Shown: piece by piece, positions 1 through 64,000 of the stretch
Position numbering within the stretch: the first letter of the stretch is position 1
Layout: each line of letters opens with the position of its first letter
Assembly: GCA_913051775.1 (NCBI GenBank)
Contig: CAJXCL010000003.1
Span: 3,492 to 67,491, forward strand
Length of the DNA stretch: 64,000 nucleotides
Source: an uncultured Nitrospirota bacterium
GTDB lineage: Bacteria > Nitrospinota > Nitrospinia > CAJXCL01
Direction: 5' to 3'
Program-made: the position numbers and the translations under genes
The notes under the pieces: model-generated
Told to the model about the DNA's origin: nothing
The model's input: the letters and a program-made list of their open reading frames with translations, nothing else
Database searches by the model: none

Positions 1-8
1 ACAGTGCT

Positions 9-1046
9 GTGATGTTTGAAGGAGAAACAGCGTTTCTACAGCTTGTGGAAGAAATTGGAGCTGGTCGTAATCTGGCGCAAATTCCGAATTTGATGTATCG
101 TGATGGTTCAGGAATCCATACCTCCTCAATAACCTCAGCTGAGGATATGAAGACCCTGCCGCCACCTGACTTTGACGGATTGCCTTTGGAGAAATATTTT
201 GTCCCGGAACCCATCCTCCCTTACCTGGCAACACGGGGCTGTTACTGGGGTCAGTGCGAGTTCTGCGACCATGGAGAGGGATATACGGCAGGGTACCGGA
301 CAAAGAAGATTAATCAAATTATTGACGAGATCCGGTACCTGGGGAATAAGCACAATGCTCGCCATTTTCACTTTACCGATGAATCGTACCCACTGGCGTT
401 CTTCAAAAAACTCTCACGGAAGCTTATGGAGAACAAAATGGACATTGAGTGGGCCACTCACATACGATTTGAAAAGGATTTGATTCATAAACAAATCTGG
501 AAGGATGCCGCCGAGTCCGGATGCAAAGTACTCCACATGGGCTTTGAGTCGGCAAGTGAGAGAGTGCTGAAGCTCATGGGCAAGGCAACAACAACGGATG
601 TCATTCGAAGAGGTCTTGAGATGTCCTCAACGGCCGGCATCTGGAATCACGTAATGGGATTCTTTGGTTTTCCAGGTGAGACCTATAAAGATGCCAGGTA
701 TTCCATGCAGTTCCTGGAAGAGAACAAGGATCACGTACATTCTATAGGGTTTGGCACATTTGATCTGAGCAAATATACCCCTGTTGCGAAGAATCCTGAA
801 AAATTTGGAGTCACGTACCATAAAAATCCGGACTGGGATTTGGCTTTGAACTATTACTACACTGTCAGAAAGGGGCTCGGCATTGAAGAAGCCGAGCGAG
901 CGCTTGAGGAATTCGAACGCAATCACTACAGAGGCTGGGATTTTAGGATTTTTATCAGAGAATACATATTCCTTTACGTAGCTCATTTTGGAAAGAACAA
1001 ACTGCCCGCCCTTCAATTTAATGTTAGCAACGAAGAAGGTGCTTGA
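9..1046 (+). CDS. Radical SAM protein, probably B12-binding (class B-like); 5' end likely lies outside the window
   Basis: CxxxCxxC motif in TRGCYWGQCEFC, followed by HFHFTDE, GFESASERVL and FFGFPGET segments typical of B12-binding radical SAM enzymes. The ORF runs from the window edge, so the B12 domain is not visible. Confidence 0.82.
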   Translation: MMFEGETAFLQLVEEIGAGRNLAQIPNLMYRDGSGIHTSSITSAEDMKTLPPPDFDGLPLEKYFVPEPILPYLATRGCYWGQCEFCDHGEGYTAGYRTKKINQIIDEIRYLGNKHNARHFHFTDESYPLAFFKKLSRKLMENKMDIEWATHIRFEKDLIHKQIWKDAAESGCKVLHMGFESASERVLKLMGKATTTDVIRRGLEMSSTAGIWNHVMGFFGFPGETYKDARYSMQFLEENKDHVHSIGFGTFDLSKYTPVAKNPEKFGVTYHKNPDWDLALNYYYTVRKGLGIEEAERALEEFERNHYRGWDFRIFIREYIFLYVAHFGKNKLPALQFNVSNEEGA

Positions 1047-1166
1047 AGATCCGCCGGGGTCTGAAGTAAGTTTATGGCCACAAAGTGACAGTTTAAAAAT
1101 GCATGTGTTATTAAATTGTAATTCTATCAGTGTGATTTAGCGATATTGGTAGTTGACATTTGAGTA

Positions 1167-1196
1167 TTGACAAATAACTTAACTTACTCGTATTCT
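1167..1196 (+). promoter_or_regulatory. Putative sigma70 promoter for mrp
   Basis: TTGACA (1167-1172), 18 nt spacer, TATTCT (1191-1196); AGGAGG SD at about 1292 before the ORF. Confidence 0.35.
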
Positions 1197-1245
1197 AATG
1201 TGACTGTTTTTTAAGGTTGCAGAAGGGAGCTCATCGGAAGTTGGT

Positions 1246-1266
1246 GACGCAGAGCGTGGGAACGAG
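1246..1266 (+). repeat. Half of a REP-like palindrome (GACGCAGAGCGTGGGAACGAG)
   Basis: Matches from memory the widespread CGCAGAGCGTGGGAACGAG REP-type motif; single degenerate copy in this window. Confidence 0.35.
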
Positions 1267-1299
1267 TAAAAATTGTAAACTATAAATGAACAGGAGGTT

Positions 1300-2223
1300 T
1301 TGATGGTTATTACTAAAGAATGCGAGTTTCTTCATACATGTGAAATGTGTGAAAAAAACAACGAGACAGATTGCAAGTTTGATCATAACGAGCATAAGCG
1401 GTGGCTGGTAAATAAAAGGATGGGAGATATTAAATATAAAATCATTGTTGGAAGTAATAAAGGGGGGGTGGGAAAAAGCACAGTTACCACCAACCTGGCC
1501 TGTGCTCTAGTGCAAAAAGGTTTTAAGGTAGGTTTGGCAGACGCGGACTTGCATGGTCCAAATGTTCCCAAGCTGATGAACGCGGAAAAGGTCAGGCTCA
1601 AGGAAGAGGATGGGGGGATTCGGCCATTTGAGACAAGCAGCGGAATAAAACTTGCTTCTTTGGGGTTTTTAATTGAAGATCCGGGGATGCACATAGCCTG
1701 GCGCGATGCGGTAAAATATGATTTTATCATCGAATTGTTGGGCAATATTAATTGGGGAAAGTTAGACTATTTGCTTGTCGATTTACCCCCCGGTACGGGA
1801 AACGAACAGATTACCATTATAGATTTTATCGGCAATGTCGATGGTGTTGTCATCGTGACAACACCTCAGGATTTGGCTTTGCTCGATGCAAGAAAGATGA
1901 TCTCCTTTTCCAGGGACAGTAATGTCCCCATTGTAGGTATCATTGAAAACATGAGCTCCCTTACATGTCCTCACTGCAACAACCAGATTGATGTTTTCAA
2001 AAAAGGCGGGGGTGAAAAATTAGCGCGGGAGCTAAATCTTCCGTTTATAGGGGCTATTCCTCTTGACGCGGATATTACTGTCCAATCGGACAAAGGGGAA
2101 CCTATCGTATTATCAAGACCAGACTCTACTCCTGCCAAAGGTTTTTTAAATTTAGCGGAAAACTGCCACAAATTCTTGAATTCAAGAAAATCGGGCAGTG
2201 GAAAAAAGAATCCGGCTCCATAA
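1300..2223 (+). CDS. mrp: Mrp/ApbC/NBP35 family Fe-S cluster carrier ATPase
   Basis: Deviant Walker A GSNKGGVGKST, DADLHGP, DLPPGTG, ENMS and CPHC motifs. Confidence 0.95.
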   Translation: MMVITKECEFLHTCEMCEKNNETDCKFDHNEHKRWLVNKRMGDIKYKIIVGSNKGGVGKSTVTTNLACALVQKGFKVGLADADLHGPNVPKLMNAEKVRLKEEDGGIRPFETSSGIKLASLGFLIEDPGMHIAWRDAVKYDFIIELLGNINWGKLDYLLVDLPPGTGNEQITIIDFIGNVDGVVIVTTPQDLALLDARKMISFSRDSNVPIVGIIENMSSLTCPHCNNQIDVFKKGGGEKLARELNLPFIGAIPLDADITVQSDKGEPIVLSRPDSTPAKGFLNLAENCHKFLNSRKSGSGKKNPAP

Positions 2224-2253
2224 TTACCGGCAAAGTAAATTAATGTAGTAAAT

Positions 2254-2374
2254 AATTGAAGCTCCCCGTAGCCCAAGCTACGGGGAAGCTTGAGAGTAGA
2301 GTATGATTTTATTTTTTAGTTCGCTCGCTAACACCACAGCAAGTTGCGAGAAATGCGCTTGCTAAGCATTTTTA
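2254..2374 (-). repeat. Dispersed hairpin repeat family B, copy 1
   Basis: AATTGAAGCTCCCCGTAGC-CCAA-GCTACGGGGAAGCTT hairpin plus TTCGCTCGCTAACAC...AATGCGCTTGCTAAGCA; homologous to the copies at 8967, 22908, 39333, 45365 and 48631. Confidence 0.8.
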
Positions 2375-2600
2375 ACTCTGTTATTTAGTCTCTATTAACA
2401 GTCAATTATACTCCTGTTCACAGGTCAAATACCAAGCACTTTTTTATTTCCATATCCTTCCCCAACAAACCCTAAATATGCTATCATTAAACGTTAATCC
2501 TCATAGGAGTAATAATATGAAGTATCATCAAAGGGTAGTGCTAATTGTGCTGGTTTAAATGTGAGTATGTTTTGTAGTTGAATCCTGAAATAGTGAATGA

Positions 2601-3491
2601 ATGAAAAAAATAATTTTAAGTTTTTTAATAGTATTCCTTTTAACTGACATAAGTGTAGGAGAAGAAAAAAAAGGCTTTGAAGGCATGGTCTTTATAAAAG
2701 GAGGCTGTTTTGAAATGGGAGACCAATTTGGCGAGGGGGATAGTGATGAAAAGCCGGTTCACGGGGTCTGTGTGGATGATTTCTATATGGGAGAGCATGA
2801 GGTAACAGTGGGAGAATTCAGGGAGTTTGTAAATGAAACTGCTTACAAAACCGAGGCTGAAAAAGGGGACGGATGTTTTTACTGGACTGGCAGTCAACTG
2901 AAAATGTTCAGGAGTATCTACTGGGATAATCCTGATTTTTCTCAGACAGAGAAAAACCCGGTTACATGCGTAAGCTGGAATGATGCAACGGAATATATAA
3001 AATGGAAAAAGAAAAAGACCGGTTTGAATTACCGCCTTCCTACTGAGGCAGAGTGGGAATATGCGATGCGGGAAGGGGGAAAGAGTAGAAGGTTTGCTGG
3101 TTTTTCCAATGAAGGAGATCTGTTTCTGTATGCTAATTTTTGTGATGTAAACTGTAGTTTTGCATGGAAAACCAATGATCAGAATGATGGGTATCAGTAC
3201 ACAGCAGCGGTAAAATCATACAGACCCAATAGCCTTGGTTTATATGACATGTCCGGCAATGTGTGGGAGTGGGTACTGGACTGGTATGATAAGGACTATT
3301 ACAACCATAGTCTCGGTTATAATCTTACAGGGCCGAGGAGTGGTAAATACAGGGTTCTTCGTGGTGGTTCCTGGAGCAGCAGAATTTTGTTTGTACGGGC
3401 AGCGTTTCGGCCTAAATGGGGTCAGATAGGACTCGACACAGGTTTTCGCTTAGCCCTAGACAATAAAAGGAAAAGAGGATTGTGGAAGTAA
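2601..3491 (+). CDS. Secreted FGE-sulfatase (SUMF1/EgtB/PvdO) domain protein
   Basis: N-terminal signal peptide; FEMGD, NPVTCVSWNDA, RLPTEAEWEYA, GLYDMSGNVWEW, RGGSW and GFR motifs. Confidence 0.92.
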   Translation: MKKIILSFLIVFLLTDISVGEEKKGFEGMVFIKGGCFEMGDQFGEGDSDEKPVHGVCVDDFYMGEHEVTVGEFREFVNETAYKTEAEKGDGCFYWTGSQLKMFRSIYWDNPDFSQTEKNPVTCVSWNDATEYIKWKKKKTGLNYRLPTEAEWEYAMREGGKSRRFAGFSNEGDLFLYANFCDVNCSFAWKTNDQNDGYQYTAAVKSYRPNSLGLYDMSGNVWEWVLDWYDKDYYNHSLGYNLTGPRSGKYRVLRGGSWSSRILFVRAAFRPKWGQIGLDTGFRLALDNKRKRGLWK

Positions 3492-3647
3492 TTAACCGCT
3501 ATTTTGCTTCAATCAATACAATATTATTCTTAGTTCTCTCCATGAAGTTCTTGGGCTCTCTTGACGCAAGGCTTAAATCTGTGGGTTGATATAACATAGA
3601 GCGTAAATCAGGTAGCATAGAAAGAATGTTTTTGATATACGACGATT

Positions 3648-3898
3648 TTATAGCACAAGGCTCATGACTGGCGCGGCAAAAAGATTTAAGAAATTAGAAT
3701 TCGCTACGGCCCTGATATGGAAATTGCTTCAGATTGCTGAAAAAAACCTTCGCAGACTTAAAGGGTGCTGGTCGTTGTCTGATGTTTTAGCTGGGGAAAA
3801 AATTGTAGATGGAAATTTAGTTAATGAAAATAAGAGAGAATTTAAAGAAGAAAGGAACGCCGTCTGAAATGATTTTACATTCATATTGAAACGATCTC
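3648..3898 (+). mobile_element. IS256-family remnant (transposase C-terminus and probable right end)
   Basis: ORF 3664-3867 (AKRFKKLEFATALIWKLLQIAEKNLRRLKG) resembles the IS256/mutator C-terminus; followed by GATTTTACATTCATATTGAAACGATCTC, resembling an IS256 terminal repeat. The catalytic region is missing. Confidence 0.6.
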
Positions 3899-4025
3899 TC
3901 TTCAAATGGAAGTTTTAATTCTTACACAATTCCACCTAACTTTTTTTGCTTTCGTCCTATAGGAAGCTTTCAGATTTAGATATGTTTGTTCAATATTAAG
4001 GTAAATAACATTCGAAAGGGAGATC

Positions 4026-5138
4026 ATGAAAAAAGGTTCTATCTATACTGTGGCAGGATGTGGAAAGATTGGCTCTGAGGGTGATGGGGGAGACGCAAAA
4101 TTGGCGATGTTGAATGAACCCAAGGATCTGACTATTGACAACAATGGCTGTTTGTATATAGCTGATTCAGAAAATAACCTGATCAGATTTGTAAATTCAA
4201 ATGGGTCTATTGATACCATCGCTGGTTCTATCACACTTTCTGAGACGGAGGAAGATAAAAAGGCTGATGAGACCGAATATCAACGCGTTCTCGATACAGT
4301 GCCGCGCAAAGCTGGGATGAATGCAGAGCTGATTGGCGATAATGGCGCGGCCATATCGGCAAAGCTTAGATTCCCATCTGCCATTGCTGTAGATCATGAT
4401 GGAAATCTCTATATTTCTGATACCCATAACCATAGGGTAAGAAAGATGAATAGAAAAAATGGTGTCATTACAACGATAGCAGGTAATGGCGATGACCAAT
4501 TGAGTGGTGACAATGGTCCTGCAACAGAAGCAAGCCTCTCAGAACCAACGGGTATAGCAATAGACCGGGAAGGGAACATATATATTGCTGATTTAAGAAA
4601 CAATAAGATCAGGATAGTTGAGAGAGCAAGCGGGATAATAAAGACTTTTGCCGGAAACGGTGATGATTATTTCAGCGGAGATGATGGACCGGCAGTTAAT
4701 GCCTCCCTCAGTGGCCCCAGCGGTATAGTTCTGGACAAAAATGAGAATATTTTTATTGCTGATACATTTAACAATGTCATCAGAAGGGTAGATGCAAATA
4801 CAGGTATTATAACTACTGTTGCCGGAGATGGTGATAGATTTAAAATTAATAAAAAGGAAACCACGGCTAATAGCCTTGCTCGCCCACATTCAATTGCATT
4901 GGATTCAAAAGGAAACATATACACCACTGACTCTGACAATCATTTGGTAAGAAAAATAGATGGGAACTCCGGTGAGATTACTAATGTAGCTGGAAATGGA
5001 ACGATAGGTTTTTCCACGGATGGAACACCGGCTCATGATGCCGCCCTTAATTATCCATTTGGCATGGCAATAGATTCAAAAGATAATGTATATGTTGCAG
5101 ACACTTTTAACCATAGAATAAGAAAAATATTCAATTAA
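4026..5138 (+). CDS. NHL-repeat beta-propeller protein, no signal peptide
   Basis: Six repeats of the form L..P.gia.D..GnlYiaDt.N..IRki with TvAG.G linkers. Confidence 0.92.
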   Translation: MKKGSIYTVAGCGKIGSEGDGGDAKLAMLNEPKDLTIDNNGCLYIADSENNLIRFVNSNGSIDTIAGSITLSETEEDKKADETEYQRVLDTVPRKAGMNAELIGDNGAAISAKLRFPSAIAVDHDGNLYISDTHNHRVRKMNRKNGVITTIAGNGDDQLSGDNGPATEASLSEPTGIAIDREGNIYIADLRNNKIRIVERASGIIKTFAGNGDDYFSGDDGPAVNASLSGPSGIVLDKNENIFIADTFNNVIRRVDANTGIITTVAGDGDRFKINKKETTANSLARPHSIALDSKGNIYTTDSDNHLVRKIDGNSGEITNVAGNGTIGFSTDGTPAHDAALNYPFGMAIDSKDNVYVADTFNHRIRKIFN

Positions 5139-5526
5139 GATGTACTTCTGAGTACGAAATCAAAAAAAGAGGTTAATTTTTTGAAACTCTATCAACTATC
5201 CAGAGTCTAATCAATAAGCTCCAAATTTTTTTCTTTTCTATCTTTTTTATTAGGGTTGTAGGATATAAAGTCCTGTAGCCCTTTTTTTTTGAAGTTTTTT
5301 ACTCTCATCGGGCTCGAGTCCCGTTGGAGCCAACTTTTGCTATCTAATTAGAAAATATGACTATTCCCATATTTATCTCCAATTAAAATAACACTCCTTA
5401 AATGCTCATATCTTTTTTTTTCTTGCGAGATAGCACCTATATACCAAATTTTTTAATAGTTTAGACAAGTTTTTTTATTGATATTTTTTTAAATATGGAT
5501 TATCTTAAAATTTGTAAAAAATTATT

Positions 5527-5970
5527 ATGCTTAGAAAATTATTAAAAAGAATTATAGATAATAAGGGATTTACTCTCCTTGAGTTATTGGTTGTTATGAT
5601 CATTCTTGGATTGCTGGCTGCGCTGGTTGCTCCGAAATTTTTCAGCCATGTTGGAAAGTCCAAAACAAAGGCTGCAAAGGCCCAGATAGAGTTACTTGGT
5701 ACTGCGCTGGACACCATGCGACTTGACGTTGGGCGTTATCCCACAACGGAGGAAGGGCTCAATGCTCTGCGAGAGGATCCCGGCATTACTAGGTGGGATG
5801 GACCATATCTCCCAAAGTCCGTGCCTAAGGATCCATGGCAAACGCCATATATCTATTCATATCCCGGAGAAAACGGGTCAGAATACGATATCCTCTCATA
5901 TGGCTCTGATGGTACGCAAGGCGGTAGTGGAGAAGATCAAGATGTCGCCAATTGGAAAGAAATAGAATAG
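5527..5970 (+). CDS. gspG: Type II secretion major pseudopilin GspG (orphan)
   Basis: Class III signal KGFTLLELLVVMIILGLLAALVAP; LDVGRYPT, WDGPYL, DPWQTPY and SYGSDG motifs. Confidence 0.93.
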   Translation: MLRKLLKRIIDNKGFTLLELLVVMIILGLLAALVAPKFFSHVGKSKTKAAKAQIELLGTALDTMRLDVGRYPTTEEGLNALREDPGITRWDGPYLPKSVPKDPWQTPYIYSYPGENGSEYDILSYGSDGTQGGSGEDQDVANWKEIE

Positions 5971-6021
5971 CAATTCAGCGGCTAGGGGTTGGGGATCAAC
6001 GATCAACAAAGAAAATACCTT

Positions 6022-7335
6022 CTAAACAATTATCTCATCATCTTTCATAACGATTTTGCCTTTTACAATAGTCATAACAGCTTTTCCTTGAACTTCCCAT
6101 TCATCAAATGGACAGTTTCTGCCTTTTGAGTAAAATTTGGAGGAACTGATCGTCCATTTCTTTTTTGGATCAATTATGATTATATCTGCTTTAGAACCTA
6201 AGGCTAAACTTCCAGCTTTTAACCTGAAAATCTTTGCAGGCAAAACACTCATTTTCTTTATTGCTTGAGACATGGTTAATAAGCCGGGTTTTACCAGATG
6301 CGTTAATACTAAAGCTAAAGTGGTCTCCAAACCGATTAATCCAAACGGAGCTTTTTCCCATATTAAAGCTTTTTCCCGGATTGTGTGAGGAGCATGGTCG
6401 CTCGCAATAATATCAATAGTTCCGTTAATCAGGCCTTCTCTTACCGCATCTACATCTTTTTGTGTTCTTAAGGGTGGGTTGACTTTCGCGTTGGTTCCTA
6501 TTTTTTCTTCATCTTTTTCTGTCAGAAGCAGGTGATGTGGCGCTGCTTCGGCAGTTATATTAACACCATTATTTTTTGCGTTAGCAATCAGCTCTACGGA
6601 TTCGGCAAGACTGACATGAGATATATGAAGTTTTGCGCTTGTTTTTTTTGCCAGTTCTATATCTCTCTTAATAAAATCTGCCTCTGAACAGTATGGTTTA
6701 TCAGCAAACCTTGCAGTGCCTGTAAAATAATGAGACTGCTTCTTTTCTTTAGATGCTAACTTCTTTTTATTTCTATAAAATTTTGACTCTTCACAATGTG
6801 GACTAACCAGAGAATTGGCTTTTTTACTTTCTATTAGAGCATTATGCATTAACTTTTTCCCAGCTACAGGATTTCCGTCATCAGAAATAGCTACGGCTCC
6901 GCTGTTTACCAAAGTTTTTACGTCCGTAATCCTGTTTCCTCTCAGCCCTTTTGAAATGCATGCCTTGGTATAAATATTGATTATGCCAGTGTTTTTTGCT
7001 ATCTCCAATGCTCTCGCTATTCTTGGAGGGGTATCAAGAGGAGGGGATGTATTCGGTTCCATAACGACTGTTGTAAAACCCCCTGCTGCAGCGGCATAAG
7101 AACCTGTTTTAATCGTTTCTTTATATTCAAATCCGGGTTCTCTGAAATGGACATGCACGTCAACAAGGCCGGGTGTAATAATTTTTCCTTTTGCGCTTAT
7201 AATTTGTGAATTTTTATCTTTTATGTTTTTGCCGATGGCCTTAATTTTGCAGCCATCAATCAAAATATCCAAGACATCATTTTTTTTTGATTTGGGATCA
7301 ATTACTGTTCCGTTTTTAAGTAAAAGTTTTGGCAT
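6022..7335 (-). CDS. pyrC: Dihydroorotase (type I, multifunctional-complex type)
   Basis: PGLVDVHVHFREPG, AAAAGGFTTV, KVNPPLR and IASDHAPH motifs. Confidence 0.93.
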   Translation of the reverse strand: MPKLLLKNGTVIDPKSKKNDVLDILIDGCKIKAIGKNIKDKNSQIISAKGKIITPGLVDVHVHFREPGFEYKETIKTGSYAAAAGGFTTVVMEPNTSPPLDTPPRIARALEIAKNTGIINIYTKACISKGLRGNRITDVKTLVNSGAVAISDDGNPVAGKKLMHNALIESKKANSLVSPHCEESKFYRNKKKLASKEKKQSHYFTGTARFADKPYCSEADFIKRDIELAKKTSAKLHISHVSLAESVELIANAKNNGVNITAEAAPHHLLLTEKDEEKIGTNAKVNPPLRTQKDVDAVREGLINGTIDIIASDHAPHTIREKALIWEKAPFGLIGLETTLALVLTHLVKPGLLTMSQAIKKMSVLPAKIFRLKAGSLALGSKADIIIIDPKKKWTISSSKFYSKGRNCPFDEWEVQGKAVMTIVKGKIVMKDDEIIV

Positions 7336-8116
7336 ATTTATTCTGGTAGCCCCGTGGTGTAATCAATCTGTTCTCATGAAATACTGTTTGACTATTGCCA
7401 ATGATTACAACTGAAAGCATATTGATCTCCTCGTCAGCAAAATCATTTAAATTGCTTATAACTATTGATTGTTTCTCTCGAAAAGCATTGGTAACAATGC
7501 CAACCGGTGTAGTACCGGTACGATAATTCTTAACAATGTCCCTGGAGTTGATGATCTGGCTCACTCTTCTTTTGCTTTTTGGATTATATATTGCGATAAC
7601 AAAATCTCCCTCTGCCGCGCATTCAATTCTCTTTTCAATGACTTCCCAGGGGGTCAGGAGGTCGCTTAAACTGATAACAGCAAAGTCATGTGACAAGGGA
7701 GCGCCTAACAAGGAAGCTGCCGCGTTAACGGCTGACACACCCGGAACAATTTCAATTTCAAGTTGCTTATTTTTATTCAATTCCAATACCAGTCCGGCCA
7801 TGCCGTAAATGCCGGGATCTCCACTGCTAACAACAGTAACTACTTCTCCATTTTCAGCTAATTCCAGAGCTTTTTTGCAACGATCAATTTCTTCCATCAT
7901 GCCTGATGTGTAAATTTTCTGATTTTTGATTAACTCCGCTATTAAATCCACATAACGGGTGTAACCAACTATAGATGTTGATTTCTTAATAGCATCAACA
8001 GCAAGAGGGGTTAACTGATCTATATTTCCAGGACCCGTTCCAACTACAAAAACTTTTCCTCGGCTATCGCTATCGTTGTTTGTGAAAGCTTTGTTTTTGA
8101 CAGTAGCATTTGACAT
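7316..8116 (-). CDS. cbiH: Cobalt-precorrin-3B C17-methyltransferase
   Basis: VVGTGPG, VSSGDPGIYGM, ISLSDLLTPW, YNPKS and TPRGY motifs; start moved to ATG 8116, which has an AGGAGG SD. Confidence 0.93.
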   Translation of the reverse strand: MSNATVKNKAFTNNDSDSRGKVFVVGTGPGNIDQLTPLAVDAIKKSTSIVGYTRYVDLIAELIKNQKIYTSGMMEEIDRCKKALELAENGEVVTVVSSGDPGIYGMAGLVLELNKNKQLEIEIVPGVSAVNAAASLLGAPLSHDFAVISLSDLLTPWEVIEKRIECAAEGDFVIAIYNPKSKRRVSQIINSRDIVKNYRTGTTPVGIVTNAFREKQSIVISNLNDFADEEINMLSVVIIGNSQTVFHENRLITPRGYQNKYAKTFT

Positions 8117-8841
8117 CTGAACCCTCCTAATATAGCGCACGGTTCTGCGACAGAATATATCCCTAATGCTTTCTTTACAGTTTCCGATTTAGCAAAATTA
8201 TCTTCTATAGTCTTTATCTGCGATTTAGAAATAAATTTTAACGGGATATTCAACTTTTCAGAAAGCTGAAAGAAACCTTTCTCGTCATTTTTATCTTCTA
8301 CACTTGCTATGAGTCTTACTTCATTTACACTACGATTAATTCGCTTGAGCCCATCGCGCAAGGTTTCTTCCAATTGAGTTGCTGATGTCCCTCGCCTGCA
8401 GCCCATTCCTGCTATTAAAGTTTTAGTTGCCTCTGATCCGGTTGTGATGACAAAATCTCCATTGCAGATCAAAGCAACCTTTTCCGCCAGACGGTTAGCT
8501 CCTCCTTCGTGACCTGAAAGAGTGCTTATAGCGTAGCGTCCCATTTCATCAACTATAACAATTGCGGGGTCTTTAAACTTGTTCTGGATGTGATCTTTAG
8601 TAATCCGGGTTACAATACCCAGTGCCATAATAAAGATAAAAGAATTATAGCGCTTCCAGAGCTTTTCAACTAGCTCTTTTGTAGTTATTTCGTAGGGTGT
8701 AATGTTGGCGTTATTGTCAGCAATGATATTTTTTGGTGCATAAAGCTCTCCTTTTAAATTATCTTGCAGTTTTCCGGCTACTAACAAGCCATGAGTTGTA
8801 ATAGTAATGATTGCGAGAGACATATTTTTAACAAGTTGCAA
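8044..8841 (-). CDS. cbiG: Cobalt-precorrin-5A hydrolase CbiG (short form)
   Basis: MALGIVTR, KDPAIVIVDE, LSGHEGGAN, ITTGSE, GMGCRRG and VAEPCA motifs; start may be ATG 8823. Confidence 0.92.
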   Translation of the reverse strand: MQLVKNMSLAIITITTHGLLVAGKLQDNLKGELYAPKNIIADNNANITPYEITTKELVEKLWKRYNSFIFIMALGIVTRITKDHIQNKFKDPAIVIVDEMGRYAISTLSGHEGGANRLAEKVALICNGDFVITTGSEATKTLIAGMGCRRGTSATQLEETLRDGLKRINRSVNEVRLIASVEDKNDEKGFFQLSEKLNIPLKFISKSQIKTIEDNFAKSETVKKALGIYSVAEPCAILGGFRCQMLLSKTKLSQTTIAIAEEKFL

Positions 8842-8966
8842 ACTCGATGCACGAAATTCGTAACAATTTTGAATGATCTAAATTAAAAATTATTATATAA
8901 GCAGTTAGGAAGATAAAAAAATGAATGTTGAAAGTTGATAATTTAAGGCCAAAGTATTTAAACATT

Positions 8967-9049
8967 TGAAAGAGTTTAATAAGCGAACTTAAAAAAAATA
9001 TACTCTACGCTGAAGATCCCTCGCAGCTTTGTTGCGTGGAGCTTCAATT
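8967..9049 (+). repeat. Repeat family B, copy 2
   Basis: TGAAAGAGTTTAATAAGCGAAC...TATACTCTACGCTGAAGATCCCTCGCAGCTTTGTTGCGTGGAGCTTCAATT. Confidence 0.7.
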
Positions 9050-9095
9050 TTTGATTTGTTTCGTATTTCGAAATTCGATATTCGGATTTAATCAT

Positions 9096-9842
9096 TTAAC
9101 TTCTATACTCATGGCTAAAGTTTTTATCATAAAGTTTGGATGGAATATTTTTCTTTAAGAGAGCCTCACCCACTAATATCAAAGCGGTTTTTGTGATTTT
9201 TTTTCCTGTTGTTTTTTTTAGTATATTTTCCAAGGTCCCCTCAATGATCTCTTCATCAGGCCAGCTTACTTTATAAGCAATGGTAACCGGTGTTTCAGGA
9301 GAATAACTGGTTTTTAATGTCTCAACAATCTCAGCAAGTTTACTTATGGACAAATAAAGAAACAGTGTAGGGCGCGTTTTAATAATTTCTTTAAGATCCT
9401 CCTTTTCAGGTACCGGCGTCTTGCCTTTAACACGGCTAATGGTAATAGTCTGGCAGATTTCCGGCACTGTCAGTTCAAGGCATAAAGCTGCGGCGGCGGC
9501 TTGAAATGAGCTTATTCCCGGTATTACTTCATACTCAATATTTAGCTTATCAAGCAAAAGCATCTGCTCATTTATAGCACCATATATTGAAGGGTCGCCG
9601 GTATGGAGCCTTCCGACATTCTTACCACTTTCTTTTGCTCTTTTAAAAATATTTTCAATCTCTTCTAAATTTAAAGAAGCAGAATTATGTTTTTCTTCAG
9701 CATTAATGGCGTATTTTAATATATCTATATTGATGAGAGAACCTGCATAAACTACTATTTCTGCCTGCTCCAGAATTTCTTTTCCTTTAATTGTTAAGAG
9801 CTCTGGATCACCTGGTCCCGCACCTATAAAATAAACTTTCAT
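9096..9842 (-). CDS. cbiF: Cobalt-precorrin-4 C11-methyltransferase
   Basis: [39 protein letters not shown] and SKLYD motifs. Confidence 0.95.
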
Positions 9843-10567
9843 TGTTTTCTCTTTCTTACAATGATAGTGGAAAGATAGCCTTCCTTTTCAGAAAAAGAGC
9901 AATTGTTCTTGAAACCCTTTATAAGTTTTTCTCCTGCCATTCCTACATGGCTTCCGAATATAGCGTCCTGACCAATACCCATTTCCTGGAGCAGTTTAAC
10001 AATTTCCGGCAATTTTTTAGCGACTTTCATGAGAACAATAGTATCATGATCTAAAATTGTTTTTTTTAAATCATTGATATCGGTCGGGACCGGACATATA
10101 CAGACTTTTTCGTTTTTTTCAGCCATGGAGTAACTAAACCTGGCAGCCACTGCGCTGTATGCTGAAATGCCTGGGATAGTTTCAATTACCAGATCCGGGT
10201 CCGATTCTTTTAATGCACCCAGGAGGTAAATATAAGTACTGTACAACAACGGGTCTCCAATTGTTAGATATGCTACCTGATTTCCATTGTTGATTTTTTG
10301 GAGGATGATTTTAGCGGAGTTCTTGTACCGTTTTTCAAGTTCTTCTTTGTCCTTGGTCATAGGAAATTCCAGTTCAATAAATTCTTTTTTGCTATCCAGG
10401 ATATTTTCAATGATTTCTCTGGCTAGGCTGTCAGCTTTTATTTTTGCTTTAGGGGCAAAGATAATATCTACATTGTTAAGAATATTCAGCGCCTTTAATG
10501 TTAATAGTTCCGGGTCTCCCGGTCCTACTCCAATGCCATAGAATGTAGGTTTGTTTTTTTTTCGCAA
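9839..10567 (-). CDS. cbiL: Cobalt-precorrin-2 C20-methyltransferase
   Basis: [38 protein letters not shown] and YLSTII motifs. Confidence 0.93.
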   Translation of the reverse strand: MRKKNKPTFYGIGVGPGDPELLTLKALNILNNVDIIFAPKAKIKADSLAREIIENILDSKKEFIELEFPMTKDKEELEKRYKNSAKIILQKINNGNQVAYLTIGDPLLYSTYIYLLGALKESDPDLVIETIPGISAYSAVAARFSYSMAEKNEKVCICPVPTDINDLKKTILDHDTIVLMKVAKKLPEIVKLLQEMGIGQDAIFGSHVGMAGEKLIKGFKNNCSFSEKEGYLSTIIVRKRKQ

Positions 10568-10704
10568 TGTTTTCTTAAAACCTATTAGAATATAAATTCG
10601 AAATCAAAAACCCGAAACATGCCTTGCTTGGATGAAAGGCTTTTGAATTTTGAGCTTTGGGGGTTTTGTCATTTGAGTTTGTTTCAAAATATCAGTTTCT
10701 TGTT

Positions 10705-11346
10705 TTAATCCGAAATTCGAGTAACGATCAACATACTTAATGATTCTTCTTCGACTTTATCAAGATCCTCAAATGATATATCTAAAATCTTTTCGTTTGA
10801 CAAAGACAGGTTAGAAACAACACAAAATTTATATTTAGAAGCGGAATTTAAAGTAAGTTTACTCTTTATCATTTTTAAATTGTTTTTAGGGTCTAACAGG
10901 AGAACAAATTTATTATTCTCATTGAATATTTTTTGAATCTCAACATCATCAGTTCCGTGCAAAGTAAAGGTTCTATACTCTTTCCAGCTTTCTTTTAATC
11001 TGGAAAACGCGAATTGGACAGAGCTAATACCGGGAATGACTTCGCAGTTATCCTTTCCAAATTTATCTAAAACAGATTTTCCAAAACTGTAAAACAGCGG
11101 GTCTCCAGAAACCAAAAAAACAAGTTTTTTATTTTGTTCATAGAATTGAGCTCCTCGATCCAGTATCTCGTTATAGTTGTTTTCAAGAATTAATGTTTTT
11201 AGGGAAGCATTTTTTTTAACAAAATCCTTTATCAAACGTTTTGAGCCTATAACTGCATCTGCATTTTTAATAGCTTTTTTCCCTTTTATCGTCATCAACT
11301 CAGGCGCGCCGGGCCCGCAACCAATTATCATTATTTGCTTGCCCAT
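10705..11346 (-). CDS. cbiE: Cobalt-precorrin-7 C5-methyltransferase (stand-alone, no CbiT half)
   Basis: IGCGPG, VSGDPLFYSFG, IPGISSVQ and LHG motifs; 213 aa. Confidence 0.88.
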   Translation of the reverse strand: MGKQIMIIGCGPGAPELMTIKGKKAIKNADAVIGSKRLIKDFVKKNASLKTLILENNYNEILDRGAQFYEQNKKLVFLVSGDPLFYSFGKSVLDKFGKDNCEVIPGISSVQFAFSRLKESWKEYRTFTLHGTDDVEIQKIFNENNKFVLLLDPKNNLKMIKSKLTLNSASKYKFCVVSNLSLSNEKILDISFEDLDKVEEESLSMLIVTRISD

Positions 11347-11465
11347 TTTTGTAGTAGCTTACCCATTAAAAAAATTTAGACAGATAACAGTAAAATTAAT
11401 TATTAATTGTTAATTTGGTGTTGGTTTTATAGATTGTAGGGTGTGATTGAAATATTTATTATCTA

Positions 11466-12542
11466 TCATTCATCTACCCATTTTGCTCCAGTATTTGATT
11501 TTCCAACTAATTTTCTATTCATATTGAAAAGAAGCGTTGGTACAGTCAAATCTGATTTCAAATAAGCCTGGATTTTTTTCTCTATTGTTTCAGCAAGGTC
11601 ATTAAACAGTTCTCCTTTATCATGTCTTTGCAGGATATTAATCATTCCCTCCACTGTTGTTGATTCTTTTAATTCCTTTATGATTATGTTCTCAACTCCA
11701 TTTTTTTTAAAAAAACTCACAACAGCTTTGTTTGCCGCGGGAGATTTCAAGTGGTGGGTTTGAAAATGCCCTGACAATACTTTTGCTAATTTACCGGGAT
11801 GGCCTGCAAGGATAATGGAAAATTTCATTTCAAATGCGTTCTTCAAAGTAAATCCCAGGTAATCTCCGGACTGCACTATTTGATTATCCTGAAATTTATC
11901 CCTGAAATGTATTTGCATTGCCTGTTCACTTATGTTTCCTGGTGTGACAATGACCTCCTTAAATCCATTTTTTTTACAGAATTTAAATTGTTCAATGATG
12001 GTTTGTTTGAAAGAAGAGAGCGACTTGGGCTTCATAATGCCGGTAGTACCGATAATCGATATTCCACCGATAATGCCAAGCCTTGCGTTAGTTGTTTTTT
12101 CTGCAATTTCTTTTCCATTAGGAACGGAAATAAGAACATTGACGCCCCTGTCGGTCAGCTCTCTTATTGAAGATAAGATCATTTTTCTTGGGATTGGATT
12201 TATGGCTGCTTCTCCCACTGGAAGCTGTAATCCTGGTTTTGTGATGCGTCCGAGTCCATTTCCCCCATCTATTGTCACTTGATTACCCTCCTTGAAGGAT
12301 ACCCTAGCAATAATCTCCATATTATTTGTAACGTCGGCTTCTTCTATAGATTTTTTTATCACACTACACTCAGTGTAATCCTTATTTTTTTTAGAGTAAT
12401 TTATAGGAATGAGTGCTCTTTTATCTCCCGGTAGTTTTATTTCAACATTTTCTAACGGATTTTTACCCAACAGTTTTTTTACGGCTGCTTTAGTAGCCGC
12501 TGCAGCGTAGGTTCCGGTGGTATAGCAGAATTTTTCATTCAT
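11466..12542 (-). CDS. cbiD: Cobalt-precorrin-5B C1-methyltransferase
   Basis: YTTGTYAAAA, GGNGLGRITKPGL, AINPIPR, TTNARLGIIGGISIIGTTGI and GHPGKLAK motifs. Confidence 0.95.
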   Translation of the reverse strand: MNEKFCYTTGTYAAAATKAAVKKLLGKNPLENVEIKLPGDKRALIPINYSKKNKDYTECSVIKKSIEEADVTNNMEIIARVSFKEGNQVTIDGGNGLGRITKPGLQLPVGEAAINPIPRKMILSSIRELTDRGVNVLISVPNGKEIAEKTTNARLGIIGGISIIGTTGIMKPKSLSSFKQTIIEQFKFCKKNGFKEVIVTPGNISEQAMQIHFRDKFQDNQIVQSGDYLGFTLKNAFEMKFSIILAGHPGKLAKVLSGHFQTHHLKSPAANKAVVSFFKKNGVENIIIKELKESTTVEGMINILQRHDKGELFNDLAETIEKKIQAYLKSDLTVPTLLFNMNRKLVGKSNTGAKWVDE

Positions 12543-12567
12543 GGTGAATTGAACTATGCCTTTTTTA

Positions 12568-13560
12568 TTAGTTAAATGCCATTTTTATTAAAGCATTAAT
12601 AATAGCGACTGCTACGGTACTTCCCCCTTTTTGACCGCGATTTGTTATATAGGGAACATCTTTAATTGTTGTTAGATATGATTTAGATTCTTTCGCGTTA
12701 ACAAAACCTACTGGTATGCCAACTATTAAGGCAGGTTTTAATTCATTATTTTTGATCATATTTACTAACTCTATTAAAGCGGTAGGGGCGTTCCCTATTG
12801 CAATAATATTTCCATCAAGTTTGTGTGACAATGATTTCATGCCAGCGGAGGCCTTGGTTATTCCCTCATGACTCGCCAGTTCCATTACTTCAGGATCATT
12901 TAAAACACACCTGACGTCATGGCCTAATTTTTTATTAATTCCCGCCTGAACCATGGTTACATCGGTAAATATGATCTTTTTTTCCTCAACCGCTTTTAAC
13001 CCCGCGGAAACGGCTTTATCATGAAAAATTATGCTTGTCAGAAAATCAAAATCTCCTGTTGTATGGATTACTCGTTTAATAATGGGCTTTTGTTCAGGTG
13101 GTATTTCATGGCCGTTTAAATTTTTTTCAATAAGCTCCATGCTTTTATCCTCGATTTTACTTGGAGCCACTTTATTTAATTTCAATTGATCAATGACTTC
13201 ATCGTAGAGTTCCTCCTGCACTAAATCAGTTATCTTTGGATGTTGTCCTATCGGATCCAACATTTTAAAGTCTACTTTTTTTTCTAATTTATTGATAATG
13301 TTCTGAATGAGATTAGGGATATCTTTAGTAAAGTGCATTCCTTTAAACAAAAAGTAAGGATACGCGATCAATTGATCCATGTTTTTCTTTGCCAACGCCT
13401 TTATTCCATCCTCTATGGTAGGAGACGCAAGCTCCATAAAAGCAGGTTCAAACATAACCGATTGAAAATAATTGTTTAACTCATTTACCAGATTTTTCAC
13501 CTGCTGGTTCGCGCCATCTTTTCTACTGCCGTGCGCTACGATTAGAAAACCTTTTTTCAT
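12568..13560 (-). CDS. cbiC: Fusion: CbiX-type cobaltochelatase (N) plus precorrin-8 methylmutase CbiC (C)
   Basis: N-terminus AHGSR...AFMELASP...PYFLFKGMHFTKDIP; C-terminus IEDKSM, RVIHTTGDF, IGNAPTAL, GIPVGFV and GQKGGSTVAVA. Confidence 0.92.
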   Translation of the reverse strand: MKKGFLIVAHGSRKDGANQQVKNLVNELNNYFQSVMFEPAFMELASPTIEDGIKALAKKNMDQLIAYPYFLFKGMHFTKDIPNLIQNIINKLEKKVDFKMLDPIGQHPKITDLVQEELYDEVIDQLKLNKVAPSKIEDKSMELIEKNLNGHEIPPEQKPIIKRVIHTTGDFDFLTSIIFHDKAVSAGLKAVEEKKIIFTDVTMVQAGINKKLGHDVRCVLNDPEVMELASHEGITKASAGMKSLSHKLDGNIIAIGNAPTALIELVNMIKNNELKPALIVGIPVGFVNAKESKSYLTTIKDVPYITNRGQKGGSTVAVAIINALIKMAFN

Positions 13561-13591
13561 TCGTATTTTCCTTTCTTATTAAAAAAATAAC

Positions 13592-13620
13592 TTGAAAACA
13601 AAGAGTTCCTATAATATAGT
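13592..13620 (+). promoter_or_regulatory. Putative sigma70 promoter for the rnf operon
   Basis: TTGAAA, 17 nt spacer, TATAGT within the 110-bp divergent gap between cbi and rnf. Confidence 0.45.
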
Positions 13621-13670
13621 CGATTTTCTGCCAAATCTAAATTGAAAAATCAATTACCTTTGCAACCTAA

Positions 13671-15002
13671 ATGGGGCTTTTAACATTTAAATCCGGCATT
13701 CACCCTGCCTATAGAAAAAACAGTACGGAAGCTACTGCCATATGCGCGGCAAAAATACCTAAAAAGGTTGTTATACCTCTGCAGCAGCATATTGGCGCAC
13801 CAAACAAACCTCTTGTTAAAAAAGGTGATATTGTTAAAACTGGTCAGAAGATTGCGGGTAGTGACGCTTTTGTTTCTTCCCCTGTTCATGCCAGTATTTC
13901 CGGTAAAGTTAAAGCAATCGCTTCTACCCTGCACCCTTCCGGCCAATTGATAACATCTGTAACCATAGAATCAGATGAGAAAGATGAGTTTTTTGAAAGT
14001 AATCCGGGAAAAAGGGAGTATACCGATCTTTCTTCTGATGAGATTCGCGGAATAGCAAAAGATGCGGGAATAGTCGGTTTGGGCGGGGCCGCATTTCCAA
14101 CCCATGTCAAGCTCAGCCCTCCAAAGGAGAAAAAAATAGACGCGGTTATTCTCAATGGGGCTGAATGTGAACCTTATTTAACGGCAGACCACAGGCTCAT
14201 GCTGGAACAGCCTGAAAAAGTTGTTTACGGCTTAAAAGCCGTCATGAAATCCCTTAATGTTTCCAAAGGATACATTGGAATAGAAAATAATAAAAAAGAT
14301 GCTATTTCGGCAATATTGAATATGGCCGGTAAAAACGGGGCTGATATAGAAGTTCATGGTCTTCAAGTAAAATATCCCCAGGGCGCGGAAAAAATGCTGA
14401 TTAAAGCAATTCTTAACAGGGAAGTACCGGCAGGCGGTTTACCAATGGATGTAGGTGTTGTTGTCCAGAATGTTGGCACAACCGTAGCCCTAGCGGATTC
14501 TATCCGGGATCACAAACCAGTTATAGAGCGTGTTGTTACGGTTTCTGGCACCGGAGTTAAAGAACCAAAAAATTTGATGGTGAGAATCGGGACTTTGTTC
14601 AGCAATGTGATAGAAGAATGCGGCGGATTAAATGAGGGAGCAAGGAAAGTCATTATGGGCGGACCTTTGATGGGGCTGGCCCAACCAAGCCTGGAAATAC
14701 CGGTTGTTAAGGGAACTTCTGGAATTGTTGTACTCACGGAAAACGAAATAAAAGCTGAAAAAGCCCGAACTTGTATTGGATGCGGAAGTTGTGTGGATGT
14801 CTGTCCCATGTTTTTACTTCCTACCAGGATAGCTAATTTTTCAAAGTACGATTTAACTGAAAAGGCAGAACAGTTTGGAGTTATGGACTGCATTGAATGC
14901 GGTTGCTGCACTTATGTTTGCCCATCAAAAATTAGTCTTGTTCAATGGATAAGATACGGTAAAGGCAACATTCTTGAAAAGAGGAAGAAAATTAAGAGTT
15001 AG
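13671..15002 (+). CDS. rnfC: Rnf complex subunit C
   Basis: PLQQHIGAP, AGIVGLGGAAFPT, NGAECEPYLTAD, YPQGAEK and two C-terminal 4Fe-4S motifs. Confidence 0.95.
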   Translation: MGLLTFKSGIHPAYRKNSTEATAICAAKIPKKVVIPLQQHIGAPNKPLVKKGDIVKTGQKIAGSDAFVSSPVHASISGKVKAIASTLHPSGQLITSVTIESDEKDEFFESNPGKREYTDLSSDEIRGIAKDAGIVGLGGAAFPTHVKLSPPKEKKIDAVILNGAECEPYLTADHRLMLEQPEKVVYGLKAVMKSLNVSKGYIGIENNKKDAISAILNMAGKNGADIEVHGLQVKYPQGAEKMLIKAILNREVPAGGLPMDVGVVVQNVGTTVALADSIRDHKPVIERVVTVSGTGVKEPKNLMVRIGTLFSNVIEECGGLNEGARKVIMGGPLMGLAQPSLEIPVVKGTSGIVVLTENEIKAEKARTCIGCGSCVDVCPMFLLPTRIANFSKYDLTEKAEQFGVMDCIECGCCTYVCPSKISLVQWIRYGKGNILEKRKKIKS

Positions 15003-15088
15003 CAATTAGCAATATAGAAGCATCCAGCAGTCAGTAAGATGAAAAACGAAATGCCAAGAGCTGATGGCTGAAACCGTAAGAATTAGTT

Positions 15089-15242
15089 AGATTCCTGATC
15101 AAATCGAGAATGACATTGAGAGAGTGGGAATGGCAATCGTATACTTTTTGTCATTGCCGAAAATGTCCCTACTGTCATTTCCGCATGCTTTTACCGGGAA
15201 TCCCGGCTGAGGACAAGAACGGGGAAGCATTCGGGCATAACA
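15089..15242. repeat. Degenerate REP/BIME-like cluster of the GTCATTCCCGC..GCGGGAATC type
   Basis: AGATTCCTGATCAAATCGAGAATGACA (15089-15115), TGTCATTTCCGCATGCTTTTACCGGGAATCC (15173-15203) and GGGAAGCATTCGGGCATAACA in alternating orientation. Confidence 0.55.
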
Positions 15243-15338
15243 AAATTTGCGTGCACAATTTTCTAATCGGACATTGCTGAATATTCTTTTTATATTGTTA
15301 ATTGCTAATTGTTAACTGATAACTGTTAATATATAACT

Positions 15339-16304
15339 ATGACTGATATTAAACTTGTAATTTCATCATCACCTCATATACGTAATGATGAAAGTATTCC
15401 AAAGATAATGTTCGTTGTTTTGGCGGCACTTCTGCCGGCTGCTTTTTTGAGCATATACCTATTTGGAATAAAGGCAATTTTATTAATGGCCACATGCATT
15501 ATTGTTTGTATGGCCACGGAATATGTTTTTCAAAAATGCAGGGATAAAGAGATAACATTAAGCGATGGAAGCGCTGCCCTTGCCGGTTTGCTGTTAGCTA
15601 TGACTCTTCCCCCTTCTTTCCCTTTACTGGGAGCGGCATTGGGTTCTGTAGTAGCGATTGGACTTGGGAAACATATTTTTGGCGGGTTGGGTTTTAATAT
15701 TTTTAACCCGGCGTTAATAGGCAGGGCGTTTTTACAGGCTGCTTTCCCGGTGATGATTACAACATGGGACGATCCTTTTGCGTGGCGGTCTCCAGCGGTG
15801 GTGGATGCTGTAAGCTCAGCTACGCCCCTGGCAAAAATGAAATTTGATCAAGAATTTGTTCCTGCTCAGGATTTAATAATCGGTTTTACAGGCGGCTCTT
15901 TAGGTGAAACATCCGCCCTTGCTTTATTAATAGGAGTTGTTTTTTTACTGTACCGGGGATATATTCAATGGAGGATTCCGGCTTCTATATTAATCTCTTC
16001 TTTATTATTCGGGGGGATTTTCTGGCTGATGGATTCCACTCAATATCCGGAGCCTTTTTTTCACTGGTTTGCGGGTGGCATGGTATTAGGTGCTTTTTAT
16101 ATGGCGACCGATATGGTGACTTGTCCAATTACGCCTAAAGGCTATTGGATTTTTGGGTGCGGTATAGGCATAATAACAGTTATAATTCGATTGTTCGGTG
16201 GACTGCCTGAGGGTGTAATGTATGCGATACTCTTTATGAATGCCTTTACACCGATCATAAATAAATATACAAGACCAAAAATATTGGGAGAAGTAAAAAA
16301 ATAA
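15339..16304 (+). CDS. rnfD: Rnf complex subunit D
   Basis: SSSPHIR, FGGLGFNIFNPALIGRAFL, SSATPL (FMN Thr site), MATDMVTCP and PEGVMYAILFMN motifs. Confidence 0.95.
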   Translation: MTDIKLVISSSPHIRNDESIPKIMFVVLAALLPAAFLSIYLFGIKAILLMATCIIVCMATEYVFQKCRDKEITLSDGSAALAGLLLAMTLPPSFPLLGAALGSVVAIGLGKHIFGGLGFNIFNPALIGRAFLQAAFPVMITTWDDPFAWRSPAVVDAVSSATPLAKMKFDQEFVPAQDLIIGFTGGSLGETSALALLIGVVFLLYRGYIQWRIPASILISSLLFGGIFWLMDSTQYPEPFFHWFAGGMVLGAFYMATDMVTCPITPKGYWIFGCGIGIITVIIRLFGGLPEGVMYAILFMNAFTPIINKYTRPKILGEVKK

Positions 16305-16398
16305 GCGTTGAGCAGTCAGCAAAAGATGAGATTAAACGCTGATGGTTGACCTCTGAAATTTTTTAATAATTGAACAATTATTAATTAGTGACAATACT

Positions 16399-16962
16399 AT
16401 GAATAGTAGTGTACTAAAAATGCTGGTTGTATTAACGACAATAGGCCTTGTTTCAGGAGGTTCTCTGGCAGGAGTATATAAAAAATCCTTTCCTCTCATA
16501 GAAAAACATCGTCTTGAAGCATTAAAAAAGGCGATCTTTGACGTCCTGCCTGAAGCAAAGAGCTACAAAGAATTGGAAAAAGACGGATTAAAGGCTTACC
16601 AGGGTCTGGATGATAAAAATAATCCAGTTGGTATTGCTTTTGAGGCCGAAGGTAACGGTTTTCAGGCAAAAATTGTCATGATGGTTGGTATTGATAATCA
16701 ATTTAAAAAACTTAAAGGAATGAAGGTGCTTTATCAAATTGAGACGCCGGGACTTGGTAATAAAATTGAATTCGATGATTTTAGAAACCAGTTTAAAGGT
16801 TTATCGGTAAAACCTCAAATTGGATACGTAAAAAACAAAAAACCAGATAAGCCTAATGAAATACAGGCGATAACTGCGGCCACAATTTCTTCAGTGGCGG
16901 TTGTCAAGATTTTGAACAAAGAGATAAAGAAAATGTCGGGAACGTATAAGCTTCAAGGTTAA
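16399..16962 (+). CDS. rnfG: Rnf complex subunit G
   Basis: N-terminal TM helix; ETPGLG and ITAATISS (FMN-binding) motifs. Confidence 0.93.
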   Translation: MNSSVLKMLVVLTTIGLVSGGSLAGVYKKSFPLIEKHRLEALKKAIFDVLPEAKSYKELEKDGLKAYQGLDDKNNPVGIAFEAEGNGFQAKIVMMVGIDNQFKKLKGMKVLYQIETPGLGNKIEFDDFRNQFKGLSVKPQIGYVKNKKPDKPNEIQAITAATISSVAVVKILNKEIKKMSGTYKLQG

Positions 16963-16967
16963 CTGCG

Positions 16968-17687
16968 ATGACTGATTTATTTAAAGAATTTAAAAAAGGA
17001 CTTTGGAAGGACAATGCCGTTTTTGTCATGCTGTTAGGGATGTGCCCTGTCCTTGCGGTCACCAATTCCGCTACAAATGGACTGGCAATGGGTTTAGCAA
17101 CCAGTTTTGTATTATTAAGTTCCGCTATTTTTGTTTCCACATTGAGGCACATTATTCCTCATCAAGTCAGAATAGCTTCCTATATAGTAATTATCGCCAC
17201 TTTTGTTACTATTGCAGATTATTTTTTAGCGGCCATGTTGCCCCCAATCAGTAAAGCATTGGGCCCGTATGTTCCATTAATTGTGGTCAATTGTCTTATT
17301 CTGGGAAGAGCAGAAGCTTTTTCATCGAAACACGGCATTGCGACCTCTATTTCTGACGCGCTGGGTATGGGAACGGGATTTACAGGAGCCCTAATTATTT
17401 TAGGAGGTATTAGGGAAATTCTCGGTAACGGCAGCCTTTTTGAAGTCAAATTACTTGGAGACTGGTTTGAACCATGGATTGTTATGCTTCTGCCTGGTGG
17501 TGCCTTTATTACTTTAGGATTACTTATCGGTTTTATAAACTACTTTACTAAAAAGCCGGTTGCCCTGGGAGTCAGCCTTGGAGAGGATATTGGCTACAGG
17601 GAAAAGGGTCAGTTTGTGACTGCTAATGAAGCCTACGGGCAACATCAGGAGAAAAGCAGTCCCGTTGTGACAGAAAAAACTGAATAG
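16968..17687 (+). CDS. rnfE: Rnf complex subunit E
   Basis: LLGMCPVLAVT, VPLIVVNCLILGRAEAF and LLPGGAF motifs; about 40 aa hydrophilic C-terminal tail. Confidence 0.93.
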   Translation: MTDLFKEFKKGLWKDNAVFVMLLGMCPVLAVTNSATNGLAMGLATSFVLLSSAIFVSTLRHIIPHQVRIASYIVIIATFVTIADYFLAAMLPPISKALGPYVPLIVVNCLILGRAEAFSSKHGIATSISDALGMGTGFTGALIILGGIREILGNGSLFEVKLLGDWFEPWIVMLLPGGAFITLGLLIGFINYFTKKPVALGVSLGEDIGYREKGQFVTANEAYGQHQEKSSPVVTEKTE

Positions 17688-17810
17688 TAGACACTTATCA
17701 ATTGGCGGTTAACAACTAACAGTTTAAAAAAGCAGATAATATGACAATAAGACTTGTACCTTCAAAGAATCTAAGTATTAATTAAATGTGGAAATTGTTC
17801 AGGGGAAAAC

Positions 17811-18389
17811 ATGGAAATATTCATAATTTTTATTAGCGCGTCGATTGTAAACAACTTTGTCCTTACCTACTTTTTAGGTATCTGCCCTTTTCTCGGAGTA
17901 TCTAATAAAATTGATTCCTCTTTTAGTTTAGGGTTGGCAACAACGTTTGTTATGGTTATTACCGCGGTAGCCTCCTGGTTAATTAATCATTATATTTTAA
18001 TTTTATTTAATGTTCCTTTTTTAGAATACGTGTCATTTATTATAGTAATTGCTTCTATGGTCCAGTTAGTAGAGATGTTTGTAAAAAAAACCAGTCCGGT
18101 TCTTTACCGGGCATTAGGGATTTTTTTACCGCTGATTACAACCAACTGTGCTATTTTAGGTCTTGCTCTGTTTGCAGTTTTAAGAGATTATAGTTTTATA
18201 CAGACGATTGTTTTTGGAATAGGCGCTGGAGTCGGTTTTACATTAGCTATTGTGGTAATGGCAGGGATCAGGGAAGAACTGGAAATGGCCGACATTCCAT
18301 ATCCGTTAAAGGGAGCAGGTATTACTTTAATTGTAGCGGGTTTTCTTGCATTGGCTTTTATGGGGTTTGCGGGTTTAATCTCTGCATAG
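17811..18389 (+). CDS. rnfA: Rnf complex subunit A
   Basis: NNFVLTYFLGICPFLGVS, LGIFLPLITTNCAILG and GIREEL motifs. Confidence 0.95.
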   Translation: MEIFIIFISASIVNNFVLTYFLGICPFLGVSNKIDSSFSLGLATTFVMVITAVASWLINHYILILFNVPFLEYVSFIIVIASMVQLVEMFVKKTSPVLYRALGIFLPLITTNCAILGLALFAVLRDYSFIQTIVFGIGAGVGFTLAIVVMAGIREELEMADIPYPLKGAGITLIVAGFLALAFMGFAGLISA

Positions 18390-18570
18390 TAGTTCACCTT
18401 TGACTTTGTTGAGTGCGTAAAGAAATTATCCAGGGGGCAGGTTTCAGGGGCCTGATTTTTATCTCCGATTCCCGACAACTGAACTCTGATACCTAAATTA
18501 TTAACCTTTGCAATTACAATGTTCTACTGTTTATTGAGCTTTACATTTTTGAATTGAGGAATTAAGTCCC

Positions 18571-19383
18571 ATGGAACAAAATCTTTATTTACTTGGTCTA
18601 TCGAGTATGGGAGGTCTGGGATTATTTTTTGCTTCCCTTTTAGTGTTTGCTGACAAAAAATTGAGGGTAGAAGTAGACCCAAAAATTTTGCTAATAGAGG
18701 AAGTTCTGCCAGCAGCTAATTGTGGAGCTTGTGGACAGCCGGGCTGTCCCGCTTTTGCGGAAGCTGTTGTCAATGGAATTGCTGACGTCCATGAATGTAC
18801 GGTAGGCGGCGAGGAAGTGGCACATCAGATTGCTTCCATTATGGGAGTCGAGGCTAAGGCTGTGCAAAAAAAAGTTGCAAAAGTTTTTTGCAGGGGAGGG
18901 AATAAAGAAACGGACAGAAAAGCTATTTATTACGGAGTAACAAGCTGCAGTTTGGCAGCAAAAGTCGGCGGTGGAGAAAAATCATGCAAATACAGCTGCC
19001 TGGGTTATGCCGATTGCGTGGATTCCTGTAAATTTAACGCTATGTGGATGAATGCCAATGGACTGCCTGTTGTTGACGAAGACGCTTGTACATCCTGTAA
19101 TAAATGTGTTGAAGCGTGCCCAAGGAATTTGATAGAACTTCATTCACCTGATATAAAGCTCCATGTTTATTGTAAAAATCGTGACCCGGGGAAAATAGCA
19201 AAAAAAACCTGCAAAGTAGCTTGTATCGGGTGTACATTATGCGTCAAGCCTGATCCTGAAAATATAAAAATGGTCGATAATTTAGCTGTTATAGAATACT
19301 CCGATGCTTATCTTGGTTTAGAAGAATGCGCAAAAAAATGCCCGACAAATGCTATTGCTTACCAATTGGACCCCATTCACTGA
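18571..19383 (+). CDS. rnfB: Rnf complex subunit B
   Basis: LPAANCGACGQPGC and several ferredoxin-type Cys motifs. Confidence 0.95.
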   Translation: MEQNLYLLGLSSMGGLGLFFASLLVFADKKLRVEVDPKILLIEEVLPAANCGACGQPGCPAFAEAVVNGIADVHECTVGGEEVAHQIASIMGVEAKAVQKKVAKVFCRGGNKETDRKAIYYGVTSCSLAAKVGGGEKSCKYSCLGYADCVDSCKFNAMWMNANGLPVVDEDACTSCNKCVEACPRNLIELHSPDIKLHVYCKNRDPGKIAKKTCKVACIGCTLCVKPDPENIKMVDNLAVIEYSDAYLGLEECAKKCPTNAIAYQLDPIH

Positions 19384-19506
19384 TATTCCGTCATTTGTCA
19401 TTAGTTAAAGCAACCCCCTCCATTGAGTTTATTATATGCAGTTCTTACAACCTTTCCCTTCTTCCCAATGACAAATAACCAATAGCTTATTATAAATAAC
19501 CACACT

Positions 19507-20439
19507 ATGAAGATAATTAGAGGTATACAAAATATTAAAGAATCGATAACTTATCCTGTTCTTACAATTGGAAATTTCGATGGTGTTCATTTAGGGCATC
19601 AGGCCATTTTTAAAAAAGTGGTTGATAGGGTAAAAGAAGTTGAAGGAACAGGAATTGTCTTCACTTTTGAGCCGCATCCAAAAAAAATATTATCGCCTGA
19701 TAAATACCTTACTTCTTTAATAACTTTTGAAAAAAAATTAGAGCTAATTGAAAAAACAGGAATTGATATGGTAATTTGCGCTGATTTTACGACTGATTTT
19801 GCGGCTCTAAGTCCCTGGAAATTTACTAAAAGTATATTGGTAGAAAAAATATGTGTAAAAGAAGTTTTTGTGGGATATGATTTCAATTTTGGAAAAAGAC
19901 AGGAAGGAACTGCTGAATACTTTCAGAAAATGGGAGAAGAATTTGGTTTCAAAGTAGAGGTGTTGGACGCTGTTAAAATAAATGGTGGCATTGTCAGCAG
20001 CTCATTCATACGCGACCTTATTGTAAACGGACAGGTCAGTAAAGCTGCCCGCTATTTAGGACAGCCCTACAGTCTGGCAGGGAAAGTTGTTGGAGGCCGT
20101 GAAGTAGGTTCGGCTATAGGATTTCCAACAGCCAATCTAGATGTTCATGATAGCCTGATTCCGCATACAGGGGTATACGCGGTTCAGATTATTTCCAAAA
20201 ATAAAAAATATAATGGAGTTGCCAATGTAGGGTATAATCCTACTTTTAAAAGAAACCACTTGACTGTTGAAATTCACATTTTTGATTTTACTGAAAATCT
20301 GTATGATCAAACGATCAGGCTCTTATTCATTAACAGAATTAGAGATGAAGTAGCTTTTTTATCGACAGAAGAGTTGAAAATACAAATTCAAAAGGACGTT
20401 AAAACCGCTAAGGAAATCATTGAAGAGGAAATAGATTGA
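19507..20439 (+). CDS. ribF: Bifunctional riboflavin kinase / FAD synthetase
   Basis: IGNFDGVHLGHQ, TFEPHP, VGYDFNFG, SSSFIR, GFPTAN and EIHIFDF motifs. Confidence 0.95.
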   Translation: MKIIRGIQNIKESITYPVLTIGNFDGVHLGHQAIFKKVVDRVKEVEGTGIVFTFEPHPKKILSPDKYLTSLITFEKKLELIEKTGIDMVICADFTTDFAALSPWKFTKSILVEKICVKEVFVGYDFNFGKRQEGTAEYFQKMGEEFGFKVEVLDAVKINGGIVSSSFIRDLIVNGQVSKAARYLGQPYSLAGKVVGGREVGSAIGFPTANLDVHDSLIPHTGVYAVQIISKNKKYNGVANVGYNPTFKRNHLTVEIHIFDFTENLYDQTIRLLFINRIRDEVAFLSTEELKIQIQKDVKTAKEIIEEEID

Positions 20440-21452
20440 AAAAAACACACCTTTATATCGGACTAATTATTGCTTTCCTTGCGTGTTACTACACTTTCAG
20501 GAATGTTTCAATAAAAGAGCTAAGTGATGCCTTATCTTCAATGCATTTTATTTACCTGTTACCGGCCCTGTTTTTTACTTTAGCATTTTATTATATAAGG
20601 GCAGTACGCTGGAAATATCTGCTTCTTTCTGTGAAAGAAGTGCATTACTATAGGCTTTTTTCACCGGTAATGATTGGTTTTATGGCAAACCTTCTTCCTG
20701 CCCGGGTTGGGGAATTAATAAGAGCTTACTTGCTAGGAAAAAGAGAAAAGATTTCTTTTTCCTCCTCTTTTGCCACTATTGTGGTAGAGCGAATATTTGA
20801 TATGTCTGCTATCCTCATCATGATAGGGAGTCTCCTTTTTTTACAGCCTGAATTGACGAGCAAAAAAAATGTTTTAGGAGATTCTGCTATGATTGAAAAA
20901 ATTGTCATGTTTGGATGGGTTGGCCTGATAATTGTTGTTTTGTTCTTTTTATTTACTATACTGTTAATTTATAAGCAAGAACTGGTCATTTCCTGGATAA
21001 AATTTATTTGCCGCCCGCTTTCTGAAAGCATACAAACCAAAATATTGGATTCCTTCAATTCAGCTACAGAAGCCCTTTATAGTTTAAAAAATTTTAAAAC
21101 AACTTTAACAGTAATTCTTTTGTCAGCAGTTTTATGGACTTTCAGTCTCTTATCATACTACCCATTTTATTTTGCCTTTGAAATTGATTACCTCCCTTTT
21201 TCATCTTTAATTATTGTTTTCATTATTATCTGCATTTTTATTACCATTTTCCCTACTCCAGGATTTGTAGGCTCATTTCAATTAGCCTGCATGGTAGGGC
21301 TGCATAATATTTTTAACGTGCCGGAGGCAACCGCCGCAAGTTTTGGAATTGTTACATGGGCTTTTTCAATGGGAATAACAGTTATAGGCGGATTATTTTT
21401 TATTATTAAAGATAATGTTTCCATAAAAGATATTACTAAGGCCCATACATAA
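20436..21452 (+). CDS. Lysylphosphatidylglycerol synthase-like TM protein (UPF0104 flippase family)
   Basis: IRAVRW, NLLPARVGELIR, VERIFD and PTPGFVG motifs; multi-pass. Confidence 0.88.
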   Translation: MKKTHLYIGLIIAFLACYYTFRNVSIKELSDALSSMHFIYLLPALFFTLAFYYIRAVRWKYLLLSVKEVHYYRLFSPVMIGFMANLLPARVGELIRAYLLGKREKISFSSSFATIVVERIFDMSAILIMIGSLLFLQPELTSKKNVLGDSAMIEKIVMFGWVGLIIVVLFFLFTILLIYKQELVISWIKFICRPLSESIQTKILDSFNSATEALYSLKNFKTTLTVILLSAVLWTFSLLSYYPFYFAFEIDYLPFSSLIIVFIIICIFITIFPTPGFVGSFQLACMVGLHNIFNVPEATAASFGIVTWAFSMGITVIGGLFFIIKDNVSIKDITKAHT

Positions 21453-21453
21453 A

Positions 21454-22593
21454 ATGGAAGTTTATTTCGATAACGCGGCGACTTCTTACCCCAAACCCCC
21501 CTCTGTTTACGAAGCGATTAATTTCACTCTGCAGCATGTTGGAGCAAACCCGGGAAGAGGTGAACACTCTTTATCCCAGTCTGCGAACAGAATTATCTTT
21601 AAAGCAAGAGAAACCATAGCCGAATTTTTCAATATCCCTAACAGTAGAAACATTGTTTTTACTTCCAATGGAACGGAAGCGATTAATCTGGCGCTAAAAG
21701 GATTTTTAAAACCTGGTGATCACGGTATTATTTCCAGCATGGAACATAATTCCGTTGTTAGACCATTAAATTCCTTAAAAAATGATGGTGTGAATGTAAC
21801 AATTGTCCAATGTGACAAAGAAGGGAAGTTAAACCCTGACTATGTTTTTAAAGAAATAAAAAAAAATACACGCTTAATTGTTCTAACTCATGCATCGAAT
21901 GTAACCGGTACTATTTTACCTGTTGAGGAAATTGGCGAAATAGCGGCAAAAAAAGGAATTCCCCTTCTGGTTGACGCAGCTCAAACCGCTGGAACAATAC
22001 CTATAGACGTTCTCAGAAACAACATTAGCTTGTTAGCATGTCCGGGGCACAAAAGTCTTCTGGGGCCCCAGGGAACCGGCTTTTTATATATTTGTGAAGG
22101 ATTTAATCTCAAACCATTAATTGAGGGAGGAACAGGGAGTAATTCGGAATTATCCGAACAGCCCGATTTTTTGCCGGACCGCTTCCAGAGCGGAACACTG
22201 AATACCCCTGGAATAGCAGGTCTCAAAGCAGGAATAGAATTCATCAACAAAAAATCTATTCAAACGATTAAAGAGCATGAAGACATGCTGTCAAAAACTT
22301 TTATAAATAAGCTAAAAGAGATTAACCGTGTTCGTATTTATGGCCCATTATCAATAAAAGAAAAAACTGCTGTTGTCTCATTTAATATCAAGGGGAAAGA
22401 TTCTGCCGATATCGCAACTGCTCTTGATGAAAAATATCAGATCATGGTTCGGGTGGGACTGCATTGCTCCCCTCATGCCCATAAAACTATCGGTACTTTT
22501 CCTGATGGAACAATCAGAGTAAGTTTTAGTATTTTTAATACAGTTCATGAAATAGACTATTTTATCGATTCCTTAAAGGTAATTTTAAATTAG
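21454..22593 (+). CDS. Class V PLP enzyme, cysteine desulfurase family
   Basis: YFDNAATSYPKP, SMEHNSV, HASNVTG, DAAQTAG, PGHKSLLGPQGTG, SGTLN and RVGLHCSP motifs. Confidence 0.93.
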   Translation: MEVYFDNAATSYPKPPSVYEAINFTLQHVGANPGRGEHSLSQSANRIIFKARETIAEFFNIPNSRNIVFTSNGTEAINLALKGFLKPGDHGIISSMEHNSVVRPLNSLKNDGVNVTIVQCDKEGKLNPDYVFKEIKKNTRLIVLTHASNVTGTILPVEEIGEIAAKKGIPLLVDAAQTAGTIPIDVLRNNISLLACPGHKSLLGPQGTGFLYICEGFNLKPLIEGGTGSNSELSEQPDFLPDRFQSGTLNTPGIAGLKAGIEFINKKSIQTIKEHEDMLSKTFINKLKEINRVRIYGPLSIKEKTAVVSFNIKGKDSADIATALDEKYQIMVRVGLHCSPHAHKTIGTFPDGTIRVSFSIFNTVHEIDYFIDSLKVILN

Positions 22594-22667
22594 TTAGTGG
22601 TTAGCAGTTGGTTGTGGATTATTGAACTTATCCGCTGGCCCCTGACCGCTGGCAGCTGACTGCTGAT

Positions 22668-22910
22668 ATGCAAAAAGCAATAGCCGTTTTTAACTCCAAC
22701 CATGATGCCCTGCTGGCTGAAAAATTATTAAAGCAAAGACATATTCGTATTCGGCCGATTATAAAACCAAGAAAAGTCAGTTCCAGTTGCACTCTTGCAT
22801 TAGAGTTTGGTGTGGAAAATTCACGAAAAGTTACTGAGATATGTGTTTCAAATAAACTATTATTAGCAGGAATATTTCAAAAAAGAGATGAAGAATGGGT
22901 CGAAATGTGA
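22668..22910 (+). CDS. DUF3343-like small protein
   Basis: F.S.HDALLAEKLLK...IIKPRKVSSSCTLALEF pattern and location after a cysteine desulfurase. Confidence 0.7.
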   Translation: MQKAIAVFNSNHDALLAEKLLKQRHIRIRPIIKPRKVSSSCTLALEFGVENSRKVTEICVSNKLLLAGIFQKRDEEWVEM

Positions 22911-22993
22911 ACGTGCTTAGCGAGCGAATTTAAAATATAATTAAACTCATTACACAGAAGATTCCCAGCGGTCTAGCCATGGGGAGCTTCAAT
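22908..22993 (+). repeat. Repeat family B, copy 3 (its first TGA is the stop codon of the DUF3343-like gene)
   Basis: TGAACGTGCTTAGCGAGCGAATT...GAAGATTCCCAGCGGTCTAGCCATGGGGAGCTTCAATT. Confidence 0.75.
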
Positions 22994-23090
22994 TTCAAAA
23001 TAGACATTCAAATTTGTAATTAAAACTTTAATGCTTCAATCTTGAAAATTGGAACATTAGGTTAAAAAACATGTCTATCCTGCCGAAATT

Positions 23091-23380
23091 CTATTGTCCC
23101 TTTATGGCTGTAAATTTTGTTTAACTCTATACCCAAAGCTTTCCCAGGGCTATACTCTGTCAGCCCTTCCGGTTTCTAATAAGTATTTAAAACTGGAAGT
23201 GCAGTTAAAAAATATCAATATATTCTTTGTGAACTTACTATTCTTCGTGGTTTAATGTTTAATAAGAGATTCTTCGGCGGAGCTAATCTCAGCTTTGTAG
23301 GCTTGGGATTACATTACAATGTAACGTGTCGTGCTGAGCCTGCCCTGTACCATAAGTTTCAGGGCTTGTCGAAGCATGAC
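23091..23380. repeat. Cluster of several different degenerate REP-like palindromes
   Basis: CCCAAAGCTTTCCCAGGGCTAT...CAGCCCTT (23131-23175), CTTTGTGAAC..CTTCGTGGTT (23223-23253), GAGATTCTTCGGC (23265) and GTCGTGCTGAGC...GCTTGTCGAAGCATGAC (23328-23380). Confidence 0.5.
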
Positions 23381-23417
23381 TATATAGTTTACACGTAATT
23401 TAAGTTACATAAAAACT

Positions 23418-26111
23418 TTGCTAAAAAATACAATGTTGTATATAGGTAATCCGAAAGATCGAAATAAATACGTTCTCGCCGTTAAAATGAACCTGCAGGA
23501 AAAGGTTAAGGCTATAAAAGACAACTTTTTTAAAAAGCCGACGGGGATTGAGACAGTTCAAGCATATACTCGGTTAATCGATGATATTATTGTGTCGATA
23601 TATAAAACTTTTAGTGATAATTATTACCGGCAACCAGCAGCCAGTAACAAACAACGGGACTCAGGTGATGTTGAGCCTTCTTTAAGCTTGGTCGCAATTG
23701 GGGGCTATGGGAGAGGCGAACTGAATATCGCTTCCGATATAGATATTTTATTTTTGTATGAAAAAAAAACAGACTCTTTTATCGATTATATGGCAAGTAA
23801 CGTGCTTTCTTTTTTATGGGATATAGGCTTAGATGTCGGTCACAGCAGCAGGTCTATAAGCGACTGTTTGACTATGGCAAGGCAGGATATTGAGTCGCTT
23901 ACCGCTTTAATGGAATCCCGCCCTATTGTCGGCAGCAGAAAAATATACTCTAACTTTTCTTCAGCCTTAAGTAAATGTCTCACTAAAAGAGGCGTGAATC
24001 GTTTTTTATTTCAAAATATTCATAATAGAAAAGCTTCAGACACTAAAAATATCCATTCGATTTTTACCTCAGAGCCTGGTATCAAAGAGAGCCCGGGTGG
24101 ACTCCGGGATATTCATTGCGCACTCTGGGCAACTCGAACTACTTTTTCCGCAGGATCCCTGGAAGAACTTATGTCTAAAAACATTATTGATGCCCGCGAA
24201 TATAATTCATTGAAAAATTCTTTGGATTTGATTTTTAAAGTTCGTAATGCCTTGCACATATGTACCGGTAAAAAAAATGATATGCTTGCTCATGAGATGC
24301 AAAATAAAGTAACCGAGATGTTAGGCTATAACTCAAGTGAAAAACGAGCAGGCGTCGAAAATCTTATGAGAGACTTTTATTCAGCGGCGTACAATACCCA
24401 TAATTTATCGAATACTTTAATTCATCGCTGCCTGGAATATCGAAAGAAAAATAAAACTATTTTTAATTTATTTCACCTGAAAGAACTTGGAAAAGGAATT
24501 GTACAATATAAAGATGAAATTTCTCTGAAAGAATTTAATGAGACTGTTTTTGTGGAGAACCCTTATCTTTTGTTTGATATTTTTCTATTCTCTCAGCGGT
24601 TTGATCTAAAACTCAGCGAGAACTTAAAAAGGATCATTAGAAAGAATTTGTCTGTGCTGAAAGATGTTGAATGGAACAGCCGGGAATTAAAAGAATTTTT
24701 TTTCACTCTTTTAAGAGCAAAACACTCCGCTAAAATATTCCGGGCAATGCAAGAGGTTGATGTGTTGGGATTATTTTTGCCGGAGTTTGAAAAATGCAAA
24801 TATCAAATCCATAATGATTTTTTTCATATGTACACTGTCGACGAGCATTGCTTCCAGGCCGTGGAAAAGTTGGAAAACTTATACTTTAGCGCCGAAAAGG
24901 AATTAGCTGAAATTGCATCAGTTTATAAATTCATCACAAATCCGGAAATCTTAAAGCTTTCTCTTCTTTTACATGATATTGGAAAAGCCGAAGGGCAGGA
25001 TCATATTCAAACGGGGCTTCTTTACATTGACAAGATTGCTAAGCGACTTGATTTAAAAAATGCAGATTGTGAAATATTAAGATTTTTAATGAAAAATCAT
25101 CTCTTGATGAACCATATAGCTCAACGTCGCGATTTGTCAGACAAAAATACTATTTCGGAATTTGCTGAAAATTTTAAAAATATTGATTTATTGAAAATGC
25201 TTTACATACATACCGTTACCGATATTATGGCTGTCTCCTCAGGGATGTGGACAGAATGGAAAGGGGCCTTACTATGGGAACTGTACCATAAAACATACGA
25301 ATATTTAATGGTGGATGATTCTGTGGGTCTGGTCGAACAAGAGGTTGCGGATAACTGCAAAAAGGAAGTTTTAGCTCAACTATGCGATGAAAATATCGAT
25401 AAAGAGCATGTAAATTACTTCCTAAATAATATGCCCATAAAATACTTTGCATCTCTTCACCCGGATAAAATAATAAAACATATTAAATTAGTAACTCAAT
25501 TGGATCAAAAACATGCAGCAATAGATTATTTCCAGAACGAAAAATTTGGTTTTTTGGAATTATCAGTTTGTGCCAGAGGAGAAGTTGGAACCTTAGCTAA
25601 AATCACAGGAATATTGAGTGCCAGATCTCTAAATATACTAAGTGCCCATGTCCATTCCGGGAAAGACGGTCTTGCTATTAACACATTAGATATTACTCAA
25701 TCAGAAAATACGCGTTTTGAGAAAACAGAGCTTATTGCAAAAATATCTAATGACTTGGAAGATGTTTTATCCCTTAAAAAAGATGTCTCTGATATCATAA
25801 AAAGTAAACGATTGGATATCAGGAGCAAGCTAAAAGGAGACAAGCTAATTCCAACTATTGTTTTGGTGGATAATGAAACTTCAGAGCATTATACTGTTAT
25901 TGAAATTATCTTTCAGGATAAAATTGGCTCGCTTTATCTATTAACCAAAACATTCTCTGATTTAAGAATCAATATAGTTAACGCGAAAATCTCAACACAG
26001 GGTAAGAGAGGGTTAGATGTCTTTTATGTTGCTAACTTAAATGGAGCTAAAATAGTAGATAAAAAAAAAATAGAGACCATCAAATCGTGTTTAAAGGAAA
26101 GCCTAGAATAA
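23418..26111 (+). CDS. glnD: [Protein-PII] uridylyltransferase
   Basis: AIGGYGRGEL..SDIDILFL, IKESPGGLRDIH, HMYTVDEH, LLHDIGK (HD domain) and two C-terminal ACT domains; start uncertain. Confidence 0.93.
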   Translation: MLKNTMLYIGNPKDRNKYVLAVKMNLQEKVKAIKDNFFKKPTGIETVQAYTRLIDDIIVSIYKTFSDNYYRQPAASNKQRDSGDVEPSLSLVAIGGYGRGELNIASDIDILFLYEKKTDSFIDYMASNVLSFLWDIGLDVGHSSRSISDCLTMARQDIESLTALMESRPIVGSRKIYSNFSSALSKCLTKRGVNRFLFQNIHNRKASDTKNIHSIFTSEPGIKESPGGLRDIHCALWATRTTFSAGSLEELMSKNIIDAREYNSLKNSLDLIFKVRNALHICTGKKNDMLAHEMQNKVTEMLGYNSSEKRAGVENLMRDFYSAAYNTHNLSNTLIHRCLEYRKKNKTIFNLFHLKELGKGIVQYKDEISLKEFNETVFVENPYLLFDIFLFSQRFDLKLSENLKRIIRKNLSVLKDVEWNSRELKEFFFTLLRAKHSAKIFRAMQEVDVLGLFLPEFEKCKYQIHNDFFHMYTVDEHCFQAVEKLENLYFSAEKELAEIASVYKFITNPEILKLSLLLHDIGKAEGQDHIQTGLLYIDKIAKRLDLKNADCEILRFLMKNHLLMNHIAQRRDLSDKNTISEFAENFKNIDLLKMLYIHTVTDIMAVSSGMWTEWKGALLWELYHKTYEYLMVDDSVGLVEQEVADNCKKEVLAQLCDENIDKEHVNYFLNNMPIKYFASLHPDKIIKHIKLVTQLDQKHAAIDYFQNEKFGFLELSVCARGEVGTLAKITGILSARSLNILSAHVHSGKDGLAINTLDITQSENTRFEKTELIAKISNDLEDVLSLKKDVSDIIKSKRLDIRSKLKGDKLIPTIVLVDNETSEHYTVIEIIFQDKIGSLYLLTKTFSDLRINIVNAKISTQGKRGLDVFYVANLNGAKIVDKKKIETIKSCLKESLE

Positions 26112-26180
26112 ATCTCTTTGATATCTTACCAAAAATATGGTAATCGTATTTAATAAAATATAAAAGGTCAATCCCTCCCA

Positions 26181-27152
26181 TTGAGCGAACTTTATACTCA
26201 AAAGTTAGTCTTTGAACATAATCACCTCTCGAGAAAACTTTTCGGAGTCAAAGATCAGCACTTAATTCTCATCGAAAAAAAATTCAAGGTACGGGTTACT
26301 ACTGGAAAAGATTGTATTTTGATCAAAGGGGAGGAAGAGGATGCATCGAAAGTATATCGGCTTCTACAAAATCTGCTTGATTTATTGACAAAAGATTTTA
26401 TTTTTAGAAACCGGGATTTTAAGTTTATTCTAAGCCTGTGGGAAGATAATGATAATCCGGATATAAAAAAGATATTTTCAGAGCGTATTGAAACCACTTC
26501 TGAAAAAGGATACATAACACCAAGGAGCATAGTCCAGTATGAATACGTCTATGCTATAGATAATTTTGATGTAGTCATTGGGATAGGTCCTGCCGGAACA
26601 GGGAAAACATATCTTGCTATGGCAAAAGCAGTTTCGGCATTGCAGAAAAAAAAATTAGGACGGATTGTCTTGGTGAGGCCTGCTGTTGAAGCGGGGGAAA
26701 AACTTGGTTATCTGCCCGGAGATATTTTAGAAAAAATTAATCCCTATTTAAGGCCCCTTTATGATGCGCTCTACGATATGGTAGGTATGGAACAGGCACG
26801 GCAGATGGTTGAAAACGGTATAGTAGAAATTGCTCCATTAGCCTTTATGAGAGGTAGAACGTTGAATGATTCCTTTATTATTCTGGACGAGGCACAGAAC
26901 TCCACTCCGGAACAAATGAAAATGTTTTTAACCAGATTGGGGTTTAACTCTAAAGTAGTTATTACAGGAGATATTACTCAAATCGATTTGCCCGGTCATC
27001 AGAAATCAGGTTTGGTCGAAACTCAACATATTCTTAAGGGAGTCAAAGATATTGAGTTTATTCATTTCAGCGAACGGGATGTTGTAAGAAATGATGTTGT
27101 AAAAAAGGTAATCAAAGCTTATGAAAAATATGAAGAAAAAAAATATTGCTAA
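26181..27152 (+). CDS. phoH: PhoH family protein
   Basis: GIGPAGTGKTYLA, RPAVEAGEKLGYLPGD, PLAFMRGRTL, ILDEAQN and GDITQIDL motifs. Confidence 0.95.
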   Translation: MSELYTQKLVFEHNHLSRKLFGVKDQHLILIEKKFKVRVTTGKDCILIKGEEEDASKVYRLLQNLLDLLTKDFIFRNRDFKFILSLWEDNDNPDIKKIFSERIETTSEKGYITPRSIVQYEYVYAIDNFDVVIGIGPAGTGKTYLAMAKAVSALQKKKLGRIVLVRPAVEAGEKLGYLPGDILEKINPYLRPLYDALYDMVGMEQARQMVENGIVEIAPLAFMRGRTLNDSFIILDEAQNSTPEQMKMFLTRLGFNSKVVITGDITQIDLPGHQKSGLVETQHILKGVKDIEFIHFSERDVVRNDVVKKVIKAYEKYEEKKYC

Positions 27153-29661
27153 AGTTCATTTTACAAAAAAAAACATCTCACAATCTCCTCTGAAAGAGGC
27201 GGTGCTCTTCAAAAAAAATATCCTTGCTATTTTATTTCAGGGACTTTCCACTCTCATATTTCTGGTAATTGTCACTTATATTTTGGCTCCTTCGTTTCCA
27301 GCACAAGTACGCAACGTGGTGATTGGCGATATTGCGTCTAAAGACATCAAAGCGAGTGAAAACTATCTGGTTGAAGATAAAATTTCAACAGAAAAAAACA
27401 GAAGAGAGGCCATCCAGAACTCTTTACGCGTTTATGATTACAATCCAAATATAATTGCTAAAATCAACAAAAAAATATCCTTTGCGTTTTCTATTATACA
27501 GAAGCTTTATAAGGAATCACATCCAGATATTTATGAGAAATTTAACGAAGTTAATAAATTTTTATCTGTTTCAGAGGAAGTACTCTCAATAGAGGAAAGA
27601 GAGTTTTTTCGAAAGCTTAAAGGTGAAGTTGATAAACAGTTTTTTTCGATTGAAAACAATAGTTTTTTTACGGACAAAGTAGCCGCGTTTAAAACCGCTC
27701 TTGAAGTTGATCTATCAAAAAAATCGTTAAAAACACTAAAATGGCATCACTACAACCCTGAAATCGTTAAACAAATTCAATATTTATTGAATTCTGTTAT
27801 GGATAGAAGAGTGGTGAGCAGCAAGAAGACTCTAAGTCTTAAAAACAAAAAGGGCATTTTAATCAGGGATATAAACTCTGGTAAAGAAAATATAGAAAAA
27901 AATATATTTAAAATTAAAGATACTAGGGAAGCGGAGGCTTCCCTAGTTCAGGAGATTAACCAGACAGTCAATAAAGATCATAAAGCGCTTCAGCGGGTGA
28001 TCCTTCAAATTTGTAAAGTTTTTATCCAACCTAACCTAACTTTTAACAGCAGTGAAACAGAACTTAGGAAGAAAATTGCGGCTGAAAAAGTTAAACCTGT
28101 ATTTTTTCAAATAAAAAAAGGGGAAATGATTGTCCGAGAAGGAGAAAAGATTTCACAGGAGCATTTAATCAAGTTAGGCGGCCTTTCAATAAAAAGGAAT
28201 TTACACAGCGCCGCGATATCTACCGTGGGTCTTTTTGTTTTTGTATCATTAGCAGGTTTTTTGTTTTGGTCTTACCTGAAAAGATTTAAATCAATTATCG
28301 CTGATAAAAAAAGCAATATTGTACTTATGTCCGTAATTCTTTTGTGCAACATGATTATCTGTAAATTATTTATCAGTATTTCTCCTGCATTATCAGATTA
28401 TACTGGTTTAATCGAAACGCAATCCTATTATTATGCCGTACCCTATGCGGCAGGGCCAATGTTGGTTGCCATATTATTTGGAGTAGATATTGGTATCATT
28501 TTTTCTATAATAACTTTTATTTTTACCGGGTTAATGCTGGGAGGGCAAACATATTATGCACTGTTTGCACTGACAGGAAGCTTATTCGTTGTTTTCAGGG
28601 AGAGCCAGTATGTAGGACGTTTATCTATTTTGGGAGCTGGATTTCTTATAAGCCTGGTTAATGTGATTACAATAATAACAATACACTTAATTAGCGCGTC
28701 TTCTTTTTCTATTCAATTTGTCTCAGATGTTAGCATGGGATTTATTGGTGGAATTATCGCAGCTACAGTTGTATCTTCTTTATTGCCACTACTGGAGTAT
28801 TTTTTTGGTGTTACTTCAGACATAAAATTATTGGAACTCTCCAACCTCAACAACAACCTGCTTCGAGAAATGCTTATCCGCGCCCCCGGGACTTACCAGC
28901 ACAGTATGGTTGTAGGCAGTCTGGCGGAAGAAGCCGCAAAATCCGTGAATGCCAACTATCTCCTGGCCCGCGTTGGTTCTTATTACCATGATATAGGTAA
29001 AACCATAAAATCAGAATATTTTATCGAAAACCTTATGGGAGGTGTTAATAAACATGATAACTTAAACCCGAACATGAGTAGTTTAATTATCATATCCCAT
29101 GTTAAGGATGGCATTGATTTGGCAAAAAAATATAAGCTGCAGCCCGGATTGGCGGATTTTATTTTAGAACATCACGGAACAGAACTTATTCGATATTTTT
29201 ATACCAAGGCAAAAGGAAATGAAGCCCAGGAACTCCACTCAGTCAAAGAAGACCATTTCAGGTATCCAGGCCCCAAACCCCAATCCAAGGAGACGGCTAT
29301 AGTTATGTTAGCCGATTCTGTAGAAGCCGCCTCAAGGGCGTTAAGTGATCCTACTCCATCGCGTATAAAGAGACTGGTGAAAAAAATTATTGATGAGAAA
29401 TCTATTGACAGACAATTGGACGAGTGCAACTTGACTTTTAAAGACCTTCATAAAATAGAAGAATGTTTTGTCCGAATCTTAAATGGAATGTTTCATTCGA
29501 GAATTGAGTATCCAGATAAAATTCCTTCTATTGATCTTAAAGATAAAAGGGGTGTCATTATTGAAAATACTAATATCCAATCAGCAGAAGAAAGTGAAGT
29601 TAAACTTTTCGAAAATAAAAAAAGAAATATACAGAACATTAGAAAACTTGAATTGCCATAA
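27121..29661 (+). CDS. 7TM-HDIG (PgpH-like) membrane HD-domain phosphohydrolase
   Basis: Extracytoplasmic domain, 7 TM helices, APGTYQHS, YYHDIGK, HHGT, YPGPKPQSKE and MLADSVEAA motifs; in phoH-HDIG-ybeY synteny. Confidence 0.92.
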   Translation: MKNMKKKNIAKVHFTKKNISQSPLKEAVLFKKNILAILFQGLSTLIFLVIVTYILAPSFPAQVRNVVIGDIASKDIKASENYLVEDKISTEKNRREAIQNSLRVYDYNPNIIAKINKKISFAFSIIQKLYKESHPDIYEKFNEVNKFLSVSEEVLSIEEREFFRKLKGEVDKQFFSIENNSFFTDKVAAFKTALEVDLSKKSLKTLKWHHYNPEIVKQIQYLLNSVMDRRVVSSKKTLSLKNKKGILIRDINSGKENIEKNIFKIKDTREAEASLVQEINQTVNKDHKALQRVILQICKVFIQPNLTFNSSETELRKKIAAEKVKPVFFQIKKGEMIVREGEKISQEHLIKLGGLSIKRNLHSAAISTVGLFVFVSLAGFLFWSYLKRFKSIIADKKSNIVLMSVILLCNMIICKLFISISPALSDYTGLIETQSYYYAVPYAAGPMLVAILFGVDIGIIFSIITFIFTGLMLGGQTYYALFALTGSLFVVFRESQYVGRLSILGAGFLISLVNVITIITIHLISASSFSIQFVSDVSMGFIGGIIAATVVSSLLPLLEYFFGVTSDIKLLELSNLNNNLLREMLIRAPGTYQHSMVVGSLAEEAAKSVNANYLLARVGSYYHDIGKTIKSEYFIENLMGGVNKHDNLNPNMSSLIIISHVKDGIDLAKKYKLQPGLADFILEHHGTELIRYFYTKAKGNEAQELHSVKEDHFRYPGPKPQSKETAIVMLADSVEAASRALSDPTPSRIKRLVKKIIDEKSIDRQLDECNLTFKDLHKIEECFVRILNGMFHSRIEYPDKIPSIDLKDKRGVIIENTNIQSAEESEVKLFENKKRNIQNIRKLELP

Positions 29662-29998
29662 CTCTGAACTCAGTATTCTCTTTACTTCTGATGACCATAT
29701 CAAAGAACTGAATAAAACATATCGAAAAAAAAACAGACCAACCGATGTTTTGGCTTTCTCTCAAAAAGAGGGAAACTCGATAGAGATTAATACAAGAATT
29801 TTAGGAGACGTTGTCATCTCTATAGATACAGCAAAGAGACAGGCGGATGAACTTAGACACTCTGTAGAAAAAGAAATATATATACTCTTAATTCATGGGA
29901 TATTGCATCTTTTAGGTTTCGACCATGCAAAATCAAAACAAGATCTCTTGAAAATGCAATTCAAAGAAAAAGAACTTTTAGCTCTTATCAGCTGCTAG
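29561..29998 (+). CDS. ybeY: rRNA maturation RNase YbeY
   Basis: LNKTYRKKNRPTDVLAF, LGDVVIS and IHGILHLLGFDH motifs; start set at TTG 29561 after an AGGGG SD. Confidence 0.92.
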   Translation: MKILISNQQKKVKLNFSKIKKEIYRTLENLNCHNSELSILFTSDDHIKELNKTYRKKNRPTDVLAFSQKEGNSIEINTRILGDVVISIDTAKRQADELRHSVEKEIYILLIHGILHLLGFDHAKSKQDLLKMQFKEKELLALISC

Positions 29999-30071
29999 GT
30001 TTCAGGTGTCAGGGATTAGATAACATAGGATGTACACCCATCACCAATGACCAATAATCATTGACGAATAT

Positions 30072-30560
30072 ATGAAAACTATATGGGCTCCATGGAGAAT
30101 AGAATATATCCTCAGTGAAAAGCCGGATTATTGTATCTTTTGCAATGCCCTTGAACAAAAAAATGATGCAAAAACATTTACTCTGTACCACGGAAAACAT
30201 TCGTTTGTTATCATGAATACCTTTCCATATAACAATGGACATCTTATGATTGCACCTTACCAACACCAGTCATGCCCGACAAAGTTAGATCAAGAAATTG
30301 CGTTAGAAATCCACCGCATGACGCAGGAAAGCATCCGTATTTTGCGATCTGTCTTAAACGCGGAAGGGTTTAACATAGGTATGAATTTGGGTAAAGTGGC
30401 GGGAGCCGGCGTGGAAGACCATGTACACACGCACATAGTCCCGCGCTGGAATGGGGATACCAATTTTATGCCTGTAATAGGCGACACCAAAGTCTTTCCT
30501 GAATATCTCAAGGCCACATACGACAAACTTCTTCCCGAGTTTGAAGCAATTACAGACTGA
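30072..30560 (+). CDS. HIT family hydrolase
   Basis: IWAPWR, CIFC, NTFPYNNGHLM, GFNIGMNLG and HVHTHIVPRW motifs. Confidence 0.93.
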   Translation: MKTIWAPWRIEYILSEKPDYCIFCNALEQKNDAKTFTLYHGKHSFVIMNTFPYNNGHLMIAPYQHQSCPTKLDQEIALEIHRMTQESIRILRSVLNAEGFNIGMNLGKVAGAGVEDHVHTHIVPRWNGDTNFMPVIGDTKVFPEYLKATYDKLLPEFEAITD

Positions 30561-30619
30561 GGGTTTTAACATATTTTTTATCTGGAATTACATTATAATA
30601 AAAAGGGTGGTTTGAAAAA

Positions 30620-30844
30620 ATGCTTACTCTTATTTCAAATAAAACTTTAACACAAAACGTTTTAAGAAATACCGGCAATGTCAAATCAAGGTTGGCAAGT
30701 TCTGTCGGCAGGCTTGCTTCGGGAAAACGTATCTTAAAAGCATCCGATGACGCTGCCGGTTTATCTATATTAGCACGTTTAAATTCGGACATTCGCGTTT
30801 TGCAAAAGAAATCTCATGCTTTCGTGAAAGCGAAATTCAATTAA
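30620..30844 (+). pseudogene. Flagellin N-terminal fragment
   Basis: RLASSVGRLASGKRILKASDDAAGLSILARLNSDIRVL matches the flagellin N-terminal motif (RLSSGLRINSAADDAAGLAI); stops after 74 aa. Confidence 0.8.
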
Positions 30845-30910
30845 ATACCTCTTTGCGGGCATTAGAACAGTCCCAATTTTTGTCGAGAAATATTGGTTCC
30901 CTCCTGAACA

Positions 30911-32167
30911 TTAGGACTTAATCCTGGATTTAACGCTTTCCACAATATTTTTTAAAGGGATTTCTTCCTGTTGAGACGTTTGCATATTTCTCAAAATCAA
31001 TTTTTCATTTTTTAATTCATTTTCGCCGATAATTAATGTGAAATCTGCACCCGACCGATCAGCTTTTCTCATTTGACTTTTCAAGCTACCTTGATTACTG
31101 CTCCAATCCGATGGAATAGCATCCATTCTTAACTTATTTAATAATTGAAATGCCGCCTCCTTAGCTATGTCTCCCAGAGACACAATGAAAACATTTGGTT
31201 TGAAAGTAAATTTTCCTTGATGCTCCACCAAAGAAATAATTCTTTCAACTCCCATGGCAAACCCAACAGCAGGGGTTTGAGGCCCTCCAAATTCTTTTAC
31301 AAGCCCGTCATAGCGTCCACCGCCCGCGACCGCGTTTTGTGCTCCAAGACCGGAAGCCAAAACTTCAAAAGCTGTTCGGGAATAATAATCAAGCCCTCTC
31401 ACAAGTCTGAGATTTATTTTGAAAGGGGTATCAAGTTTATTGAGAAGGTTTTGTACCTGATCAAAGTTTACTTTGCATTTTTCACAACGGAACTGATCTA
31501 TCGTCGGGGCATTGTTAACAATTTCAATGCATCCTTTGTTTTTACAATCTAAAATTCTTAAAGGATTCTTAACATTACGTTGATTACAGTTTTTGCACAA
31601 AGCATTAAGCCTCGAGTTGAAATATTTTTGCAGTTTATCTCTATAAATGGGGCGGCAAGCAGTACATCCGATATTGTTCAAATTTAATTCCAGGCTGGGA
31701 ATTCCTACCCGTCTCAAAAGCTCCATCAAAATAAAAATTACCTCTGCGTCAATAGAAGGGTCTTCCGATCCGAATGCTTCAACACCTATTTGATAAAACT
31801 GGCGAAACCTGCCTGACTGAGGGCGTTCATAACGAAACATGGGTCCTGAATAATATAATTTAACCACAGAAGCAGGATTATACATCTGATGTTCCACAAA
31901 GGCTCTTGCAATAGAAGCAGTCCCTTCAGGGCGGAGAGTTATACTTTCATCACCTTTATCTTTAAAAGTGTACATTTCCTTTTCTACAATATCAGTATCC
32001 TCTCCAATGCTGCGGGAAAAGACCGTGGTTTTTTCAAAAACAGGAACCCTGATTTCATAATAGCAAAATGTTTCAAAAAGCTCTTTCGCAGTTTTTTCAA
32101 GAAAATGCCATTTTCCTATATCTTTAGGGAGGATATCTTTTACGCCTTTAATTGCCTGATATTTCAT
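30911..32167 (-). CDS. hisS: Histidine-tRNA ligase
   Basis: KEMYTF, LRPEGTA, MFRYERPQSGRFRQFYQIGVE, LVRGLDYY and GGGRYDGL motifs. Confidence 0.97.
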   Translation of the reverse strand: MKYQAIKGVKDILPKDIGKWHFLEKTAKELFETFCYYEIRVPVFEKTTVFSRSIGEDTDIVEKEMYTFKDKGDESITLRPEGTASIARAFVEHQMYNPASVVKLYYSGPMFRYERPQSGRFRQFYQIGVEAFGSEDPSIDAEVIFILMELLRRVGIPSLELNLNNIGCTACRPIYRDKLQKYFNSRLNALCKNCNQRNVKNPLRILDCKNKGCIEIVNNAPTIDQFRCEKCKVNFDQVQNLLNKLDTPFKINLRLVRGLDYYSRTAFEVLASGLGAQNAVAGGGRYDGLVKEFGGPQTPAVGFAMGVERIISLVEHQGKFTFKPNVFIVSLGDIAKEAAFQLLNKLRMDAIPSDWSSNQGSLKSQMRKADRSGADFTLIIGENELKNEKLILRNMQTSQQEEIPLKNIVESVKSRIKS

Positions 32168-32270
32168 ATTAAAAGGATTTTAGATGGGATAACAGGATAA
32201 ACAAGATGATTTTAAAAAATAAATCCAGTCGATCCTCTCCACCTTGTCTAAAAGTTTCTTAATTAAATTA

Positions 32271-32996
32271 TTAAAAATATTTTTCCAATAGCGGCAGAAT
32301 CTCGCCAGCTTTCCCAAGATAAGAATCATCTACCATATCGGAAATAGGAGTTTCTTCCGCGTTTACTTCAATCACAAATGCTCCGGCATTCTTAGCTATT
32401 CTCGGAAGGGATGCCGCAGGTTGTACTACTGCTGATGTTCCTACCACAATCATCAAGTCACAGATTTCTACCGTTTCATATGACGATTGAATGGCTTCAA
32501 CAGGCAGTGACTCGCCAAACCAGACTATATTTGGCCTGAGGATTGCCCCGCATTCACACATCGGCGGAATATTTTTTAAAGGGCTTCCCAGGTTGTCCGC
32601 TACGTTCCCTTCTTCAGTACACCGTGTTTTCCAGATATTTCCATGAAGTTCTACACATTTTACACTTCCTGCTTTCTGATGCAGTCCATCAACATTTTGG
32701 GTTATTAATTTAAAGGACGACTTTTTTTGCTCAACCGAGGCTATTACTTTGTGACCAGCGTTCGGATAAAGGGGTTTAATTAAATTTCTTCTCCAGTCAT
32801 ACCATTCCCATACAAGTTTTGGATTGCGTTGAAAAGCAATAGGAGTAGCCAGTTCCTCGGCCCTGAAATTCCGCCACAACCCTTCTTCTCCGCGAAATGT
32901 AGGAACACCGCTTTCCGCTGATATACCAGCTCCTGTCAGAAATACAACCTTTTCAGAATTTTGAATGGCTTTTATTGTTTCATCAGAAATATGCAT
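32271..32996 (-). CDS. cobB: NAD-dependent deacylase (sirtuin)
   Basis: TGAGISAESGVPTFRG, ITQNVDGLH, ELHGNI, RPNIVWFGE and VGTSAVVQPAA motifs. Confidence 0.95.
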   Translation of the reverse strand: MHISDETIKAIQNSEKVVFLTGAGISAESGVPTFRGEEGLWRNFRAEELATPIAFQRNPKLVWEWYDWRRNLIKPLYPNAGHKVIASVEQKKSSFKLITQNVDGLHQKAGSVKCVELHGNIWKTRCTEEGNVADNLGSPLKNIPPMCECGAILRPNIVWFGESLPVEAIQSSYETVEICDLMIVVGTSAVVQPAASLPRIAKNAGAFVIEVNAEETPISDMVDDSYLGKAGEILPLLEKYF

Positions 32997-33103
32997 TTTT
33001 GAAATAAATTATATGTATCGCACTCATGTGTGATTGTCAATTGTATTTGGTTAAACGATAGGAGTTCAGTTAATAATGATCAATTAAGAATTAACAATAA
33101 AGT

Positions 33104-33135
33104 CCCCTCTTGAAAGGGAATTTAGGGGTGTGTTA
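33104..33135 (+). repeat. Short hairpin repeat CCCCTCTTGAAAGGGAATTTAGGGGTGTG
   Basis: Related sequence nested inside family B copy 5 (45449-45497). Confidence 0.45.
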
Positions 33136-33179
33136 TTTTAACAAAGAGTAAAAGAGATGAATTAAGGCTAAGCTGAAGT

Positions 33180-34118
<939 letters not shown>

Positions 34119-34255
34119 TCATGTTAGACACCGCTTAGCGTTGATATCCTATGACGAATAATCATAACTAATCTGCGCTTATCTGCGTCCAATTAAATAT
34201 TAAGGTTTTACTTCATGCTTTTTATGATCGCATCAGTAAATTCATTTCATGTGAT

Positions 34256-36166
34256 TTAGGCATTTGACTTTGCGTATCCCAGAGAGCCGCCTGCTTTTAG
34301 AATAGCAATATCTCTTGAACTTAACGAATGTACTATTGGAATGTCAGTCCCTTTTGTGATATTTTTAAGTATTAAGTTTCCACTCAAATTGGAAACATCC
34401 AGTTCCAATTCGTCATTTTGGTCTATCCCACTGTAATCGTTTTCATTCGCAAAGTTAACCGGGAGAATTCCGAAATTAATCAGGTTTGCCAGATGAATTC
34501 TCGCAAAAGATTTTGTTAATACCGCTCTTACCCCTAGATACATGGGCGCCAGGGCAGCGTGTTCTCTGCTTGATCCCTGTCCGTAATTTGCACCTCCCAC
34601 AACAAAACCGCCGCCTGATTCTTTTGCGCGCATAGCAAAATCAGCGTCAACAACGGAAAACACGTACTCGGAAATAGCAGGCACATTCGACCTTAGAGGC
34701 AAAATTTTTGCTCCGGCAGGCATAATATGGTCTGTAGTAATATTGTCTTCTACCTTTAGCAGGACTTTCCCGGATATTTTATCCGACAGTTTATCTTTAA
34801 TTGGTAGAGGCTTTATATTAGGTCCGCGAACAACTTCCACTTTCTTGCGGGTTGGCGGTATTATCATATTATCGTTAATGTCGAATGTTTTAGGCATTTT
34901 AATGTTTGGAGGTCTATTACCCAGGGTTCTCGGGTCGGTGATTTTTCCTTTGAGCGCGCAGGCTGCTGCAACTTCCGGGCTTGATAAATAGGACTGGGCG
35001 CTCTTTGTGCCGCTTCGTCCGAGAAAATTTCTATTGAATGTCCTGATTGAAACCGCGTTTGTGGATGGCGCCTGTCCCATGCCTATGCAGGGGCCGCATG
35101 TGGATTCCATTATTCTACCTCCTGCTTCTATGATGTCCGATATAGCGCCGTTTTTAGAAATCATGTTGAAAACCTGCTTGGAACCGGGTGAAATAACAAG
35201 GCTGACTTCTGGATGAACGGTTTTACCTTTCAGGATTTTAGCCACGGTCATTAGGTCTTTATAAGACGAGTTGGTACAGCTTCCAATAGCAACCTGATTT
35301 ACTTTTATATTTTTTAATTCCTTTACTTTACAGACGTTATCCGGTAAGTGAGGTTTAGCGATAAGGGGTTCTAATTTGCGAAGGTCTATTTCCACAACTT
35401 CATCGTATTCCGCGCTTGTGTCCGCTTCGATAGCTGCCCAATGTTTTACTCGTTTTTCCGATGCTAAAAACTGCTTGGTGATTTTATCGCTGGGAAATAC
35501 AGAAGTAGTGGCTCCCAACTCAGCACCCATGTTTGTTATTGTGGCTCTTTCCGGTACAGATAGATGTTTTACTCCTTCTCCTCCATATTCAAACACTTTC
35601 CCAACTCCGCCTTTTACTGTCAGCCGTCTTAACAACTCAAGAATAATATCTTTTGCTGAAACCCAGGGTCTAAGTTTTCCATTTAACTTGACAAGGACAA
35701 CTTTCGGCATGTTTAAAAAGAAAGGCTGGCCTCCCATGGCAAGAGCTACATCAAGACCGCCTGCGCCCATTGCAAGCATGCCAAGACCTCCCTGTGTAGG
35801 AGTGTGACTGTCTGAACCAAGCAGTGTCTGTCCTGGCACACCGAATCTCTCGAGATGAACTTGATGGCATATTCCGTTTCCCGGACGGGAAAAATAAATC
35901 CCATGTTTTGCAGCGATAGTTTGTAAAAACAGATGATCGTCGGCGTTTTCAAATCCGGTTTGAAGGGTATTGTGATCTATATAGCTTACAGATAATTTAG
36001 TTTTTACGCGCGGAATACCGAGGGCCTCAAACTGAAGATAAGCCATCGTACCAGTGGCGTCTTGGGTGAGGGTTTGATCTATCTTGATTGAAACTTTCTC
36101 ACCCGCTTTCATTTCTCCGGAGACTACATGCTTTTTGATGATTTTCTGAGTAAGATTTAAGTTCAT
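34256..36166 (-). CDS. Aconitate hydratase (short, about 640 aa type)
   Basis: DQTLTQDATGT, GNGICHQVHLE, GSDSHT, IGSCTN, CGPCIGM, RTFNRNF, ITTDHI and NYGQGSSREHA motifs. Confidence 0.93.
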   Translation of the reverse strand: MNLNLTQKIIKKHVVSGEMKAGEKVSIKIDQTLTQDATGTMAYLQFEALGIPRVKTKLSVSYIDHNTLQTGFENADDHLFLQTIAAKHGIYFSRPGNGICHQVHLERFGVPGQTLLGSDSHTPTQGGLGMLAMGAGGLDVALAMGGQPFFLNMPKVVLVKLNGKLRPWVSAKDIILELLRRLTVKGGVGKVFEYGGEGVKHLSVPERATITNMGAELGATTSVFPSDKITKQFLASEKRVKHWAAIEADTSAEYDEVVEIDLRKLEPLIAKPHLPDNVCKVKELKNIKVNQVAIGSCTNSSYKDLMTVAKILKGKTVHPEVSLVISPGSKQVFNMISKNGAISDIIEAGGRIMESTCGPCIGMGQAPSTNAVSIRTFNRNFLGRSGTKSAQSYLSSPEVAAACALKGKITDPRTLGNRPPNIKMPKTFDINDNMIIPPTRKKVEVVRGPNIKPLPIKDKLSDKISGKVLLKVEDNITTDHIMPAGAKILPLRSNVPAISEYVFSVVDADFAMRAKESGGGFVVGGANYGQGSSREHAALAPMYLGVRAVLTKSFARIHLANLINFGILPVNFANENDYSGIDQNDELELDVSNLSGNLILKNITKGTDIPIVHSLSSRDIAILKAGGSLGYAKSNA

Positions 36167-36416
36167 TTCTTTTTTTTATCCTCCTTATAAATAGTAGATG
36201 ATTAATATAATTTATAGATATAAAGTGTTTTGGTAGTTTTTCCAAATCAGTTGAATAACATGGTATTTTTTTTAATTAAACGACAGATTTTTCATTATCA
36301 TTTGAATGGATATATTTTGTCAAGCACCTTAGAGAAGAAAAACCACAAATTTTTCAGTGTGGCTTTGCCACAGTCAGTAAATAATCTTAACTACGAAGAT
36401 CACGAAAGGCACAGCG

Positions 36417-37326
36417 CGGCAACGCATTATATCTTTTTTAGGAGCCTTCCATGGCAGGACGTTTGGGGCGCTGTCTCTTACAGACAGCAAGATCAGGCAG
36501 ATAAAGCATTTTGCGCCGCTTGTCCCGGAAGTGCATCATATCCCTTACGGATACTGTTATCGTTGCCCATACAATCTGACTTATCCAAAATGCAAAATTT
36601 ACTGTATTACCTATATTGAAGAGGAACTTTTTAAGAAAGATATCCCGCCGGATGAAGTCTGTGCTTTTATTGTGGAGCCGATTCAGGGGGAAGGGGGATA
36701 TATCGTGCCCCCGCCGGAATATCATCCCATGCTGAAAAAATTGGCGAAAAAAAACGGCATTCTTTATATCGCTGATGAAGTGCAGGCCGGTATGGGTAGA
36801 ACAGGAAAAATGTTCGCCATTGAACACTGGAGTGTGGAACCGGACATAATATGCCTTGCAAAAGGAATAGCCTCCGGCCTACCACTTGGAGCTATGATTG
36901 CCAGATCAAAACTGATGGTTTGGGGAAAAGGAGCACATGCCAGCACATTAGGTGGAAACCCGTTATCTTGCAGGGCTTCCCTGAAAACGATTGAGTTACT
37001 CCAGAAAAAATACATAAATAACGCCGCAAAAGTAGGAGCGTACATGATTAACAGGCTGAAAGCTATGCAAGAAAAATCACAGGTTATCGGTGATGTGCGC
37101 GGCAAAGGACTTATGATAGCTGCTGAAATTGTCAAAAATAAAAAAACGAAAACAAAAGTGCCGGAGATCAGGGAAACCATAATACAGAAATGCTTTAAAA
37201 AAGGACTGCTCCTTTTAGGATGCGGTGATACAGCCTTCGATTCAGCCTATTATTGATCGTTGCCAAACAGGCAGCAGATAAAGCGCTGGAAACATTTGAA
37301 GGGTCGTTAAAAACTATTAAGAAATA
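36417..37326 (+). pseudogene. Class III PLP aminotransferase, 5'-truncated and frameshifted
   Basis: Reading begins RQRIISFLGAFHGRTFG after an in-frame TAA at 36378; EPIQGEGG, ADEVQAGMGRTG, AKGIASG and GDVRGKGL motifs. The N-terminal region is missing, and a frameshift near 37235 puts LRFS...ADKALETF in another frame. Confidence 0.85.
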
Positions 37327-37544
37327 ATTTACTGCGGAGTCTACTGATAAAGGAGAGAAAAGATTTAAATTCTTTGACAGGATTAACAAGATTTACCTGA
37401 TTTTTTTATTTTTTCCAACAATGTGGAAAAAAAGAAATCCAGTCCATCCAGTATATCCTGCCTAAAAAAGGTTTTTCTCTGCGTTCTATTTCTTTGATTG
37501 CGGCCAAAGGCCGCGCTAAGTACTCGCCGCTTAATAATGTTTAA

Positions 37545-38018
37545 CTAACTTTCTTTAGAATCAAGTGGTAAAATTACTTCTAACATTGGATAACCAGTAT
37601 TAGTAATTATTGCAGCATTTTTCTGCGTTTGGATAGTATGAGTTTCGCCCGATGGGATTTCTGAATCAATGTCTATTGTATCTCCCTTGACGATATAAGC
37701 TCCGGCTAAATTCGGATCCAGGTTTGTGATCGTTAAGTCGTCGAGTCCTTCCGGGATATCAAAGGTCGACTCTTCACCAAGCCTCATTTTTCTCACCCTT
37801 ATTACCACGTCTAAGATTGGAGCCCCCAGGTTAATAACTTTCAGAGAACCATGATGGGTATGGACACGTTGGGTTTCACCCGGCTGGATTTTTCTGCTAC
37901 CTTGTGTTCTATCTCCTTTGACGGAATACAATCCTTCTGCTTCCGGATCCAAGTTTGTGATCGTTAAGTTGTCGTGTCCTTGTGGAATATCATAGGACTC
38001 TGTTTCGCTAAGCTTCAT
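37545..38018 (-). CDS. Hypothetical protein made of two tandem copies of an approximately 75-aa domain
   Basis: AAAGGAGG SD; M.L.E...DIP.G.D.LTITNLDP...G.Y.VKGD....I..GET......N.G.P.L.V occurs twice; DNA-level repeat TTTGTGATCGTTAAGT in both halves. Confidence 0.8.
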   Translation of the reverse strand: MKLSETESYDIPQGHDNLTITNLDPEAEGLYSVKGDRTQGSRKIQPGETQRVHTHHGSLKVINLGAPILDVVIRVRKMRLGEESTFDIPEGLDDLTITNLDPNLAGAYIVKGDTIDIDSEIPSGETHTIQTQKNAAIITNTGYPMLEVILPLDSKES

Positions 38019-38442
38019 GTGTATCCTCCTTTGTTTTTTTTAATATGTTAGAGAAATGTTATCTGATTAAAATCCTCAAAATAGGAATCCATTCTTTTTC
38101 AATATGCCTATAATGTGTTCCTCCTTCCCGATAACGCGACAACAAGCTGTCAAACTTTTAAACAAACTGCGAAAAAGCACAATAGATTCTTCCCTAGATT
38201 TAAAAATAACATAGCACATAAAACTTTCGATTAAAAGCTTGATGTTTTTTTTATTAGAATCAATTCACAGATTGTTTAAGAATCCATGATTTTTAGCAAA
38301 AACCTTATGGATGGCCTTTTATGCTGGTTTTACGATATACTTGATTTAGTTATTTGTGTTGACATTGCTAATTAGTGTGAAGGTGTTGCTGTTTTTGCTG
38401 TTGTTAAAGTTAGGCACTTTCCGTTAAAATCTAAATAACTAT

Positions 38443-39290
38443 ATGCTGTCGTTTGAACCTACAGAAGATCATAAGATAATCCGAGAAACGGTTCGAAAGT
38501 TTGCCGAACGGGAGATGGCGCCCGGTATACGTGAGCGGGACGCAAAAGAAGAATTCGATACATCCCTGCTTCAAAAAAAGGCTGAGACCGAATTATTGGG
38601 AATATGCCTGCCGCAAAAATATGGTGGCGCGGGCATGGACTATATCTCCCTGGGCATTGCATGCGAGGAACTGGAAAGAGTAGACACGGCGGTTCGGGTT
38701 ATCATGTCAGTTCATGTGGGTTTGAACAGTCTTGCCTTGCTGCAATGGGGCACTGAAGAACAGAAAGAAAAATATTTAGCGCGGCAGACAGAAGGAAAAC
38801 AGTTTGCCGCGTTCGGATTAATAGAACCGGGGGCAGGATCTGATGTTATTGGAATACAAACAACAGCAAAGAAAGAGGCAAACATTATATCCTGAACGGT
38901 GAAAAGACATGGATATCCCTTGCGGATATTGCGGATAATCATTTAATCTTTGCCTATACGGATAAATCAAAAAAACACAACGGAATCAGCGCGTTTATAG
39001 TTGAAAAAAATTTTGAAGGAGTAAAAACCTCAACTTTACACGGAAAATTAGAAGTAAGGGCTGGCAATACAGGCAGTATTGCGTTGAATGACGTAAAAGT
39101 TCCTGAAGAAAATCTATTAGGAAAAGAAGGGGAGGGGTTTAAAATTGCCATGTCTGCTCTGGATAACGGAAGGTTTACTGTAGCGTCCGGCTCCGTCGGT
39201 GTCATCCAGGCGGAATACGCTTTGGGATACCGTAAAGATAAAGACCTTCGCTGCACACTCCCCCAATGGCCTTTTGAGCTTGATAAGTAA
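38443..39290 (+). pseudogene. Acyl-CoA dehydrogenase, frameshifted and internally deleted
   Basis: YGGAGMD, LIEPGAGSD, then a frameshift near 38876 to YILNGEKTWIS...GFKIAMSALDNGRF; the sequence then jumps from VIQA directly to the terminal EYALGYRKDK...WPFE. Confidence 0.88.
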
Positions 39291-39332
39291 AAAAATATGC
39301 ACGCGCCCTTTGCGTTTTCCGCGGTAAATATT

Positions 39333-39384
39333 TGAAAGTGTTTAGCGAGCGCATTCCCCGTAGATTGCTGCTGGGAGTTTCAAT
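39333..39384 (+). repeat. Repeat family B, copy 4 (short form)
   Basis: TGAAAGTGTTTAGCGAGCGCATTCCCCGTAGATTGCTGCTGGGAGTTTCAAT. Confidence 0.75.
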
Positions 39385-39396
39385 AAAGAATGTTTT

Positions 39397-40488
39397 TTAC
39401 TTTTTTGCCTCATTAATTCTTTGTTCTGCGATTCTTTTCGCAACCAAATTAGCGGGCGCATTTTCTTCTTTTGATATTTTTAATATGTCCAGCACTGTGG
39501 AATAAATATCTTCCACTTTATCAAAAACATACTTCCAGTTGTAACCAATAACTTCTGAGTAGCAGTTGATCAATCCGCCCGCGTTTATCACAAAATCCGG
39601 CGCGTAAATAATCCCTTTTTCCATTATCATTTTTCCGTGGACGTTTTCGTCAGTCAGCTGATTATTGGCTCCTCCTGCTATGATTGAACATTTTAATCTG
39701 CGTAATGTGTCGTCGTTCAGGGTTGCGCCAAGCGCGCATGGTGAATATATATCCATTTCCATATCATAAACTTTATCTACACCTACAGGCTCCACATTAT
39801 ATTTTTTAGACAATTCCTTTACTTTTTCTTCATTAATATCGCTTATATAAACCTTCGCGTTTTCTTTAGCAAGCCATTCAACGAGGTGCATGCCAACATG
39901 TCCCGCTCCCTGGACAATAATTATTTTGTTTTCAAGGCCGCTGTTTCCGTAACATAGTTTCGCGCATGCCTTCATTCCCATGTAAATACCATGAGCGGTT
40001 TTTGGAGAAGGGTCTCCGGCACCCCCAGTGGATTCCGGTAAACAGGTCACATGGTTCGTTTCAATTTTTATATACTTCATGTCATTTGATGAAGTGCCTA
40101 TATCTTGAGCTGTTATATATTTTCCATTGAGACTTTCAATAAACTGCCCAAACCTGCGGAACAATTCCGGAGACTTATTTTTTATTGAATTATCAATAAT
40201 CACAGCCTTTCCACCGCCAAGGTTTAATCCCGCGACAGAAGCTTTGTAAGTCATAGATTTGGATAATCTTAATGCGTCCCGGATTGCTTCCAGCCCATTT
40301 TTATAATGCCACATCCTGACGCCACCAAGGCTCGGGCCAAGGGCGGTATCGTGGATGGCGATAATTGCCTTTAAGCCTGTTTTATTGTCCTCGCAAAAAA
40401 CAACCTGCTCATGCTCGTGTTCTGGCATTTTATTTATTATTGAAGGTTCAAAAAAAGATCTGTTTTTTACTTCTCTCATGTCTTCCAT
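39397..40488 (-). CDS. Glu/Leu/Phe/Val dehydrogenase (leucine dehydrogenase-like)
   Basis: IAIHDTALGPSLGGVR, MTYKASVAGLNLGGGKAVI, QGAGHVG, PCALG, GGANNQL and APDFVINAGGLI motifs. Confidence 0.93.
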   Translation of the reverse strand: MEDMREVKNRSFFEPSIINKMPEHEHEQVVFCEDNKTGLKAIIAIHDTALGPSLGGVRMWHYKNGLEAIRDALRLSKSMTYKASVAGLNLGGGKAVIIDNSIKNKSPELFRRFGQFIESLNGKYITAQDIGTSSNDMKYIKIETNHVTCLPESTGGAGDPSPKTAHGIYMGMKACAKLCYGNSGLENKIIIVQGAGHVGMHLVEWLAKENAKVYISDINEEKVKELSKKYNVEPVGVDKVYDMEMDIYSPCALGATLNDDTLRRLKCSIIAGGANNQLTDENVHGKMIMEKGIIYAPDFVINAGGLINCYSEVIGYNWKYVFDKVEDIYSTVLDILKISKEENAPANLVAKRIAEQRINEAKK

Positions 40489-40603
40489 CCTGAAAAATTA
40501 AGCCTTATTAATAATTATAATCCCTGTTTTCGTTAATAGATATGTATAACAAAATTTAAAATGTTACAATTATGTTTTATTAAAAGACGGAGGATTTTTA
40601 TAA

Positions 40604-40900
40604 ATGATTAGGCATATTGTGTTTTTTAAATTCAAGCCAGAGATCGCAGAGGAGCAAAAAAATAAACTCGTGGAAGATCTTAAAACATTAAAGAAAAAAA
40701 TACCTTTAATACAGCGGCTGGAGGTGGGATTTGATATTGGCAAGAAACCAAATTCATATGATATGGCGCTGAATACAGATTTTAATACACGGGAAGACGT
40801 AGAAAAATACAGCATTCACCCTGATCATGTTACTGTTGTAGTGTTTATCAAACAGATTTGTGAGGATGTTTGTAAAATTGATTATGAGGTTAATGATTAA
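40604..40900 (+). CDS. Dabb (stress-responsive alpha/beta barrel) protein
   Basis: MIRHIVFFKFK start, Y..HPDH and DYE motifs. Confidence 0.88.
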   Translation: MIRHIVFFKFKPEIAEEQKNKLVEDLKTLKKKIPLIQRLEVGFDIGKKPNSYDMALNTDFNTREDVEKYSIHPDHVTVVVFIKQICEDVCKIDYEVND

Positions 40901-40924
40901 TGAATTTAAAAATCTCGTTAGGAT

Positions 40925-42109
40925 ATGCCAATGGCTGTACTAAGGATAATCAGTATCAGCAGACGCGGAGATATCCCCGCATTTCATACCCCATGGTTGA
41001 TAAACAGACTGGGGGAAGGATATTGTCATTTTCAGACCCCTTACGGAGGGAAAATTCGAGAGGTTTCCTTAAAACCTGAAGATTGCGACGGCCTGGTATT
41101 CTGGACTCGAAATCCTTTTCCTCTGTTTAAGTACATTAATGAACTGAAAGATCGTGGGTATTGTTTTTATTTCCATTTTACAATTACCGGTTATCCAAAT
41201 CCTTTAGAATCACACACGCCTCCTCTCTTAAAGTCAATCGAACGATTTATAAACCTGTCGGAAAAAATAGGGTCGGAAGCTGTTCACTGGAGATATGATC
41301 CTGTTATCTTGAGCAGCCTGACTTCGGAAGCCTTTCACATAGAGAATTTTTCTTTTATAGCAAATAAACTCAAAAAAAGTACAGGGATATGCACTATTTC
41401 TTTTATCCAATTTTATGAAAAATCCCGTGGTAATTTTAAAAAAATCACTGAACAGCACGGAATTCGGTTTGACAATCCTTCTATGGAAAGAAAGATAAAA
41501 TTGGCAAAAACTTTGAAGGGAATAGCGGCAAAAAACGGAATAAATCTCAGGAGTTGTTGTGACAATTCCTTGCTGTCCGCGGGCATTCTGAAAGGAAGCT
41601 GCGTTGGCCCTGAATATCTTTCACTCATAAAGCGGCAAGTTGCCGCATCCACCATTAGGTATGGAAAGCCGAATTGGACGGCTTCTAGAGGAAAGCCGCC
41701 CGAAGGGTTGAGGCCATGGAAGGCAGAGCTAAGCTCAGCTTTGCCGATAATTAAATGGAGCTACCGCACCAACAAGCAAACAGAAAATTCTTTTAAGCTT
41801 TGCATAAGGCACTGTAAAAAACAAGAACTAACAGTGCCTAAAAAAAAGAAGCTTTTACAGTGTAATATTATAAAAACTGACTCCTATGGTAACTGGGAAA
41901 AAAGACCAACAAGAAAGGGGTGCGCCTGTTTCGAATCGGTTGATATAGGGACTTATGAAACCTGCACTTTCGGTTGTTGTTACTGCTATGCCACGCGCAG
42001 CAGAGAATCCGCGTTAAAACATCTTAAAAACTATGATAAAAACGACTCAATCCTTGTAAGACCCAAAAAATTTAACAATAAAAATATACGATTTACTAAT
42101 GCCGATTGA
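40925..42109 (+). CDS. DUF1848 family protein carrying an in-frame repeat insertion
   Basis: ISISRRGDIPAF, VFWTRNP, FTITGY, WRYDP and C.C..S.DIGTYETCTFGCCYCYA motifs; about 80 extra codons derived from repeat family A. Confidence 0.85.
   Translation: MPMAVLRIISISRRGDIPAFHTPWLINRLGEGYCHFQTPYGGKIREVSLKPEDCDGLVFWTRNPFPLFKYINELKDRGYCFYFHFTITGYPNPLESHTPPLLKSIERFINLSEKIGSEAVHWRYDPVILSSLTSEAFHIENFSFIANKLKKSTGICTISFIQFYEKSRGNFKKITEQHGIRFDNPSMERKIKLAKTLKGIAAKNGINLRSCCDNSLLSAGILKGSCVGPEYLSLIKRQVAASTIRYGKPNWTASRGKPPEGLRPWKAELSSALPIIKWSYRTNKQTENSFKLCIRHCKKQELTVPKKKKLLQCNIIKTDSYGNWEKRPTRKGCACFESVDIGTYETCTFGCCYCYATRSRESALKHLKNYDKNDSILVRPKKFNNKNIRFTNAD
41630..41876 (+). repeat. Dispersed multi-hairpin repeat family A, copy 1 (inside the DUF1848 CDS)
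   Basis: GCGGCAAGTTGCCGC...GGTATGGAAAGCCGAATTGGACGG...CCGCCCGAAGGGTTGAGGCCATGGAAGGCAGAGC...AAGCTTTTACAGTGTAATATTATAA; ends approximate. Confidence 0.85.
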
Positions 42110-42172
42110 CGAATAAAAAAAATAATTTACAAACTGCACATTTTTAATCTCAAATCTAAAACCTAAAATCAT

Positions 42173-42347
42173 AAAGCGGAGAGGCTCCTCAACCACAATT
42201 CGGCATGGAGAGCCGAACTGGACGGATGTTTTTGCAATCCGCCCGAAGGGTTGAGGCCATGGAAGGCCGAAATCAAATGGAGCTTCTGCTCCGGTGAGCA
42301 AAAAAAACTTGTTCAAAAAACAAGCTTTTATATAGTGATAGTATAAA
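42173..42347 (+). repeat. Repeat family A, copy 2
   Basis: AAAGCGGAG...CAACCACAATTCGGCATGGAGAGCCGAACTGGACGG...CCGCCCGAAGGGTTGAGGCCATGGAAGGCCGAAATCAAATGGAGC...AAAAAACAAGCTTTTATATAGTGATAGTATAA. Confidence 0.85.
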
Positions 42348-42399
42348 TCGTCGATTAGTTGCAATCGAATTGAGAAATTTTAGCCGCAATATTAGAAAA

Positions 42400-43128
42400 T
42401 CATAACATTAAAAATATCATCAAAGTTAATGCTTCTATTATCTCATTGATAAATCCAAAATGGTCGCCGGTAATCTTTCCAAATGAATTTAATAAAAATT
42501 GATAAATCATGGTTGTAAAAATAGCAATTCCAATTAAAGCAGTTAAGCCTATAATATCAAAAAGATAGATTACGATTAAGCAAGGTAGGATAGATGACAG
42601 GATGAAATGTTTTTCTTTTATCTGTTTCTGAAATTTACTCCCCAGGCCGATATGTTTCATCTGGATGCTATAAAGAATAGTCAGCACCATTGTCCAACGG
42701 CTTGCCATAGGAAACACCAGGAGGGCGTATATCTTTGTACTTTGTTCGATAAAGGCGATTGAATTATATTTTAATAATACAAGAAAGATTACAGATATGG
42801 CACCCATGGTTCCTATATGGCTGTCTTTCATGACCTTCAGTTTTTCTTTCGGGGATTTTACACATCCCAGTCCATCAAATGTATCGGCAAAACCATCGAT
42901 ATGCAGACCCCTGGTAATTAGGGTTAAGAAAGCAACCTGAATAATAGCGGTAATATCAATCGGTAGAAATGGAGAAAGGCAGTATTCCAACCCTGCCAAC
43001 CCCGCCCCGAGAGTAAGACCGACTAAAGGGAAGTAGATAGTAGATTCAGCCAATAATTCCTGTCGAAAGCTTTTTACTTTTAAAGGTAGTATGGTAAGAA
43101 ACTGAAAAGCAGTAATAATTTTATTCAT
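42400..43128 (-). CDS. cobS: Adenosylcobinamide-GDP ribazoletransferase
   Basis: AFQFLTILP, YFPLVG, GLHIDGFADTFDG, MKDSHIGTMG and GKITGDHFG motifs. Confidence 0.92.
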   Translation of the reverse strand: MNKIITAFQFLTILPLKVKSFRQELLAESTIYFPLVGLTLGAGLAGLEYCLSPFLPIDITAIIQVAFLTLITRGLHIDGFADTFDGLGCVKSPKEKLKVMKDSHIGTMGAISVIFLVLLKYNSIAFIEQSTKIYALLVFPMASRWTMVLTILYSIQMKHIGLGSKFQKQIKEKHFILSSILPCLIVIYLFDIIGLTALIGIAIFTTMIYQFLLNSFGKITGDHFGFINEIIEALTLMIFLML

Positions 43129-43134
43129 TGGGTT

Positions 43135-43550
43135 AGAAAGGTTTGAGATTTACACCACATTTCTGAGCCGCCTTCTATAATATATTATCCTGTGTTGCTA
43201 ACGAAACTCCTTTAAGCATTGCAATTTCAGATAGGAGGCATCGTAAGATGACAAATTGTGCTGACGAGCAAGTGAAAGTATATCCTCCATAGCTCTATTA
43301 GGAGCACTTTCGCCGATAACAACCGGAAGTGTGTGCAATAATTCGACAAATTGCAGAGACTGGGTTTTTGTAATACGCTTATTACATTCGCTCGTAAGGA
43401 TTACATTTGCTAGTTCCAGCGTTCAAATGGAAGGTACTAAAGCATGCCCATTTGAAAACCAGTCCAAAACTACATTTGTAAACTTATTGGCTTCATCTTC
43501 GAAACACCAACTCATTGCTACAGAACAACCTAAAACAAAATCTTTAAATA
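43135..43550 (-). pseudogene. VapC/PIN toxin pseudogene
   Basis: Manual translation gives KDFVLGCSVAMSWCFEDE...VPSI*TLELANV...LSSYDASYL, then a frameshift and LATQD. Start codon lost, first catalytic Asp changed to Gly, internal stops. Confidence 0.75.
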
Positions 43551-43787
43551 TCTTCTTCCTTCATTAATTATTTTTTGTATTGATAGTCCGCCCAACTTTT
43601 TGCCTTTTCTAAAAGATCGAATCTTTTCAATTACTAACTTTGGATCAGCCTTTCCTCCGGGTGCTATTGGAACAAGTATGGCAACAGGAGTACCTTTTCT
43701 GGTTATAGAGATTCGTTCACCACGAGATACTTTATCCAAAATCCTTTCGAAATGTGTTTTTGCTTCATAAAAACCAACTTTTTTCAT
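43530..43787 (-). CDS. Phd/YefM family antitoxin
   Basis: VGFYEAKTHFERILDKVSRGERISITRKGTPVAILVP motif. Confidence 0.88.
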   Translation of the reverse strand: MKKVGFYEAKTHFERILDKVSRGERISITRKGTPVAILVPIAPGGKADPKLVIEKIRSFRKGKKLGGLSIQKIINEGRRYLKILF

Positions 43788-44261
43788 AAAAGAACTTCCT
43801 CTAAAGACTGGTCTGTAGACAAGTCTTTAGGATTTTGTGTTTGGTGTCAATCTCTATTAAAAAAGTGAAGGGATTGAGAATATACAATATAAAGCACAGA
43901 TTTTTATAAGTCAAAACTATGATATTAACTTAATCTTGCATGATAAATTTTTTAAAAATTGTTAATCATAATATTCATAACCCAATAGATTAAGTTTTTT
44001 TAGGGATAATATTCTCGGAAACACATATAACTTCTAAGAAAAAACTCCTTTTAAAAATTTATCATGCAAGATTGAGGTATTAACTCATTGTCCTTAACCA
44101 TGAATATGTGTTATGAGTATAATATATCTGAACCAGTCATAACCTGTTCGTACTGTAATAAAGAAATTCCTCTCACTGAAGCAATTTCCCATAAAATGCT
44201 GGAAAAACTGCAAAAGGAATTTTAGGGTCAGGCTAAAAAAATAGAAAAAGATGCAAAATAA

Positions 44262-44370
44262 ATTAAAAGGATCGTTCATAACATTAGCGGGATGTATGGA
44301 GATATGGAAGGAATCATCGGCGCCTCTTTACCTCAAATAAAAGTTTGGAATTAAAAAAATTGTCTGAAGG
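44262..44370 (+). pseudogene. Probable DUF2130-family C-terminal remnant
   Basis: RIVHNISGMYGDMEGIIGASLPQI, then a frameshift and LEL; recognised from memory of the family C-terminus. Confidence 0.4.
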
Positions 44371-44390
44371 AGACAATTTGGATCAGATCA

Positions 44391-44855
44391 GTGATGACGG
44401 AAAAATGGAGGGGGAGCATTAAGGAATCAGAAAAAATAAAATTATTATTTTTGTGTACAGGGAACTCCTGCAGAAGCCAGATGGCAGAGGGATGGACGCG
44501 GCTTCTGAAGAGTAGTGAAATCGAATCCTATTCGGCAGGTATTGAAATTAACAGCTTAAACCCTCTTGCGGTCAAGGTTATGGCTGAAGCGGGTGTTGAT
44601 ATTTCTCGACACAAATCTACACATGTGGATGAATTAAAAGACGCTCAATTTGACTTCGTTGTTACACTTTGTGGTCACGCGCAGGAACATTGCCCGCTAT
44701 TCCCCGGAAAAACAAAAACAATCCACGTTGGGTTTGATGATCCGCCGAAACTGGCGGCAAACGCTAAAACCGAAGAAGAAGCGCTTAACCATTACCGAAA
44801 AGTACGTGATGAAATTAAAACTTTTGTTGGACAACTTCCCGGGGTATTATCATGA
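44391..44855 (+). CDS. arsC: Thioredoxin-dependent arsenate reductase (LMW-PTP fold)
   Basis: LFLCTGNSCRSQMAEG, VTLCGHAQEHCP, FDDP and VRDEI motifs; start uncertain (the best SD, GGAGG, precedes an ATT). Confidence 0.9.
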   Translation: MMTEKWRGSIKESEKIKLLFLCTGNSCRSQMAEGWTRLLKSSEIESYSAGIEINSLNPLAVKVMAEAGVDISRHKSTHVDELKDAQFDFVVTLCGHAQEHCPLFPGKTKTIHVGFDDPPKLAANAKTEEEALNHYRKVRDEIKTFVGQLPGVLS

Positions 44856-45328
44856 TGAATTTACCGAGAAGGACAAGGATTATCGCGATGATCGGAACCG
44901 TAACAGAATCACCGGAGATGCTGGAAAAATTGATAAAGGCAGGAATCAATATAGTCCGCATCAATATGTTGCACGCAAATGAAAGCGGCCTGTGTTATGA
45001 CGGATCAACTTGGGGCCAAAGCCCTGGTGATATTTACCCGGTCAGGCAATACAGCGCGTTACGCGGCATGGTTGCGCTAGGAAAAGGCCACCATATATGC
45101 CTTTATCGATGATGCTAAATTATATCATCAAATAACTCTCAATTGGGGAAACGACCCTTTTCTCATTCAGTTTGATGACGATGAACCATCGAATACAGTA
45201 GGTGCAGCATTGGAAGTAATGAAACAAAGTGGTCGAATAAAAACAGAAAGAGACAATTGTTCTGGTGACCGAAGTCAGGGTGAAGAACAAAATAGTTGCT
45301 ACCGTCTAGATGAAAAAAGTGGAATAAT
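44852..45328 (+). pseudogene. pyk: Pyruvate kinase, large internal deletion
   Basis: RRTRIIAMIGTVTESPEMLEKLIKAGINIVRINMLH (PK N-terminus) joined directly to GAKALVIFTRSGNTARY...IYAF...LNWG (PK C-domain), with an in-frame TAG and frameshifts. Confidence 0.85.
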
Positions 45329-45364
45329 GTTTTGTTTAAATTTGAGAATTAGCATACTATAATT

Positions 45365-45550
45365 TGAAAGTGTTTTTAGCTAGCGCATTCCATGCGATCT
45401 TGCAGAGCTACCAAGCTAAGTTTGGCTTTGTCGCGGACTTAGCGGGCGATACCCCCCCCCTTAATTCCCTCTAACAAGGAGGGGCTCAGGGGGTGTATAT
45501 ACTCTGCACTGAAGATTCCCTGCAGTCTTGCTGCAGGGGGAGCTTTAAAT
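45365..45550 (+). repeat. Repeat family B, copy 5, with a nested second hairpin repeat
   Basis: TGAAAGTGTTTTTAGCTAGCGCATTCC...[ATACCCCC...GGGGGTGTAT 45449-45497]...ATACTCTGCACTGAAGATTCCCTGCAGTCTTGCTGCAGGGGGAGCTTTAAATT. Confidence 0.75.
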
Positions 45551-45565
45551 TTCTGGGGAGAAACA

Positions 45566-46447
45566 ATGAAAGGAATAATATTAGCAGGTGGTTCAGGTAC
45601 CCGCATGTATCCTATTACCCGTGTTGTCAGCAAACAACTGCTCCCTGTGTATGATAAACCCATGATTTATTATCCCTTGTCTGTCTTAATGCTGGCAGGT
45701 GTCAAAGATGTTCTCATAATTTCCACTCCAGCAGATTTACCGAAGTTCCGGGACCTTCTTGGGGATGGCTCTCAATGGGGTATCTCTTTATCTTATGCCG
45801 AACAACCCCGTCCAGAAGGATTGGCTCAGGCCTTCATTATTGGAAAATCATTTATAGGCAATAAAAAGGTTGCTCTTGTTCTTGGGGACAATATATTTTA
45901 TGGACAGGGTCTTCCCAAAATTTTCAGTAGATGCGCAAAACTCGAAAAAGGAGGGATTATTTTTGGTTATTTAGTGCGAGACCCCTGGCGGTATGGTGTT
46001 GTCAGTTTTGATAAAAACCTCGATGTTGTTAGTCTCGAAGAGAAGCCTGAAAATCCCAAGTCAAAATATGCTGTACCCGGTCTTTATTTTTATGACAATG
46101 ATGTGGTGAAAATAGCGGAAAATCTTAAACCTTCTGCCCGTGGAGAGTTGGAAATTACGGATGTAAACTTGGAATACCTTCGCAGGAGAGAGCTAAAAGT
46201 GGAACTTTTAGGACGCGGATTTGCCTGGCTTGACACAGGTACCTTTGAGTCTTTACAGCAAGCTGCCAATTATGTGCAAGCGGTTCAGGTGCGGCAGGGC
46301 CTGAAGGTTTCGTGTCTAGAGGAAATCGCGTTTAATCTCGGTTATATAGATGCGAAACAGCTAAAAAAACTCGCCGCTGAAATGCTGAAAAGTGGTTATG
46401 GACAGTATTTAATGGATGTATTAAAGGAAGCAGAAAAAGGAAAATAA
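45566..46447 (+). CDS. rmlA: Glucose-1-phosphate thymidylyltransferase
   Basis: [41 protein letters not shown] and AWLDTGT motifs. Confidence 0.97.
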
Positions 46448-46453
46448 AAAACA

Positions 46454-47065
46454 ATGACATTAAAACTCATTAACACATCGATATCCGATGTTCTTTTGCT
46501 TGAGCCGAATGTGTATGATGATTCCAGAGGGTTTTTTTTAGAAACTTTTCACCAAAGTAAATATACCGATGTGGGAATTGATAAAACTTTTGTGCAGGAC
46601 AACTATTCCCACTCAAAGCAGGGAACCTTGAGAGGATTGCATTATCAACTCCTTCATCCGCAGGGGAAATTGATCTTTGTGTTGAGAGGAGAAATATTTG
46701 ATGTGGCGGTTGATATTCGGCGAGGTTCTTCTACGTTAGGACAATGGGTTGGAGCCAATCTCTCAGCAAAAAACAAACGCCAGATATATGTACCGGAGGG
46801 GTTTGCTCATGGTTTTTGCGTATTGAGTGAATCCGCTGATGTCATGTACAAATGCTCGGACTTCTATGATACTGAAGATGAGTATGGAATTTTTTGGTCA
46901 GATGAGACGATTGCTATTAACTGGCCTGTTAAAACACCGATTCTCTCTGGAAAAGACAGCAAGTTTCAAAAATTTACTGAGATCCCTGAGAAAGATTTGC
47001 CAATTTATGGCGGGGCCGACGGGACTCGAACCCGCAACTTCCGGCGTGACAGGCCGGTGCTCTAA
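46454..47065 (+). CDS. rmlC: dTDP-4-dehydrorhamnose 3,5-epimerase; C-terminus reads into antisense tRNA-Asp
   Basis: DSRGFF, FVQDNYS, LRGLHYQ, DVAVDIRRGS, GFAHGF and YKC motifs. Confidence 0.95.
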   Translation: MTLKLINTSISDVLLLEPNVYDDSRGFFLETFHQSKYTDVGIDKTFVQDNYSHSKQGTLRGLHYQLLHPQGKLIFVLRGEIFDVAVDIRRGSSTLGQWVGANLSAKNKRQIYVPEGFAHGFCVLSESADVMYKCSDFYDTEDEYGIFWSDETIAINWPVKTPILSGKDSKFQKFTEIPEKDLPIYGGADGTRTRNFRRDRPVL

Positions 47066-47084
47066 CCAGTTGAACTACGACCCC
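47008..47084 (-). tRNA. tRNA-Asp(GTC)
   Basis: GGGGTCGTAGTTCAACTGGTTAGAGCACCGGCCTGTCACGCCGGAAGTTGCGGGTTCGAGTCCCGTCGGCCCCGCCA; full cloverleaf with encoded CCA. Confidence 0.97.
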
Positions 47085-47129
47085 CCCCAATTTTTATTCA
47101 ATATAAACCAATAGTTATGAAACCACGAA

Positions 47130-47321
47130 TTACCCAGAAGATTTCCGGTTGCTTGTTGCTGCAGGAAGCTTCAAATGAAAGGTAGTATACCACAAAAGTA
47201 ATGTGCCGCAAGTAGAATTATGCATTATCATTTGTTCTATTCCTGTATAAAGCGGCTTGATGTACAGAGTGTTTAGCCTGTTTTCTTTCCCGGAATAATA
47301 CAGCAGCGAAGAAAACGACAA
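47130..47321 (-). pseudogene. Possible histidine kinase HATPase C-terminal remnant
   Basis: QMIMHN..GTLLL..TTFHLKLP resembles the end of HATPase_c domains; weak. Confidence 0.25.
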
Positions 47322-47419
47322 TCAATAATATGATTATTTGCAGAAAAATCATCCACCTTCTTGGGAGGCCTTTTTTTCAGTCTCCGATAGGCGATATTGT
47401 TGAAGCTGAGTTGAGGGAT

Positions 47420-47872
47420 TTATTTGGAAGAGCATTTAGAACAAGTGCCGTATAGTTCGAGCCGATGAGATGTTATTTTAAACTTATGCTTCCCAGCTAT
47501 CTTCTCCTGAGTCTCTTCTATTTCAGGGTTTTTAAACTCAATAATCTTTCCGCATTTCAGGCAAATGAGATGGTCATGATGGGTATGCAGGTAGTTGTGT
47601 TCGTAATGGGCCTCGCCTTTTTCAAAGCGGCTCATCCTTGCGAGACCGGCATCATGGAAAAGCTTCAGGTTTCTATATATGGTCGCAATTCCGATTGAGG
47701 GGTCTTCTTCGTTAACCTTTTTATGAAGTTCCTCCGCTGTGATATGTCCTTCTTCTTTTAGAAATGCTTTAAGTATGGTGTTTCGCTTGGATGAATGACG
47801 AAGGTTCTTTTCCGATAAAAAATTTGTTAAAAGCTGCTTTTCTTTATACATTTTCTTGAAAGTTTTTAGCAA
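47420..47872 (-). CDS. fur: Fur family transcriptional regulator
   Basis: HITAEEL, IGIATIYRNLKLF, HHDHLICLKCGKIIEF and HRLELYGTCSKC motifs. Confidence 0.93.
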   Translation of the reverse strand: MLKTFKKMYKEKQLLTNFLSEKNLRHSSKRNTILKAFLKEEGHITAEELHKKVNEEDPSIGIATIYRNLKLFHDAGLARMSRFEKGEAHYEHNYLHTHHDHLICLKCGKIIEFKNPEIEETQEKIAGKHKFKITSHRLELYGTCSKCSSK

Positions 47873-48093
47873 CTAAACCTAAAAAAAAACCATTTTAAAC
47901 CCTAATATACAATTTTATAATTCAAAATTCTATCATTTTATACAAGTTTAGAGTTAGACCTACCGGGTCTCTTTCTCTTGCAGGGAAAAATTCGATGGGT
48001 ATTTCAGTAGACTTAAAACCTGGAATATCGTTACAAACATACCTTTAAGTGGGTTTTGGCCATGAAGATTTTATCACACACTGAAGATGGTTT

Positions 48094-48400
48094 CTACTGG
48101 TTACATTTATTATCCGTAGTTTTGAAGGATACCTGACAAACCATATAAAATAAAACAGCCGCAATAAATGTCTTTATTCGCGCATCAATGTAATTCCTGT
48201 TTTGCAGGAACATAAACATTCCGGAAAGTGTAAAGACTATCCATGGTAAACGGGTCAAAAGTATTCCGGAGTCAACCCAACCAAAAGCTTCTCCCGTGCG
48301 GATTGCAAATAACAAAAACCGGTTGTCTGCTTTCAACTCACTGGCCATTGATCCACTCCATTTATCAATGTGCCCATAGGTGAAGGATATTCCAGTAAAA
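48094..48400 (-). pseudogene. Possible PepSY-associated TM (iron-regulated membrane protein) remnant
   Basis: IRTGEAFGWV...IVFTLSGMFM resembles the LHtGe.FG...tG..mw end of PepSY_TM proteins; the upstream part is not intact. Confidence 0.35.
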
Positions 48401-48630
48401 AAGAGTTCTTCGGGACCAACTACAACGACTTGCGGAAGAAGCCAGAATAAGATGCTAAGCAGTGAACATCCTGAAATGCATAGTCTTTTCCGGCATGAAT
48501 ACCTTTAAGAAAACAAAACAGGGCAAATGGCCACCATGAAAGCCGTATTCCTATTTAGGTTAATTTACAATTAAAAGGTTAGTATATTAATCCATATCGG
48601 GAAATACATATGATTTTATTTTGATAGGGG

Positions 48631-48683
48631 TGAAAGTGTTAAGTGAGCGTATTCCCACGTAGCTTGCTGCAGTGAGCTTCAAT
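48631..48683 (+). repeat. Repeat family B, copy 6 (short form)
   Basis: TGAAAGTGTTAAGTGAGCGTATTCCCACGTAGCTTGCTGCAGTGAGCTTCAAT. Confidence 0.75.
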
Positions 48684-48832
48684 ATACTAATGTTTATTGA
48701 AAGGTACCTTAAAAAAACCGTTATTGAGGATTTCTAAAGAAAATGGTTTTTCTTTGTAGGGGATATGGATTCACCTTGAATCAAAATGTAAATGTGAGTT
48801 TTTGGAAGTGCCCGGTAGAAATTAGAAGCATT

Positions 48833-49465
48833 TTAATATGTAAATTGAACCAACTTGCGTTTTTCATTATCTTTAATTATTAATCGCTGTTTTTTAGATA
48901 TAAACTCGTTGTGCCACGTTTCTATTTCAAATTCTCCTTTAGGCACTTTTTTAATGGTAAAGTTTCCTTTTTTATCAACACTTGAAAAAAAGGGATTCTG
49001 AAGAACTAAAATAAAGCCCCTTAATTCCTGATGAATATCACACAAAAGCATAACTTCCCCCCCCTCGGAGAACTTAATAGGACCATATTTGGTGTTTGCC
49101 GGAATTCCAAAGTTGAATGAAATTGGACCACCTGTTGCTGTATGCAGGTTATGAAAGTGTGGATCTTCATTGGAAAAAATTACCTCTCTCTCTCTTGCGA
49201 TGGGAAGCACCTGAGGAATAACCTGATTATTCTTTTGAACATTCAATACTGTTTCTTTGGGTAAGCTAAAGAGTTTATTATCAACATATTTAATGTATAC
49301 GACAAAGTTCTCGAATTGATCTATACGATTTGAAACAATTCTACCTTCAACAGTAGCCGACAGGCACTCGGGAACAGCTCCCAGCCCTGGCATAATAACA
49401 GTAAAAATGATTAGTAATATTCGACTTATATGTTGCTTCATAAATAAAGCGATAAGTTGCCGCAA
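48833..49465 (-). CDS. Exported cupredoxin-like plus carboxypeptidase-regulatory-like domain protein
   Basis: Signal peptide; F.NEDPHFHN, CDIH (Cu-ligand-type C-x2-H) and GNFTIKKVPKGEFEIETWH motifs. Confidence 0.75.
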   Translation of the reverse strand: MRQLIALFMKQHISRILLIIFTVIMPGLGAVPECLSATVEGRIVSNRIDQFENFVVYIKYVDNKLFSLPKETVLNVQKNNQVIPQVLPIAREREVIFSNEDPHFHNLHTATGGPISFNFGIPANTKYGPIKFSEGGEVMLLCDIHQELRGFILVLQNPFFSSVDKKGNFTIKKVPKGEFEIETWHNEFISKKQRLIIKDNEKRKLVQFTY

Positions 49466-49600
49466 TCACAACTTGGCATGGAGAACCAAATTGGACCGAC
49501 ATACTTGCGGTTCGCCCGAAGGGTTGAGGCTATGGATGGCAGAGCTAGGTTTTGCCGAAATCAAATAAGACTGCCGCCCTGGAGAACCAACAAAAATAAA
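49446..49600 (+). repeat. Repeat family A, copy 3
   Basis: AAAGCGATAAGTTGCCGCAATCACAACTTGGCATGGAGAACCAAATTGGACCG...TCGCCCGAAGGGTTGAGGCTATGGATGGCAGAGC...TTTGCCGAAATCAAAT...CCGCCCTGGAGAACCA. Confidence 0.85.
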
Positions 49601-49638
49601 ATTAAATACTCAGAACCCCGACATTTGGTTGGGAAGCT

Positions 49639-51567
49639 TCACTTTTTAACATTTCCCCAAATAGTTGCCAGTTCACTTTCCAGACTTTCCAAATGCCCCA
49701 ATAGTTCATGAGAATATCTATCGATCTCGGTCAAATGTCCTGAAATCTTTTTGATCTCCTTGCCATTATTAGATGCTGTTAGCTTCTCTGCTCCGGCAGT
49801 ATGGGTCCTAATATGTTCCACCCTGTCATGAAGTGTATGTAAATCTCCTAATGTATGGACAATATCTTTCAAAACATGGCCCTGCGCCCTGAATGGCTGC
49901 AAAATAAATAGATAACCTAGCGCTATAATAGCGGCCAGTAAAAAAGCCCCTTGCAAAATCATTGATTCCAAAGTTGGAAATACTCCTAAAAACCCGATTC
50001 TGGGTAACCAATCTATTGGTGTGGTGCGAATCAGGCCGCCTACCTGCAACTCCAAAATTCCTTTACCGACAAATACAAAAGCCATGTAATAAAGAATCAC
50101 GCTTGTTACAGTAAAAAAAGGACGAATCGGAATTTTAGCCGTGCCGTATTTAAAGATATAATAAATAACAGTAAGAACCAGGCATCCCACTGCAAATCCT
50201 CCCCAGATCGAAACACTACCGCCGGCTTCCGCATTTGAAAAAAGAGCGGAATAAAAGAGAATCGTCTCTGCACCCTCGCGATAAACAACAAAAAACGAGG
50301 CTAATCCAAGTGTAAAGATGCTTCCCTTTCCAATCGATTGCATCACCTGGTTTTGTATATAATCCATCCATCTAGCTGCCTCCGCCTTACTGGTAAGCCA
50401 ATAGCTGACGTAGAACAGTACTGCAGCGGCAATCAACATCGTGATTCCCTCAAGATTTTCCTGGCTCTCTCCGCTTTGAGTATATATTTTTAAGAAAAGA
50501 AGAGCCGTTACTACACTGAGCACAATAGCAGCGAGAGCCCCCAGGCCGACAATTTTTACTTTATCATGGTTGTCGGTTCTGCGAAGATAGGCGATTAAGG
50601 CGCTAATGATAAGGATTGCTTCAAATCCTTCTCGCACTATAATAAAAAAAGAGCTGACAAACAGTCCAAACCAACTAGTGGATGAATCTAAGCTACCCGC
50701 CACCTTGTGAAGTTGTTTGGTTAAATCCAATACGGCAGCTTCTAATTGGTCAGTAGACGAGCCTTTTTCGATCAATCCGCGAATGTTGGCAAATTTTGAT
50801 TCAAATTCTGATTTGAGACTGCTCGACTTTGCAGCCACCATACCTTCCATACCAAGGCCTTCAAAGATATCAAAATAGGCATCGGAAACCACGCCTTTAG
50901 ATTCTCTGGAATTGCCCTGTTTGTAAAGGGCTAATGCTTTCTGAAAAAGTTGTTCAATTTCTTTTGCAATATCTTGCGGGGATAAGTCACCGGGAGAGGA
51001 TTTAGCTTGGGTAGGGGCGCCATTAGTTGTTTCGGTATCCACGGAAGCGATGGCAGGTTGTATAATATATCCCGCTCCTTCTACAGCGATATTTTTTTGG
51101 TCGAGTATCGCAGCATCATGGTTTAGAGCTTCTGTGAGCTTGATTATCTCTTGATCCACCTTTAGTGAATCATTGGCAGTCATTCCTTTTCGGATTGTTC
51201 CGAACAGGCGCTCCAGTTCATAAGCTCTGGCTGAAGAGATATACTTTTTAACAACCATCTCCATTCCCATGGACTCGAACTTCTCAAAATAAGCATCTGA
51301 AAGAAGTTCTTTTGCATAACCGATATCTCCTGTGAGAAAAGTCTGTTGCGCTAAATTAATCCCTGCAAGCACTTCCTGATTTACCCCTTTCCAATTAGAG
51401 GGAAGGGGATTGGCGAGCACCGAATTAGTAAAGGGGGAAAGAAATAATAAAGTAACAGCGCTTATCCATACGAAAACTGTATGGTATGCAACAGTAACTG
51501 CATTATCCCCGCTAAACCTATTCTTGATTCTAATTAGTGCACGAGAATTTAGATCAACGTCATTCAT
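49639..51567 (-). CDS. FTR1 family iron permease with large N-terminal periplasmic region
   Basis: Two REGxE motifs (IVREGFEA, VYREGAET); duplicated AYF..FE..GME segments; His-rich C-terminal tail. Confidence 0.92.
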   Translation of the reverse strand: MNDVDLNSRALIRIKNRFSGDNAVTVAYHTVFVWISAVTLLFLSPFTNSVLANPLPSNWKGVNQEVLAGINLAQQTFLTGDIGYAKELLSDAYFEKFESMGMEMVVKKYISSARAYELERLFGTIRKGMTANDSLKVDQEIIKLTEALNHDAAILDQKNIAVEGAGYIIQPAIASVDTETTNGAPTQAKSSPGDLSPQDIAKEIEQLFQKALALYKQGNSRESKGVVSDAYFDIFEGLGMEGMVAAKSSSLKSEFESKFANIRGLIEKGSSTDQLEAAVLDLTKQLHKVAGSLDSSTSWFGLFVSSFFIIVREGFEAILIISALIAYLRRTDNHDKVKIVGLGALAAIVLSVVTALLFLKIYTQSGESQENLEGITMLIAAAVLFYVSYWLTSKAEAARWMDYIQNQVMQSIGKGSIFTLGLASFFVVYREGAETILFYSALFSNAEAGGSVSIWGGFAVGCLVLTVIYYIFKYGTAKIPIRPFFTVTSVILYYMAFVFVGKGILELQVGGLIRTTPIDWLPRIGFLGVFPTLESMILQGAFLLAAIIALGYLFILQPFRAQGHVLKDIVHTLGDLHTLHDRVEHIRTHTAGAEKLTASNNGKEIKKISGHLTEIDRYSHELLGHLESLESELATIWGNVKK

Positions 51568-51621
51568 AGTTCGTTTATTTGATGTTTTATGATATATGAC
51601 TGAACTACCCTTGTACTGATA

Positions 51622-52617
51622 TTAGAACTCTGCTGCTAACTTGAGAGTGGCTATATCTATATTATCATTAGTACTAGAATTATCATAATTTCCATGAAGG
51701 TATTCCAGGGAGGCTGAGACCCCATCCCATATCTGGTAAGAAGCGGCCACCCCATACTGGTCCTTCGGAGAAGTAAAAAATTCATCATTCCCTTCATACT
51801 TGATGGCAGCCTCTAACTTATCTGTAACGCCATAAGCAGCCTCAACGTTCCATGCCCTGGGTTGGTCTCCGTTTCCATCACTATCGCCATCTAAATCTGA
51901 AGAAGCAAAGTCATCGAGCGCTCCTAAATACTCGGCTTCTACAGTTAATGGTCCAAAGGTAGTCGAAACGAAAGCGCTAAAACCGCCTACTTCGTCTATA
52001 AAGTTACTGCCGCTCAACAGATCGGCGTCAGTATCAGCCATATCAGAGATATAGGAGGCCCCAAGGATAATTCCTTCCACAGGTGTAACTTCAATGGCAA
52101 CTACGTAATCATCCACAAGAGTATCATCTCCTATCTTCTTCACGTCCCCATTGAATGCACCTGCTTTAACAGTAAAGATGTCCTGATTGTAGGCAATGAT
52201 AAATGGCGATTCCCTGGTCTCACCCAATTGAAGTGTGATGGGATCGCTAACAAAGTGGCTGTTAAAGGCGCCAAAGGGGAGGTACGCCTTACCTACAGTC
52301 ACGGATAGACCATCGAGCTTGCCTAAAGTCATGGTACCCACATCGAATTGAAGCGGATCTGTATCATCTTCTTCCCATTTTAAATTTATCTGACCATGGA
52401 CATATTGGTGTAGGTTCATCCCTACAGCCAGTTCTGCAGTAGCTGTGGTGATATCACTCGCATTTGTGTCTCCTCCTGCTGCTAAATCTGTACTGCTGTA
52501 AAAACTTTCTGCCTCAAGAACACCACTGATCTCAAACTTTTCGGCCAATACAGGCTTCGGCAAAATTAATAAGCAAACAATCATTAAAACTATAAATTGA
52601 ACTTTTTTCACTCTCAA
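51622..52617 (-). CDS. LbtU-like outer membrane porin
   Basis: Signal peptide; ISGVLEAE, ATAEL, YLPFGAFNSHFVSDPITLQLGETRE motifs; terminal Phe typical of beta-barrels. Confidence 0.78.
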   Translation of the reverse strand: MRVKKVQFIVLMIVCLLILPKPVLAEKFEISGVLEAESFYSSTDLAAGGDTNASDITTATAELAVGMNLHQYVHGQINLKWEEDDTDPLQFDVGTMTLGKLDGLSVTVGKAYLPFGAFNSHFVSDPITLQLGETRESPFIIAYNQDIFTVKAGAFNGDVKKIGDDTLVDDYVVAIEVTPVEGIILGASYISDMADTDADLLSGSNFIDEVGGFSAFVSTTFGPLTVEAEYLGALDDFASSDLDGDSDGNGDQPRAWNVEAAYGVTDKLEAAIKYEGNDEFFTSPKDQYGVAASYQIWDGVSASLEYLHGNYDNSSTNDNIDIATLKLAAEF

Positions 52618-52669
52618 TCTCCTTTTTAGTTGAAATACAGTTTTTATAACAAACAGAGAATAATCAGCA

Positions 52670-52708
52670 AAATGCCCCGGCTATTTTTTGTTATTGACCG
52701 GGGCTATT
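52670..52708 (-). terminator. Imperfect hairpin between p19 and the porin gene
   Basis: AAATGCCCCGG...CCGGGCTATTT inverted repeat. Confidence 0.3.
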
Positions 52709-52827
52709 TACAATATTATTGCCAATAGTTCACTGATTTTCCCTGCTGTTTTTATTTGAACTATCGTTCCAGAATTTGTATGAGGGAAAGAAAAACACTC
52801 CCACAAACAAACTATCTTTATTTGTAC

Positions 52828-53370
52828 TTATTTTGCTCCTTTAAAATCGAAATCCCACGTAGCATTAAAAGACTCCCACCATGGAGCGACGCCTGATACA
52901 GGGTCCGTATGCCTTGCAAGTTCACGACTGTCGGGTGGAGCTATATGAAAGATTAGCTTATACTTACCATAAGGGAGGAATATTTGAGCCCCGTAATGAG
53001 GGCCGTCTTTTGCCACCATGGGCAAAGCCTTCCCTTGGATCATTGTCCCGTTTGTGTCTTTAATAGTGTAGCCGACCCTAAGATTTGGAATCCATTCTCC
53101 GGCGCCAAATCCATTTTCATTTCCTTGAATGGCATGAATGTCTGCTTCAATATGAATGGTTTCTCCCGTTTTTTTCTTTTTCAAATCACCCATACTCGAC
53201 ATGCCTTCCATTTTTACCGGTGGTAGCCATACGGCTGCAATTTCCAACTTGTTTTTTTCAATACTATCGCCGATAGGGTACTCCCGGAAAGGAACTTCTC
53301 CTTGTGCAATAGAGGAAAACATAATAGTTAAAGCTAATCCAAAAAAAATCGTTTTTCCTGAATGTTTCAT
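52828..53370 (-). CDS. p19/Tpd/FetP-type periplasmic Fe/Cu-binding protein
   Basis: EYPIG, EIAAVW, HIEADIHA..GN.NGF..GEWIP, MVAKDGPHYG and RHTD...GV.PWW motifs. Confidence 0.93.
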   Translation of the reverse strand: MKHSGKTIFFGLALTIMFSSIAQGEVPFREYPIGDSIEKNKLEIAAVWLPPVKMEGMSSMGDLKKKKTGETIHIEADIHAIQGNENGFGAGEWIPNLRVGYTIKDTNGTMIQGKALPMVAKDGPHYGAQIFLPYGKYKLIFHIAPPDSRELARHTDPVSGVAPWWESFNATWDFDFKGAK

Positions 53371-53684
53371 TTACTCTCCTATTTAAATGTAATAAATGTA
53401 AAATTATAAAAATGTGTACGCCAACTTCGTAATGCCAGATTGTTTTGTCGGACATCTGAAAGTTCGTTCTTTCCAGATTCCCTCTAAAATAATTTGACAA
53501 CACCCCTACATTAGTAAAACTTCTCAGAATCTTTGCTCAATGATCTTTTTGACACCTCCTTCCTTTATTGAGAGATGGAGGGACAGTACTTGCGAGAGAG
53601 AGGAGGGTAATGCAAAATTATTTATTAAACACAAGTACTGCCCAGACATATTATTTATACACAGCAATAAATTTTCAAATAAAT

Positions 53685-53708
53685 ATAATGATACGTATTA
53701 TCATTATC
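53685..53708 (-). promoter_or_regulatory. Fur box
   Basis: Minus strand GATAATGATAATACGTATCATTAT; the first 12 nt match the consensus GATAATGATAATCATTATC exactly; lies just downstream of a consensus promoter. Confidence 0.8.
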
Positions 53709-53721
53709 AAGTAATATGAAA

Positions 53722-53750
53722 AGTATATACAAGCTGCATGGTCTTGTCAA
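53722..53750 (-). promoter_or_regulatory. Sigma70 promoter of the iron-uptake locus
   Basis: TTGACA, 17 nt spacer, TATACT on the minus strand. Confidence 0.75.
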
Positions 53751-53815
53751 GCTTTTTTTATTTTATTTAAAAAAGGCAGTTGCATAATAAGACTATGAAT
53801 ATAAAACTGAACTCA

Positions 53816-54010
53816 TCACGCAACAGATTCTGTTTCGAGCAGAATCTGTTTGCTGTCCATCTCATGTATTGGAATCTCCCTGCTTTGTCCAAGAATGGTT
53901 TTTGCCTGATCACGGCCTATAACCATCGCAGTGTCCAAAAATATATATTGGAATAGTCCTTGACGTCCTAAAGTTGTGATATTTTTAAAACGGTGTTTGT
54001 AGATTTCGGG
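53816..54010 (-). pseudogene. Possible FAD-dependent oxidoreductase C-terminal remnant
   Basis: Manual translation FKNITTLGRQGLFQYIFLDTAMVIGRDQAKTIL resembles the GR.G.F.Y...D.A...G end of PPO/UGM-like flavoproteins; no start. Confidence 0.35.
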
Positions 54011-54246
54011 TCAAGTCATGAACGACATTTTTCGGACTGGCTGATTAGGAGATTGTCATAACAAAATATAGAGTTTTTTTGAAGCACCTTAAAATCTTAT
54101 ATTTTAAATGATAGGGAATGGATACAGGAAAAGCGGGATTGGTGTTTTGCGAACGTATTTCCCGGAGACTTACCCTAAGCCACTCTTGCGCCGGGTGAGT
54201 ATTGTGGGGAACTTGGTTATGTTAATGGTTTTTTTTTAAGAGGGGT

Positions 54247-54322
54247 TGGTGGGCGGAACAGGGCTCGAACCTGTGACATCCGGCTTGTAAGGCCGACGCT
54301 CTCCCAGCTGAGCTACCCGCCC
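54247..54322 (-). tRNA. tRNA-Val(TAC)
   Basis: GGGCGGGTAGCTCAGCTGGGAGAGCGTCGGCCTTACAAGCCGGATGTCACAGGTTCGAGCCCTGTTCCGCCCACCA; full cloverleaf with CCA. Confidence 0.97.
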
Positions 54323-54357
54323 TAAAATAATTGGCAATATAGTTTTAAAAGACTAAA

Positions 54358-54386
54358 AGTATATCTATCGATAAATTAAGTGTCAA
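54358..54386 (-). promoter_or_regulatory. Sigma70 promoter of tRNA-Val
   Basis: TTGACA, 17 nt spacer, TATACT; about 35 nt upstream of the tRNA. Confidence 0.75.
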
Positions 54387-54397
54387 GGTTAATTTAA

Positions 54398-55171
54398 TTA
54401 ATATATCTTGATTATTTTTTTGATCATAAAATCAGCTTCGTAAATAGATTCTGAATCCTTAATTACTTCTCCCCTTAATGCCATGAATTTTCCTACGTAC
54501 TGCTTCAGATCCTCCTGTAAAGAACCTTTGATATAATAAACTCTTTTTTTTCTTTTGCTTTTATTGATTAATGCAAGCTGTTTCCCTTGGTTTTCCCAAT
54601 TTTGAAGTGTGCCATATATAGTTTTGAAAGGTTTTTTGCTGGATTTTTTAATTTTTTTCTTAATACTCTCTGAACTTAAAATTACCGGTAAATCACTCTG
54701 TTTAACCACATAAAATCCATAATGTATTGATTTAAAAGGTGGAATGCTGTATTCCCTGTTGCTATGAAAATAAAATGCTTTCACTTCAATCTTTTCTTTG
54801 CTCTCATGCTCAAGTATTTTTACTTTATCTATTTTGTAGTTATCAGTTGGATGAGAAAGAATCGCGATAACCATTCTTGATGAGAAGTCGTTTCTGAGTA
54901 ATTGTCGTTCGAGACGTAGTGCTTTGTTATGTGTTGTAATGTTCCGAATTTTTCTGAATTTGTTAAATAAATAGGTAACACCATCTTTTGAACGGATGAC
55001 ACTAATGTATGGAGGCTGGCTTAAGTTGGTTCCCTTAACAGTGGTTATGAAATTTCCCTGGTATTTTTTGATAAGCCTGATTTTTTTTGGGGAGGCATGG
55101 AGAAAGGTAGCATGTAAAGAGACAAAAAGCATGATGGTTATAATTTTTAAACCCGATTTTCTACTCTTCAT
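54398..55171 (-). CDS. Exported, very basic hypothetical protein (possible PrcB-like domain)
   Basis: Signal-like N-terminus, 257-aa open frame; MVIAILSHPTDNYKID...HYGFYVVKQSDLPV is loosely PrcB-like. Confidence 0.6.
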   Translation of the reverse strand: MKSRKSGLKIITIMLFVSLHATFLHASPKKIRLIKKYQGNFITTVKGTNLSQPPYISVIRSKDGVTYLFNKFRKIRNITTHNKALRLERQLLRNDFSSRMVIAILSHPTDNYKIDKVKILEHESKEKIEVKAFYFHSNREYSIPPFKSIHYGFYVVKQSDLPVILSSESIKKKIKKSSKKPFKTIYGTLQNWENQGKQLALINKSKRKKRVYYIKGSLQEDLKQYVGKFMALRGEVIKDSESIYEADFMIKKIIKIY

Positions 55172-55294
55172 GCTAATATTACAGAATATTGGGGAATTGG
55201 AATAGTGGATCTTTTTGATTTAAGATGTCAGATTGCAGGCTTTGGATAGTAGATTTTAATTCTAAAATCCAAGATCGTCAATTAGTTTTTTTAT

Positions 55295-56380
55295 TCACTC
55301 TATCCATTCTGCAGTAAAAATATTTGTGTCGCTATTTTTTTTATTGAACCTGTTTGAACCAAAAATTAAGTGCCTGCCGTCGCGCGTAAACATTGGAAAT
55401 CCATCGAACGTTTCATTGAAGGTTATTTGCTCAAGCCCGGTACCATCAATATTAATAGTATAAAGGTCAAAGTTTCTTCCTTTTTTATCGTTCACATTTG
55501 AAGAGAAGATAATCCTTTTGCCGTCAGGATGAAAAAACGGAGCGAAACTTGCTTTGCCAAAATCAGTGACCTGCTTCATATTTTTTCCATCCGCGTCCAT
55601 TATATAAATTTCTAAAGCTGTAGGCCGAAAAAGGTTGTTTTTAACTAGATCATCATAATCTTTTAGTTCTTTTTCTGTTTTGGGCCTGCTTGCCCTGAAA
55701 ACAATTTTTGAACCGTCAAAAGAGAAAAAAGCGCCTCCGTCGTAGCCTTTTAAAAAAGTTAAACGCTTTTGATCACTGCCGTCGAGGTTCATCGTATATA
55801 TTTCAGGGTCATTGTCTCGCATGGATGTGAAGACTATTTTGTCCCCTATCGGAGAGAGGGTAGCCTCCGCATCATAGCTGGGTGTATCGGTTAAACGTTT
55901 CAAGTTTGAGCCATCCACATTAGCCAAAAAAATATCAAAAGAGTTATAGAGTTTCCACACATAGCCTTTTGACCTATCCGGTGGTGGTGGACAGTTGCTG
56001 TCGACAACGTGAGTAGATGCGTAAAGGATTTTTGTATCGCCAGGCAAAAAATAAGCACAAGTTGTTCTTCCTTTACCGGTAGAGACCATTCTTTTACCGC
56101 TACCGTTAAGGTTCATTGTGAATATCTGATCGCATTTTAAATCGCCTGTTGTCGCTTGGTAGATTAGTTTCTTTTCATTAAATGATAAATAAGCCTCGGC
56201 ATTTTCCCCTCCATCAGTAAGCATTTTTATGTTTTTCAAATGCTTTTCCCCCTTTATATGAAAAGGATCGTCGAGCGCAGGCTCGGAAAAACTGTAATTA
56301 AAGGCTGTCGGCATGACGACGGAAAGTATAACAACTAGGAAGGCTAATATTTTTGATTGTTTTGATAACTGCATATTCAA
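55295..56380 (-). CDS. TolB-like PD40-repeat beta-propeller protein
   Basis: GENAEAYLS, YDAEATLSP.G.KIVFTS, GYDGGAFFS.DG, APFFHPDG and FDGFPMF repeats; signal peptide. Confidence 0.92.
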   Translation of the reverse strand: MNMQLSKQSKILAFLVVILSVVMPTAFNYSFSEPALDDPFHIKGEKHLKNIKMLTDGGENAEAYLSFNEKKLIYQATTGDLKCDQIFTMNLNGSGKRMVSTGKGRTTCAYFLPGDTKILYASTHVVDSNCPPPPDRSKGYVWKLYNSFDIFLANVDGSNLKRLTDTPSYDAEATLSPIGDKIVFTSMRDNDPEIYTMNLDGSDQKRLTFLKGYDGGAFFSFDGSKIVFRASRPKTEKELKDYDDLVKNNLFRPTALEIYIMDADGKNMKQVTDFGKASFAPFFHPDGKRIIFSSNVNDKKGRNFDLYTINIDGTGLEQITFNETFDGFPMFTRDGRHLIFGSNRFNKKNSDTNIFTAEWIE

Positions 56381-56540
56381 ATTAAAAAACTTTGGAATAA
56401 TAATTAATAGCCATGAAATGGCGTTACTAAAATATTTTACCCTTCCAAGGGTAAAATATCATTAATGATTCTTTTTTTCTAAAGGACTAAACGATTTTGA
56501 AGCAAAGTATACTTCAAATTATGAAAATAATCATCTTTTT

Positions 56541-56667
56541 AATTTTGACTTTCCATGCCCTCGACCCTTCGGGCGGCTTTCCATTGGGGAACCGTTCAAT
56601 TTTATCATTGTGATAAAGTTATGACTATCAGTTTTCCTTGCCGAATGGTGGTTGAGGTCCTGCCGCA
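56541..56667 (-). repeat. Repeat family A, copy 4 (degenerate)
   Basis: Minus strand GCGGCAGGACCTCAACCACCATTCGGCAAGGAAA...GGAAAGCCGCCCGAAGGGTCGAGGGCATGGAAAG. Confidence 0.75.
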
Positions 56668-56720
56668 CTGAGAAAAATAATTATTTTAATTCTCTCTGAG
56701 GTTTTTGCATTACAAGTTTA

Positions 56721-59700
56721 TTACCTCGCCTCTACTTCCACACTCACTATTTTTTCATTTCCTTCTCGCAGAAAAGTAATAACCACAGTATCTCCCGGTT
56801 TCATTGATTTCAAGAAATCGGAAAAAGAGCGTAAATTGTCAATTTTATTTCCATTAACGTGAGTTAGCATATCATCTTTTTGTAATCCAGCTTTTTCAGC
56901 AGGTGAGTCCGGTAAAGTGCCGATAATTTTAATGCCTTTTCCTTCAAAAGCAAAATCAGGAATTGTACCCAAACTAATTTTTCTCCCTTGATCCGGCTCT
57001 GCTGATTTCCTGGATGCGAAACCTCTTTGTGTGTCAAGCAATGAAGTCAACTGCTCCTCACGGCCGGCTAAATACTCAACAGCTTCTTTTAGTACCGACG
57101 CAACTTTTACCAGCCCTGCCTTATCCACCTTGTCAATCGTATCAGTAGGACTGTGATAATCGAGGTGCGGCCCGCTGAAAAACTGCACTGCCGGAACCCC
57201 TGCATCGAGAAAACTCTTCTGATCGCTTGAGCCAAAATCTTTGGAGACCGCTTCTATTGGAACGCCGGTAACATAACTCGCTCCCATAAAAATATGAATC
57301 CACTCTCGTGCTGAACCTGTGCCAAAAATCATGAGTTTTTTTTTGCCCAGCCTGCCTACAGTATCAAGATTTAGGACTCCTATGATTTTATCTACTGGAA
57401 ATTTTTTTTCGATCTTTACATAGTGTTTTGAACCCAGTAGTCCTGCTTCTTCTCCGGTAAAAGCCACAAAAACTACAGTGCGGTCTGGTTTCCATCTTTT
57501 TCCCAATATTTGAGCAAGTTCCAACAGTATAGCCACACCGCTGGCATTATCATCCGAGCCCGGATGAATTTTTCCTTTATTACCCTGTCTTACATCCGGC
57601 CATCCAAGGCCTAGATGATCGTAATGAGCGCTTAAAACTACGCTTTGCCCTTCCAAATCAGGATTGCTACCACGAATGACACCTACAACGTTTTTTAAGG
57701 CTATATTTTGGTTAAATTCACCATTTTTTTCATTCCATTCCTGAAAATAGCTTCCTTTTTTACCACTTATTGTTTCCAAGCCTGCCTCATTAAACTTGCT
57801 GGCAATGAAATCCGCTGCTTTATCCAATTCCGCCGTCCCTAAACCGCGTCCCTTCATTTTTTTATCAGCAAGAAAACTAATGATACTTGTCATCCTTTTT
57901 GCTGAAAATACCGCCGGCAAATAAGCAAGTGCCTGTCTTGGTACCAGCTTTGTAACAACTCCCACTGGTGTGGTTTCCGCTCTTTGTAAAGGAAGAGAAG
58001 ATGGAATTTCTTTGTTGTCAGATAGCTCAATCGGTACGGACATGGGTGAATTCAACGTAGGCCACCGGCCCTTTAAAACAATAGACGGTTCATCCCCTTC
58101 GAAGGCAAGATAGCTGTATTTGCCGTAATGCGGTAGTTTGCGTCCGAGCCCTGGAATGGCTGAAGCATTATCCGTTGAGACCCATGCCAATGCAAAGTCA
58201 GGTTCATCAGGGTGTCTGGTTGTAAATATTGTGGAATGATTTTTTCTTTTTATTTCGTTTTCTCCAATGCTTACCCCAGAGTTATTGATAGAAACATCAT
58301 AGCCCTTCATTGCGTCAATAATTTTTGGATTAAAAAGATTTTCTTTGCCGAATAACCATACGGTACGGTCTGCAGGAAGTTCATTTATTTCATTATCCAG
58401 TTTAATTTCCATTTGTCTTGACGGCGACTTTTGCCAGGATTCGGCAACTTTGCGGTATTCATTGAGAATATCTTTGGAAGCTAATGAAGGAAGGATGATC
58501 AGGACTTTATCCGAACCGAACGCTCGGGAAAGGGCAGGGGGGGTCTCATACCTGTCTAACTGCCGAAAAAGATCGAATTCAGGGTCAACTTTCAAACGAA
58601 GAGGTTTTGAAGGAACATGAAAGGAAACTTCCAAATGCCTGTCGTTCATTAACACTCTAGTTTGGTACGTCTCTTCAAAATCTTGCAGGGTAACGGTTAT
58701 CGGTATACGCAATGTATAAGCCGGAGCTTCTTGAATCTGCTCCAAAACAGCAGTAAGCTGATACCCCTTTTTATCAGCTTGTGCTGAGGCATGGTTGATA
58801 CGTATTTCAGGAGCTCCTGTTTGCTTTATCCACTGGTTAAATTCAATCTGTAAATCTTTTCCTGAAACTTCTTCAAAAACTTCTCTCAAATTTTCAAATG
58901 CTGCGCGTTTAAACTTAAACTCTTGATAAAATTTCTGCAAACCCTTAATAAAAACTTTGTCGCCTAACTGCAGACGAAGCATATGAAAAAACATCAGGGT
59001 TTTGCCGTAGCCTACAGCTTCTGTGGCTGAACTGTGGCGTGAGCGAAACTCTGTTAATGGAAAATCCTTACTCTCTGCCGCATAATCCGTGTATTTCTGC
59101 AAAGTCGTGCGGCGGTATTCCTTTCCCTGTCCCCGTTGTTCTTTAATAAGATGGTCGGAAAGATAAGCGGTAAGGCCTTCACCCCAGTTTCCAGAGCTCA
59201 AATCCACAAAGACTCCATTAGCCCACCAGTTATGCAAAATTTCGTGCGGATAAGAAGAATGCAAAATGAATGGAAAGCGGATGATTTTAGAACCTAGTAA
59301 AGTAAAGGAAGGCATCCCGTAACCGGTCTGCCAAAAATTTTCTATTAACGCAAATTTTTTGTATGGATAAGGACCTAACAACTTGCTGTACATTTTTAAA
59401 TATTGAGATCCTGTCTCTAAATATTTGTTAGCTAATTTTTCATCAGGATTGCGCAGGAAAACCAATGTTTGTACAGACCCGGCCTGTTTACTATATTCAG
59501 TAAATTTTCCGGCAATAAGATAAATCTCATCCTGCGGGTACTGTGATTTCCAACCGGCAACAATCGATTCTTCCCTTGTTCGTTCTCCCTGGCTGATTGC
59601 CTTCCATCCCTGTGGCAAATGCACTTTCATTGAAAAAGTCACCAGGTCATCGCTGAACCACGGATACCAGTAACTTGAAGAGGCAAGGTATATCCCGTTG

Positions 59701-60158
59701 CTGGAAATGATTCCAGAAGTTTCGCTGAAACTGCGGTCGCTTTCTTCCTTCTGTTTTTGCAAAGGACTATGTATTTCTCCATTGTATTTAACAATAAAAG
59801 TGCGCACATCGGCAGGAAGGGCAACTATGTAATGCTCCAACATTTCATTATTTTGCTTGAAGATTGAATTAGAATTGGTTTCAGACTGTGAAGATTGTGC
59901 TTTATCTTCATAGTGGGTAATTGCTACACCTTCTGTGTTCGATACAGGCTGAAGTCCTTTATGAATAATGAAATGCACCTCACCACCGCCAACATTGAAA
60001 AAAGAATTCGGAAGGGTAATTTTATCTTCAATATCTATCCAGTGCTTCTCAGGGTCAATCACAACTTTCATGTTGTGGTGTATGTTTTCCTGGGCGTAGA
60101 GAGAGACAGGAAGGCATATAAGAGCAAGAAATTGGAATATAGCTAATAAACGTTTCAT
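56721..60158 (-). CDS. Exported multidomain peptidase: M1 aminopeptidase plus M28 plus PDZ
   Basis: HEILH...GEGL (M1 HExxH-18-E); SAHYDHLG, DDNASG, GEEAGLLGS and YHSPTD (M28); C-terminal PDZ (SPAEKAGLQKDD). Confidence 0.9.
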   Translation of the reverse strand: MKRLLAIFQFLALICLPVSLYAQENIHHNMKVVIDPEKHWIDIEDKITLPNSFFNVGGGEVHFIIHKGLQPVSNTEGVAITHYEDKAQSSQSETNSNSIFKQNNEMLEHYIVALPADVRTFIVKYNGEIHSPLQKQKEESDRSFSETSGIISSNGIYLASSSYWYPWFSDDLVTFSMKVHLPQGWKAISQGERTREESIVAGWKSQYPQDEIYLIAGKFTEYSKQAGSVQTLVFLRNPDEKLANKYLETGSQYLKMYSKLLGPYPYKKFALIENFWQTGYGMPSFTLLGSKIIRFPFILHSSYPHEILHNWWANGVFVDLSSGNWGEGLTAYLSDHLIKEQRGQGKEYRRTTLQKYTDYAAESKDFPLTEFRSRHSSATEAVGYGKTLMFFHMLRLQLGDKVFIKGLQKFYQEFKFKRAAFENLREVFEEVSGKDLQIEFNQWIKQTGAPEIRINHASAQADKKGYQLTAVLEQIQEAPAYTLRIPITVTLQDFEETYQTRVLMNDRHLEVSFHVPSKPLRLKVDPEFDLFRQLDRYETPPALSRAFGSDKVLIILPSLASKDILNEYRKVAESWQKSPSRQMEIKLDNEINELPADRTVWLFGKENLFNPKIIDAMKGYDVSINNSGVSIGENEIKRKNHSTIFTTRHPDEPDFALAWVSTDNASAIPGLGRKLPHYGKYSYLAFEGDEPSIVLKGRWPTLNSPMSVPIELSDNKEIPSSLPLQRAETTPVGVVTKLVPRQALAYLPAVFSAKRMTSIISFLADKKMKGRGLGTAELDKAADFIASKFNEAGLETISGKKGSYFQEWNEKNGEFNQNIALKNVVGVIRGSNPDLEGQSVVLSAHYDHLGLGWPDVRQGNKGKIHPGSDDNASGVAILLELAQILGKRWKPDRTVVFVAFTGEEAGLLGSKHYVKIEKKFPVDKIIGVLNLDTVGRLGKKKLMIFGTGSAREWIHIFMGASYVTGVPIEAVSKDFGSSDQKSFLDAGVPAVQFFSGPHLDYHSPTDTIDKVDKAGLVKVASVLKEAVEYLAGREEQLTSLLDTQRGFASRKSAEPDQGRKISLGTIPDFAFEGKGIKIIGTLPDSPAEKAGLQKDDMLTHVNGNKIDNLRSFSDFLKSMKPGDTVVITFLREGNEKIVSVEVEAR

Positions 60159-60323
60159 AATGTTCTAAGTAGCTTTAAGCAGTCAGGTACCAGCATTCAC
60201 CAAGAATGGTTTTTATTAAGTTCTGTTCTTAGCTTTCAGCTGATTGCTTAATGTTATTGTTATGTTTGTAGGATTATACCATCTGTGCTATAAATTTTTT
60301 AGAATATAATTTAAATTGCAGGT

Positions 60324-61295
60324 TTGATGCATAAATCCAGTCATCCAAAATACTTATATTTTGTTGGGAAAGGCGGTGTGGGAAAATCAACATGCTCTGC
60401 TTCAACCGCACTGGCATTAGCTGAAAAAAAGAACAAAACCCTCATCGTTTCGCTTGACCCTGCCCATAACTTGTCCGACATATTTGAAACGTCTCTCGAA
60501 GATAAGCCGAAAGAGATAAAAGAAAACCTGTACGCCATGGAAATAAACCTGGAACAGCGAATGGAAAAGTCCCTAAAAAAAACCATCGACATGATGAAAA
60601 ACTTATACACATACCTCAATGTTATTAATCTTGAAGGAATGTTTGATACCTTGCGGTTTTCTCCGGGGATGGAGGAATACGCTGTCATCTTTGCATTAGA
60701 AGATATTTTTGAAAGTTACAGGAATATGGATTTTATCATATTCGATACGCCTCCAACAGGACTTACTCTGAGGTTCTTTGCCCTGCCGCATATATCTGTT
60801 CTGTGGATTGAAAAATTGTCGACATTGAGAAAGAAGATTTTAAGCAGGCGTGATTCTTTAAAAAACATACTTGGTGAAAAATACCATGATAAGGAATTAC
60901 CTTCTACTGTTAAGGACGATTCGGTTTTTAAGGAACTTGTGAGTTTTGATGGGCGGTTAAAAACATTAAAAAATCACTTTAGCTCTAAAGAAGACAGTTT
61001 GATGTTTCTGCTCTTAAACCCGGACAGGCTTTCTTTTAGCGAAGGACGAAAGATAATAGCGGCGTTTGAAAAATTCTCCCTGCCTCTGAATATGGTAATT
61101 ATTAATAAAAGCGGACTTTATAATGACAATACCTCTGATGAATTATCTCAATTTATGGAGAGTTTTTTTGCAGATGTGAAAAAAAAGTTCAATGGCCTTA
61201 AAACCATGGAACTACCGTTTAAAGACAGCGGGACATTAAGCAGAAAAGACATGATGACATTTGGTGAAAATGTTTACAGAAATGTGCCACTATGA
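60324..61295 (+). CDS. ArsA/Get3-like ATPase, single domain
   Basis: GKGGVGKST, SLDPAHNLSD, SPGMEEY, FDTPPTG and LNPDRLS..E motifs; only one Cys. Confidence 0.92.
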   Translation: MMHKSSHPKYLYFVGKGGVGKSTCSASTALALAEKKNKTLIVSLDPAHNLSDIFETSLEDKPKEIKENLYAMEINLEQRMEKSLKKTIDMMKNLYTYLNVINLEGMFDTLRFSPGMEEYAVIFALEDIFESYRNMDFIIFDTPPTGLTLRFFALPHISVLWIEKLSTLRKKILSRRDSLKNILGEKYHDKELPSTVKDDSVFKELVSFDGRLKTLKNHFSSKEDSLMFLLLNPDRLSFSEGRKIIAAFEKFSLPLNMVIINKSGLYNDNTSDELSQFMESFFADVKKKFNGLKTMELPFKDSGTLSRKDMMTFGENVYRNVPL

Positions 61296-61564
61296 TTCCA
61301 AAGGAAAACATTATCAAAATTCTTAAAAAGATCAAAGACCCGGAATCAGAACAGTCTCTATACGATCTTCAAATCGTGAAGCATATAGATTATAAAGAAG
61401 AGGAAAAAGAACTGATAATTACCCTTGATTTCAACAGGAGAATGCCGAACTGTATAGGCTGCAAACCGGTAGCTTGGATGGTGCAGAAGAAAATTGCAGA
61501 ATATCTCGAAAATGATTTTTTTGAATTTGAAGAAGTAAAACAGATAGATTTTAAATACTCATAA
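61292..61564 (+). CDS. DUF59/FeS-assembly-P-like small protein with CxxC
   Basis: LKKIKDPE....LYDLQIV motif; PNCIGC; 4-nt overlap with the ArsA gene. Confidence 0.7.
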   Translation: MIPKENIIKILKKIKDPESEQSLYDLQIVKHIDYKEEEKELIITLDFNRRMPNCIGCKPVAWMVQKKIAEYLENDFFEFEEVKQIDFKYS

Positions 61565-61658
61565 TACGGCATGTTGCCGCAACCACATAGGCTTCCGCCC
61601 TGGAGAACCATCAAAAAAACTTTTTCAAAAAACAAGTTTTTACAGAGCAATAGTATAA
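61565..61658 (+). repeat. Repeat family A, copy 5 (internally deleted)
   Basis: ACGGCATGTTGCCGCAACCACA joined to GCTTCCGCCCTGGAGAACCA...AAAAAACAAGTTTTTACAGAGCAATAGTATAA. Confidence 0.75.
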
Positions 61659-62326
61659 TGGAATCCATTAAGAAATCAGTTATCAGGGATCACTCGACCT
61701 GTCCCTTATGTAAAAAAAATAATTCTACACTCTTTTGTAAAGAGCAACACCGCTCCTACTTTCAATGTCCTTGTTGCAGTCTTCTTTATGTCCCTTCTTG
61801 CCACCATTTGTCCCCCGTGGAAGAAAAAAAGAGGTACGATACCCATACCAATCATCCTGACGATCCTGAATATCGGGATTTTTTGAACAGGCTTGTTAGC
61901 CCGTTACTTCCTTATCTCCCAACAGGAGGAAAAGGAATCGACTATGGATCGGGCCCGGGCCCCACACTCTCTCTCATGTTTTCTGAATTTGGTTTTCATA
62001 TGAAAGATTATGACCCATTTTACGCTAACTATAATAAGGTATTAGAGGAAGAATACGATTTTCTCACCTGCTCAGAGACCATGGAACACTTTAGTAATCC
62101 TAAAGAGGAGTGGGAACTTTTTCTCAAGCTAGTCAAAAGGGGAGGGTGGATAGGAATAATGACCCAACTTTATGAACGAGAGATCGATTTTTCCCAATGG
62201 TATTATAAAAATGACCCCACTCATGTTTCATTTTATTCAAAAGAGACTTTCAAATGGCTGGCAGAAGAATATAATCTGAGGCTTTTGTTTGGAGAACAAT
62301 CTGTGGTATTTTTTCAACGGATTTAA
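61658..62326 (+). CDS. Class I SAM-dependent methyltransferase with N-terminal Zn ribbon (alternative start 61571)
   Basis: CPLC...CPCC, RYDTH.N, DYGSGPGP, YDPFY, SETMEHF and YKNDPTHVSFY motifs. Confidence 0.9.
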   Translation: MESIKKSVIRDHSTCPLCKKNNSTLFCKEQHRSYFQCPCCSLLYVPSCHHLSPVEEKKRYDTHTNHPDDPEYRDFLNRLVSPLLPYLPTGGKGIDYGSGPGPTLSLMFSEFGFHMKDYDPFYANYNKVLEEEYDFLTCSETMEHFSNPKEEWELFLKLVKRGGWIGIMTQLYEREIDFSQWYYKNDPTHVSFYSKETFKWLAEEYNLRLLFGEQSVVFFQRI

Positions 62327-62610
62327 AAAATTACGAAAGAATTTTTCTCATTTTAAAACTATGATTGAACCACAAAGTGCACGAAGCCACTCTCAGCGGG
62401 GCGAAGTTCACGAAGGAATTACTAAAATGTATTTTATGTCACCTTTTTTCCTTTATAATGAATAATATGAATAATTTTGAGTCTGCACAGAGACCTTTTG
62501 GCAGACTTAGGTCTACATAGCATTGTAAATTTATGAACATAATCTAATTAGTTAGCTGATAGCTGAGTGCTGACTGCTAAACGCTACTTCAAAGGCAGTT
62601 GTTTTGGCTC

Positions 62611-63303
62611 CTATATTTCGTTTATTTTTTCTTTTATATCTTGTAACCACTTGAGCTTTAAATCTTTTTTGTAGGGGCTTGCGTGCCTAAATGATGTTTT
62701 ATCACCATTATTATTTATTCCAATAATTTTATTGCCGTCTAACGCTTCCAACGCTTCTTTTGCTAAGCCATTTAAAATATTCAGGCTTCCCCATGCGACT
62801 ATAATGATTTTTTTGCTTTTCATGGCAAGAGAACTTAACAACTCTTTTCTTCGTTTTTGGTTAAATATGCTGTGAGGGTGGTAATTATAAAGAGTTGATG
62901 CTCTCAAAAACTTTTTATGAAAGCCTCCGCTGCTACCGTCTCGCAAATCAGATAAATTTAATACCCGGACATGCTTCCAATCTTGATCCAGCATTACGCG
63001 CATAATTTGATATTGAGCATTATCCGGTCTGGTTGAAACAAGTTCTTTTGACCAATTTTTAAACTCTATCTCTTTTAATGTAAATACTTTTTCTTTGTAA
63101 TTTTTATCATTAGCTCGTGAAGATCCTGGATTCATCATAACAACTACTGCGTTTGGGCCTTGTCCGGGTAATTCCTTGAATCCTTTTCTAACAATCTCCA
63201 GCACGCTCCTGCATTTAAATTTTTGGCTGTTAATATGTAAATCATAAAAATGTCCTAATACGTCAAATTCTTTTTTTAGTTCATCTGCGTATATAAATCT
63301 CAT
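62611..63303 (-). CDS. Hypothetical protein, DUF1643-like
   Basis: VVMMNPGSS, RVLNLSDLR, IVAWG and RHAS motifs resemble DUF1643. Confidence 0.6.
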   Translation of the reverse strand: MRFIYADELKKEFDVLGHFYDLHINSQKFKCRSVLEIVRKGFKELPGQGPNAVVVMMNPGSSRANDKNYKEKVFTLKEIEFKNWSKELVSTRPDNAQYQIMRVMLDQDWKHVRVLNLSDLRDGSSGGFHKKFLRASTLYNYHPHSIFNQKRRKELLSSLAMKSKKIIIVAWGSLNILNGLAKEALEALDGNKIIGINNNGDKTSFRHASPYKKDLKLKWLQDIKEKINEI

Positions 63304-63343
63304 CAGAATTCCTATATTTAATAAAAATAATGATATTTGTAGA

Positions 63344-63721
63344 CTATTTTTTGATTTTTAACAAACTCTTAAGATCAGGAAATGGTTTGTATGTGGAAGA
63401 GGGGTCTCGCTCAGCGCTTGGCGGTGTCCTGCAATCATACGCGGCCTCTTCAAGATACCGCGTGTGCTCATTGTCGTGACAATAGAGACACAACAGTTCC
63501 CAGTTGCTGCCGTCGGGTGGATTGTTATCGTGGTTGTGGTCCTTGTGGTGTACCGTAAGTTCACGAAGTTTTTTTCCGGAAAATTCCCGTCCGCAATGCG
63601 CGCATATCCAGGGATAAATCTTGAGTGCTCGTTCCCGATAAGTTTGCTCCCGGAGATTCTGGTTGCGTTGGGTCTCGGCGATGAACTTCTCAATATCTGG
63701 GTTTGTCTTCTTTGCTGGCAC
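63344..63721 (-). CDS. yajD: YajD family HNH nuclease
   Basis: YRERALKIYPWICAHCGREF, LTVHHKDHNHDNNPPDGSNWELLCLYCHDNEH motif. Confidence 0.92.
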   Translation of the reverse strand: MPAKKTNPDIEKFIAETQRNQNLREQTYRERALKIYPWICAHCGREFSGKKLRELTVHHKDHNHDNNPPDGSNWELLCLYCHDNEHTRYLEEAAYDCRTPPSAERDPSSTYKPFPDLKSLLKIKK

Positions 63722-63808
63722 TGGCCTTCCCTCGAGTAGGCTGGTTAAACAGGCCTAAAGACCTCACAAGAAGCGTTAAATAAATTTTGGGGCAAAAGTA
63801 GCACTCAA

Positions 63809-64000
63809 TCATGAAAACGATTGTTCAAATAATTCCTTGATTGCTTTCTTACCGTTCTTTTCGAGAAAACGCGTCCCTGTCCCGGCGAAATGAATATGCT
63901 TAATGATAGGTTCATCCTTGCTCTTGCATTCAATCCAGTCAGCCTGGTTCCAATTGAACCAAACGTCACGTTTCTGATCAAACACCCACAATGGTTTATT
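63809..64000 (-). CDS. 3' end of a hypothetical protein (continues beyond the window)
   Basis: Open frame from the window edge to the stop at 63809 (WVFDQKRDVWFNW...). Confidence 0.5.
   Translation of the reverse strand, partial: NKPLWVFDQKRDVWFNWNQADWIECKSKDEPIIKHIHFAGTGTRFLEKNGKKAIKELFEQSFS

Follow-up and report, generated by a model that had tools for sequence, protein, structure and literature searches.

A previously undescribed family of mosaic, hairpin-rich and probably mobile repeats in marine Nitrospinota

Overview of family A

The repeats of family A are DNA that moves or is insertion-polymorphic. The family is dispersed in multiple copies, has both filled and empty sites, is flanked by direct repeats that follow the target, keeps its stems through covariation and survives in frame within four genes. 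It is previously undescribed and closest to the MITE/REP/RPE kind of repeat, and we regard it as probably a set of lineage-restricted mobile DNA elements that are small, non-coding and non-autonomous and are assembled as mosaics.

In the 64-kb window, the whole stretch of DNA analysed here, the five repeat copies listed in the preliminary description are real and lie about where it placed them (Table 1). They are not five copies of one unit, as it had held, since module content differs from copy to copy; the mosaic, nested build and the in-frame insertion into a DUF1848 gene are both absent from that description. Its statement that the repeat belongs to no known family holds: Rfam 15 over the window returns two tRNAs only, leaves family A unmatched even at E <= 10, and gives best matches in 41400-42600 at E >= 1.1, to unrelated families. 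Family A likewise has no match among plasmid and phage sequences, and no ORF is conserved across its copies. As the description had also stated, no cognate transposase accompanies the element in the window, where a scan of about 58 ORFs found no transposase or integrase.

Beyond the window, about 49 distinct further copies occur in marine Nitrospinota MAGs and metagenomes, together with one in a MAG labelled Proteobacteria. The exact core motif is present at 18 genomic and 41 metagenomic loci, several per Nitrospinota MAG, and the covariance model of the core yields 78 matches, 49 of them distinct. The genes around the copies are housekeeping genes only, and orientation relative to neighbouring genes is unbiased (16 same/same versus 14 opposite/opposite). 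Of the three outcomes that the preliminary description had named as counting against it, a known-family match, no covariation and no further copies, none was obtained.

Table 1. Family A copies, modules and host gene in the 64-kb window
Feature	Position	Strand	Basis
DUF1848 host gene of copy 1, 394 aa, with in-frame 81-codon insert	40925-42109	+	Pfam
Copy 1, left direct repeat ATAAA, 5 bp	41627-41631	+	read from sequence
Copy 1, body	41632-41869	+	sequence, covariance model (core), tail search
Copy 1, hairpin A	41632-41646	+	
Copy 1, core, including extra 20-nt hairpin at 41725-41744	41650-41756	+	
Copy 1, hairpin E	about 41756-41770	+	
Copy 1, GCATAAG hairpin module	about 41796-41843	+	
Copy 1, tail	41853-41869	+	
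Copy 1, right direct repeat ATAAA, 5 bp	41870-41874	+	
Copy 2, including both ATAAA repeats (42171-42175, 42343-42347)	42171-42347	+	
Copy 2, body: A, core (42194-42278), E, A/T hairpin, tail	42176-42342	+	core 100.5 bits, model R1
Copy 3: left ATAAA (49444-49448), hairpin A, core, hairpin E	49444-~49600	+	sequence, model R1
Copy 3, core with short extra hairpin	49467-49566	+	
Copy 3, hairpin E	49564-49584	+	
Possible diverged AT-rich core, in tandem, directly downstream of copy 5	56429-56523	-	R1 E = 1, not significant
Copy 5: A-like hairpin, degenerate B, second B, C, D; no E or tail	56537-56670	-	
Copy 5, core	56537-56623	-	model R1, 56.7 bits, E = 5.6e-12
Copy 4, including ATAAT repeats (61561-61565, 61655-61659)	61561-61659	+	
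Copy 4, body: A, E, A/T hairpin, tail; core absent	61566-61654	+	
Lone hairpin module GCCACTCTCAGCGGGGC	62386-62402	+	

Modular architecture

The outer unit spans about 90-240 bp and holds its modules in a fixed order and orientation, beginning with a G+C hairpin A at the 5' end and continuing through AACCA, hairpin E, an A/T-rich hairpin and a T run to the tail TTTTACAGnGTAATAGT. The tail is shared by three copies, as previously described (41853-41873, 42326-42346 and 61638-61658). Hairpin A retains a stem of 5-6 bp through at least seven different stem sequences, and the element has fixed points at which further small hairpins may or may not occur. The core is optional and, when nested, follows the AACCA of the outer unit. 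The core, the 20-nt hairpin and a 47-nt hairpin come and go with just 2-4 nt of microhomology at their junctions, and part of the module differences may reflect deletions rather than insertions. Terminal inverted repeats are lacking: GCGGCAAGTTGCC, at the left end, has nothing in common with ACTATTACACTGTAAAAG, which is the right end read as its reverse complement.

The individual copies differ in setting as well. Copy 2 lies between the convergent genes DUF1848 and CobS; its fold z-score is -2.9 when treated as RNA and -4.5 when the minus strand is folded as DNA. Copy 3, which lacks the tail, is antisense to its two neighbouring genes. The possible core at 56429-56523 combines a B-like hairpin with a D-like hairpin, ACCC-TTGGAA-GGGT, and is suggested solely by its adjacency to copy 5. 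The lone module GCCACTCTCAGCGGGGC also occurs within elements of L001, L008 and L033.

This small-hairpin mosaic with variable module content is what host-maintained, REP/BIME-like sequence would present, that is, sequence not actively mobile whose modules are homogenised by gene conversion and serve chromosome or mRNA roles, for example in protein binding, at transcript ends or in stability. Separate GTAG-type REP-like hairpins do adjoin some cores. However, none of the modules A, B, C, D and E has the conserved GTAG or CGTC head of the 20-40 nt REP palindromes, and all keep one orientation; the single module order and orientation contrasts with the alternating REPs of BIMEs, and orientation with respect to transcription is random. 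We judge this explanation decidedly improbable, and further evidence on it is given with the insertion sites and the in-gene copies below.

Conserved core and stem covariation

The core, of about 85 nt, is ordered as hairpin B, hairpin C, CCC-GAA-GGG, UUGA and hairpin D. Its conserved motif CGCCCGAAGGGTYGAGG occurs four times in the window against 0.06 expected, and at least four occurrences arise in 0/100 shuffles; covariance model R1 recovers four cores in the window with E-values between 1e-11 and 1e-22, and the best of the remaining matches has E = 0.096. The core also behaves as an independent unit, being found alone, in head-to-tail tandem, directly after a tmRNA gene and in the Proteobacteria-labelled MAG. 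A 30-nt block is nearly invariant across copies and identical in that MAG, where stems B and C differ yet still pair.

The compensatory stem changes reported from the window are real for two stems across 49 distinct copies, and the proposal that structure is under selection is borne out by the covariation of stems B and C in this larger alignment. Specifically, 17/22 pairs in these stems are changed on both sides, and 91% of cells are paired. None of 500 shuffles reaches the observed level, and sliding the pairing partners collapses the signal. The modelled strand carries 56 G-U against 23 A-C pairs, a mild single-strand bias, and the consensus folds to -12.7 kcal/mol on the plus strand versus -8.8 on the minus strand.

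As previously noted, ATGGA recurs in two loops, here assigned to hairpins B and D. Among the 49 distinct copies, GGA is present in the B loop of 37, at the B-C junction of 38 and in the D loop of 47, and D-loop variants change at the N position alone (CAUGGAUG, CAGGGAUG, CAAGGAUG). CsrA and RsmE favour a C-ANGGAN-G hairpin, as documented by SELEX and the RsmE literature, and the D hairpin, C-AUGGAU-G, is a hairpin of exactly this type. These loops, the confinement of D-loop change to the N position, the 30-nt block that stays constant in the Proteobacteria-labelled MAG while stems B and C vary but pair, the mild strand bias and a unit end consisting of a hairpin followed by a T run would all suit a functional structured RNA, formed by the core or by the whole A-core-E-hairpin unit, that rides on the repeat or spreads as one. 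In its most concrete version it would be a CsrA/Rsm-type protein-titrating module displaying three or four GGA motifs in loops. Against it, no Rfam family matches, Csr/Rsm families included, no promoter-like site occurs within the element or at its left end, orientation is random relative to neighbouring genes, the tail hairpin or the core is missing from many copies, and four GGA per 86 nt is just about twice the chance level. A search of some 0.6 Mb of related DNA, a small sample, gave no csrA, and a literature search returned no paper pairing carbon storage regulator with Nitrospin*. We consider a structured RNA unlikely.

Insertion sites and flanking repeats

Insertion is evident from empty sites and flanking direct repeats, in agreement with the mobile-element interpretation first proposed. 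The site of copy 1 is empty in L064 (cactTTAAAaactg); among the DUF1848 orthologs, P0004 and P0005 are without the insert, and P0002 and P0003 carry the insert minus the core. The site of copy 2 is empty in L062 (aaatcGTAAAtcgtc), and for a copy in another genome L001 is filled (ATAAG...ATAGG) and L023 empty (ATGGG). L010 compared with L017 represents a replacement at the site rather than a clean insertion. Full copies are flanked by a direct repeat of 4-5 bp with the consensus ATAAA that varies with the target, reading ATAAA/ATAAA in most copies, ATAAT/ATAAT in copy 4 and ATAAC/ATAAT in L027; target-following is seen in three informative cases. The target of copy 4 is the stop/start overlap TAATG of two genes, with TAA now at 61562-61564 and ATG at 61658-61660. 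Because in 3/3 empty/filled comparisons the empty site is one or two letters away from either flanking repeat, ATAAA could instead be borne by the element, through site-specific recombination or as a target mimic. Filled and empty sites with a duplicated target mean that insertion occurs, which speaks against REP/BIME-like maintenance. To our knowledge, no bacterial IS family produces a target duplication without terminal inverted repeats.

The absence of inverted repeats would be expected of a palindrome-associated transposable element (PATE). Such an element is non-autonomous, belongs to the IS200/IS605 type and relies on a Y1 HUH transposase for its movement as single-stranded DNA; its subterminal hairpins are binding sites, and insertion occurs 3' of a fixed pentanucleotide mimicked by the right end. 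Family A is similar in having like hairpins on the same strand near both ends, in direct orientation (B resembles D, GGCATGGAGAGCCGAA versus GGCCATGGAAGGCCGAA), and short specific junction sequences: the left flank of cores is almost always NCA, the core 3' end is ATCA, and cores join head to tail with ...ATCA followed directly by CAATT... at the junction. The mild single-strand bias is also in keeping with such a route. However, in the few informative cases the flanking repeat tracks the target (ATAAT/ATAAT; ATAAG/ATAGG versus the empty ATGGG) and resembles a true duplication, and IS200/IS605 elements are not known to make target duplications. Moreover, hairpin A begins right at the left end and leaves no space for a guide, and tblastn of about 0.6 Mb of related DNA gave no match to IS608 TnpA or to an E. 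coli RAYT, and no Y1 transposase was seen there. A PATE origin is highly unlikely.

Duplication without inverted repeats could also arise by SINE-like spread via RNA, in which transcription is followed by reverse transcription with priming at an A/T-rich nick and by a short duplication of the target. The A-rich targets (TTAAA, GTAAA, ATAAA) and A-rich 3' part of the element, the resemblance of hairpin A followed by ACCA to a trimmed T-arm with a CCA end, and the core that directly follows the CCA of a tmRNA gene are compatible with it, but the duplication length is fixed at 4-5 bp, the end is neither poly(A) nor a simple repeat, 5'-truncated and 3'-truncated copies both exist, and no reverse transcriptase was seen. 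We know of no such mechanism in bacteria and consider it extremely unlikely. For family A as mobile DNA, the searches turned up neither an autonomous copy nor any candidate for a transposase, a recombinase or a reverse transcriptase, and no IS whose ends would mark it as the parent.

Copies inside protein genes

Copy 1 interrupts its DUF1848 host gene in frame. Its body plus one repeat amounts to 243 nt, or 81 stop-free codons, the Pfam DUF1848 match falls into two stretches parted by the insert, and close homologs of 306-312 aa are without it. Four in-gene hosts (DUF1848, Ppx-GppA, a methyltransferase and RsmD) carry inserts in the same element frame, and in Ppx-GppA the Pfam domain is likewise split in two. 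All four in-gene copies are sense and stop-free, three being in frame with host sequence on both sides, and most intergenic copies have stops in this reading frame. The shared sense orientation and stop-free frame therefore point to translation through the insert. A self-splicing intron was considered for copy 1 and rejected, there being no Rfam intron match and all four in-gene copies being sense in one stop-free frame.

Identity between orthologous in-gene copies is 93-98% over the E and tail part, compared with 85-93% over the flanking coding sequence and 73-86% at the third codon positions of that sequence. This suggests constraint or gene conversion after insertion and is not predicted by pure selfish decay. 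Evolution slower than at host-gene synonymous sites would favour a structured RNA, and conservation exceeding that of the flanks would favour REP/BIME-like maintenance; a B-stem variant, CGTCAGGATAGACG, found both in L037, where the copy is orthologous, and in L033, where it is not, suggests conversion and lends support to the latter. The location of some copies within genes, where they are read through, counts against both.

Comparison with known repeat families

Rickettsia palindromic elements (RPEs) are small, lineage-restricted hairpin repeats, mostly non-coding, a subset of which lies in frame within conserved protein genes (PMC2229807, PMC3184786). Family A likewise adds an in-frame peptide and leaves the gene intact, in four hosts and one frame, RPE-like in-frame element being a functional class and not a homology group. 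Its host phylum is unrelated and its sequence presumably unrelated to RPE-1 to RPE-8, it is mostly intergenic with stops in that frame in most copies, and it is modular and nested with a 4-5 bp flanking duplication.

Bacterial MITEs measure 90-250 bp, lack coding capacity and are multi-copy; they duplicate their target site, are polymorphic for filled and empty sites and now and then lie in frame within genes (PMC5896051, PMC10969869). Family A matches Correia/NEMIS, RUP, ERIC, Coxiella QMITEs and Tn3-derived TIMEs in size, non-coding nature, copy number, duplication, polymorphism and occasional in-frame insertion, but differs in lacking terminal inverted repeats and a parent IS among the sequences found, and in its internal hairpins of fixed order and orientation with a nearly invariant 30-nt block. 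REP/BIME sequences are mosaics of short G+C-rich hairpins with variable modules and compensatory stem changes, associated with RAYT transposases (PMC2817692, PMC3333891). Family A is also a hairpin mosaic with compensatory stem changes, yet its hairpins are without the GTAG/CGTC tag and alternating orientation, its target is duplicated and some copies lie in genes.

With the protein-sponge sRNAs CsrB/RsmY/RsmZ, family A shares several GGA in hairpin loops, one exact C-ANGGAN-G hairpin and a terminal hairpin with T run; it differs in having no Rfam match or promoter-like site and in being dispersed in both orientations, also inside genes. The pneumococcal BOX, reviewed in PMC3184786, is a repeat of modular A-B-C style in which the number of internal modules varies and a stable fold is predicted. 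Family A is equally modular, variable in module number and predicted to fold, but unrelated in sequence, with a nested core containing an invariant block and clear insertion sites. None of the tested families accommodates a target duplication in the absence of inverted repeats, a nested core that contains an invariant block, and loops with GGA.

Discussion

A trans-acting enzyme, presumably encoded elsewhere in the genome, would recognise the invariant block together with the hairpins, probably in single-strand fashion on one of the two strands, and the element would insert at ATAAA-like sites to give a 4-5 bp target duplication on both sides. Stem covariation would follow from propagation being limited to source copies with an intact fold. 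In-gene copies would be the rare ones to have survived there, divisible by three in length and free of stops in the reading frame.

It is also conceivable, although quite unlikely, that the core is a working nucleic-acid module rather than mere scaffolding, either the recognition or guide structure of a new mobility system or a portable protein-binding RNA. The mobility version would create target duplications without inverted repeats, possibly via RNA; the RNA version would be CsrA-like, with GGA loops planted beside and inside genes. Such a role would explain why MAGs labelled as two phyla share an identical 30-nt block and why E and tail evolve slowly in orthologous in-gene copies.

Nitrospinota are the main oceanic nitrite oxidisers, and their genomes are known almost solely from MAGs. 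In such assemblies, the dispersal of a hairpin-rich element accounts for spurious small ORFs and split Pfam domains, and probably for contig breaks as well, and family A offers markers of strain-level variation. The in-gene copies show conserved enzymes to be tolerant of inserts about 60-80 residues long. The mobilising enzyme or a binding protein, if found, could bring to light a new route of mobilisation or a regulatory module that is portable.

Copies of family A and architecture of the element

All five family A copies claimed in the preliminary description are found in the window sequence, and the tail that it described as common to three copies is present in three. The most conserved stretch, CGCCCGAAGGGTYGAGG, is observed four times against 0.06 expected in 64 kb, and the shared blocks of the family are independently picked up by a repeat search of the window. 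R1, a covariance model built on the central part (86 positions, 22 pairs), matches four window cores with E values of 1e-11 to 1e-22, the next match having E = 0.096. Directly downstream of copy 5, an AT-rich stretch shows a core-like hairpin layout with a B-like stem and ACCC-TTGGAA-GGGT (R1 E = 1), which may be a tandem copy in decay or belong to a distantly related subfamily.

The outer unit opens at its 5' end with hairpin A (GCGGCAAGTTGCCGC is one example). AACCA and hairpin E (GGAGCTTCCGCTCC or GGGCTTCCGCCC) come next, then a hairpin made of an A run and a T run, and last the tail TTTTACAGnGTAATAGT; the core is positioned after AACCA. The core itself starts with helix B (CAATTCGG / CCGAATTG), whose loop is in most cases A(A/U)GGA, and the junction UUGGAC leads on to helix C; CCC-GAA-GGG and UUGA follow, then helix D (GGCC-AUGGAW-GGCC) and GAWAAUCAAA. 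Extra hairpins are optional and occupy fixed points: AGAGCTAAGCTCAGCTTTGC lies within the 3' strand of D, a hairpin of 47 nt separates B from C, GCCACGCTSAGCGGGGC is a third, and the tail holds one or several GCATAAG hairpins. In the A-rich element tails of four related loci (L005, L013, L014 and L027), GCATAAG modules stand in tandem, each ending in CTAAA(AA), and may be separate mini-insertions sharing a TAAA preference. Some copies carry a B–C fusion, by deletion between two GGAAAGCC repeats; lone cores also occur, as do direct head-to-tail cores in which ATCA is followed at once by CAATT (L022, L012, L033).

At L006 the CCA end of a tmRNA gene, which encodes the tag peptide ANDYEYALAA, directly abuts the start of a core. 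At L039 that core and the DNA downstream of it recur, preceded by no more than the last ~28 nt of the tmRNA; the arrangement resembles the distal end of an island that integrated into ssrA in that strain. Additionally, several cores adjoin hairpins of a second family, whose stem contains GTAG or GCAG (CCCCGTAGCAGAGCTACGGGG and variants); its likeness to GTAG-tagged REPs hints at a RAYT-type system in the genomes carrying it.

Positions of family A copies and other features in the window and in related loci (L numbers)
Feature	Position	Strand	Observation
Core, copy 1	41650-41735	+	R1 match
Core, copy 2	42194-42278	+	R1 match
Core, copy 3	49467-49566	+	R1 match
Core, copy 5	56537-56623	-	R1 match
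Copy 4	61566-61654	+	Outer parts present, without core
Core-like AT-rich stretch	56429-56523	-	
Lone hairpin module	62386-62402		
HNH endonuclease and adjoining weak DUF1643 match	62611-63721	-	Just past copy 4 and the lone hairpin module
Small HNH protein	63344-63721	-	125 aa
Inverted repeat	43923-43956 / 44049-44082		34 nt, 88% complementary, arms 92 nt apart; long AT-rich intergenic region; unrelated to family A
157-aa ORF	37545-38018	-	Two ~77-residue repeats
DNA copies of the 157-aa ORF repeats	37676-37800 / 37907-38031		125 nt, 73% identical
86-aa ORF	44852-45112	+	Matches first ~40 positions only of pyruvate kinase barrel domain; probably a gene fragment
tmRNA gene and core	L006:4761-5201		
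tmRNA end and core	L039:8663-8790		
GTAG/GCAG hairpins	L009:3828-3870		
GTAG/GCAG hairpins	L041:2042-2130		
GTAG/GCAG hairpins	L018/L051/L058		
GTAG/GCAG hairpins	L001:3340-3411		
Empty DUF1848 allele with 12-nt gap	L060:3001-3921		Compared with L064:594-1532

Distribution and search for a known family

An exact 24-mer of the core retrieves 18 loci among species-representative genomes, with nine in Fu_MAG_119 (Nitrospinota) and six in binchicken_co201_466; an unclassified MAG accounts for three and a pond MAG with the label Proteobacteria for one. A 23-mer of the core retrieves 41 loci from metagenomes, most of them marine; among these, L046 was rejected as a chance match within G+C-rich coding DNA. 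Searching these relatives with the covariance model, as had been proposed, yields further copies, giving 78 cores of which 49 are distinct, and the exact motif is absent from some. The window DUF1848 protein is 98% identical to a protein named Nitrospinota by NCBI, which places the window in that phylum.

Family A does not belong to a known family. The proposed comparison with Rfam 15 returns no family matching the element: at the gathering score only two tRNAs are found, and at E <= 10 over 41400-42600 nothing relevant appears. Neither blastn with the element against plasmid and phage collections nor a viral contig scan gives a match, and the literature, searched by text, yielded no publication on Nitrospinota repeats.

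Base pairing and covariation of the core

RNAalifold predicts B, C, the small CCC/GGG hairpin and D. Across the 49 distinct cores, 91% of cells are paired and 17 of the 22 pairs show both-sided changes, with a covariation score of 0.253 versus 0.115 in shuffles (0 of 500 reach it); sliding the partners as a control lowers pairing to 21–55%. The compensatory stem changes first described from the window are borne out on this set, in which every B and C pair covaries. CCC/GGG and D are nearly invariable and are therefore neither supported nor contradicted by covariation. Hairpin A keeps a 5–6 bp stem across at least seven different stem sequences, and the L007 copy has B and C stems of other sequence with pairing kept, together with an identical 36-nt block.

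Evidence for a strand preference of the fold is mild: the modelled strand has 56 G-U versus 23 A-C pairs and a consensus energy of -12.65 kcal/mol versus -8.78 kcal/mol for the opposite strand, with equal mean single-sequence energies, in a test biased by an alignment that had been fitted to the plus strand. GGA recurs in the B loop (37/49), the B–C junction (38/49) and the D loop (47/49), and the base preceding GGA is the sole change among D-loop variants. The D hairpin matches the C-ANGGAN-G hairpin favoured by CsrA/RsmE, and offers a lead. A cis-acting mRNA element (leader or terminator) is rejected by random orientation relative to neighbouring genes (16 same/same, 14 opposite/opposite, 18 mixed). 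An internal or outward sigma-70 promoter (TTTACA ... TATAAA) is likewise rejected, given its 9-nt spacer and no promoter predicted in the element.

Empty sites and flanking repeats

Copy 1 lies within a DUF1848 gene whose ORF (40925-42109) reads through it. Two homologous proteins (P0004 and P0005, 91% and 88% identical overall to the host) lack 81–87 residues exactly at this copy, and two others (P0002 and P0003) have the outer unit without the core. Empty sites, sought as the preliminary description had suggested, are found in three cases and mark the element as inserted DNA. For copy 1, DNA alignment gives empty cactTTAAAaactg (L064) versus filled cactTATAAA[gcgg...gtaatatt]ATAAAaactg; copy 2 is missing in L062, with aaatcGTAAAtcgtc versus filled aaatcATAAA[gcgg...gatagt]ATAAAtcgtc; and the site filled in L001 (aaccATAAG[gcagcaag...gtaatggt]ATAGGgctctatt) is empty in L023 (aaccATGGGctctatt). 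Most full copies are flanked by ATAAA on both sides and copy 4 by ATAAT on both; L027 has ATAAC/ATAAT. We read these flanking repeats as a probable 4–5 bp target duplication at ATAAA-like sites, the empty sites differing from both repeats by 1–2 bases and the genomes compared being 10–15% diverged. There is no inverted repeat common to the element ends.

Copy 4 (window 61561-61660) occupies a former TAATG, in which the stop of a small FeS_assembly_P-like gene upstream overlapped the start of a Methyltransf_23 gene downstream; the ATAAT duplication preserves both the upstream TAA and the methyltransferase ATG. The start of the mechanically called ORF 61571-62326 falls within the element, and the true start of the methyltransferase gene is likely 61658. 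In L060, the empty DUF1848 allele is also short of 12 nt (LKTD) beside the insertion point, which could be the scar of imprecise, in-frame element loss. Insertion guided by pairing of the invariant GGTTGAGG with upstream CCTCAACC or CCTCCACC was rejected as a general rule, because the left flanks are unrelated in cores that lack hairpin A; nor does the block, which never varies, offer covariation for this pairing.

In-frame inserts and possible constraint after insertion

Besides DUF1848, three further hosts carry the element in sense and in the same frame, namely a Ppx-GppA phosphatase (L031), a methyltransferase (L025) and an RsmD-type methyltransferase (P0129). The encoded peptide reads roughly IKRQVAA-TIR-GKPNWT...PEGLRPWKAE...KWSYRS..., and the Pfam DUF1848 and Ppx-GppA matches each fall in two stretches flanking the insert. 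In most intergenic copies the same frame contains stops, with TAA arising from the common B loop TAAGGA, so that an element built to be ORF-friendly is rejected and the in-gene copies are survivors of selection rather than a design feature. The in-frame sense copies and these stops together argue against splicing out of the insert. Exhaustive phmmer with the encoded peptide gives only a handful of true matches, P0123-P0125 being rejected as low-complexity false positives, and a word-indexed protein search gives just one candidate. In an AlphaFold model of the DUF1848 protein (11 sequences) the insert has pLDDT ~25, and the conserved C-terminus is equally poor.

The orthologous pair L020/L037 shows a compensated double change in stem B with the invariant block untouched, and the whole element is no better conserved than its flanks. 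This stem B variant is also present in an unrelated L033 copy, which makes gene conversion between copies a live alternative to purifying selection. In the window, L062 and L063, whose DUF1848 copies are orthologous, hairpin A shows no differences and E plus the tail part are 93–98% identical; the flanking coding DNA is 85–93% identical, and its third codon positions 73–86%. These identities are signs of possible post-insertion constraint on the in-gene DUF1848 copies.

Mobility and relation to known repeat classes

The claim that the window holds no transposase stands: ~58 ORFs were scanned and none is a transposase or integrase, the genes found concerning cobalamin synthesis, Rnf, iron uptake, rhamnose synthesis, FUR, aconitase and similar. 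In L015, L021 and L028, the stretches between or next to copies hold housekeeping genes only, and tblastn for CsrA, IS608 TnpA and RAYT over ~0.6 Mb of related DNA, with approximate queries, gave no match. Family A resembles RPEs in its in-frame inserts, MITEs in size and duplication, REP/BIME and BOX as a hairpin mosaic, and PATEs in having hairpin ends without inverted repeats, but for every family open to testing it fails at least one of the defining features. Collectively, family A is a genuine, lineage-restricted mosaic repeat, apparently undescribed, that behaves as non-autonomous mobile DNA.

Follow-up and report, generated by a model that had tools for sequence, protein, structure and literature searches.

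A modular repeat element lying in frame within a DUF1848 gene of Nitrospinota: a probably tolerated insertion with empty, short, long and disrupted alleles

BOX elements have the architecture A-B(n)-C, in which the end modules are fixed and the internal hairpin units are variable, and both these and the BIMEs are in essence confined to intergenic DNA; RAYT transposases are associated with the REPs. Inteins are recognised by the blocks of the Hint domain, by a C-terminal His-Asn followed by Cys, Ser or Thr, and by a length of approximately 130 amino acids or more. With the Rickettsia palindromic elements (RPEs), insertion within genes is frequent, with 44 genes concerned in R. conorii, and the peptide segment that they add is thought to be compatible with the fold of the host protein (PMC10969869). 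In-frame fusions are also on record for intragenic ERIC/RU elements, for large BOX elements and for the QMITEs of Coxiella (PMC10969869; PMC5896051; PMC2759123).

The locus described here lies in the window, this being the whole stretch of 64,000 nucleotides that was analysed, and consists of a gene of the DUF1848 family which contains, in frame, a copy of a repeat family here called family A (Table 1). The window protein matches the Pfam profile of DUF1848 (PF08902) with 279 bits against a gathering cut-off of 30.5 (E-value 6.4e-83), which agrees with the identification of the gene in an earlier note on this DNA. The match is split in two at the insert, its first stretch running over residues 8-236 of the protein, which correspond to positions 1-225 of the 262 in the profile. 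The start found in homologues is the ATG at 40931, as against the ORF start of 40925. All orthologous loci compared have the gene order Dabb-DUF1848-CobS in common, and it is this shared order which identifies the contigs of the closest homologues as orthologous loci.

A search of a large protein collection with the DUF1848 protein returned 506 homologues, of which 121 were taken into an alignment. The residues that are invariant in these 121 are all kept in the window protein, including C211 and C226 and, with the C-terminal cysteine cluster (CX3CX2C-like) that is also present, C333, C335, C347, C351 and C354; the downstream cysteine motif thus stays in frame, as the earlier note had it. That note had also taken the linker preceding this motif to be short in homologues. 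This holds, as the spacing between C226 and R330 (both invariant) is 22 residues in 104 of the 121 and 17-28 residues in 117, with spacings of 69 or 103 found only in the four carriers of an insert, namely the window protein, P0001, P0002 and P0003. With regard to the nature of the host protein, a search of PDB sequences with an empty orthologue gave no match, Foldseek gave only weak generic TIM-barrel matches (TM 0.2-0.3) and no solved relative, NCBIfam gave no match to the filled or the empty proteins, and the DUF1848 literature is uninformative on its function.

Table 1. Features of the DUF1848 gene, of the family A element within it and of the other family A copies in the window.
Feature	Position	Strand	Basis or remark
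DUF1848 gene with insert	40925..42109	+	394 aa; ORF list, Pfam and synteny
A7 homopolymer in DUF1848 gene	41431..41437	+	A8 (+1 frameshift) in sister contigs; contig comparison
Family A element in DUF1848, both 5-bp duplication copies included	41627..41874	+	Filled/empty DNA alignment; module map HEAD-CORE-TAIL-END
Left target-site duplication ATAAA	41627..41631	+	Filled vs empty alleles
Head hairpin GCGGCAAGTTGCCGC, then A(T/A)CCAC(C/A)A (AACCACA in family)	41632..41646	+	Fold
102-nt core, 34 codons	41652..41753	+	In long allele, not in short alleles; long vs short comparison
Neck hairpin GGAGC-TACC-GCACC	41757..41770	+	Read from alignments
Tail	41796..41869	+	Inverted repeats I1, I2; module matches TAILHP, END
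Right target-site duplication ATAAA	41870..41874	+	Filled vs empty alleles
Copy 2, DUF1848-CobS spacer	42171..42347	+	544 nt downstream of in-gene copy, same orientation; repeat family D1
Copy 3: head, core and neck, no tail	49444..49600	+	Repeat and module matches
Copy 4: degenerate, core with internal insertion	56538..56700	-	Repeat and core matches
Copy 5: short form without core, ATAAT on both sides	61561..61659	+	Module map

Three forms of the site are found among the orthologous loci. The alleles L004 and L026 (91% amino-acid identity) are empty and read ...TTTCACTT-TTAAA-AACTGAT... (hyphens mark junctions), that is CACTT-TTAAA-AACTG around the site, as compared with CACT(C/T)-ATAAA-GCGG...ATT-ATAAA-AACTG in the filled alleles. 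The site is empty in L001-L003 and L027 as well, and 12 further nucleotides are missing there. L005 and L006 have a 141-nt insert at the identical point, while the window and L007 have an insert of 243 nt, the long form being the short form plus one discrete block of 102 nt, the core of Table 1. The net gain of the window over L004 is 243 nt, or 81 codons, at 41632-41874 when one ATAAA is counted, so that the limits of 41630-41876 proposed earlier were right to within a few bases. Alignment with orthologues, which the earlier note had recommended for finding the gap and any target-site duplication, thus gives a gap of 243 nt with ATAAA on both sides against a single (T)TAAA. Its concern that orthologues might have an equally long linker is not borne out, those at 88-91% amino-acid identity having a short linker and an empty site. 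A metagenome scan for close DUF1848 relatives returned only two more close alleles, both of them empty. The identical long allele is present on at least 33 contigs, of up to 94.9 kb, from NCBI, JGI and ENA assemblies, and its cluster at 90% identity has 44 members. The precise empty junction of the site is ...CTTTCACT joined to AAAACTGAC.

The locus is also mosaic. In the upstream gene and at the beginning of DUF1848 the window is identical to the empty L004, whereas from a point approximately 400 nt upstream of the insert it is identical to L007; L007, in turn, is identical to the empty L026 over the first part. The 5′ and 3′ haplotypes thus occur in all four combinations, which reflects either recombination in the population or chimeric contigs.

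The modules of family A occur in the order head hairpin, optional 102-nt core, neck hairpin, tail hairpin(s) and A/T-rich end, and the maps (HEAD, CORE, NECK, TAILHP(n), END) are collinear across loci, with the core present or absent and the tail units numbering from 0 to more than 6. As read by eye from the alignment, the head stem is kept elsewhere by paired changes, an example being GCGGAGAGGCTCCTC in copy 2. The neck stem is perfect in L005 and L006 (GGAGC/GCTCC), and the AGGGC/GCCCT of other copies, also read by eye, would amount to two paired changes; the RNAalifold consensus structure includes neither the head stem nor the neck stem. This consensus structure of the core, from 16 aligned copies, comprises 25 pairs, and in six of these both partners have changed. 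The core also holds the most conserved motif of the family, CGCCCGAAGGGTTGAGGCCATGGA, which as CGCCCGAAGGGTYGAGGNNATGGA has four occurrences in the window where chance would give 0. The tail of the in-gene copy is made up of the hairpin AGGCACTGT...ACAGTGCCT (41807-41839), an A-run, AAGCTTTT and ACAGTGTAATATT; across the family the tail hairpin units are of the form GCTTTGCATAAGGCGCTGT ... ACAGCGCCTAA, and copies end in an A/T-rich ...GAAGTTTTTACAGTGTAATAGTATAAA. As a single strand the element has a strong fold (z about -3.2).

The head-neck junction AACCA-AATGG of the short DUF1848 alleles recurs in an unrelated copy on L006, which makes the short form a subfamily and the core a discrete module. 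The hairpin that precedes the core ends in ACCA, and a core without a head, present in one Nitrospinota genome, starts immediately behind the CCA with which the tmRNA gene ends. A second filled/empty pair is provided by copy 2 and the empty spacer of L006 (AAAATC-GTAAA-TCGTC), the element again being flanked by ATAAA at either end. A single (T/G)TAAA stands at the empty sites, its first base differing from that of the filled sites, and the duplication is accordingly of 4 or 5 bp. Within 41610-41895, a search seeded with 6 nt detected no terminal inverted repeats, the hairpins all being internal and the ends unpaired, and no transposase was seen beside the family A copies in the window. Rfam 15 at gathering score found just two tRNAs in the whole window and no family for the repeat, and only chance-level sRNA and miRNA matches were obtained at E-values of up to 10 over 41500-42450. 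It is concluded that family A is a non-autonomous mobile repeat that duplicates an A/T-rich target of 4-5 bp.

The window has five family A copies, four with a core and one without, and the genes that flank them are ordinary chromosomal genes. Copies of the family range in size from 99 to 433 nt. A scan for the core with one genome per species found 18 loci, 11 of which are titled Nitrospinota, three come from one MAG and one comes from a 'Proteobacteria' MAG; nearly all of the public copies found are in Nitrospinota MAGs, and viral contigs had no copies of the core. Of approximately 35 instances in the loci fetched, none but the DUF1848 copies is located within a long gene. When proteins were searched for other hosts of the insert peptide, only DUF1848 alleles were likewise returned, one of them a further allele, this search being non-exhaustive as it needs shared exact words and missed P0001-P0003.

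Within the DUF1848 protein the insert lies between GPEYLSL and KTDS, and the peptide quoted in the earlier note is found exactly in the translation, between GSCVGPEYLSL and TDSYGNWEKRPTRKGCACFESVDIG. The claim of about 80 extra codons without a stop also stands, as the insert has 0 stops in the host frame and 1-7 in each of the other five frames; shuffled insert sequences are stop-free in one frame in only 0.4% of cases. The long insert (243 nt), the short insert (141 nt) and the core by which they differ (102 nt) are all multiples of three and stop-free in the host frame. Intergenic copies of the family typically have one or two stops in the corresponding frame, an example being a TAA that lies in the loop GGTAAGG and is replaced by TAT in the in-gene copy, and the copy surviving in the gene would thus be one that happens to be readable. 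Since there is no stop in the host frame, the ribosome would be expected to read through the insert.

The point of insertion is at the Ile-Lys codons of the normally 22-residue linker that leads from the barrel-like body to the C-terminal CX3CX2C motif. The insert peptide of 81 residues is rich in Lys and Arg, brings three extra cysteines near the Fe-S motif and ends in ...CNIIK (Asn-Ile-Ile-Lys), and Pfam found no domain in it at E-values of up to 10. AlphaFold2, run with the alignment of 121 sequences, models the window protein with a mean pLDDT of 83 and a pTM of 0.80; most of the host body is above 90, while residues 250-315 are below 50 and have no confident structure. The prediction, which the earlier note had suggested as a check for a surface loop, therefore has the insert as an unstructured loop in the linker before the CX3CX2C motif, leaving the modelled host fold intact. 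A role of the tail as an internal terminator was also considered and is unsupported, a scan for terminators and promoters having found nothing notable inside the insert.

The reading considered probable is that of an RPE-like read-through insertion that was tolerated rather than exapted, in a gene which later became unstable in the lineage. A small, non-coding, hairpin-rich modular repeat would have inserted at ATAAA, with duplication of this pentanucleotide, and would have come to lie in a linker at the protein surface, in its only open frame. The ribosome would then read straight through the stop-free 243 nt, as judged from the sequence, and the product would have the host fold and the invariant residues intact, with a probably disordered loop of 81 residues. 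Such an insertion would have been tolerated and not recruited for a function, and recombination with copy 2, 544 nt downstream, would delete this gene's 3′ end in sister strains. Of the three outcomes put forward earlier, namely that the segment is tolerated, exapted or removed, the first fits best and the other two are without positive support. The length of the linker is otherwise strongly conserved, and an insert of 81 residues beside the Fe-S motif could well impair the enzyme.

With the insert taken out, dN/dS of the host gene between the window, L005 and L006 lineages is 0.15-0.17 at dS 0.30-0.55, and the insert-bearing lineages are no higher than the pairs of empty alleles, for which dN/dS is 0.2-0.3. 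If there was one insertion before these lineages split, the gene stayed under purifying selection while bearing the insert; if the insert spread late, dN/dS would not measure selection after insertion. The divergence of the insert itself is much lower, with dS 0.04-0.07 as against 0.30-0.55 in the host gene. Between L005 and L006, 138 of the 141 nt of the insert are the same compared with 84.7% of the rest of the gene, and the differences start directly outside both junctions. Transfer of the insert between L005 and L006 by homologous recombination together with its flanks was considered and is unsupported, as the flanks diverge directly at both junctions. The in-gene copy of L005 has private variants in common with another copy 1.2 kb away, a pattern that suggests homogenisation by gene conversion among copies of the family. 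The low divergence of the insert is not what a passive tolerated loop predicts, and needs gene conversion, later spread or constraint at the nucleotide level.

Broken alleles of the gene are found in sister strains. The A8 allele, which splits the gene, is carried by eight contigs; L038-L040 are otherwise identical to the window, with L038 showing 0 substitutions over approximately 1.9 kb apart from the added A. A deletion of 41722-42265, found on at least four contigs (L036, L037, P0130 and P0124), joins the core of the in-gene copy to that of copy 2; its size of 544 bp is the spacing of these two direct repeats, and the whole cysteine motif is removed by it. L036 additionally has R189* and C226S, and its changes are 12 non-synonymous against eight synonymous. 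Of the long-insert contigs observed, approximately one in four has a disrupted allele. The repeat pair is thus one route to loss of a gene that is often lost in this lineage, and from the deletion, the frameshift and the nonsense change the gene appears to be dispensable in this lineage, or else decaying and on its way to loss.

These broken alleles bear on a serious rival explanation, possible if unlikely, according to which the insertion had already inactivated the enzyme, the frame is open only for want of time and the window gene is an early pseudogene. Frameshift, 544-bp deletion and nonsense plus C226S changes in near-identical sisters, together with the ratio of non-synonymous to synonymous changes in L036, speak for it; a linker held at 22 residues in most homologues and the disruption of about a quarter of the long-insert contigs also fit a protein that was already inactive. 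However, the commonest form is the intact long allele, on the at least 33 contigs mentioned, the three insert lineages, separated by dS of 0.3-0.55, keep both the frame and the invariant residues at the low dN/dS given above, and AlphaFold2 keeps the host fold. A gene in which the insertion was tolerated, and which became unstable afterwards, is favoured here.

The conservation of the insert raises the question of a function for the repeat or for the peptide. That family A is a functional structured RNA or DNA module rather than a passive selfish repeat is considered unlikely; should the core target or mimic tRNA-like 3′ ends, or should the in-gene copy be processed out of the mRNA or regulate it, bacteria would have an intervening or regulatory element of a kind not described so far. 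Recruitment of this particular insert, either as a basic loop with three cysteines (e.g., for nucleic-acid binding) or as an embedded RNA or DNA element, is thought improbable. In line with it, the insert is kept in three diverged lineages and is approximately 5-10 times more conserved than the synonymous sites of the host, this conservation does not extend into its immediate flanks, contrary to what simple transfer by homologous recombination would lead one to expect, and paired changes preserve hairpins throughout the family. However, dN is approximately equal to dS within the insert, on few changes, so that nothing indicates constraint on the peptide, and it is from this, from the modelled disorder and from the decay of the gene in sister strains that exaptation is judged to be without support. 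The variants in common with copies of the same genome, furthermore, suggest homogenisation and not selection at the site, and there are close orthologues that do without the insert.

It is very unlikely that the segment is removed before the mature protein is formed, be it through splicing of the RNA or of the protein, through bypassing by the ribosome or through excision of the DNA between its ATAAA repeats. The strong single-strand structure, the 5-nt direct repeats on either side and the conservation of the segment at the nucleotide level could be taken to point to such a process. Against this, Rfam has no match to a group I or II intron or to a ribozyme even at E-values of up to 10, and the segment is too small for the known self-splicing introns; likewise Pfam detects no Hint/intein domain, the segment ends in Asn-Ile-Ile-Lys where His-Asn would be usual, and the known inteins are all longer than its 81 residues. 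The lengths of the insertion, of its short form and of the core by which these differ can each be divided by three, and none of the three has a stop; this bespeaks a constraint that removal would not impose, and frame conservation therefore argues mildly against it. Recent precise excision as the source of the empty alleles is rejected, since near the site their flanking sequence is approximately 10% different from that of the filled alleles. Lastly, misplacement of the repeat into the gene by a metagenome assembler, a doubt raised in the earlier note and one to which the probable origin of the source as a metagenome-assembled genome and the mosaic haplotypes might lend colour, can be dismissed as next to impossible, as the same junctions recur in many independent NCBI, JGI and ENA assemblies and also in the short-form alleles of diverged lineages.

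What appears undescribed here is the repeat family, its occurrence in this phylum (Nitrospinota) and the host gene, the kind of event being already known. The main added value of the locus is its unusually complete allelic series, in which one site in public metagenomes records the empty, the short and the long state and then loss by repeat-to-repeat deletion, frameshift and nonsense change, providing a compact natural example of an insertion that arises, is tolerated and then destabilises its gene. There is also a consequence for annotation, in that Nitrospinota DUF1848 proteins of approximately 390 aa are repeat-bearing alleles and not a new domain architecture.

In comparison with the known systems, inteins and self-splicing introns are alike to this insert in that an extra segment sits in a conserved gene with the downstream part in frame; the family A insert differs in having no Hint/intein domain and no covariance-model match and in being far too small. 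The MITEs, such as the intragenic ERIC/RU elements of enterobacteria and the QMITE1/2 of Coxiella burnetii, are closer, being non-autonomous, multi-copy and foldable with short direct repeats and occasionally fusing in frame with host ORFs or extending them (PMC2759123; PMC5896051; PMC10969869). However, family A is not a MITE in the strict sense, as it has no terminal inverted repeats, which are a defining feature of MITEs, and it has no known parent insertion sequence. In architecture, family A would by analogy seem closest to modular mosaics such as BOX of Streptococcus pneumoniae or the BIME-REP elements of enterobacteria, which have a similar modular build with optional modules that are present or absent, although there is no sequence similarity between them and family A.

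In behaviour the nearest parallel is with the RPEs, and the comparison made in the earlier note is apt in this respect, without family A being assigned to the RPE families. RPEs occur in Alphaproteobacteria and family A almost entirely in Nitrospinota, and it is on this distribution that the separation is based. The RPEs, moreover, have many host genes while family A has one among its approximately 35 instances, and family A is modular with a 5-bp ATAAA duplication. Both are hairpin-forming, non-coding repeats of approximately 100-250 bp that are found between genes and also in frame within conserved genes, where they are, or in the case of family A would be, read through and add a peptide segment. 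The likeness is thus one of behaviour only, consisting of a stop-free, in-frame insertion into a conserved gene with the host fold preserved (modelled in the present case), and it would extend the read-through of small repeats in conserved genes from the RPEs of Rickettsia to a free-living marine phylum of nitrite oxidisers.

Sister-strain contigs carry a 544-bp deletion reaching from the DUF1848 gene into the DUF1848-CobS spacer. It fuses the core of the in-gene copy of family A, a modular hairpin-rich repeat, to that of copy 2, which lies downstream in the spacer, so that DUF1848 loses its C-terminal Cys motif: a repeat-mediated gene loss. One of these alleles (L036) additionally has R189* and C226S. 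Some deletion alleles, represented by the homologues P0130 and P0124 (P0001 cluster), are missing a further 27 nt from within the core (RYGKP|PEGLRPW). This smaller loss looks like slippage within the family A element, because two GGAAAGCCG direct repeats stand 27 nt apart at this position and fit the missing segment.

A further broken allele occurs in eight contigs (among them L038-L040) whose sequence otherwise matches that of the window fully or nearly so. Here an A7 run reads A8, splitting the DUF1848 gene into ORFs of 173 aa and 231 aa; this could represent either pseudogenisation or homopolymer slippage. Comparison of the window with loci having the insert (L007) or an empty site (L004, L026) identified two 5′ haplotypes and two 3′ haplotypes, of which one 3′ type bears the insert and the other lacks it, in all four combinations, the switch point lying approximately 400 nt upstream of the insert. 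These mixtures arise either from recombination in the population or from chimerism of the metagenome contigs.

Features of the window and of related loci (window coordinates unless a locus is named)
Feature	Coordinates	Remark
544-bp deletion	41722-42265	in L036:1420-1600; L037
GGAAAGCCG direct repeats	41663-41671, 41690-41698	
A7 run	41431-41437	
Haplotype comparison	40600-42400	
Copy 5 of family A	61561-61659	short form
Longest ORF, copy 5 and methyltransferase gene	61571-62326	
125-nt direct repeat	37676-38031	
34-nt inverted repeat	43923-44082	
19-nt unit arrays	L020:1-110; L012:2420-2540; L013:2210-2470	
Lone core motif	L014:1742-1912	
tmRNA gene	L013:4761-5118	tag ANDYEYALAA; ARAGORN call

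Copy 5 begins right after the stop codon (TAA) of a small ORF upstream, and one of its frames is open from an ATG (61571) in its head hairpin through into the methyltransferase gene that follows, such that the longest ORF would gain 29 N-terminal residues encoded by the repeat. With two possible ATGs (61571 and 61658), the methyltransferase start site is therefore ambiguous, the likely one being that at 61658, at the 3′ end of copy 5.

The tail module can be expanded to arrays of the 19-nt unit GCTTTGCATAAGNCGCNGT, at least six of which lie head-to-tail at the end of L020, and a further block (…CAAGTCTTCGCAGCTACTCTCC…GGGCGAATCTGCGGAGC…) is nested inside some copies (L008, L015, L019). Family A is a nest of smaller units, mobile or recombining. 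The window also has a 125-nt sequence, unrelated to family A, in two direct copies (73% identical, 231 nt apart), and, in the spacer past CobS, a 34-nt inverted repeat (88% complementary, 92 nt between its arms).

A lone minimal core motif (GCGCCCGAAGGGTTGAGGCCATGGATGGCCGAGATA) sits within unrelated sequence in a MAG labelled Proteobacteria, which could be explained by mis-binning, by horizontal transfer or by a functional motif that is shorter and more widely shared. In L013 (region 4761-5200), a core without a head (CAATTCGGCAGG...CGCCCGAAGGGTTGAGGCCATGGA...) directly abuts the CCA end of the tmRNA gene. Ordinary copies possess, before the core, a GC hairpin ending in AACCA or ACCACA which resembles a T-arm plus acceptor end; tRNA-like 3′ ends may be the target of the core, its source or the structure that it mimics.

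Follow-up and report, generated by a model that had tools for sequence, protein, structure and literature searches.

Gene order and regulatory features of the locus

We analyzed a window of 64,000 nt from an uncultured Nitrospirota bacterium (GTDB Nitrospinota; Nitrospinia; CAJXCL01), which corresponds to positions 3,492 to 67,491 of the forward strand of contig CAJXCL010000003.1 in assembly GCA_913051775.1 (genome G000). On the minus strand of this window, a tRNA-Val gene is followed by a predicted promoter of the sigma-70-like type and a Fur box, and then by four genes, whose products are P19/FetP, a porin of the LbtU family, an FTR1 permease resembling FetM, and a protein that has both a cupredoxin and a CarboxypepD_reg-like domain. 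The four open reading frames form a 5.7-kb cassette (about 48554-54230) between the tRNA-Val gene and a resident gene truncated by the insertion. The original prediction held that the p19, porin, FTR1, cupredoxin-like, and fur genes were co-oriented, and all five are indeed on the minus strand.

The tRNA-Val gene (TAC; 54247-54322, minus strand; found by ARAGORN and scoring 66 bits in Rfam) is directly upstream of the cassette. At the syntenic site of G001, a sister genome of the same genus, the order is tRNA-Val, an intact PMT_2 gene, and fur, and the 5.7-kb block is absent; this agrees with the predicted island position after tRNA-Val. By blastn synteny, homology to G001 stops ~16 nt past the tRNA-Val 3' end (~54231), which sets the left edge of the block, and the right edge is at ~48553. 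Beyond the right edge, the segment 48094-48553 (minus strand) matches L114 2707-3124 at 86%, with a PF13231 match, and this part of L114 falls within an intact 478-aa PMT_2-family membrane-protein ORF of G001. Judged by synteny, the segment is what remains of a PMT_2-type gene that the insertion truncated. An 84-aa ORF within it (48094-48348) had been taken for a PepSY remnant. We found no PepSY similarity and no Pfam or NCBIfam match for this ORF, which instead aligns to the middle of the intact G001 gene. In tblastn, the L096 and L097 BNR/PepSY_TM proteins matched only the C-terminal tail of FTR1 and not the 84-aa ORF. Thus, the PepSY assignment was dropped.

We considered whether the block was a classical integrative island and rejected this, as there is no integrase and no direct repeat of at least 9 bp common to both junctions. 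A distant blastn search against plasmids gave nothing meaningful, and an Rfam scan of 46900-54500 returned only the two tRNAs. The locus also occurs in L205, which was assembled independently from a different sample and matches the window at 99.75% identity over 7.3 kb, including the tRNA-side junction. Therefore, the arrangement of the locus is not an assembly artifact. Within the phylum, only 2 of 120 genomes have P19.

The predicted promoter (TTGACA-17-TATACT; 53722-53750, minus strand) has 11 of 12 matches and is identical in L205. A Fur box upstream of the cluster had been proposed, and we located a predicted one, GATAATGATAATACGTATCATTAT (53685-53708, minus strand), 14 nt past the promoter and overlapping the predicted transcription start. 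Its 19-bp core (53690-53708) is the sole match in the 64-kb window with at most three mismatches from the 19-bp E. coli consensus, where 0.05 would be expected by chance, and it is one of only two such matches in the whole genome. The second (C11) lies within a coding sequence and is probably a chance match. Between the Fur box and p19 is a long untranslated leader (53371-53684, minus strand) that matches no Rfam family and is less conserved than the genes, with 68% identity and many gaps relative to L117, a collinear contig discussed below.

The fur gene itself (47420-47872, minus strand; PF01475, 135 bits) has a likely start at ATG 47851, giving 143 aa. The cassette had been said to carry its own fur. 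The gene is present, but it lies 0.96 kb from the final gene of the cassette and is not part of the inserted block, and an orthologue occupies the same site in G001, which has no cassette. It is also the only Fur-family gene in G000. An island-borne fur was therefore rejected in favor of a resident one, which is the presumed repressor acting at the cassette Fur box. With a predicted Fur box over the promoter and a Fur protein encoded in the genome, the cassette is placed by sequence prediction in the Fur regulon.

The cassette proteins

The first gene (52828-53370, minus strand) encodes a 180-aa periplasmic Cu-dependent iron-binding protein of the P19/FetP family with a signal peptide; its prediction as p19 was confirmed by HMM (PF10634, E 2e-48). 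Its best solved relative is E. coli FetP (3NRP, E 1e-43), and the H44, E46, M90, H97, and H127 positions are conserved in the alignment with this structure. We take these positions to be the P19 Cu-site ligands, following the roles reportedly assigned by Koch et al. 2011. A structured intergenic spacer (52612-52827, minus strand; fold z-score, -4.45) separates p19 from the porin gene. Within it are two hairpins, of which one, GCCCCGG...CCGGGGC, precedes a weak T tract; the hairpins are kept in L117. The spacer may be a site of transcription attenuation or processing.

The porin gene (51622-52611, minus strand) encodes 329 aa from a GTG at 52611, a start that was set by comparison with L117. 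The protein had been called LbtU-like, and it matches NF033652 (LbtU_sider_porin) at 220 bits against a cutoff of 90; the alignment spans positions 2-327 of the 327 in the model. We found no sequence relatives in the PDB for the porin or for FTR1. The AF2 model of the porin (pLDDT, 91.4) is a 16-stranded barrel with no plug domain, and its best Foldseek matches are 16-stranded trimeric porins (TM, 0.6 to 0.7). As the predicted barrel is plug-less, the porin would be TonB independent by design. The mature protein is very acidic, with 53 D+E versus 13 K+R and a pI of 4.05.

The third gene (49639-51567, minus strand) encodes a FetM-like FTR1 permease of 642 aa. Both the PF03239 match (95 bits) and the presence of two REXXE motifs, REGFE (312) and REGAE (430), uphold its assignment as FTR1. 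The protein has seven TM segments and a His-rich cytoplasmic tail. At its N terminus, a signal or anchor is followed by ~250 aa of helical periplasmic sequence (about residues 55-300) in which a module is duplicated; the internal repeat score is 95, versus 29±4.7 in shuffled sequences. Between the FTR1 and cupredoxin genes lies a copy of a dispersed repeat (49466-49638, strand unassigned), which is also found in L117; further copies are at 41627-41756, 42171-42270, and 61574-61617. This repeat and the ~210-nt spacer after p19, with its terminator-like hairpin, could uncouple expression across the cassette.

The last gene (48833-49465, minus strand) encodes a periplasmic protein of 210 aa, or 202 aa from ATG 49441. 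Its prediction as cupredoxin-like was supported by the fold: the AF2 model (pLDDT, 94.7) matched amicyanin, pseudoazurin, and Brucella FtrB (8VUK) in Foldseek. The predicted copper site has the classical type 1 ligands H105, C142, and H145, which are invariant or nearly so in an alignment of 80 family members. The axial Met position is occupied by Leu148 here and by Ile or Met in close relatives. By sequence and model, the Greek-key beta-sandwich fold and the pattern His...Cys-x2-His-x2-Met, with Leu148 in place of Met, identify the protein as a putative type 1 cupredoxin. PF00127 was matched in 20 of the 80 members and CarboxypepD_reg in 68.

Conservation of the module and the possible role of the porin

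On L117, the nucleotide identity to the window is 90% and the order p19, porin, FTR1 is kept. The dN/dS ratio is 0.29 to 0.39 for all three genes, indicating purifying selection, and the lowest value is that of the porin. We asked whether the porin belongs with its neighbors or is a passenger, that is, a general porin or one for an unrelated substrate that a rearrangement placed between p19 and FTR1 and that has no role in iron uptake. The gene order is unlike that of the closest relatives (FTR1, p19, cupredoxin), a terminator-like hairpin stands ahead of the porin gene, and the porin dS versus L117 is 0.31, which is 2.5 to 4 times that of the neighbor genes and suggests a separate history. 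However, the order is intact in a lineage that has diverged by 10%, with a porin dN/dS of 0.29, and the spacer between the porin and FTR1 genes is only 54 nt. Moreover, a porin-type gene is found in 9 of 10 other related FTR1–P19 loci examined. Among these porins are remote LbtU relatives in L096 and L097 (hhalign E 4.6e-5), a member of NF033652 in L208 (E 1e-15), OprB in L099, L122, G009, and L207 (with a weak match to NF033921, "iron uptake porin," in L207), and a coiled-coil barrel in L206. We consider it quite unlikely that the porin is a passenger. With porin-type genes of at least three families (LbtU-like, OprB, and coiled-coil barrel) adjoining related loci in several phyla, these gene neighborhoods indicate that the porin is part of the FTR1–P19 module.

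The same holds for the cupredoxin. Close homologues (43 to 72% identical) directly follow p19 in L096, L097, L099, and L122, and P0177 is a natural cupredoxin::FTR1 fusion; by this genomic context, the cupredoxin belongs to the module. Metagenomes were scanned for homologues with 10 close sequences. The distant homologues (~30% identical; 75 metagenome loci) do not adjoin P19 or FTR1 and have mixed neighbors (PAS/HAMP sensors and others), so their contexts are uninformative on function. None of the cassette genes encodes an electron acceptor for the cupredoxin.

The only characterized LbtU, the legiobactin receptor of Legionella pneumophila, is linked to a siderophore, and it belongs to the same NCBIfam family (NF033652) as the cassette porin. 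The porin could be a channel for a ferric siderophore or small chelate, with P19 and FTR1 stripping and importing its iron, a scheme already hypothesized for C. jejuni FetMP. Its score above the NCBIfam cutoff for "LbtU family siderophore porin" is consistent with this, as are the published FetMP models, which assume that an iron-chelator complex crosses the outer membrane. Against this, and in contrast to Legionella, neither the locus nor the genome has lbtABC-like siderophore genes, the neighbors being Fe(II)-type importers, and no IucA/IucC synthetase was found in G000 or its congeners. We also examined the 80 LbtU-family loci of GTDB genomes that are closest to this one, where the porins adjoin importers of metal cations: 24 of the 80 have FeoB at a distance of at most 8 kb, DUF4198, DtxR, and Cbi genes (Ni/Co importers) are also common, and no siderophore family is among the 25 most frequent neighbor families. 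In addition, so acidic a porin would favor cations over anionic polycarboxylate complexes. A chelate channel is therefore unlikely, and the proposed analogy with the Legionella siderophore system fits poorly. None of the same 80 loci has P19 or FTR1 nearby, so the exact pairing of LbtU with P19/FTR1 is rare. The expected co-occurrence of p19, LbtU, and FTR1 recurs in L117 but does not extend to these loci.

Relation to known systems and proposed iron route

The cassette shares several features with FetMP (E. coli F11) and cFtr1-P19: a long FTR1 that has two REXXE motifs and an extensive periplasmic domain at its N terminus, encoded near P19, with only the porin gene standing between the two in the cassette. 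In C. jejuni cj1658-1665 (cFtr1-P19 plus fetABCDEF), a Fur box likewise stands ahead of the cluster. However, the FetA-F genes (DUF2318 protein, FtsX/ABC parts, and thioredoxins) are absent from the cassette, which has a porin and a cupredoxin and the order p19, porin, FTR1, whereas the published system has no known outer membrane component. Published work on FetMP/P19 and FtrABCD, including the C. jejuni papers, describes the outer membrane route as "as yet unidentified," and the C. jejuni workers favor a chelated iron source for FetMP. With FtrABCD of Bordetella, Brucella, and Burkholderia, the cassette shares P19 (FtrA), FTR1 (FtrC), and a periplasmic cupredoxin-fold protein, but it has a porin and lacks the FtrD polyferredoxin (Fer4_5). 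FtrD is present in the more distant FTR1–P19 loci L207 and L208, and ftrABC operons without ftrD have been reported. The absence of FtrD and of the Fet ABC parts alongside a dedicated porin had been predicted correctly: the 5.7-kb block has only four ORFs, and none matches the fetABCDEF families.

B. abortus FtrB (8VUK) superposes on the model of the 210-aa protein with a target-normalized TM of 0.76 and an rmsd of 2.0 Å, although sequence searches found no link between the two. FtrB lacks His/His/Cys ligands, and the redox step is disputed. In contrast, the 210-aa protein has the classical His/Cys/His set and the extra CarboxypepD_reg-like domain. Together with its natural FTR1 fusion, this would make it a cleaner candidate than FtrB for the redox step.

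We read the cassette as a variant of the FetMP/Ftr kind with its own porin. Our literature search found no paper describing a porin in an FTR1 and P19 cluster, and a search on Nitrospina and iron found only fungal papers. The original prediction of a possibly undescribed variant stands as to the FetMP/Ftr type with a dedicated porin; the design that joins a porin to the module is not unique to this locus. A parallel is Slr1908, an iron-selective OprB-type porin of cyanobacteria (Qiu et al. 2021, cited in PMC9723758), likewise giving passive, porin-mediated iron entry without TonB. The porin studied here is of the LbtU family and not OprB/SLH, and Slr1908 is not reported to have an operon link with FTR1 or P19.

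On the sequence evidence, we favor the view that the cassette is a Fur-repressed, TonB-independent iron uptake route spanning both membranes. With ample iron, the single cellular Fur would bind its box at the promoter; iron scarcity would allow transcription of the cluster, with the structured spacer after p19 probably tuning the product ratio. Cationic iron, most likely Fe(II), would diffuse across the outer membrane through the acidic 16-stranded porin, a step for which the fold is predicted and the substrate is deduced from charge and from family neighbors elsewhere. By homology to FetP/P19 and the conserved ligand positions, a P19/FetP dimer with a copper site would capture the periplasmic iron. 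The cupredoxin protein probably carries out a one-electron step, Fe2+ to Fe3+, or keeps the P19 copper in the right state; the same step is carried out by Fet3p in yeast and has been proposed for FtrB in FtrABCD. The FetM-like FTR1, with its two REXXE motifs, would then move the iron across the inner membrane, as its homologues do.

Members of the P19 family bind Cu and Mn, and copper delivery is the role of some relatives, so we also considered whether the cassette serves mainly copper or manganese. The conserved copper site of P19 and its copper-type partner protein are compatible with this. However, the promoter has a near-consensus Fur box, FTR1 has both iron motifs, a ferritin gene adjoins the related fusion locus L206, and the characterized FetMP and Ftr systems use copper as a cofactor rather than transporting it. 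A copper or manganese role is very improbable.

The favored iron route suggests how iron may cross the outer membrane for P19 and FTR1 importers: the cluster includes a porin gene of its own, and the recurrence of several porin families beside related clusters raises the testable idea that FetMP/P19 and Ftr importers receive their iron through dedicated porins that are passive and cation selective. A broader reading, which is possible but which we hold only tentatively, is that LbtU-type porins, and OprB-type porins in parallel, are general acidic TonB-independent metal-cation channels that bacteria pair, one module at a time, with the inner membrane importer in use, be it FeoB, Ni/Co, imelysin, or FTR1–P19 systems; that the island replaced TonB-dependent receptors as the only dedicated outer membrane iron route in this streamlined marine species; and that the porin is the "missing" FetMP/Ftr partner, at least in environmental lineages. 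For most members of the family, the label "LbtU siderophore porin" may be too narrow. We found no TonB-dependent receptor or true FeoB in G000, as judged from a 96%-complete MAG, and its congeners have one or two TonB-dependent receptors each. Marine Nitrospinota are major nitrite oxidizers with a high iron demand, and a route for iron that does not need TonB, in a 2-Mb genome in which no TonB-dependent receptor was seen, would bear on how they cope with scarce iron.

Gene content and control of the cassette

The cassette, a 5.7-kb block of four genes for P19, an LbtU-family porin, FTR1 and a 210-amino-acid protein with a cupredoxin domain, is real, conserved and horizontally placed. We consider it very probable that it encodes a Fur-controlled iron importer of the FetMP/Ftr type. 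Such importers are known; the new element is a variant with a porin gene beside FTR1–P19. All features of the locus lie on the minus strand. Read 5' to 3', tRNA-Val (54322-54247) is followed by an ORF-free stretch of ~480 nt, a sigma-70-like promoter (TTGACA-17-TATACT, 53750-53722), a Fur box recognized by sequence match (GATAATGATAATACGTATCATTAT, 53708-53685) and a leader of ~315-345 nt (53371-53684) upstream of p19 (53370-52828). A structured spacer of 216 nt separates p19 from the porin gene (52611-51622), which lies 54 nt from FTR1 (51567-49639). The 173 nt between FTR1 and the gene for the 210-aa protein (49465-48833) are occupied by a dispersed repeat. After a gap of ~280 nt come a gene stump (~48553-48094), fur (47872-47420) and tRNA-Asp (47084-47008).

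The original prediction had placed p19 under a Fur box, and this was borne out: the box is the sole site in the 64-kb window with three or fewer mismatches from the 19-bp E. coli Fur consensus, where 0.05 are expected by chance. Genome-wide there are two such sites, the second within a coding sequence. No Rfam family matched the leader (53371-53684), and its conservation in L117, a related contig from ENA, is just 68%. Within it, the two arms of a 12-bp inverted repeat (GGGCAGTACTTG...CAAGTACTGTCCC) enclose a CU-rich loop. The p19/porin spacer folds strongly (z -4.45) and carries a GC hairpin and weak T tract that are kept in L117; it may be a transcription attenuator or processing site. Copies of the dispersed repeat family lie at 49440-49660, 41627-41756, 42171-42270 and 61574-61617 of the window. 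The copy that separates FTR1 from the cupredoxin gene is also found in L117 and is therefore older than the split of both lineages.

The HMM check confirmed the p19 call (PF10634, E 2e-48). The closest solved structure to P19 is E. coli FetP (3NRP, E 1e-43), and alignment of the two showed conservation of H44, E46, M90, H97 and H127, which we take to be the copper and iron ligands of FetP. FTR1 has the architecture of FetM/cFtr1: its 642 aa include the motifs REGFE and REGAE, seven predicted transmembrane segments, an internally duplicated periplasmic module (SDAYF..FE..GME twice; alignment score 95 versus 29±4.7 when shuffled) and a His-rich C-terminal tail. This cytoplasmic tail (49684-49845, residues ~575-628) is 35-38% identical to the C-terminal tails of BNR/PepSY_TM-like membrane proteins, and the matching proteins head the related operons L096 (3752-4774) and L097 (3157-4635). 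Judged from sequence, the common module may bind a shared partner in the cytoplasm or sense metal.

The 210-aa protein had no Pfam match above the cut-off, and its family is large (6844 cluster representatives at E<1e-3). Among 80 family members, C142 and H145 never vary and H105, N106 and M148 hardly do; PF00127 (Copper-bind) is found in 20 of the 80 and CarboxypepD_reg in 68. Instead of Met, the axial position is occupied by Leu or Ile in this protein and those nearest to it, and an axial Leu would predict a high reduction potential. The model (pLDDT 94.7) has a fold matching amicyanin, pseudoazurin, plastocyanin and Brucella FtrB (8VUK; TM 0.76 to target, rmsd 2.0 Å). Thus, the ligands, domain matches and fold identify a cupredoxin domain with classical ligands joined to an Ig-like CarboxypepD_reg domain, in line with the earlier cupredoxin-like call. 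We rate a role of this protein in the Fe2+/Fe3+ electron step as possible, though somewhat less likely than not. According to the FtrB paper, the classical His/His/Cys ligands are missing from FtrB, in contrast to the protein described here, and ftrABC operons without ftrD exist.

Insertion site and resident fur

We compared the window with contig C91 of G001, a sister genome of the same genus without the cassette. The two are collinear from a TolB-like gene through tRNA-Val, up to ~54231. Beyond the tRNA gene, G001 has ~700 bp of its own sequence, consisting of the promoter and first 183 codons of a PMT_2 gene; collinearity restarts at 48553 and continues through fur. The 5.7 kb between these junctions is missing from G001. 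The cassette is an insertion. We found no integrase and no repeat at its junctions. An independent assembly from another sample (L205) is 99.75% identical over 7.3 kb, left junction included. Of 120 species genomes in the phylum, only 2 have P19, and 2 of 41 relatives have an LbtU-type porin above the cut-off.

Two proposed members of the locus did not survive this comparison. The 84-aa ORF described as a PepSY remnant corresponds by alignment to the central part of a PMT_2-family membrane-protein gene, 478 aa and intact, that lies between tRNA-Val and fur in G001; we saw no PepSY similarity and rejected that identity. The fur gene, described as the cassette's own, has a same-site copy in cassette-free G001 and is the sole Fur-family gene in G000, the genome from which the window comes. 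Therefore, it encodes the general Fur of the cell and not a regulator of the cassette's own. The tRNA-Asp region (window 47008-47220; L113 and L115) also varies among congeners, and in G001 ~5 kb is inserted between rmlC and a tRNA-Asp-like segment. Thus, both tRNA genes flank a hotspot.

The porin and related modules

The porin had been described as LbtU-like, and it scored 220 bits against NF033652 ("LbtU family siderophore porin"; cut-off, 90 bits), which upholds the assignment. Its AlphaFold model (57-sequence alignment, pLDDT 91.4) shows 16 strands, with the most conserved motif, PFG-FNSHF-SDP-TL-LGETRE, on an internal loop; the top Foldseek ranks were the 16-stranded trimeric porins Omp38, OmpU, PorB and OprP. 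With 53 acidic against 13 basic residues, the mature protein has a pI of 4.05, and other family members are acidic to a similar degree. We think it reasonably likely that this porin is the functional outer-membrane entry of the cassette.

We took the 80 closest loci of the LbtU family from GTDB species genomes and surveyed 8 kb around each. None of the 80 had P19, FTR1 or a cupredoxin within this range; FeoB was present in 24 and a DtxR-type repressor in 11. FeoB was an immediate neighbor in ~12 of 58 cases and DUF4198 in 12 upstream and 5 downstream; others were CbiK, CbiM, CbiC, CbiX and ABC ATPases. Examples are DtxR ... FeoB > porin in genome G005 and FeoA > FeoB > porin on a Desulfuromonas contig. 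No siderophore family was among the 25 most frequent neighbor families, and no IucA/IucC synthetase was found in G000 or its congeners. From the FeoB, DtxR and Cbi neighbors and the absence of a frequent siderophore family, the LbtU family seems to be made up of porins for metal cations; its designation as siderophore porins goes back to a single studied member.

The nearest FTR1 homologues are 55-71% identical and belong to operons with the order FTR1 > p19 > cupredoxin homologue (L096, L097, L099 and L122). Housekeeping genes flanking the L096 and L097 modules are 73-78% identical to those of G000, which places them in related Nitrospinota. In a distant protein, P0177, a cupredoxin is naturally fused to FTR1, with p19 next, which links the 210-aa protein with the permease. 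Directly upstream of FTR1, L096 and L097 each encode a protein (415 or 422 aa) in which a signal peptide and a coiled-coil stretch accompany a barrel; both are remote LbtU-family relatives (hhalign E 4.6e-5, loop motif included). An OprB porin adjoins the FTR1–P19 module in L099, L122, genome G009 and L207, the last with a weak match to NF033921 ("iron uptake porin"). The L206 counterpart is a coiled-coil barrel that matches BBP2 and Porin_4 weakly. In L208 (Rokubacteria), FTR1 > p19 > p19 > Fer4_5 is followed by a 430-aa protein matching NF033652 at E 1e-15, under the cut-off. The sole related locus without a porin-type gene is L098, where the contig ends right after FTR1 > p19.

L096 (3752-6816), L097 (3157-6778) and L206 (1498-5013) encode an extra BNR/PepSY_TM-like membrane protein and an FMN_bind (RnfG-like) protein, and L206 additionally the flavin transferase ApbE. 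Together they resemble a flavin-based redox arm outside the cytoplasm, which is missing from the window's cassette. In G009, another Nitrospinota, a stand-alone 135-aa protein (L009, 2061-2468) lies between FTR1 and p19 and resembles the periplasmic "DAYF" module of FetM-like permeases.

In papers on C. jejuni, the Fet cluster is reported without an encoded outer-membrane receptor and the route is described as unidentified, whereas the window's cassette includes a porin gene. The cyanobacterial OprB-type Slr1908 (Qiu et al. 2021, cited in PMC9723758) is a precedent for TonB-independent iron entry by a porin. In the literature searched, which does not cover all journals, we found no paper that connects FTR1–P19 clusters with porin genes.

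Iron supply of the host and sequence conservation

G000 is a marine Nitrospinota MAG of 2.05 Mb, 96% complete and the smallest of the four congeners (G000-G003); in NCBI, RfbA and Fur of a congener are listed under this name. At this completeness no TonB-dependent receptor barrel (PF00593) was seen in G000, against one or two in each of G001-G003. True FeoB was found in none of the four, the best matches being generic GTPases (<=55 bits). Short FTR1 genes of the EfeU-like kind occur in G001 and G003. Provided that the MAG represents the species well, its main dedicated iron route is the cassette.

L117 has the order p19 > porin > FTR1 as well and aligns collinearly with the window (nucleotide identity, 90.3%). 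Amino acid identity is 91% for p19 (dN/dS 0.39, dS 0.13), 83% for the porin (window 51622-52611 versus L117 1066-2046; dN/dS 0.29, dS 0.31) and 93% for FTR1 (dN/dS 0.39, dS 0.08). Thus, purifying selection acts on each of the three. The outlying dS of the porin hints at allele exchange or replacement, or at recombination confined to this surface-exposed protein.

Follow-up and report, generated by a model that had tools for sequence, protein, structure and literature searches.

A Fur-boxed promoter and a long, structured 5′ leader that accumulates as RNA upstream of a Nitrospinota p19 iron-transport gene

Introduction

One of the closest described counterparts of the locus analysed here is the cj1658-p19 type of Fur promoter of Campylobacter jejuni, where iron represses p19 and expression of the gene is high when iron is limiting (PMC3815106). 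The Nitrospinota locus has in common with it a p19 gene of the family PF10634 lying near the gene for an FTR1 permease, a Fur box built from GATAAT hexamers and a fur gene in the genome, and high expression under iron limitation would be expected for it as well (PMC3815106). It differs in the order of its genes, which is p19, a gene for a 329-aa protein and then FTR1, and in the position of its promoter, which lies ~345 nt from the start codon. It differs also in the leader in between, which is structured and CU-rich and accumulates alone.

A second group of related systems is formed by the FsrA, RyhB and PrrF small RNAs (sRNAs). FsrA uses a C-rich single-stranded tract against Shine-Dalgarno (SD) regions. 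The Nitrospinota leader resembles these RNAs in having a Fur box at its promoter, in giving an abundant non-coding RNA no longer than a few hundred nt and in carrying a C-rich single-stranded tract. However, it does not form a gene of its own, it has neither an intrinsic terminator nor an Rfam match, it is limited to one species-level lineage and, at ~270-340 nt, it is longer than those sRNAs.

Thirdly, premature termination in 5′ UTRs and the stable 5′ UTR fragments that accompany it are widespread in Escherichia coli (Adams et al. 2021, PMC7815308), and stable 3′ ends just past stem-loops are typical of RNAs that have been terminated by Rho and trimmed by exonucleases (Dar and Sorek 2018, PMC6061677). 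In the latter study rut sites are found downstream of protective hairpins, an order opposite to that in the present leader (PMC6061677). With Rho-dependent 5′ UTR termination in E. coli the locus shares a long untranslated leader with a tract in which C exceeds G, a 5′ fragment found alongside full-length mRNA, and possible RNA ends (here contig ends) that fall before the coding sequence beside a stable stem-loop with no U tract. The differences lie in the host, an uncultured marine Nitrospinota bacterium, and in the C-rich tract, which is upstream of the protective hairpin and partly paired; a role for Rho is proposed here by analogy.

A fourth comparison is with the STAB-SD type of 5′ mRNA stabiliser, exemplified by cryIIIA of Bacillus thuringiensis. 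Here too the 5′ UTR contains a strong SD-like sequence (GAAAGGAGG/AAGGAGG) that lacks a conserved start codon after it and is associated with a stable 5′ segment of RNA. The STAB-SD mechanism has been described in Firmicutes, which possess RNase J, and a stabilising role of this kind would be conjectural for the Nitrospinota leader.

Nitrospinota are the ocean's main nitrite oxidisers, and their enzymes are iron-demanding. Very little is known of the ways in which they sense and ration iron, since most of their lineages are uncultured. The locus provides a concrete regulatory unit for this phylum, in which a promoter active in situ bears a canonical Fur box. It is a new, lineage-restricted case of known kinds of element, namely a Fur-controlled iron-uptake promoter joined to a long 5′ UTR from which a stable leader RNA derives. 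An earlier note, made from the letters of the sequence, had read the region as a Fur-boxed promoter driving a structured leader with anti-SD tracts, and had offered an iron-sparing sRNA or an attenuator as its function. The promoter and the leader have stood up well to the present analysis, the proposed functions less so.

Gene content of the locus

All coordinates refer to the window, that is, the whole 64,000-nt stretch of DNA that was analysed (Table 1). The p19 coding sequence opens with an ATG at 53370 and matches the Pfam model Iron_transport with E = 2e-48. Members of its protein cluster carry the source annotation 'iron transporter [Nitrospinota bacterium]', and the identical protein is encoded on at least 70 marine metagenome contigs. 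The 329-aa protein encoded between p19 and the permease gene is without a Pfam match. A Fur-family ORF (47420-47872; PF01475 FUR, E = 2.2e-39) lies 5 kb downstream of p19 on the same strand.

Upstream of p19 there are ~330-345 nt of untranslated leader with no conserved ORF. A coding role for two minus-strand ORFs of 47 and 79 aa was rejected (neither has a Pfam match), as was one for a plus-strand ORF of 34 codons, whose ATG is lost to a 3-nt deletion in variants L182 and L178 and which is broken by indels. The region 53371-54250 is not a repeat within the window, blastn-short against the 64 kb giving no match longer than 15 nt. A search of 53371-53760 with cmscan against Rfam 15 at E <= 10 gave no relevant match to any family; between them, this search and one of the window as a whole at the gathering threshold yielded two tRNAs and chance-level matches only, with no known riboswitch or cis-regulatory family at the leader.

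Table 1. Features of the p19 promoter, leader and gene, in the order of transcription
Feature	Coordinates	Strand	Remarks
Sigma-70-type promoter, TTGACA (53750-53745), 17-nt spacer, TATACT (53727-53722)	53722..53750	-	11/12 consensus
Interval holding the transcription start	53697..53716	-	RNA contig 5′ limits and prediction from the -10
Fur box (GATAAT hexamer array), TTGATAATGATAATACGTATCATTAT	53685..53710	-	at or just downstream of the transcription start
Hairpin 1, 14-bp stem and 35-nt loop	53581..53643	-	dG -20.7 kcal/mol, z = -6.0
C-rich, G-poor tract (19 C, 3 G in 40 nt)	53570..53609	-	composition; possible Rho loading site, anti-SD or seed
Internal SD-like run, AAGGAAGGAGG	53555..53565	-	GGAGG kept in all lineages
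14-codon GTG ORF, MSKRSLSKDSEKFY	53511..53555	-	probably not a gene; nucleotides patchily conserved
Hairpin 2, long imperfect stem-loop	53429..53503	-	dG -19.8, z -2.3
AU-rich spacer and p19 SD AGGAGAG (53380-53374)	53371..53428	-	candidate termination/cleavage zone
p19 / FetP-type periplasmic Fe2+ transport protein gene	52828..53370	-	PF10634
Terminator-like hairpin GCCCCGG...CCGGGGC (52704-52674) and U-rich tail AUUUUGCUGAUUAUU	52660..52704	-	3′ of p19

The promoter and its Fur box

The promoter and the Fur box of the earlier note are both present. The block around the -35 hexamer, AAAAAAAGCTTGACAAGA, is invariant across the lineage variants, and the -10 hexamer reads TATA[CG]T in all of them. 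Within the Fur box, which begins 12 nt past the -10, the best 19-mer (53708-53690) agrees with the E. coli consensus GATAATGATAATCATTATC at 16 of 19 positions and is the top match in the 64-kb window. Matches to the consensus with at most four mismatches number five in the window against 0.65 expected from shuffles, and three of the five overlap at this one box. In the sister lineages the box scores 16-17/19, and its halves TTGATAATGATA and TATCATTAT are conserved across the lineage variants.

Two other promoters were considered. A proximal candidate, TTACGA-18-TATAAT, is not conserved. A second, TTGATA-17-TATATT, was rejected as the only promoter because RNA contigs extend upstream of its predicted start.

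Transcription of the leader and of p19

Parts of the locus occur in 21 public metatranscriptome runs, from which Logan contigs were placed on 52500-54450, those of 19 runs at >=95% likeness. These are contigs and not raw reads; they carry no strand information, their depth is a crude measure of abundance and their ends are not true RNA ends. In run X25 a single contig covers 52723-53697 and in X26 another covers 52721-53684; both are ~970 nt long and 100% identical to the window. They span the leader and p19 and continue to ~105 nt past the stop codon, ~20 nt short of the terminator-like hairpin. Leader and p19 RNA are thus contiguous, which bears out the ~345-nt transcribed leader proposed from the sequence.

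The 5′ limits of contigs from the window lineage, over all runs, are 53697, 53695 (twice), 53694, 53690 and 53684, all within the Fur box. Upstream, at 53754-54132, depth is zero in 19 of 19 runs at >=95% likeness, and no window-lineage RNA was found above 53697. Since the contigs stop at 53684-53697 with nothing upstream, transcription is placed as starting at ~53716-53697, and a start near 53371, which the earlier note had named as the case against itself, is excluded as the only one for p19. The sequence TTGACA-17-TATACT is the working p19 promoter, and in the window lineage it is this Fur-boxed promoter that drives the p19 leader, as had been proposed. The start as predicted from TATACT would lie at ~53715. 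The limit at 53697 could reflect the loss of RNA ends in library preparation; alternatively, an internal GATAAT of the Fur box (53708-53703) could itself act as the -10, with transcription then beginning near 53696.

Sharp boundaries and empty flanks argue against DNA carry-over as the source of the window-lineage contigs. In one vent metatranscriptome sample, at 80% likeness, a sister-lineage contig of low depth runs through the promoter (53441-54009), and here DNA contamination is possible.

Leader-only RNA accumulates in several of these metatranscriptomes. In 7 of the 21 runs leader contigs are found without any p19 contig, at up to ~33x. The strongest case is X33 (53427-53695, 32.7x), and X34, from the same sample, has the same ends at 13.7x. 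X43 has 53456-53668 at 12.7x and X45 has 53416-53574 at 16.9x, whilst X31, X35 and X44 hold leader only at low depth. Four of the high-depth leader-only runs belong to a single study, in which two of them share a sample. With the leader at 13-33x and no coding sequence assembled, leader RNA is taken to be far commoner than the coding part in those samples. A graded version is seen in X27, where depth falls from 33 through 23 to 9.5 between the leader and the 3′ part of the coding sequence. In other samples full-length p19 mRNA dominates, and three runs hold only pieces of the coding sequence, at 2-3x.

The check that had been suggested on RNA data, for a discrete 5′ transcript, thus finds leader-only contigs with scattered 3′ limits: 53427 (X33 and X34), 53416, 53447, 53456 and 53376, which are contig ends and not true RNA ends. 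The limit at 53427, found twice, lies 2 nt beyond the base of hairpin 2, a stem-loop with no U tract.

Structure of the leader

Taken whole, the 356-nt leader is not unusual in its predicted structure (z = -0.79). Its first hairpin, which had been proposed as a long hairpin with a CU-rich loop at 53643-53580, folds as described. The arm GGGCAGUACUUGUG (53643-53630) pairs with CGCAAGUACUGUCC (53594-53581), none of 200 shuffles is as stable, and the loop displays the CU-rich CCCUCCUCUCUCUC (53607-53594). Hairpin 1 is predicted in all four sister variants with dG between -16.7 and -23.2 kcal/mol and z between -3.8 and -4.8. This stability is held through different sets of pairs and not through classical covariation: all four changes fall in the 5′ arm, where three break a pair and one makes a G-U pair, and the 3′ arm is invariant. 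In the sister lineages an added G and a GC/AC insertion give new pairs at the base of the hairpin. No invariant block of the leader is longer than the 3′ arm TCTCGCAAGTACTGTCCCT (19 nt, permutation P ~0.03).

The CU-rich tracts are likewise as the earlier note had them. The tract at 53609-53570 lies at the 99.97th percentile for excess of C over G amongst all 40-nt windows on both strands of the 64 kb. It includes, at 53582-53570 on the minus strand, a second CU tract CCCTCCATCTCTC / CCCUCCAUCUCUC. Its segment TACCCTCCTC and the loop segment TGTTTAATAAAT are invariant across the lineage variants, and the CU tract in the loop of hairpin 1 is predicted to be 83-95% unpaired in four of the six variants folded.

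Such a tract could gate the translation of p19 by covering its SD, as the earlier note had suggested. The folds argue against this. In partition-function folds of six variants the p19 SD is never partnered by the CU tracts; it is predicted to pair with nearby U/C residues or with U runs further away. Where the CU tracts pair, they do so with the internal GGAGG: a CU tract is the predicted partner of AAGGAAGGAGG in the window and in two of five folded sister variants, and the local hairpin at 53585-53550 has dG -10.4 and z -1.6. An apparent co-variation between the loop (UCUCUC to UUUUCUC) and the SD region (GAGAGU to GAGAAAA) is not relied on, because it consists of 5-7-bp, low-complexity matches only.

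The tract could instead act elsewhere. Leader-only RNA would then be a trans-acting, Fur-repressed sRNA derived from a 5′ UTR, its CU loop pairing with the SDs of mRNAs for iron proteins to spare iron. The Fur-boxed promoter is what such an RNA would have, the leader accumulates without the coding sequence in seven runs (up to 33x), the predicted exposure of the CU tract suits a seed, and TACCCTCCTC and the adjoining 19-nt block are invariant whilst the 5′ arm and the flanks vary. Regulatory RNAs derived from 5′ UTRs are documented in E. coli (PMC7815308). Against this, the leader matches no Rfam family, has no terminator of its own, ends at heterogeneous 3′ limits, diverges as much as synonymous sites do and is confined to one 90%-identity p19 cluster. 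The pairing check suggested in the earlier note gave no encouragement either: over 54 start regions of the window the mean duplex energy of the CU tract was -9.3, compared with -9.6 for shuffled probes, and 74% of shuffles reach its best value. Pairing with an SD is to be expected of CU-rich RNAs in general, so that the argument from pairing lacks specificity. An action in trans is therefore regarded as unlikely, and the assignment to the FsrA/RyhB type in particular fails for want of an Rfam match, a terminator and conservation beyond one species-level cluster.

Of the strong SD and the 14-codon GTG ORF that the earlier note had pointed to, the sequences are present, and it is the start codon and the frame that have not been kept as in a gene. 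If translated, this uORF or leader peptide would control downstream termination or p19 translation, and uORF-dependent Rho attenuation is known, as in mdtU (PMC7815308). The GTG has an SD-like AAGGA 5 nt upstream of it, and 53549-53511 has the lowest density of variable sites in the leader (3 of 35, P ~0.02). However, the GTG is changed to GCG or hit by a 1-nt deletion in L005, L183, L179 and L181, and so is absent from 4 of 10 leader-bearing sequences, or two of the four lineages. All five codon substitutions are nonsynonymous. Moreover, GGAGG abuts the start codon with zero spacer; only the upstream AAGGA could serve as an SD, because GGAGG and the GTG share a G, the final base of the one and the initial base of the other. 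A translated uORF thus seems very improbable.

Hairpin 2 is predicted in all lineages and shows one compensatory change, from G-C to A-U. Between it and p19, the spacer at 53371-53428 has no terminator-like fold (dG -1.7, z +0.9), and a search for an intrinsic terminator within the leader found none. In the sister lineages this spacer carries, next to the ribosome-binding site (RBS), an insert of 57 nt with a Fur-like palindrome, GAATAATTTTATTC.

Evolution of the leader

At four loci with an identical p19 protein the leader is identical too. Three further lineage variants, represented by L005, by L177/L182/L178/L180 and by L179/L181/L183, fall in the same 90% p19 cluster. Beyond them there is a gap, a collection of 5.8 billion proteins holding no p19 proteins between 92% and 69% identity, and single-protein scans of genome and metagenome contigs for close relatives returned nothing. 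An nhmmer profile of the leader, run on 183 loci, matches only within the same 90%-identity cluster, and the leader is absent from the 160 loci retrieved by alignment-based scans of genome and metagenome contigs. The next relatives, with 63-69% p19 identity and including metagenome loci, have dissimilar leaders of 44-100 nt. On the criterion of conservation that the earlier note had set for itself the outcome is therefore divided, the hairpin and CU tracts being kept in four sister lineages and the leader being absent from the next relatives.

One of these next relatives, the p19 of Nitrospinaceae UBA7883 at 64% identity, is preceded by TTGACT and then, 68 nt from its ATG, by a large Fur-like palindrome. 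This arrangement supports, from sequence, the control of p19 by Fur in the phylum. Because it is found there, the long leader looks like a recent, lineage-specific feature that came after the control of p19 by Fur.

Such an origin invites the reading that the long leader has no regulatory role at all: an accident of rearrangement would have moved the Fur promoter 345 nt away, and the leader RNA would be a structured intermediate that decays slowly. The absence of the leader from all other p19 loci examined and the short leaders of the next relatives are in keeping with this. So is the rate of change, the leader of the window being 81-84% identical to those of the sisters whilst four-fold degenerate sites of p19 are 87-89% identical. 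Amongst the sisters p19 is ~99%, the leader 90-94% and the promoter/Fur segment 85-89% identical. These identities indicate no overall purifying selection on the leader, and the locus looks mosaic. No net covariation was found in the leader (RNAalifold, covariation term +1.9), and the 57-nt indel sits beside the RBS.

Other features are harder to square with neutrality. Invariant blocks of the leader are longer than permutation predicts, though only modestly so (P ~0.02-0.03), and these P values are inflated because the variable columns included the 57-nt indel. In every lineage both hairpins remain stable despite ~15% divergence, the helix in some lineages gaining base pairs at its foot where internal pairs have been lost, and the CU tract is an outlier in composition. 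Lastly, the ratio of leader to coding sequence is above 10 in some samples and near 1 in others, a difference that suggests a condition-dependent process. A leader without function is considered less likely than one acting in cis, but it is a serious rival and more likely than an action in trans. If the leader is no more than a stable decay fragment, what is left is an ordinary Fur-regulated iron-uptake promoter.

A proposed mechanism

The reading favoured here, with somewhat better than even confidence, is that a Fur-repressed promoter is followed by a cis-acting leader whose transcripts are prematurely ended or processed. The local Fur protein (47420-47872) probably represses the promoter through the box at 53710-53685, at or just after the start. 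Iron-dependent repression at initiation would be expected from what is known of Fur and from the regulation of p19 in C. jejuni. When transcribed, the locus would give a ~1-kb, largely monocistronic p19 mRNA with a ~330-345-nt untranslated leader. Many transcripts, however, may end or be cut before the p19 RBS, roughly at 53456-53376, and the product would be a leader RNA of ~270-340 nt. Hairpins 1 and 2 are likely to protect this RNA, so that it would outlast or outnumber the coding part. The leader would thereby act in cis as a checkpoint after initiation.

The likeliest route to such 3′ ends is factor-dependent, Rho-type premature termination on a long, untranslated, C-rich and G-poor RNA. 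This route fits in that the RNA is long and untranslated, the tract in which C exceeds G lies ~105-145 nt from the start, and contig ends fall beside a stem-loop with no U tract. The fit is imperfect, since hairpin 1 takes up half of the C-rich tract in base pairs, a condition that does not favour the loading of Rho. Alternatively, an endonuclease may cut within the AU-rich stretch, the RNA then being trimmed back to hairpin 2.

A further extension would make the leader an RNA of dual function, in which release from Fur under iron scarcity frees a 5′ RNA of ~300 nt whose CU loop represses iron-rich proteins in trans. This is an improbable addition. Were it true, the leader would be the first iron-sparing riboregulator in iron-dependent nitrite-oxidising bacteria, and one that arose recently from a 5′ UTR and not as a stand-alone gene.

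On the preferred reading, that of a cis-acting leader behind a Fur-repressed promoter, the ratio of leader to coding sequence is the quantity of interest. If this ratio responds to iron, it might serve as an in-situ marker of iron stress for these bacteria. The leader would then also be a case of a regulatory 5′ UTR of very recent origin, given that relatives at 63-69% p19 identity lack it.

In several ocean metatranscriptomes the leader RNA is among the better-covered pieces of this organism.

Mosaic divergence of the p19 locus

When the p19 coding sequence was compared with the leader, the untranslated stretch between the Fur-boxed promoter and the p19 ATG, in three sister lineages (loci L005, L182 and L181), p19 was found to be 98.7–99.1% identical overall and 98.7–100% identical at four-fold sites, whereas the adjoining leader shares only 90–94% identity and the promoter/Fur segment 85–89%. 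The contrast is a mosaic pattern, which suggests that the coding region recently underwent recombination or a sweep, or that the regulatory region evolves fast.

The sister lineages (L005 and L177–L183) also carry a 57-nt insert just 5' of the p19 RBS that is missing from the window lineage. Within it lie the palindrome GAATAATTTTATTC, a possible promoter, TTAACA-17-AATATT, and a match to the Fur consensus that is weak (14/19) and lies 36 nt 5' of the ATG. With this insert the window lineage may have lost a second Fur-controlled promoter, one proximal to p19. Two other Fur-consensus matches in the window are probably chance matches, since both lie inside long ORFs.

At the more distant loci L007 and L009, where the p19 homologue is 69% identical, p19 directly follows a transposase split into HTH_21 and rve_3 pieces, and the gap between them is only ~94 nt and contains no Fur-like box. 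This arrangement adds to the signs of frequent rearrangement at p19 loci in these marine lineages.

Features around p19 and other Fur-consensus matches (window positions)
Feature	Position	Strand	Context
Fur-consensus match, 15/19	26445–26463		inside long ORF 26181–27152
Fur-consensus match, 15/19	40939–40957		first codons of long ORF 40925–42109
Terminator-like hairpin	52704–52674		3' side of p19
Insert site, sister lineages	between 53399 and 53398		just 5' of p19 RBS
Perfect 11-bp hairpin, AACAGATTCTG-CTCGAAA-CAGAATCTGTT	about 53850–53822	minus	inside spacer
Spacer, ~490 nt	53760–54247	minus	between tRNA 54250–54322 and p19 promoter

Sequences flanking the p19 transcript

The spacer upstream of the promoter contains no ORF and has no window-lineage RNA coverage in the metatranscriptome contigs. 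It is ~89% identical to the sister lineages, a conservation above that of the transcribed leader. Sister-lineage contigs span 53441–54009 in one vent metatranscriptome, with the limit at 54009 recurring in two runs, a hint that transcription may start farther upstream or that the spacer may hold an unannotated RNA.

On the 3' side of p19, contigs in RNA from three runs break at 52721–52723 or 52740, ~20–35 nt ahead of the terminator-like hairpin, and the metatranscriptome runs X29 and X30 gave separate contigs running on into the next gene (52500–52721). The breaks could mark a site of RNA processing or come from a variant strain, or transcription could read through into this gene, whose 329-aa product has no Pfam match.
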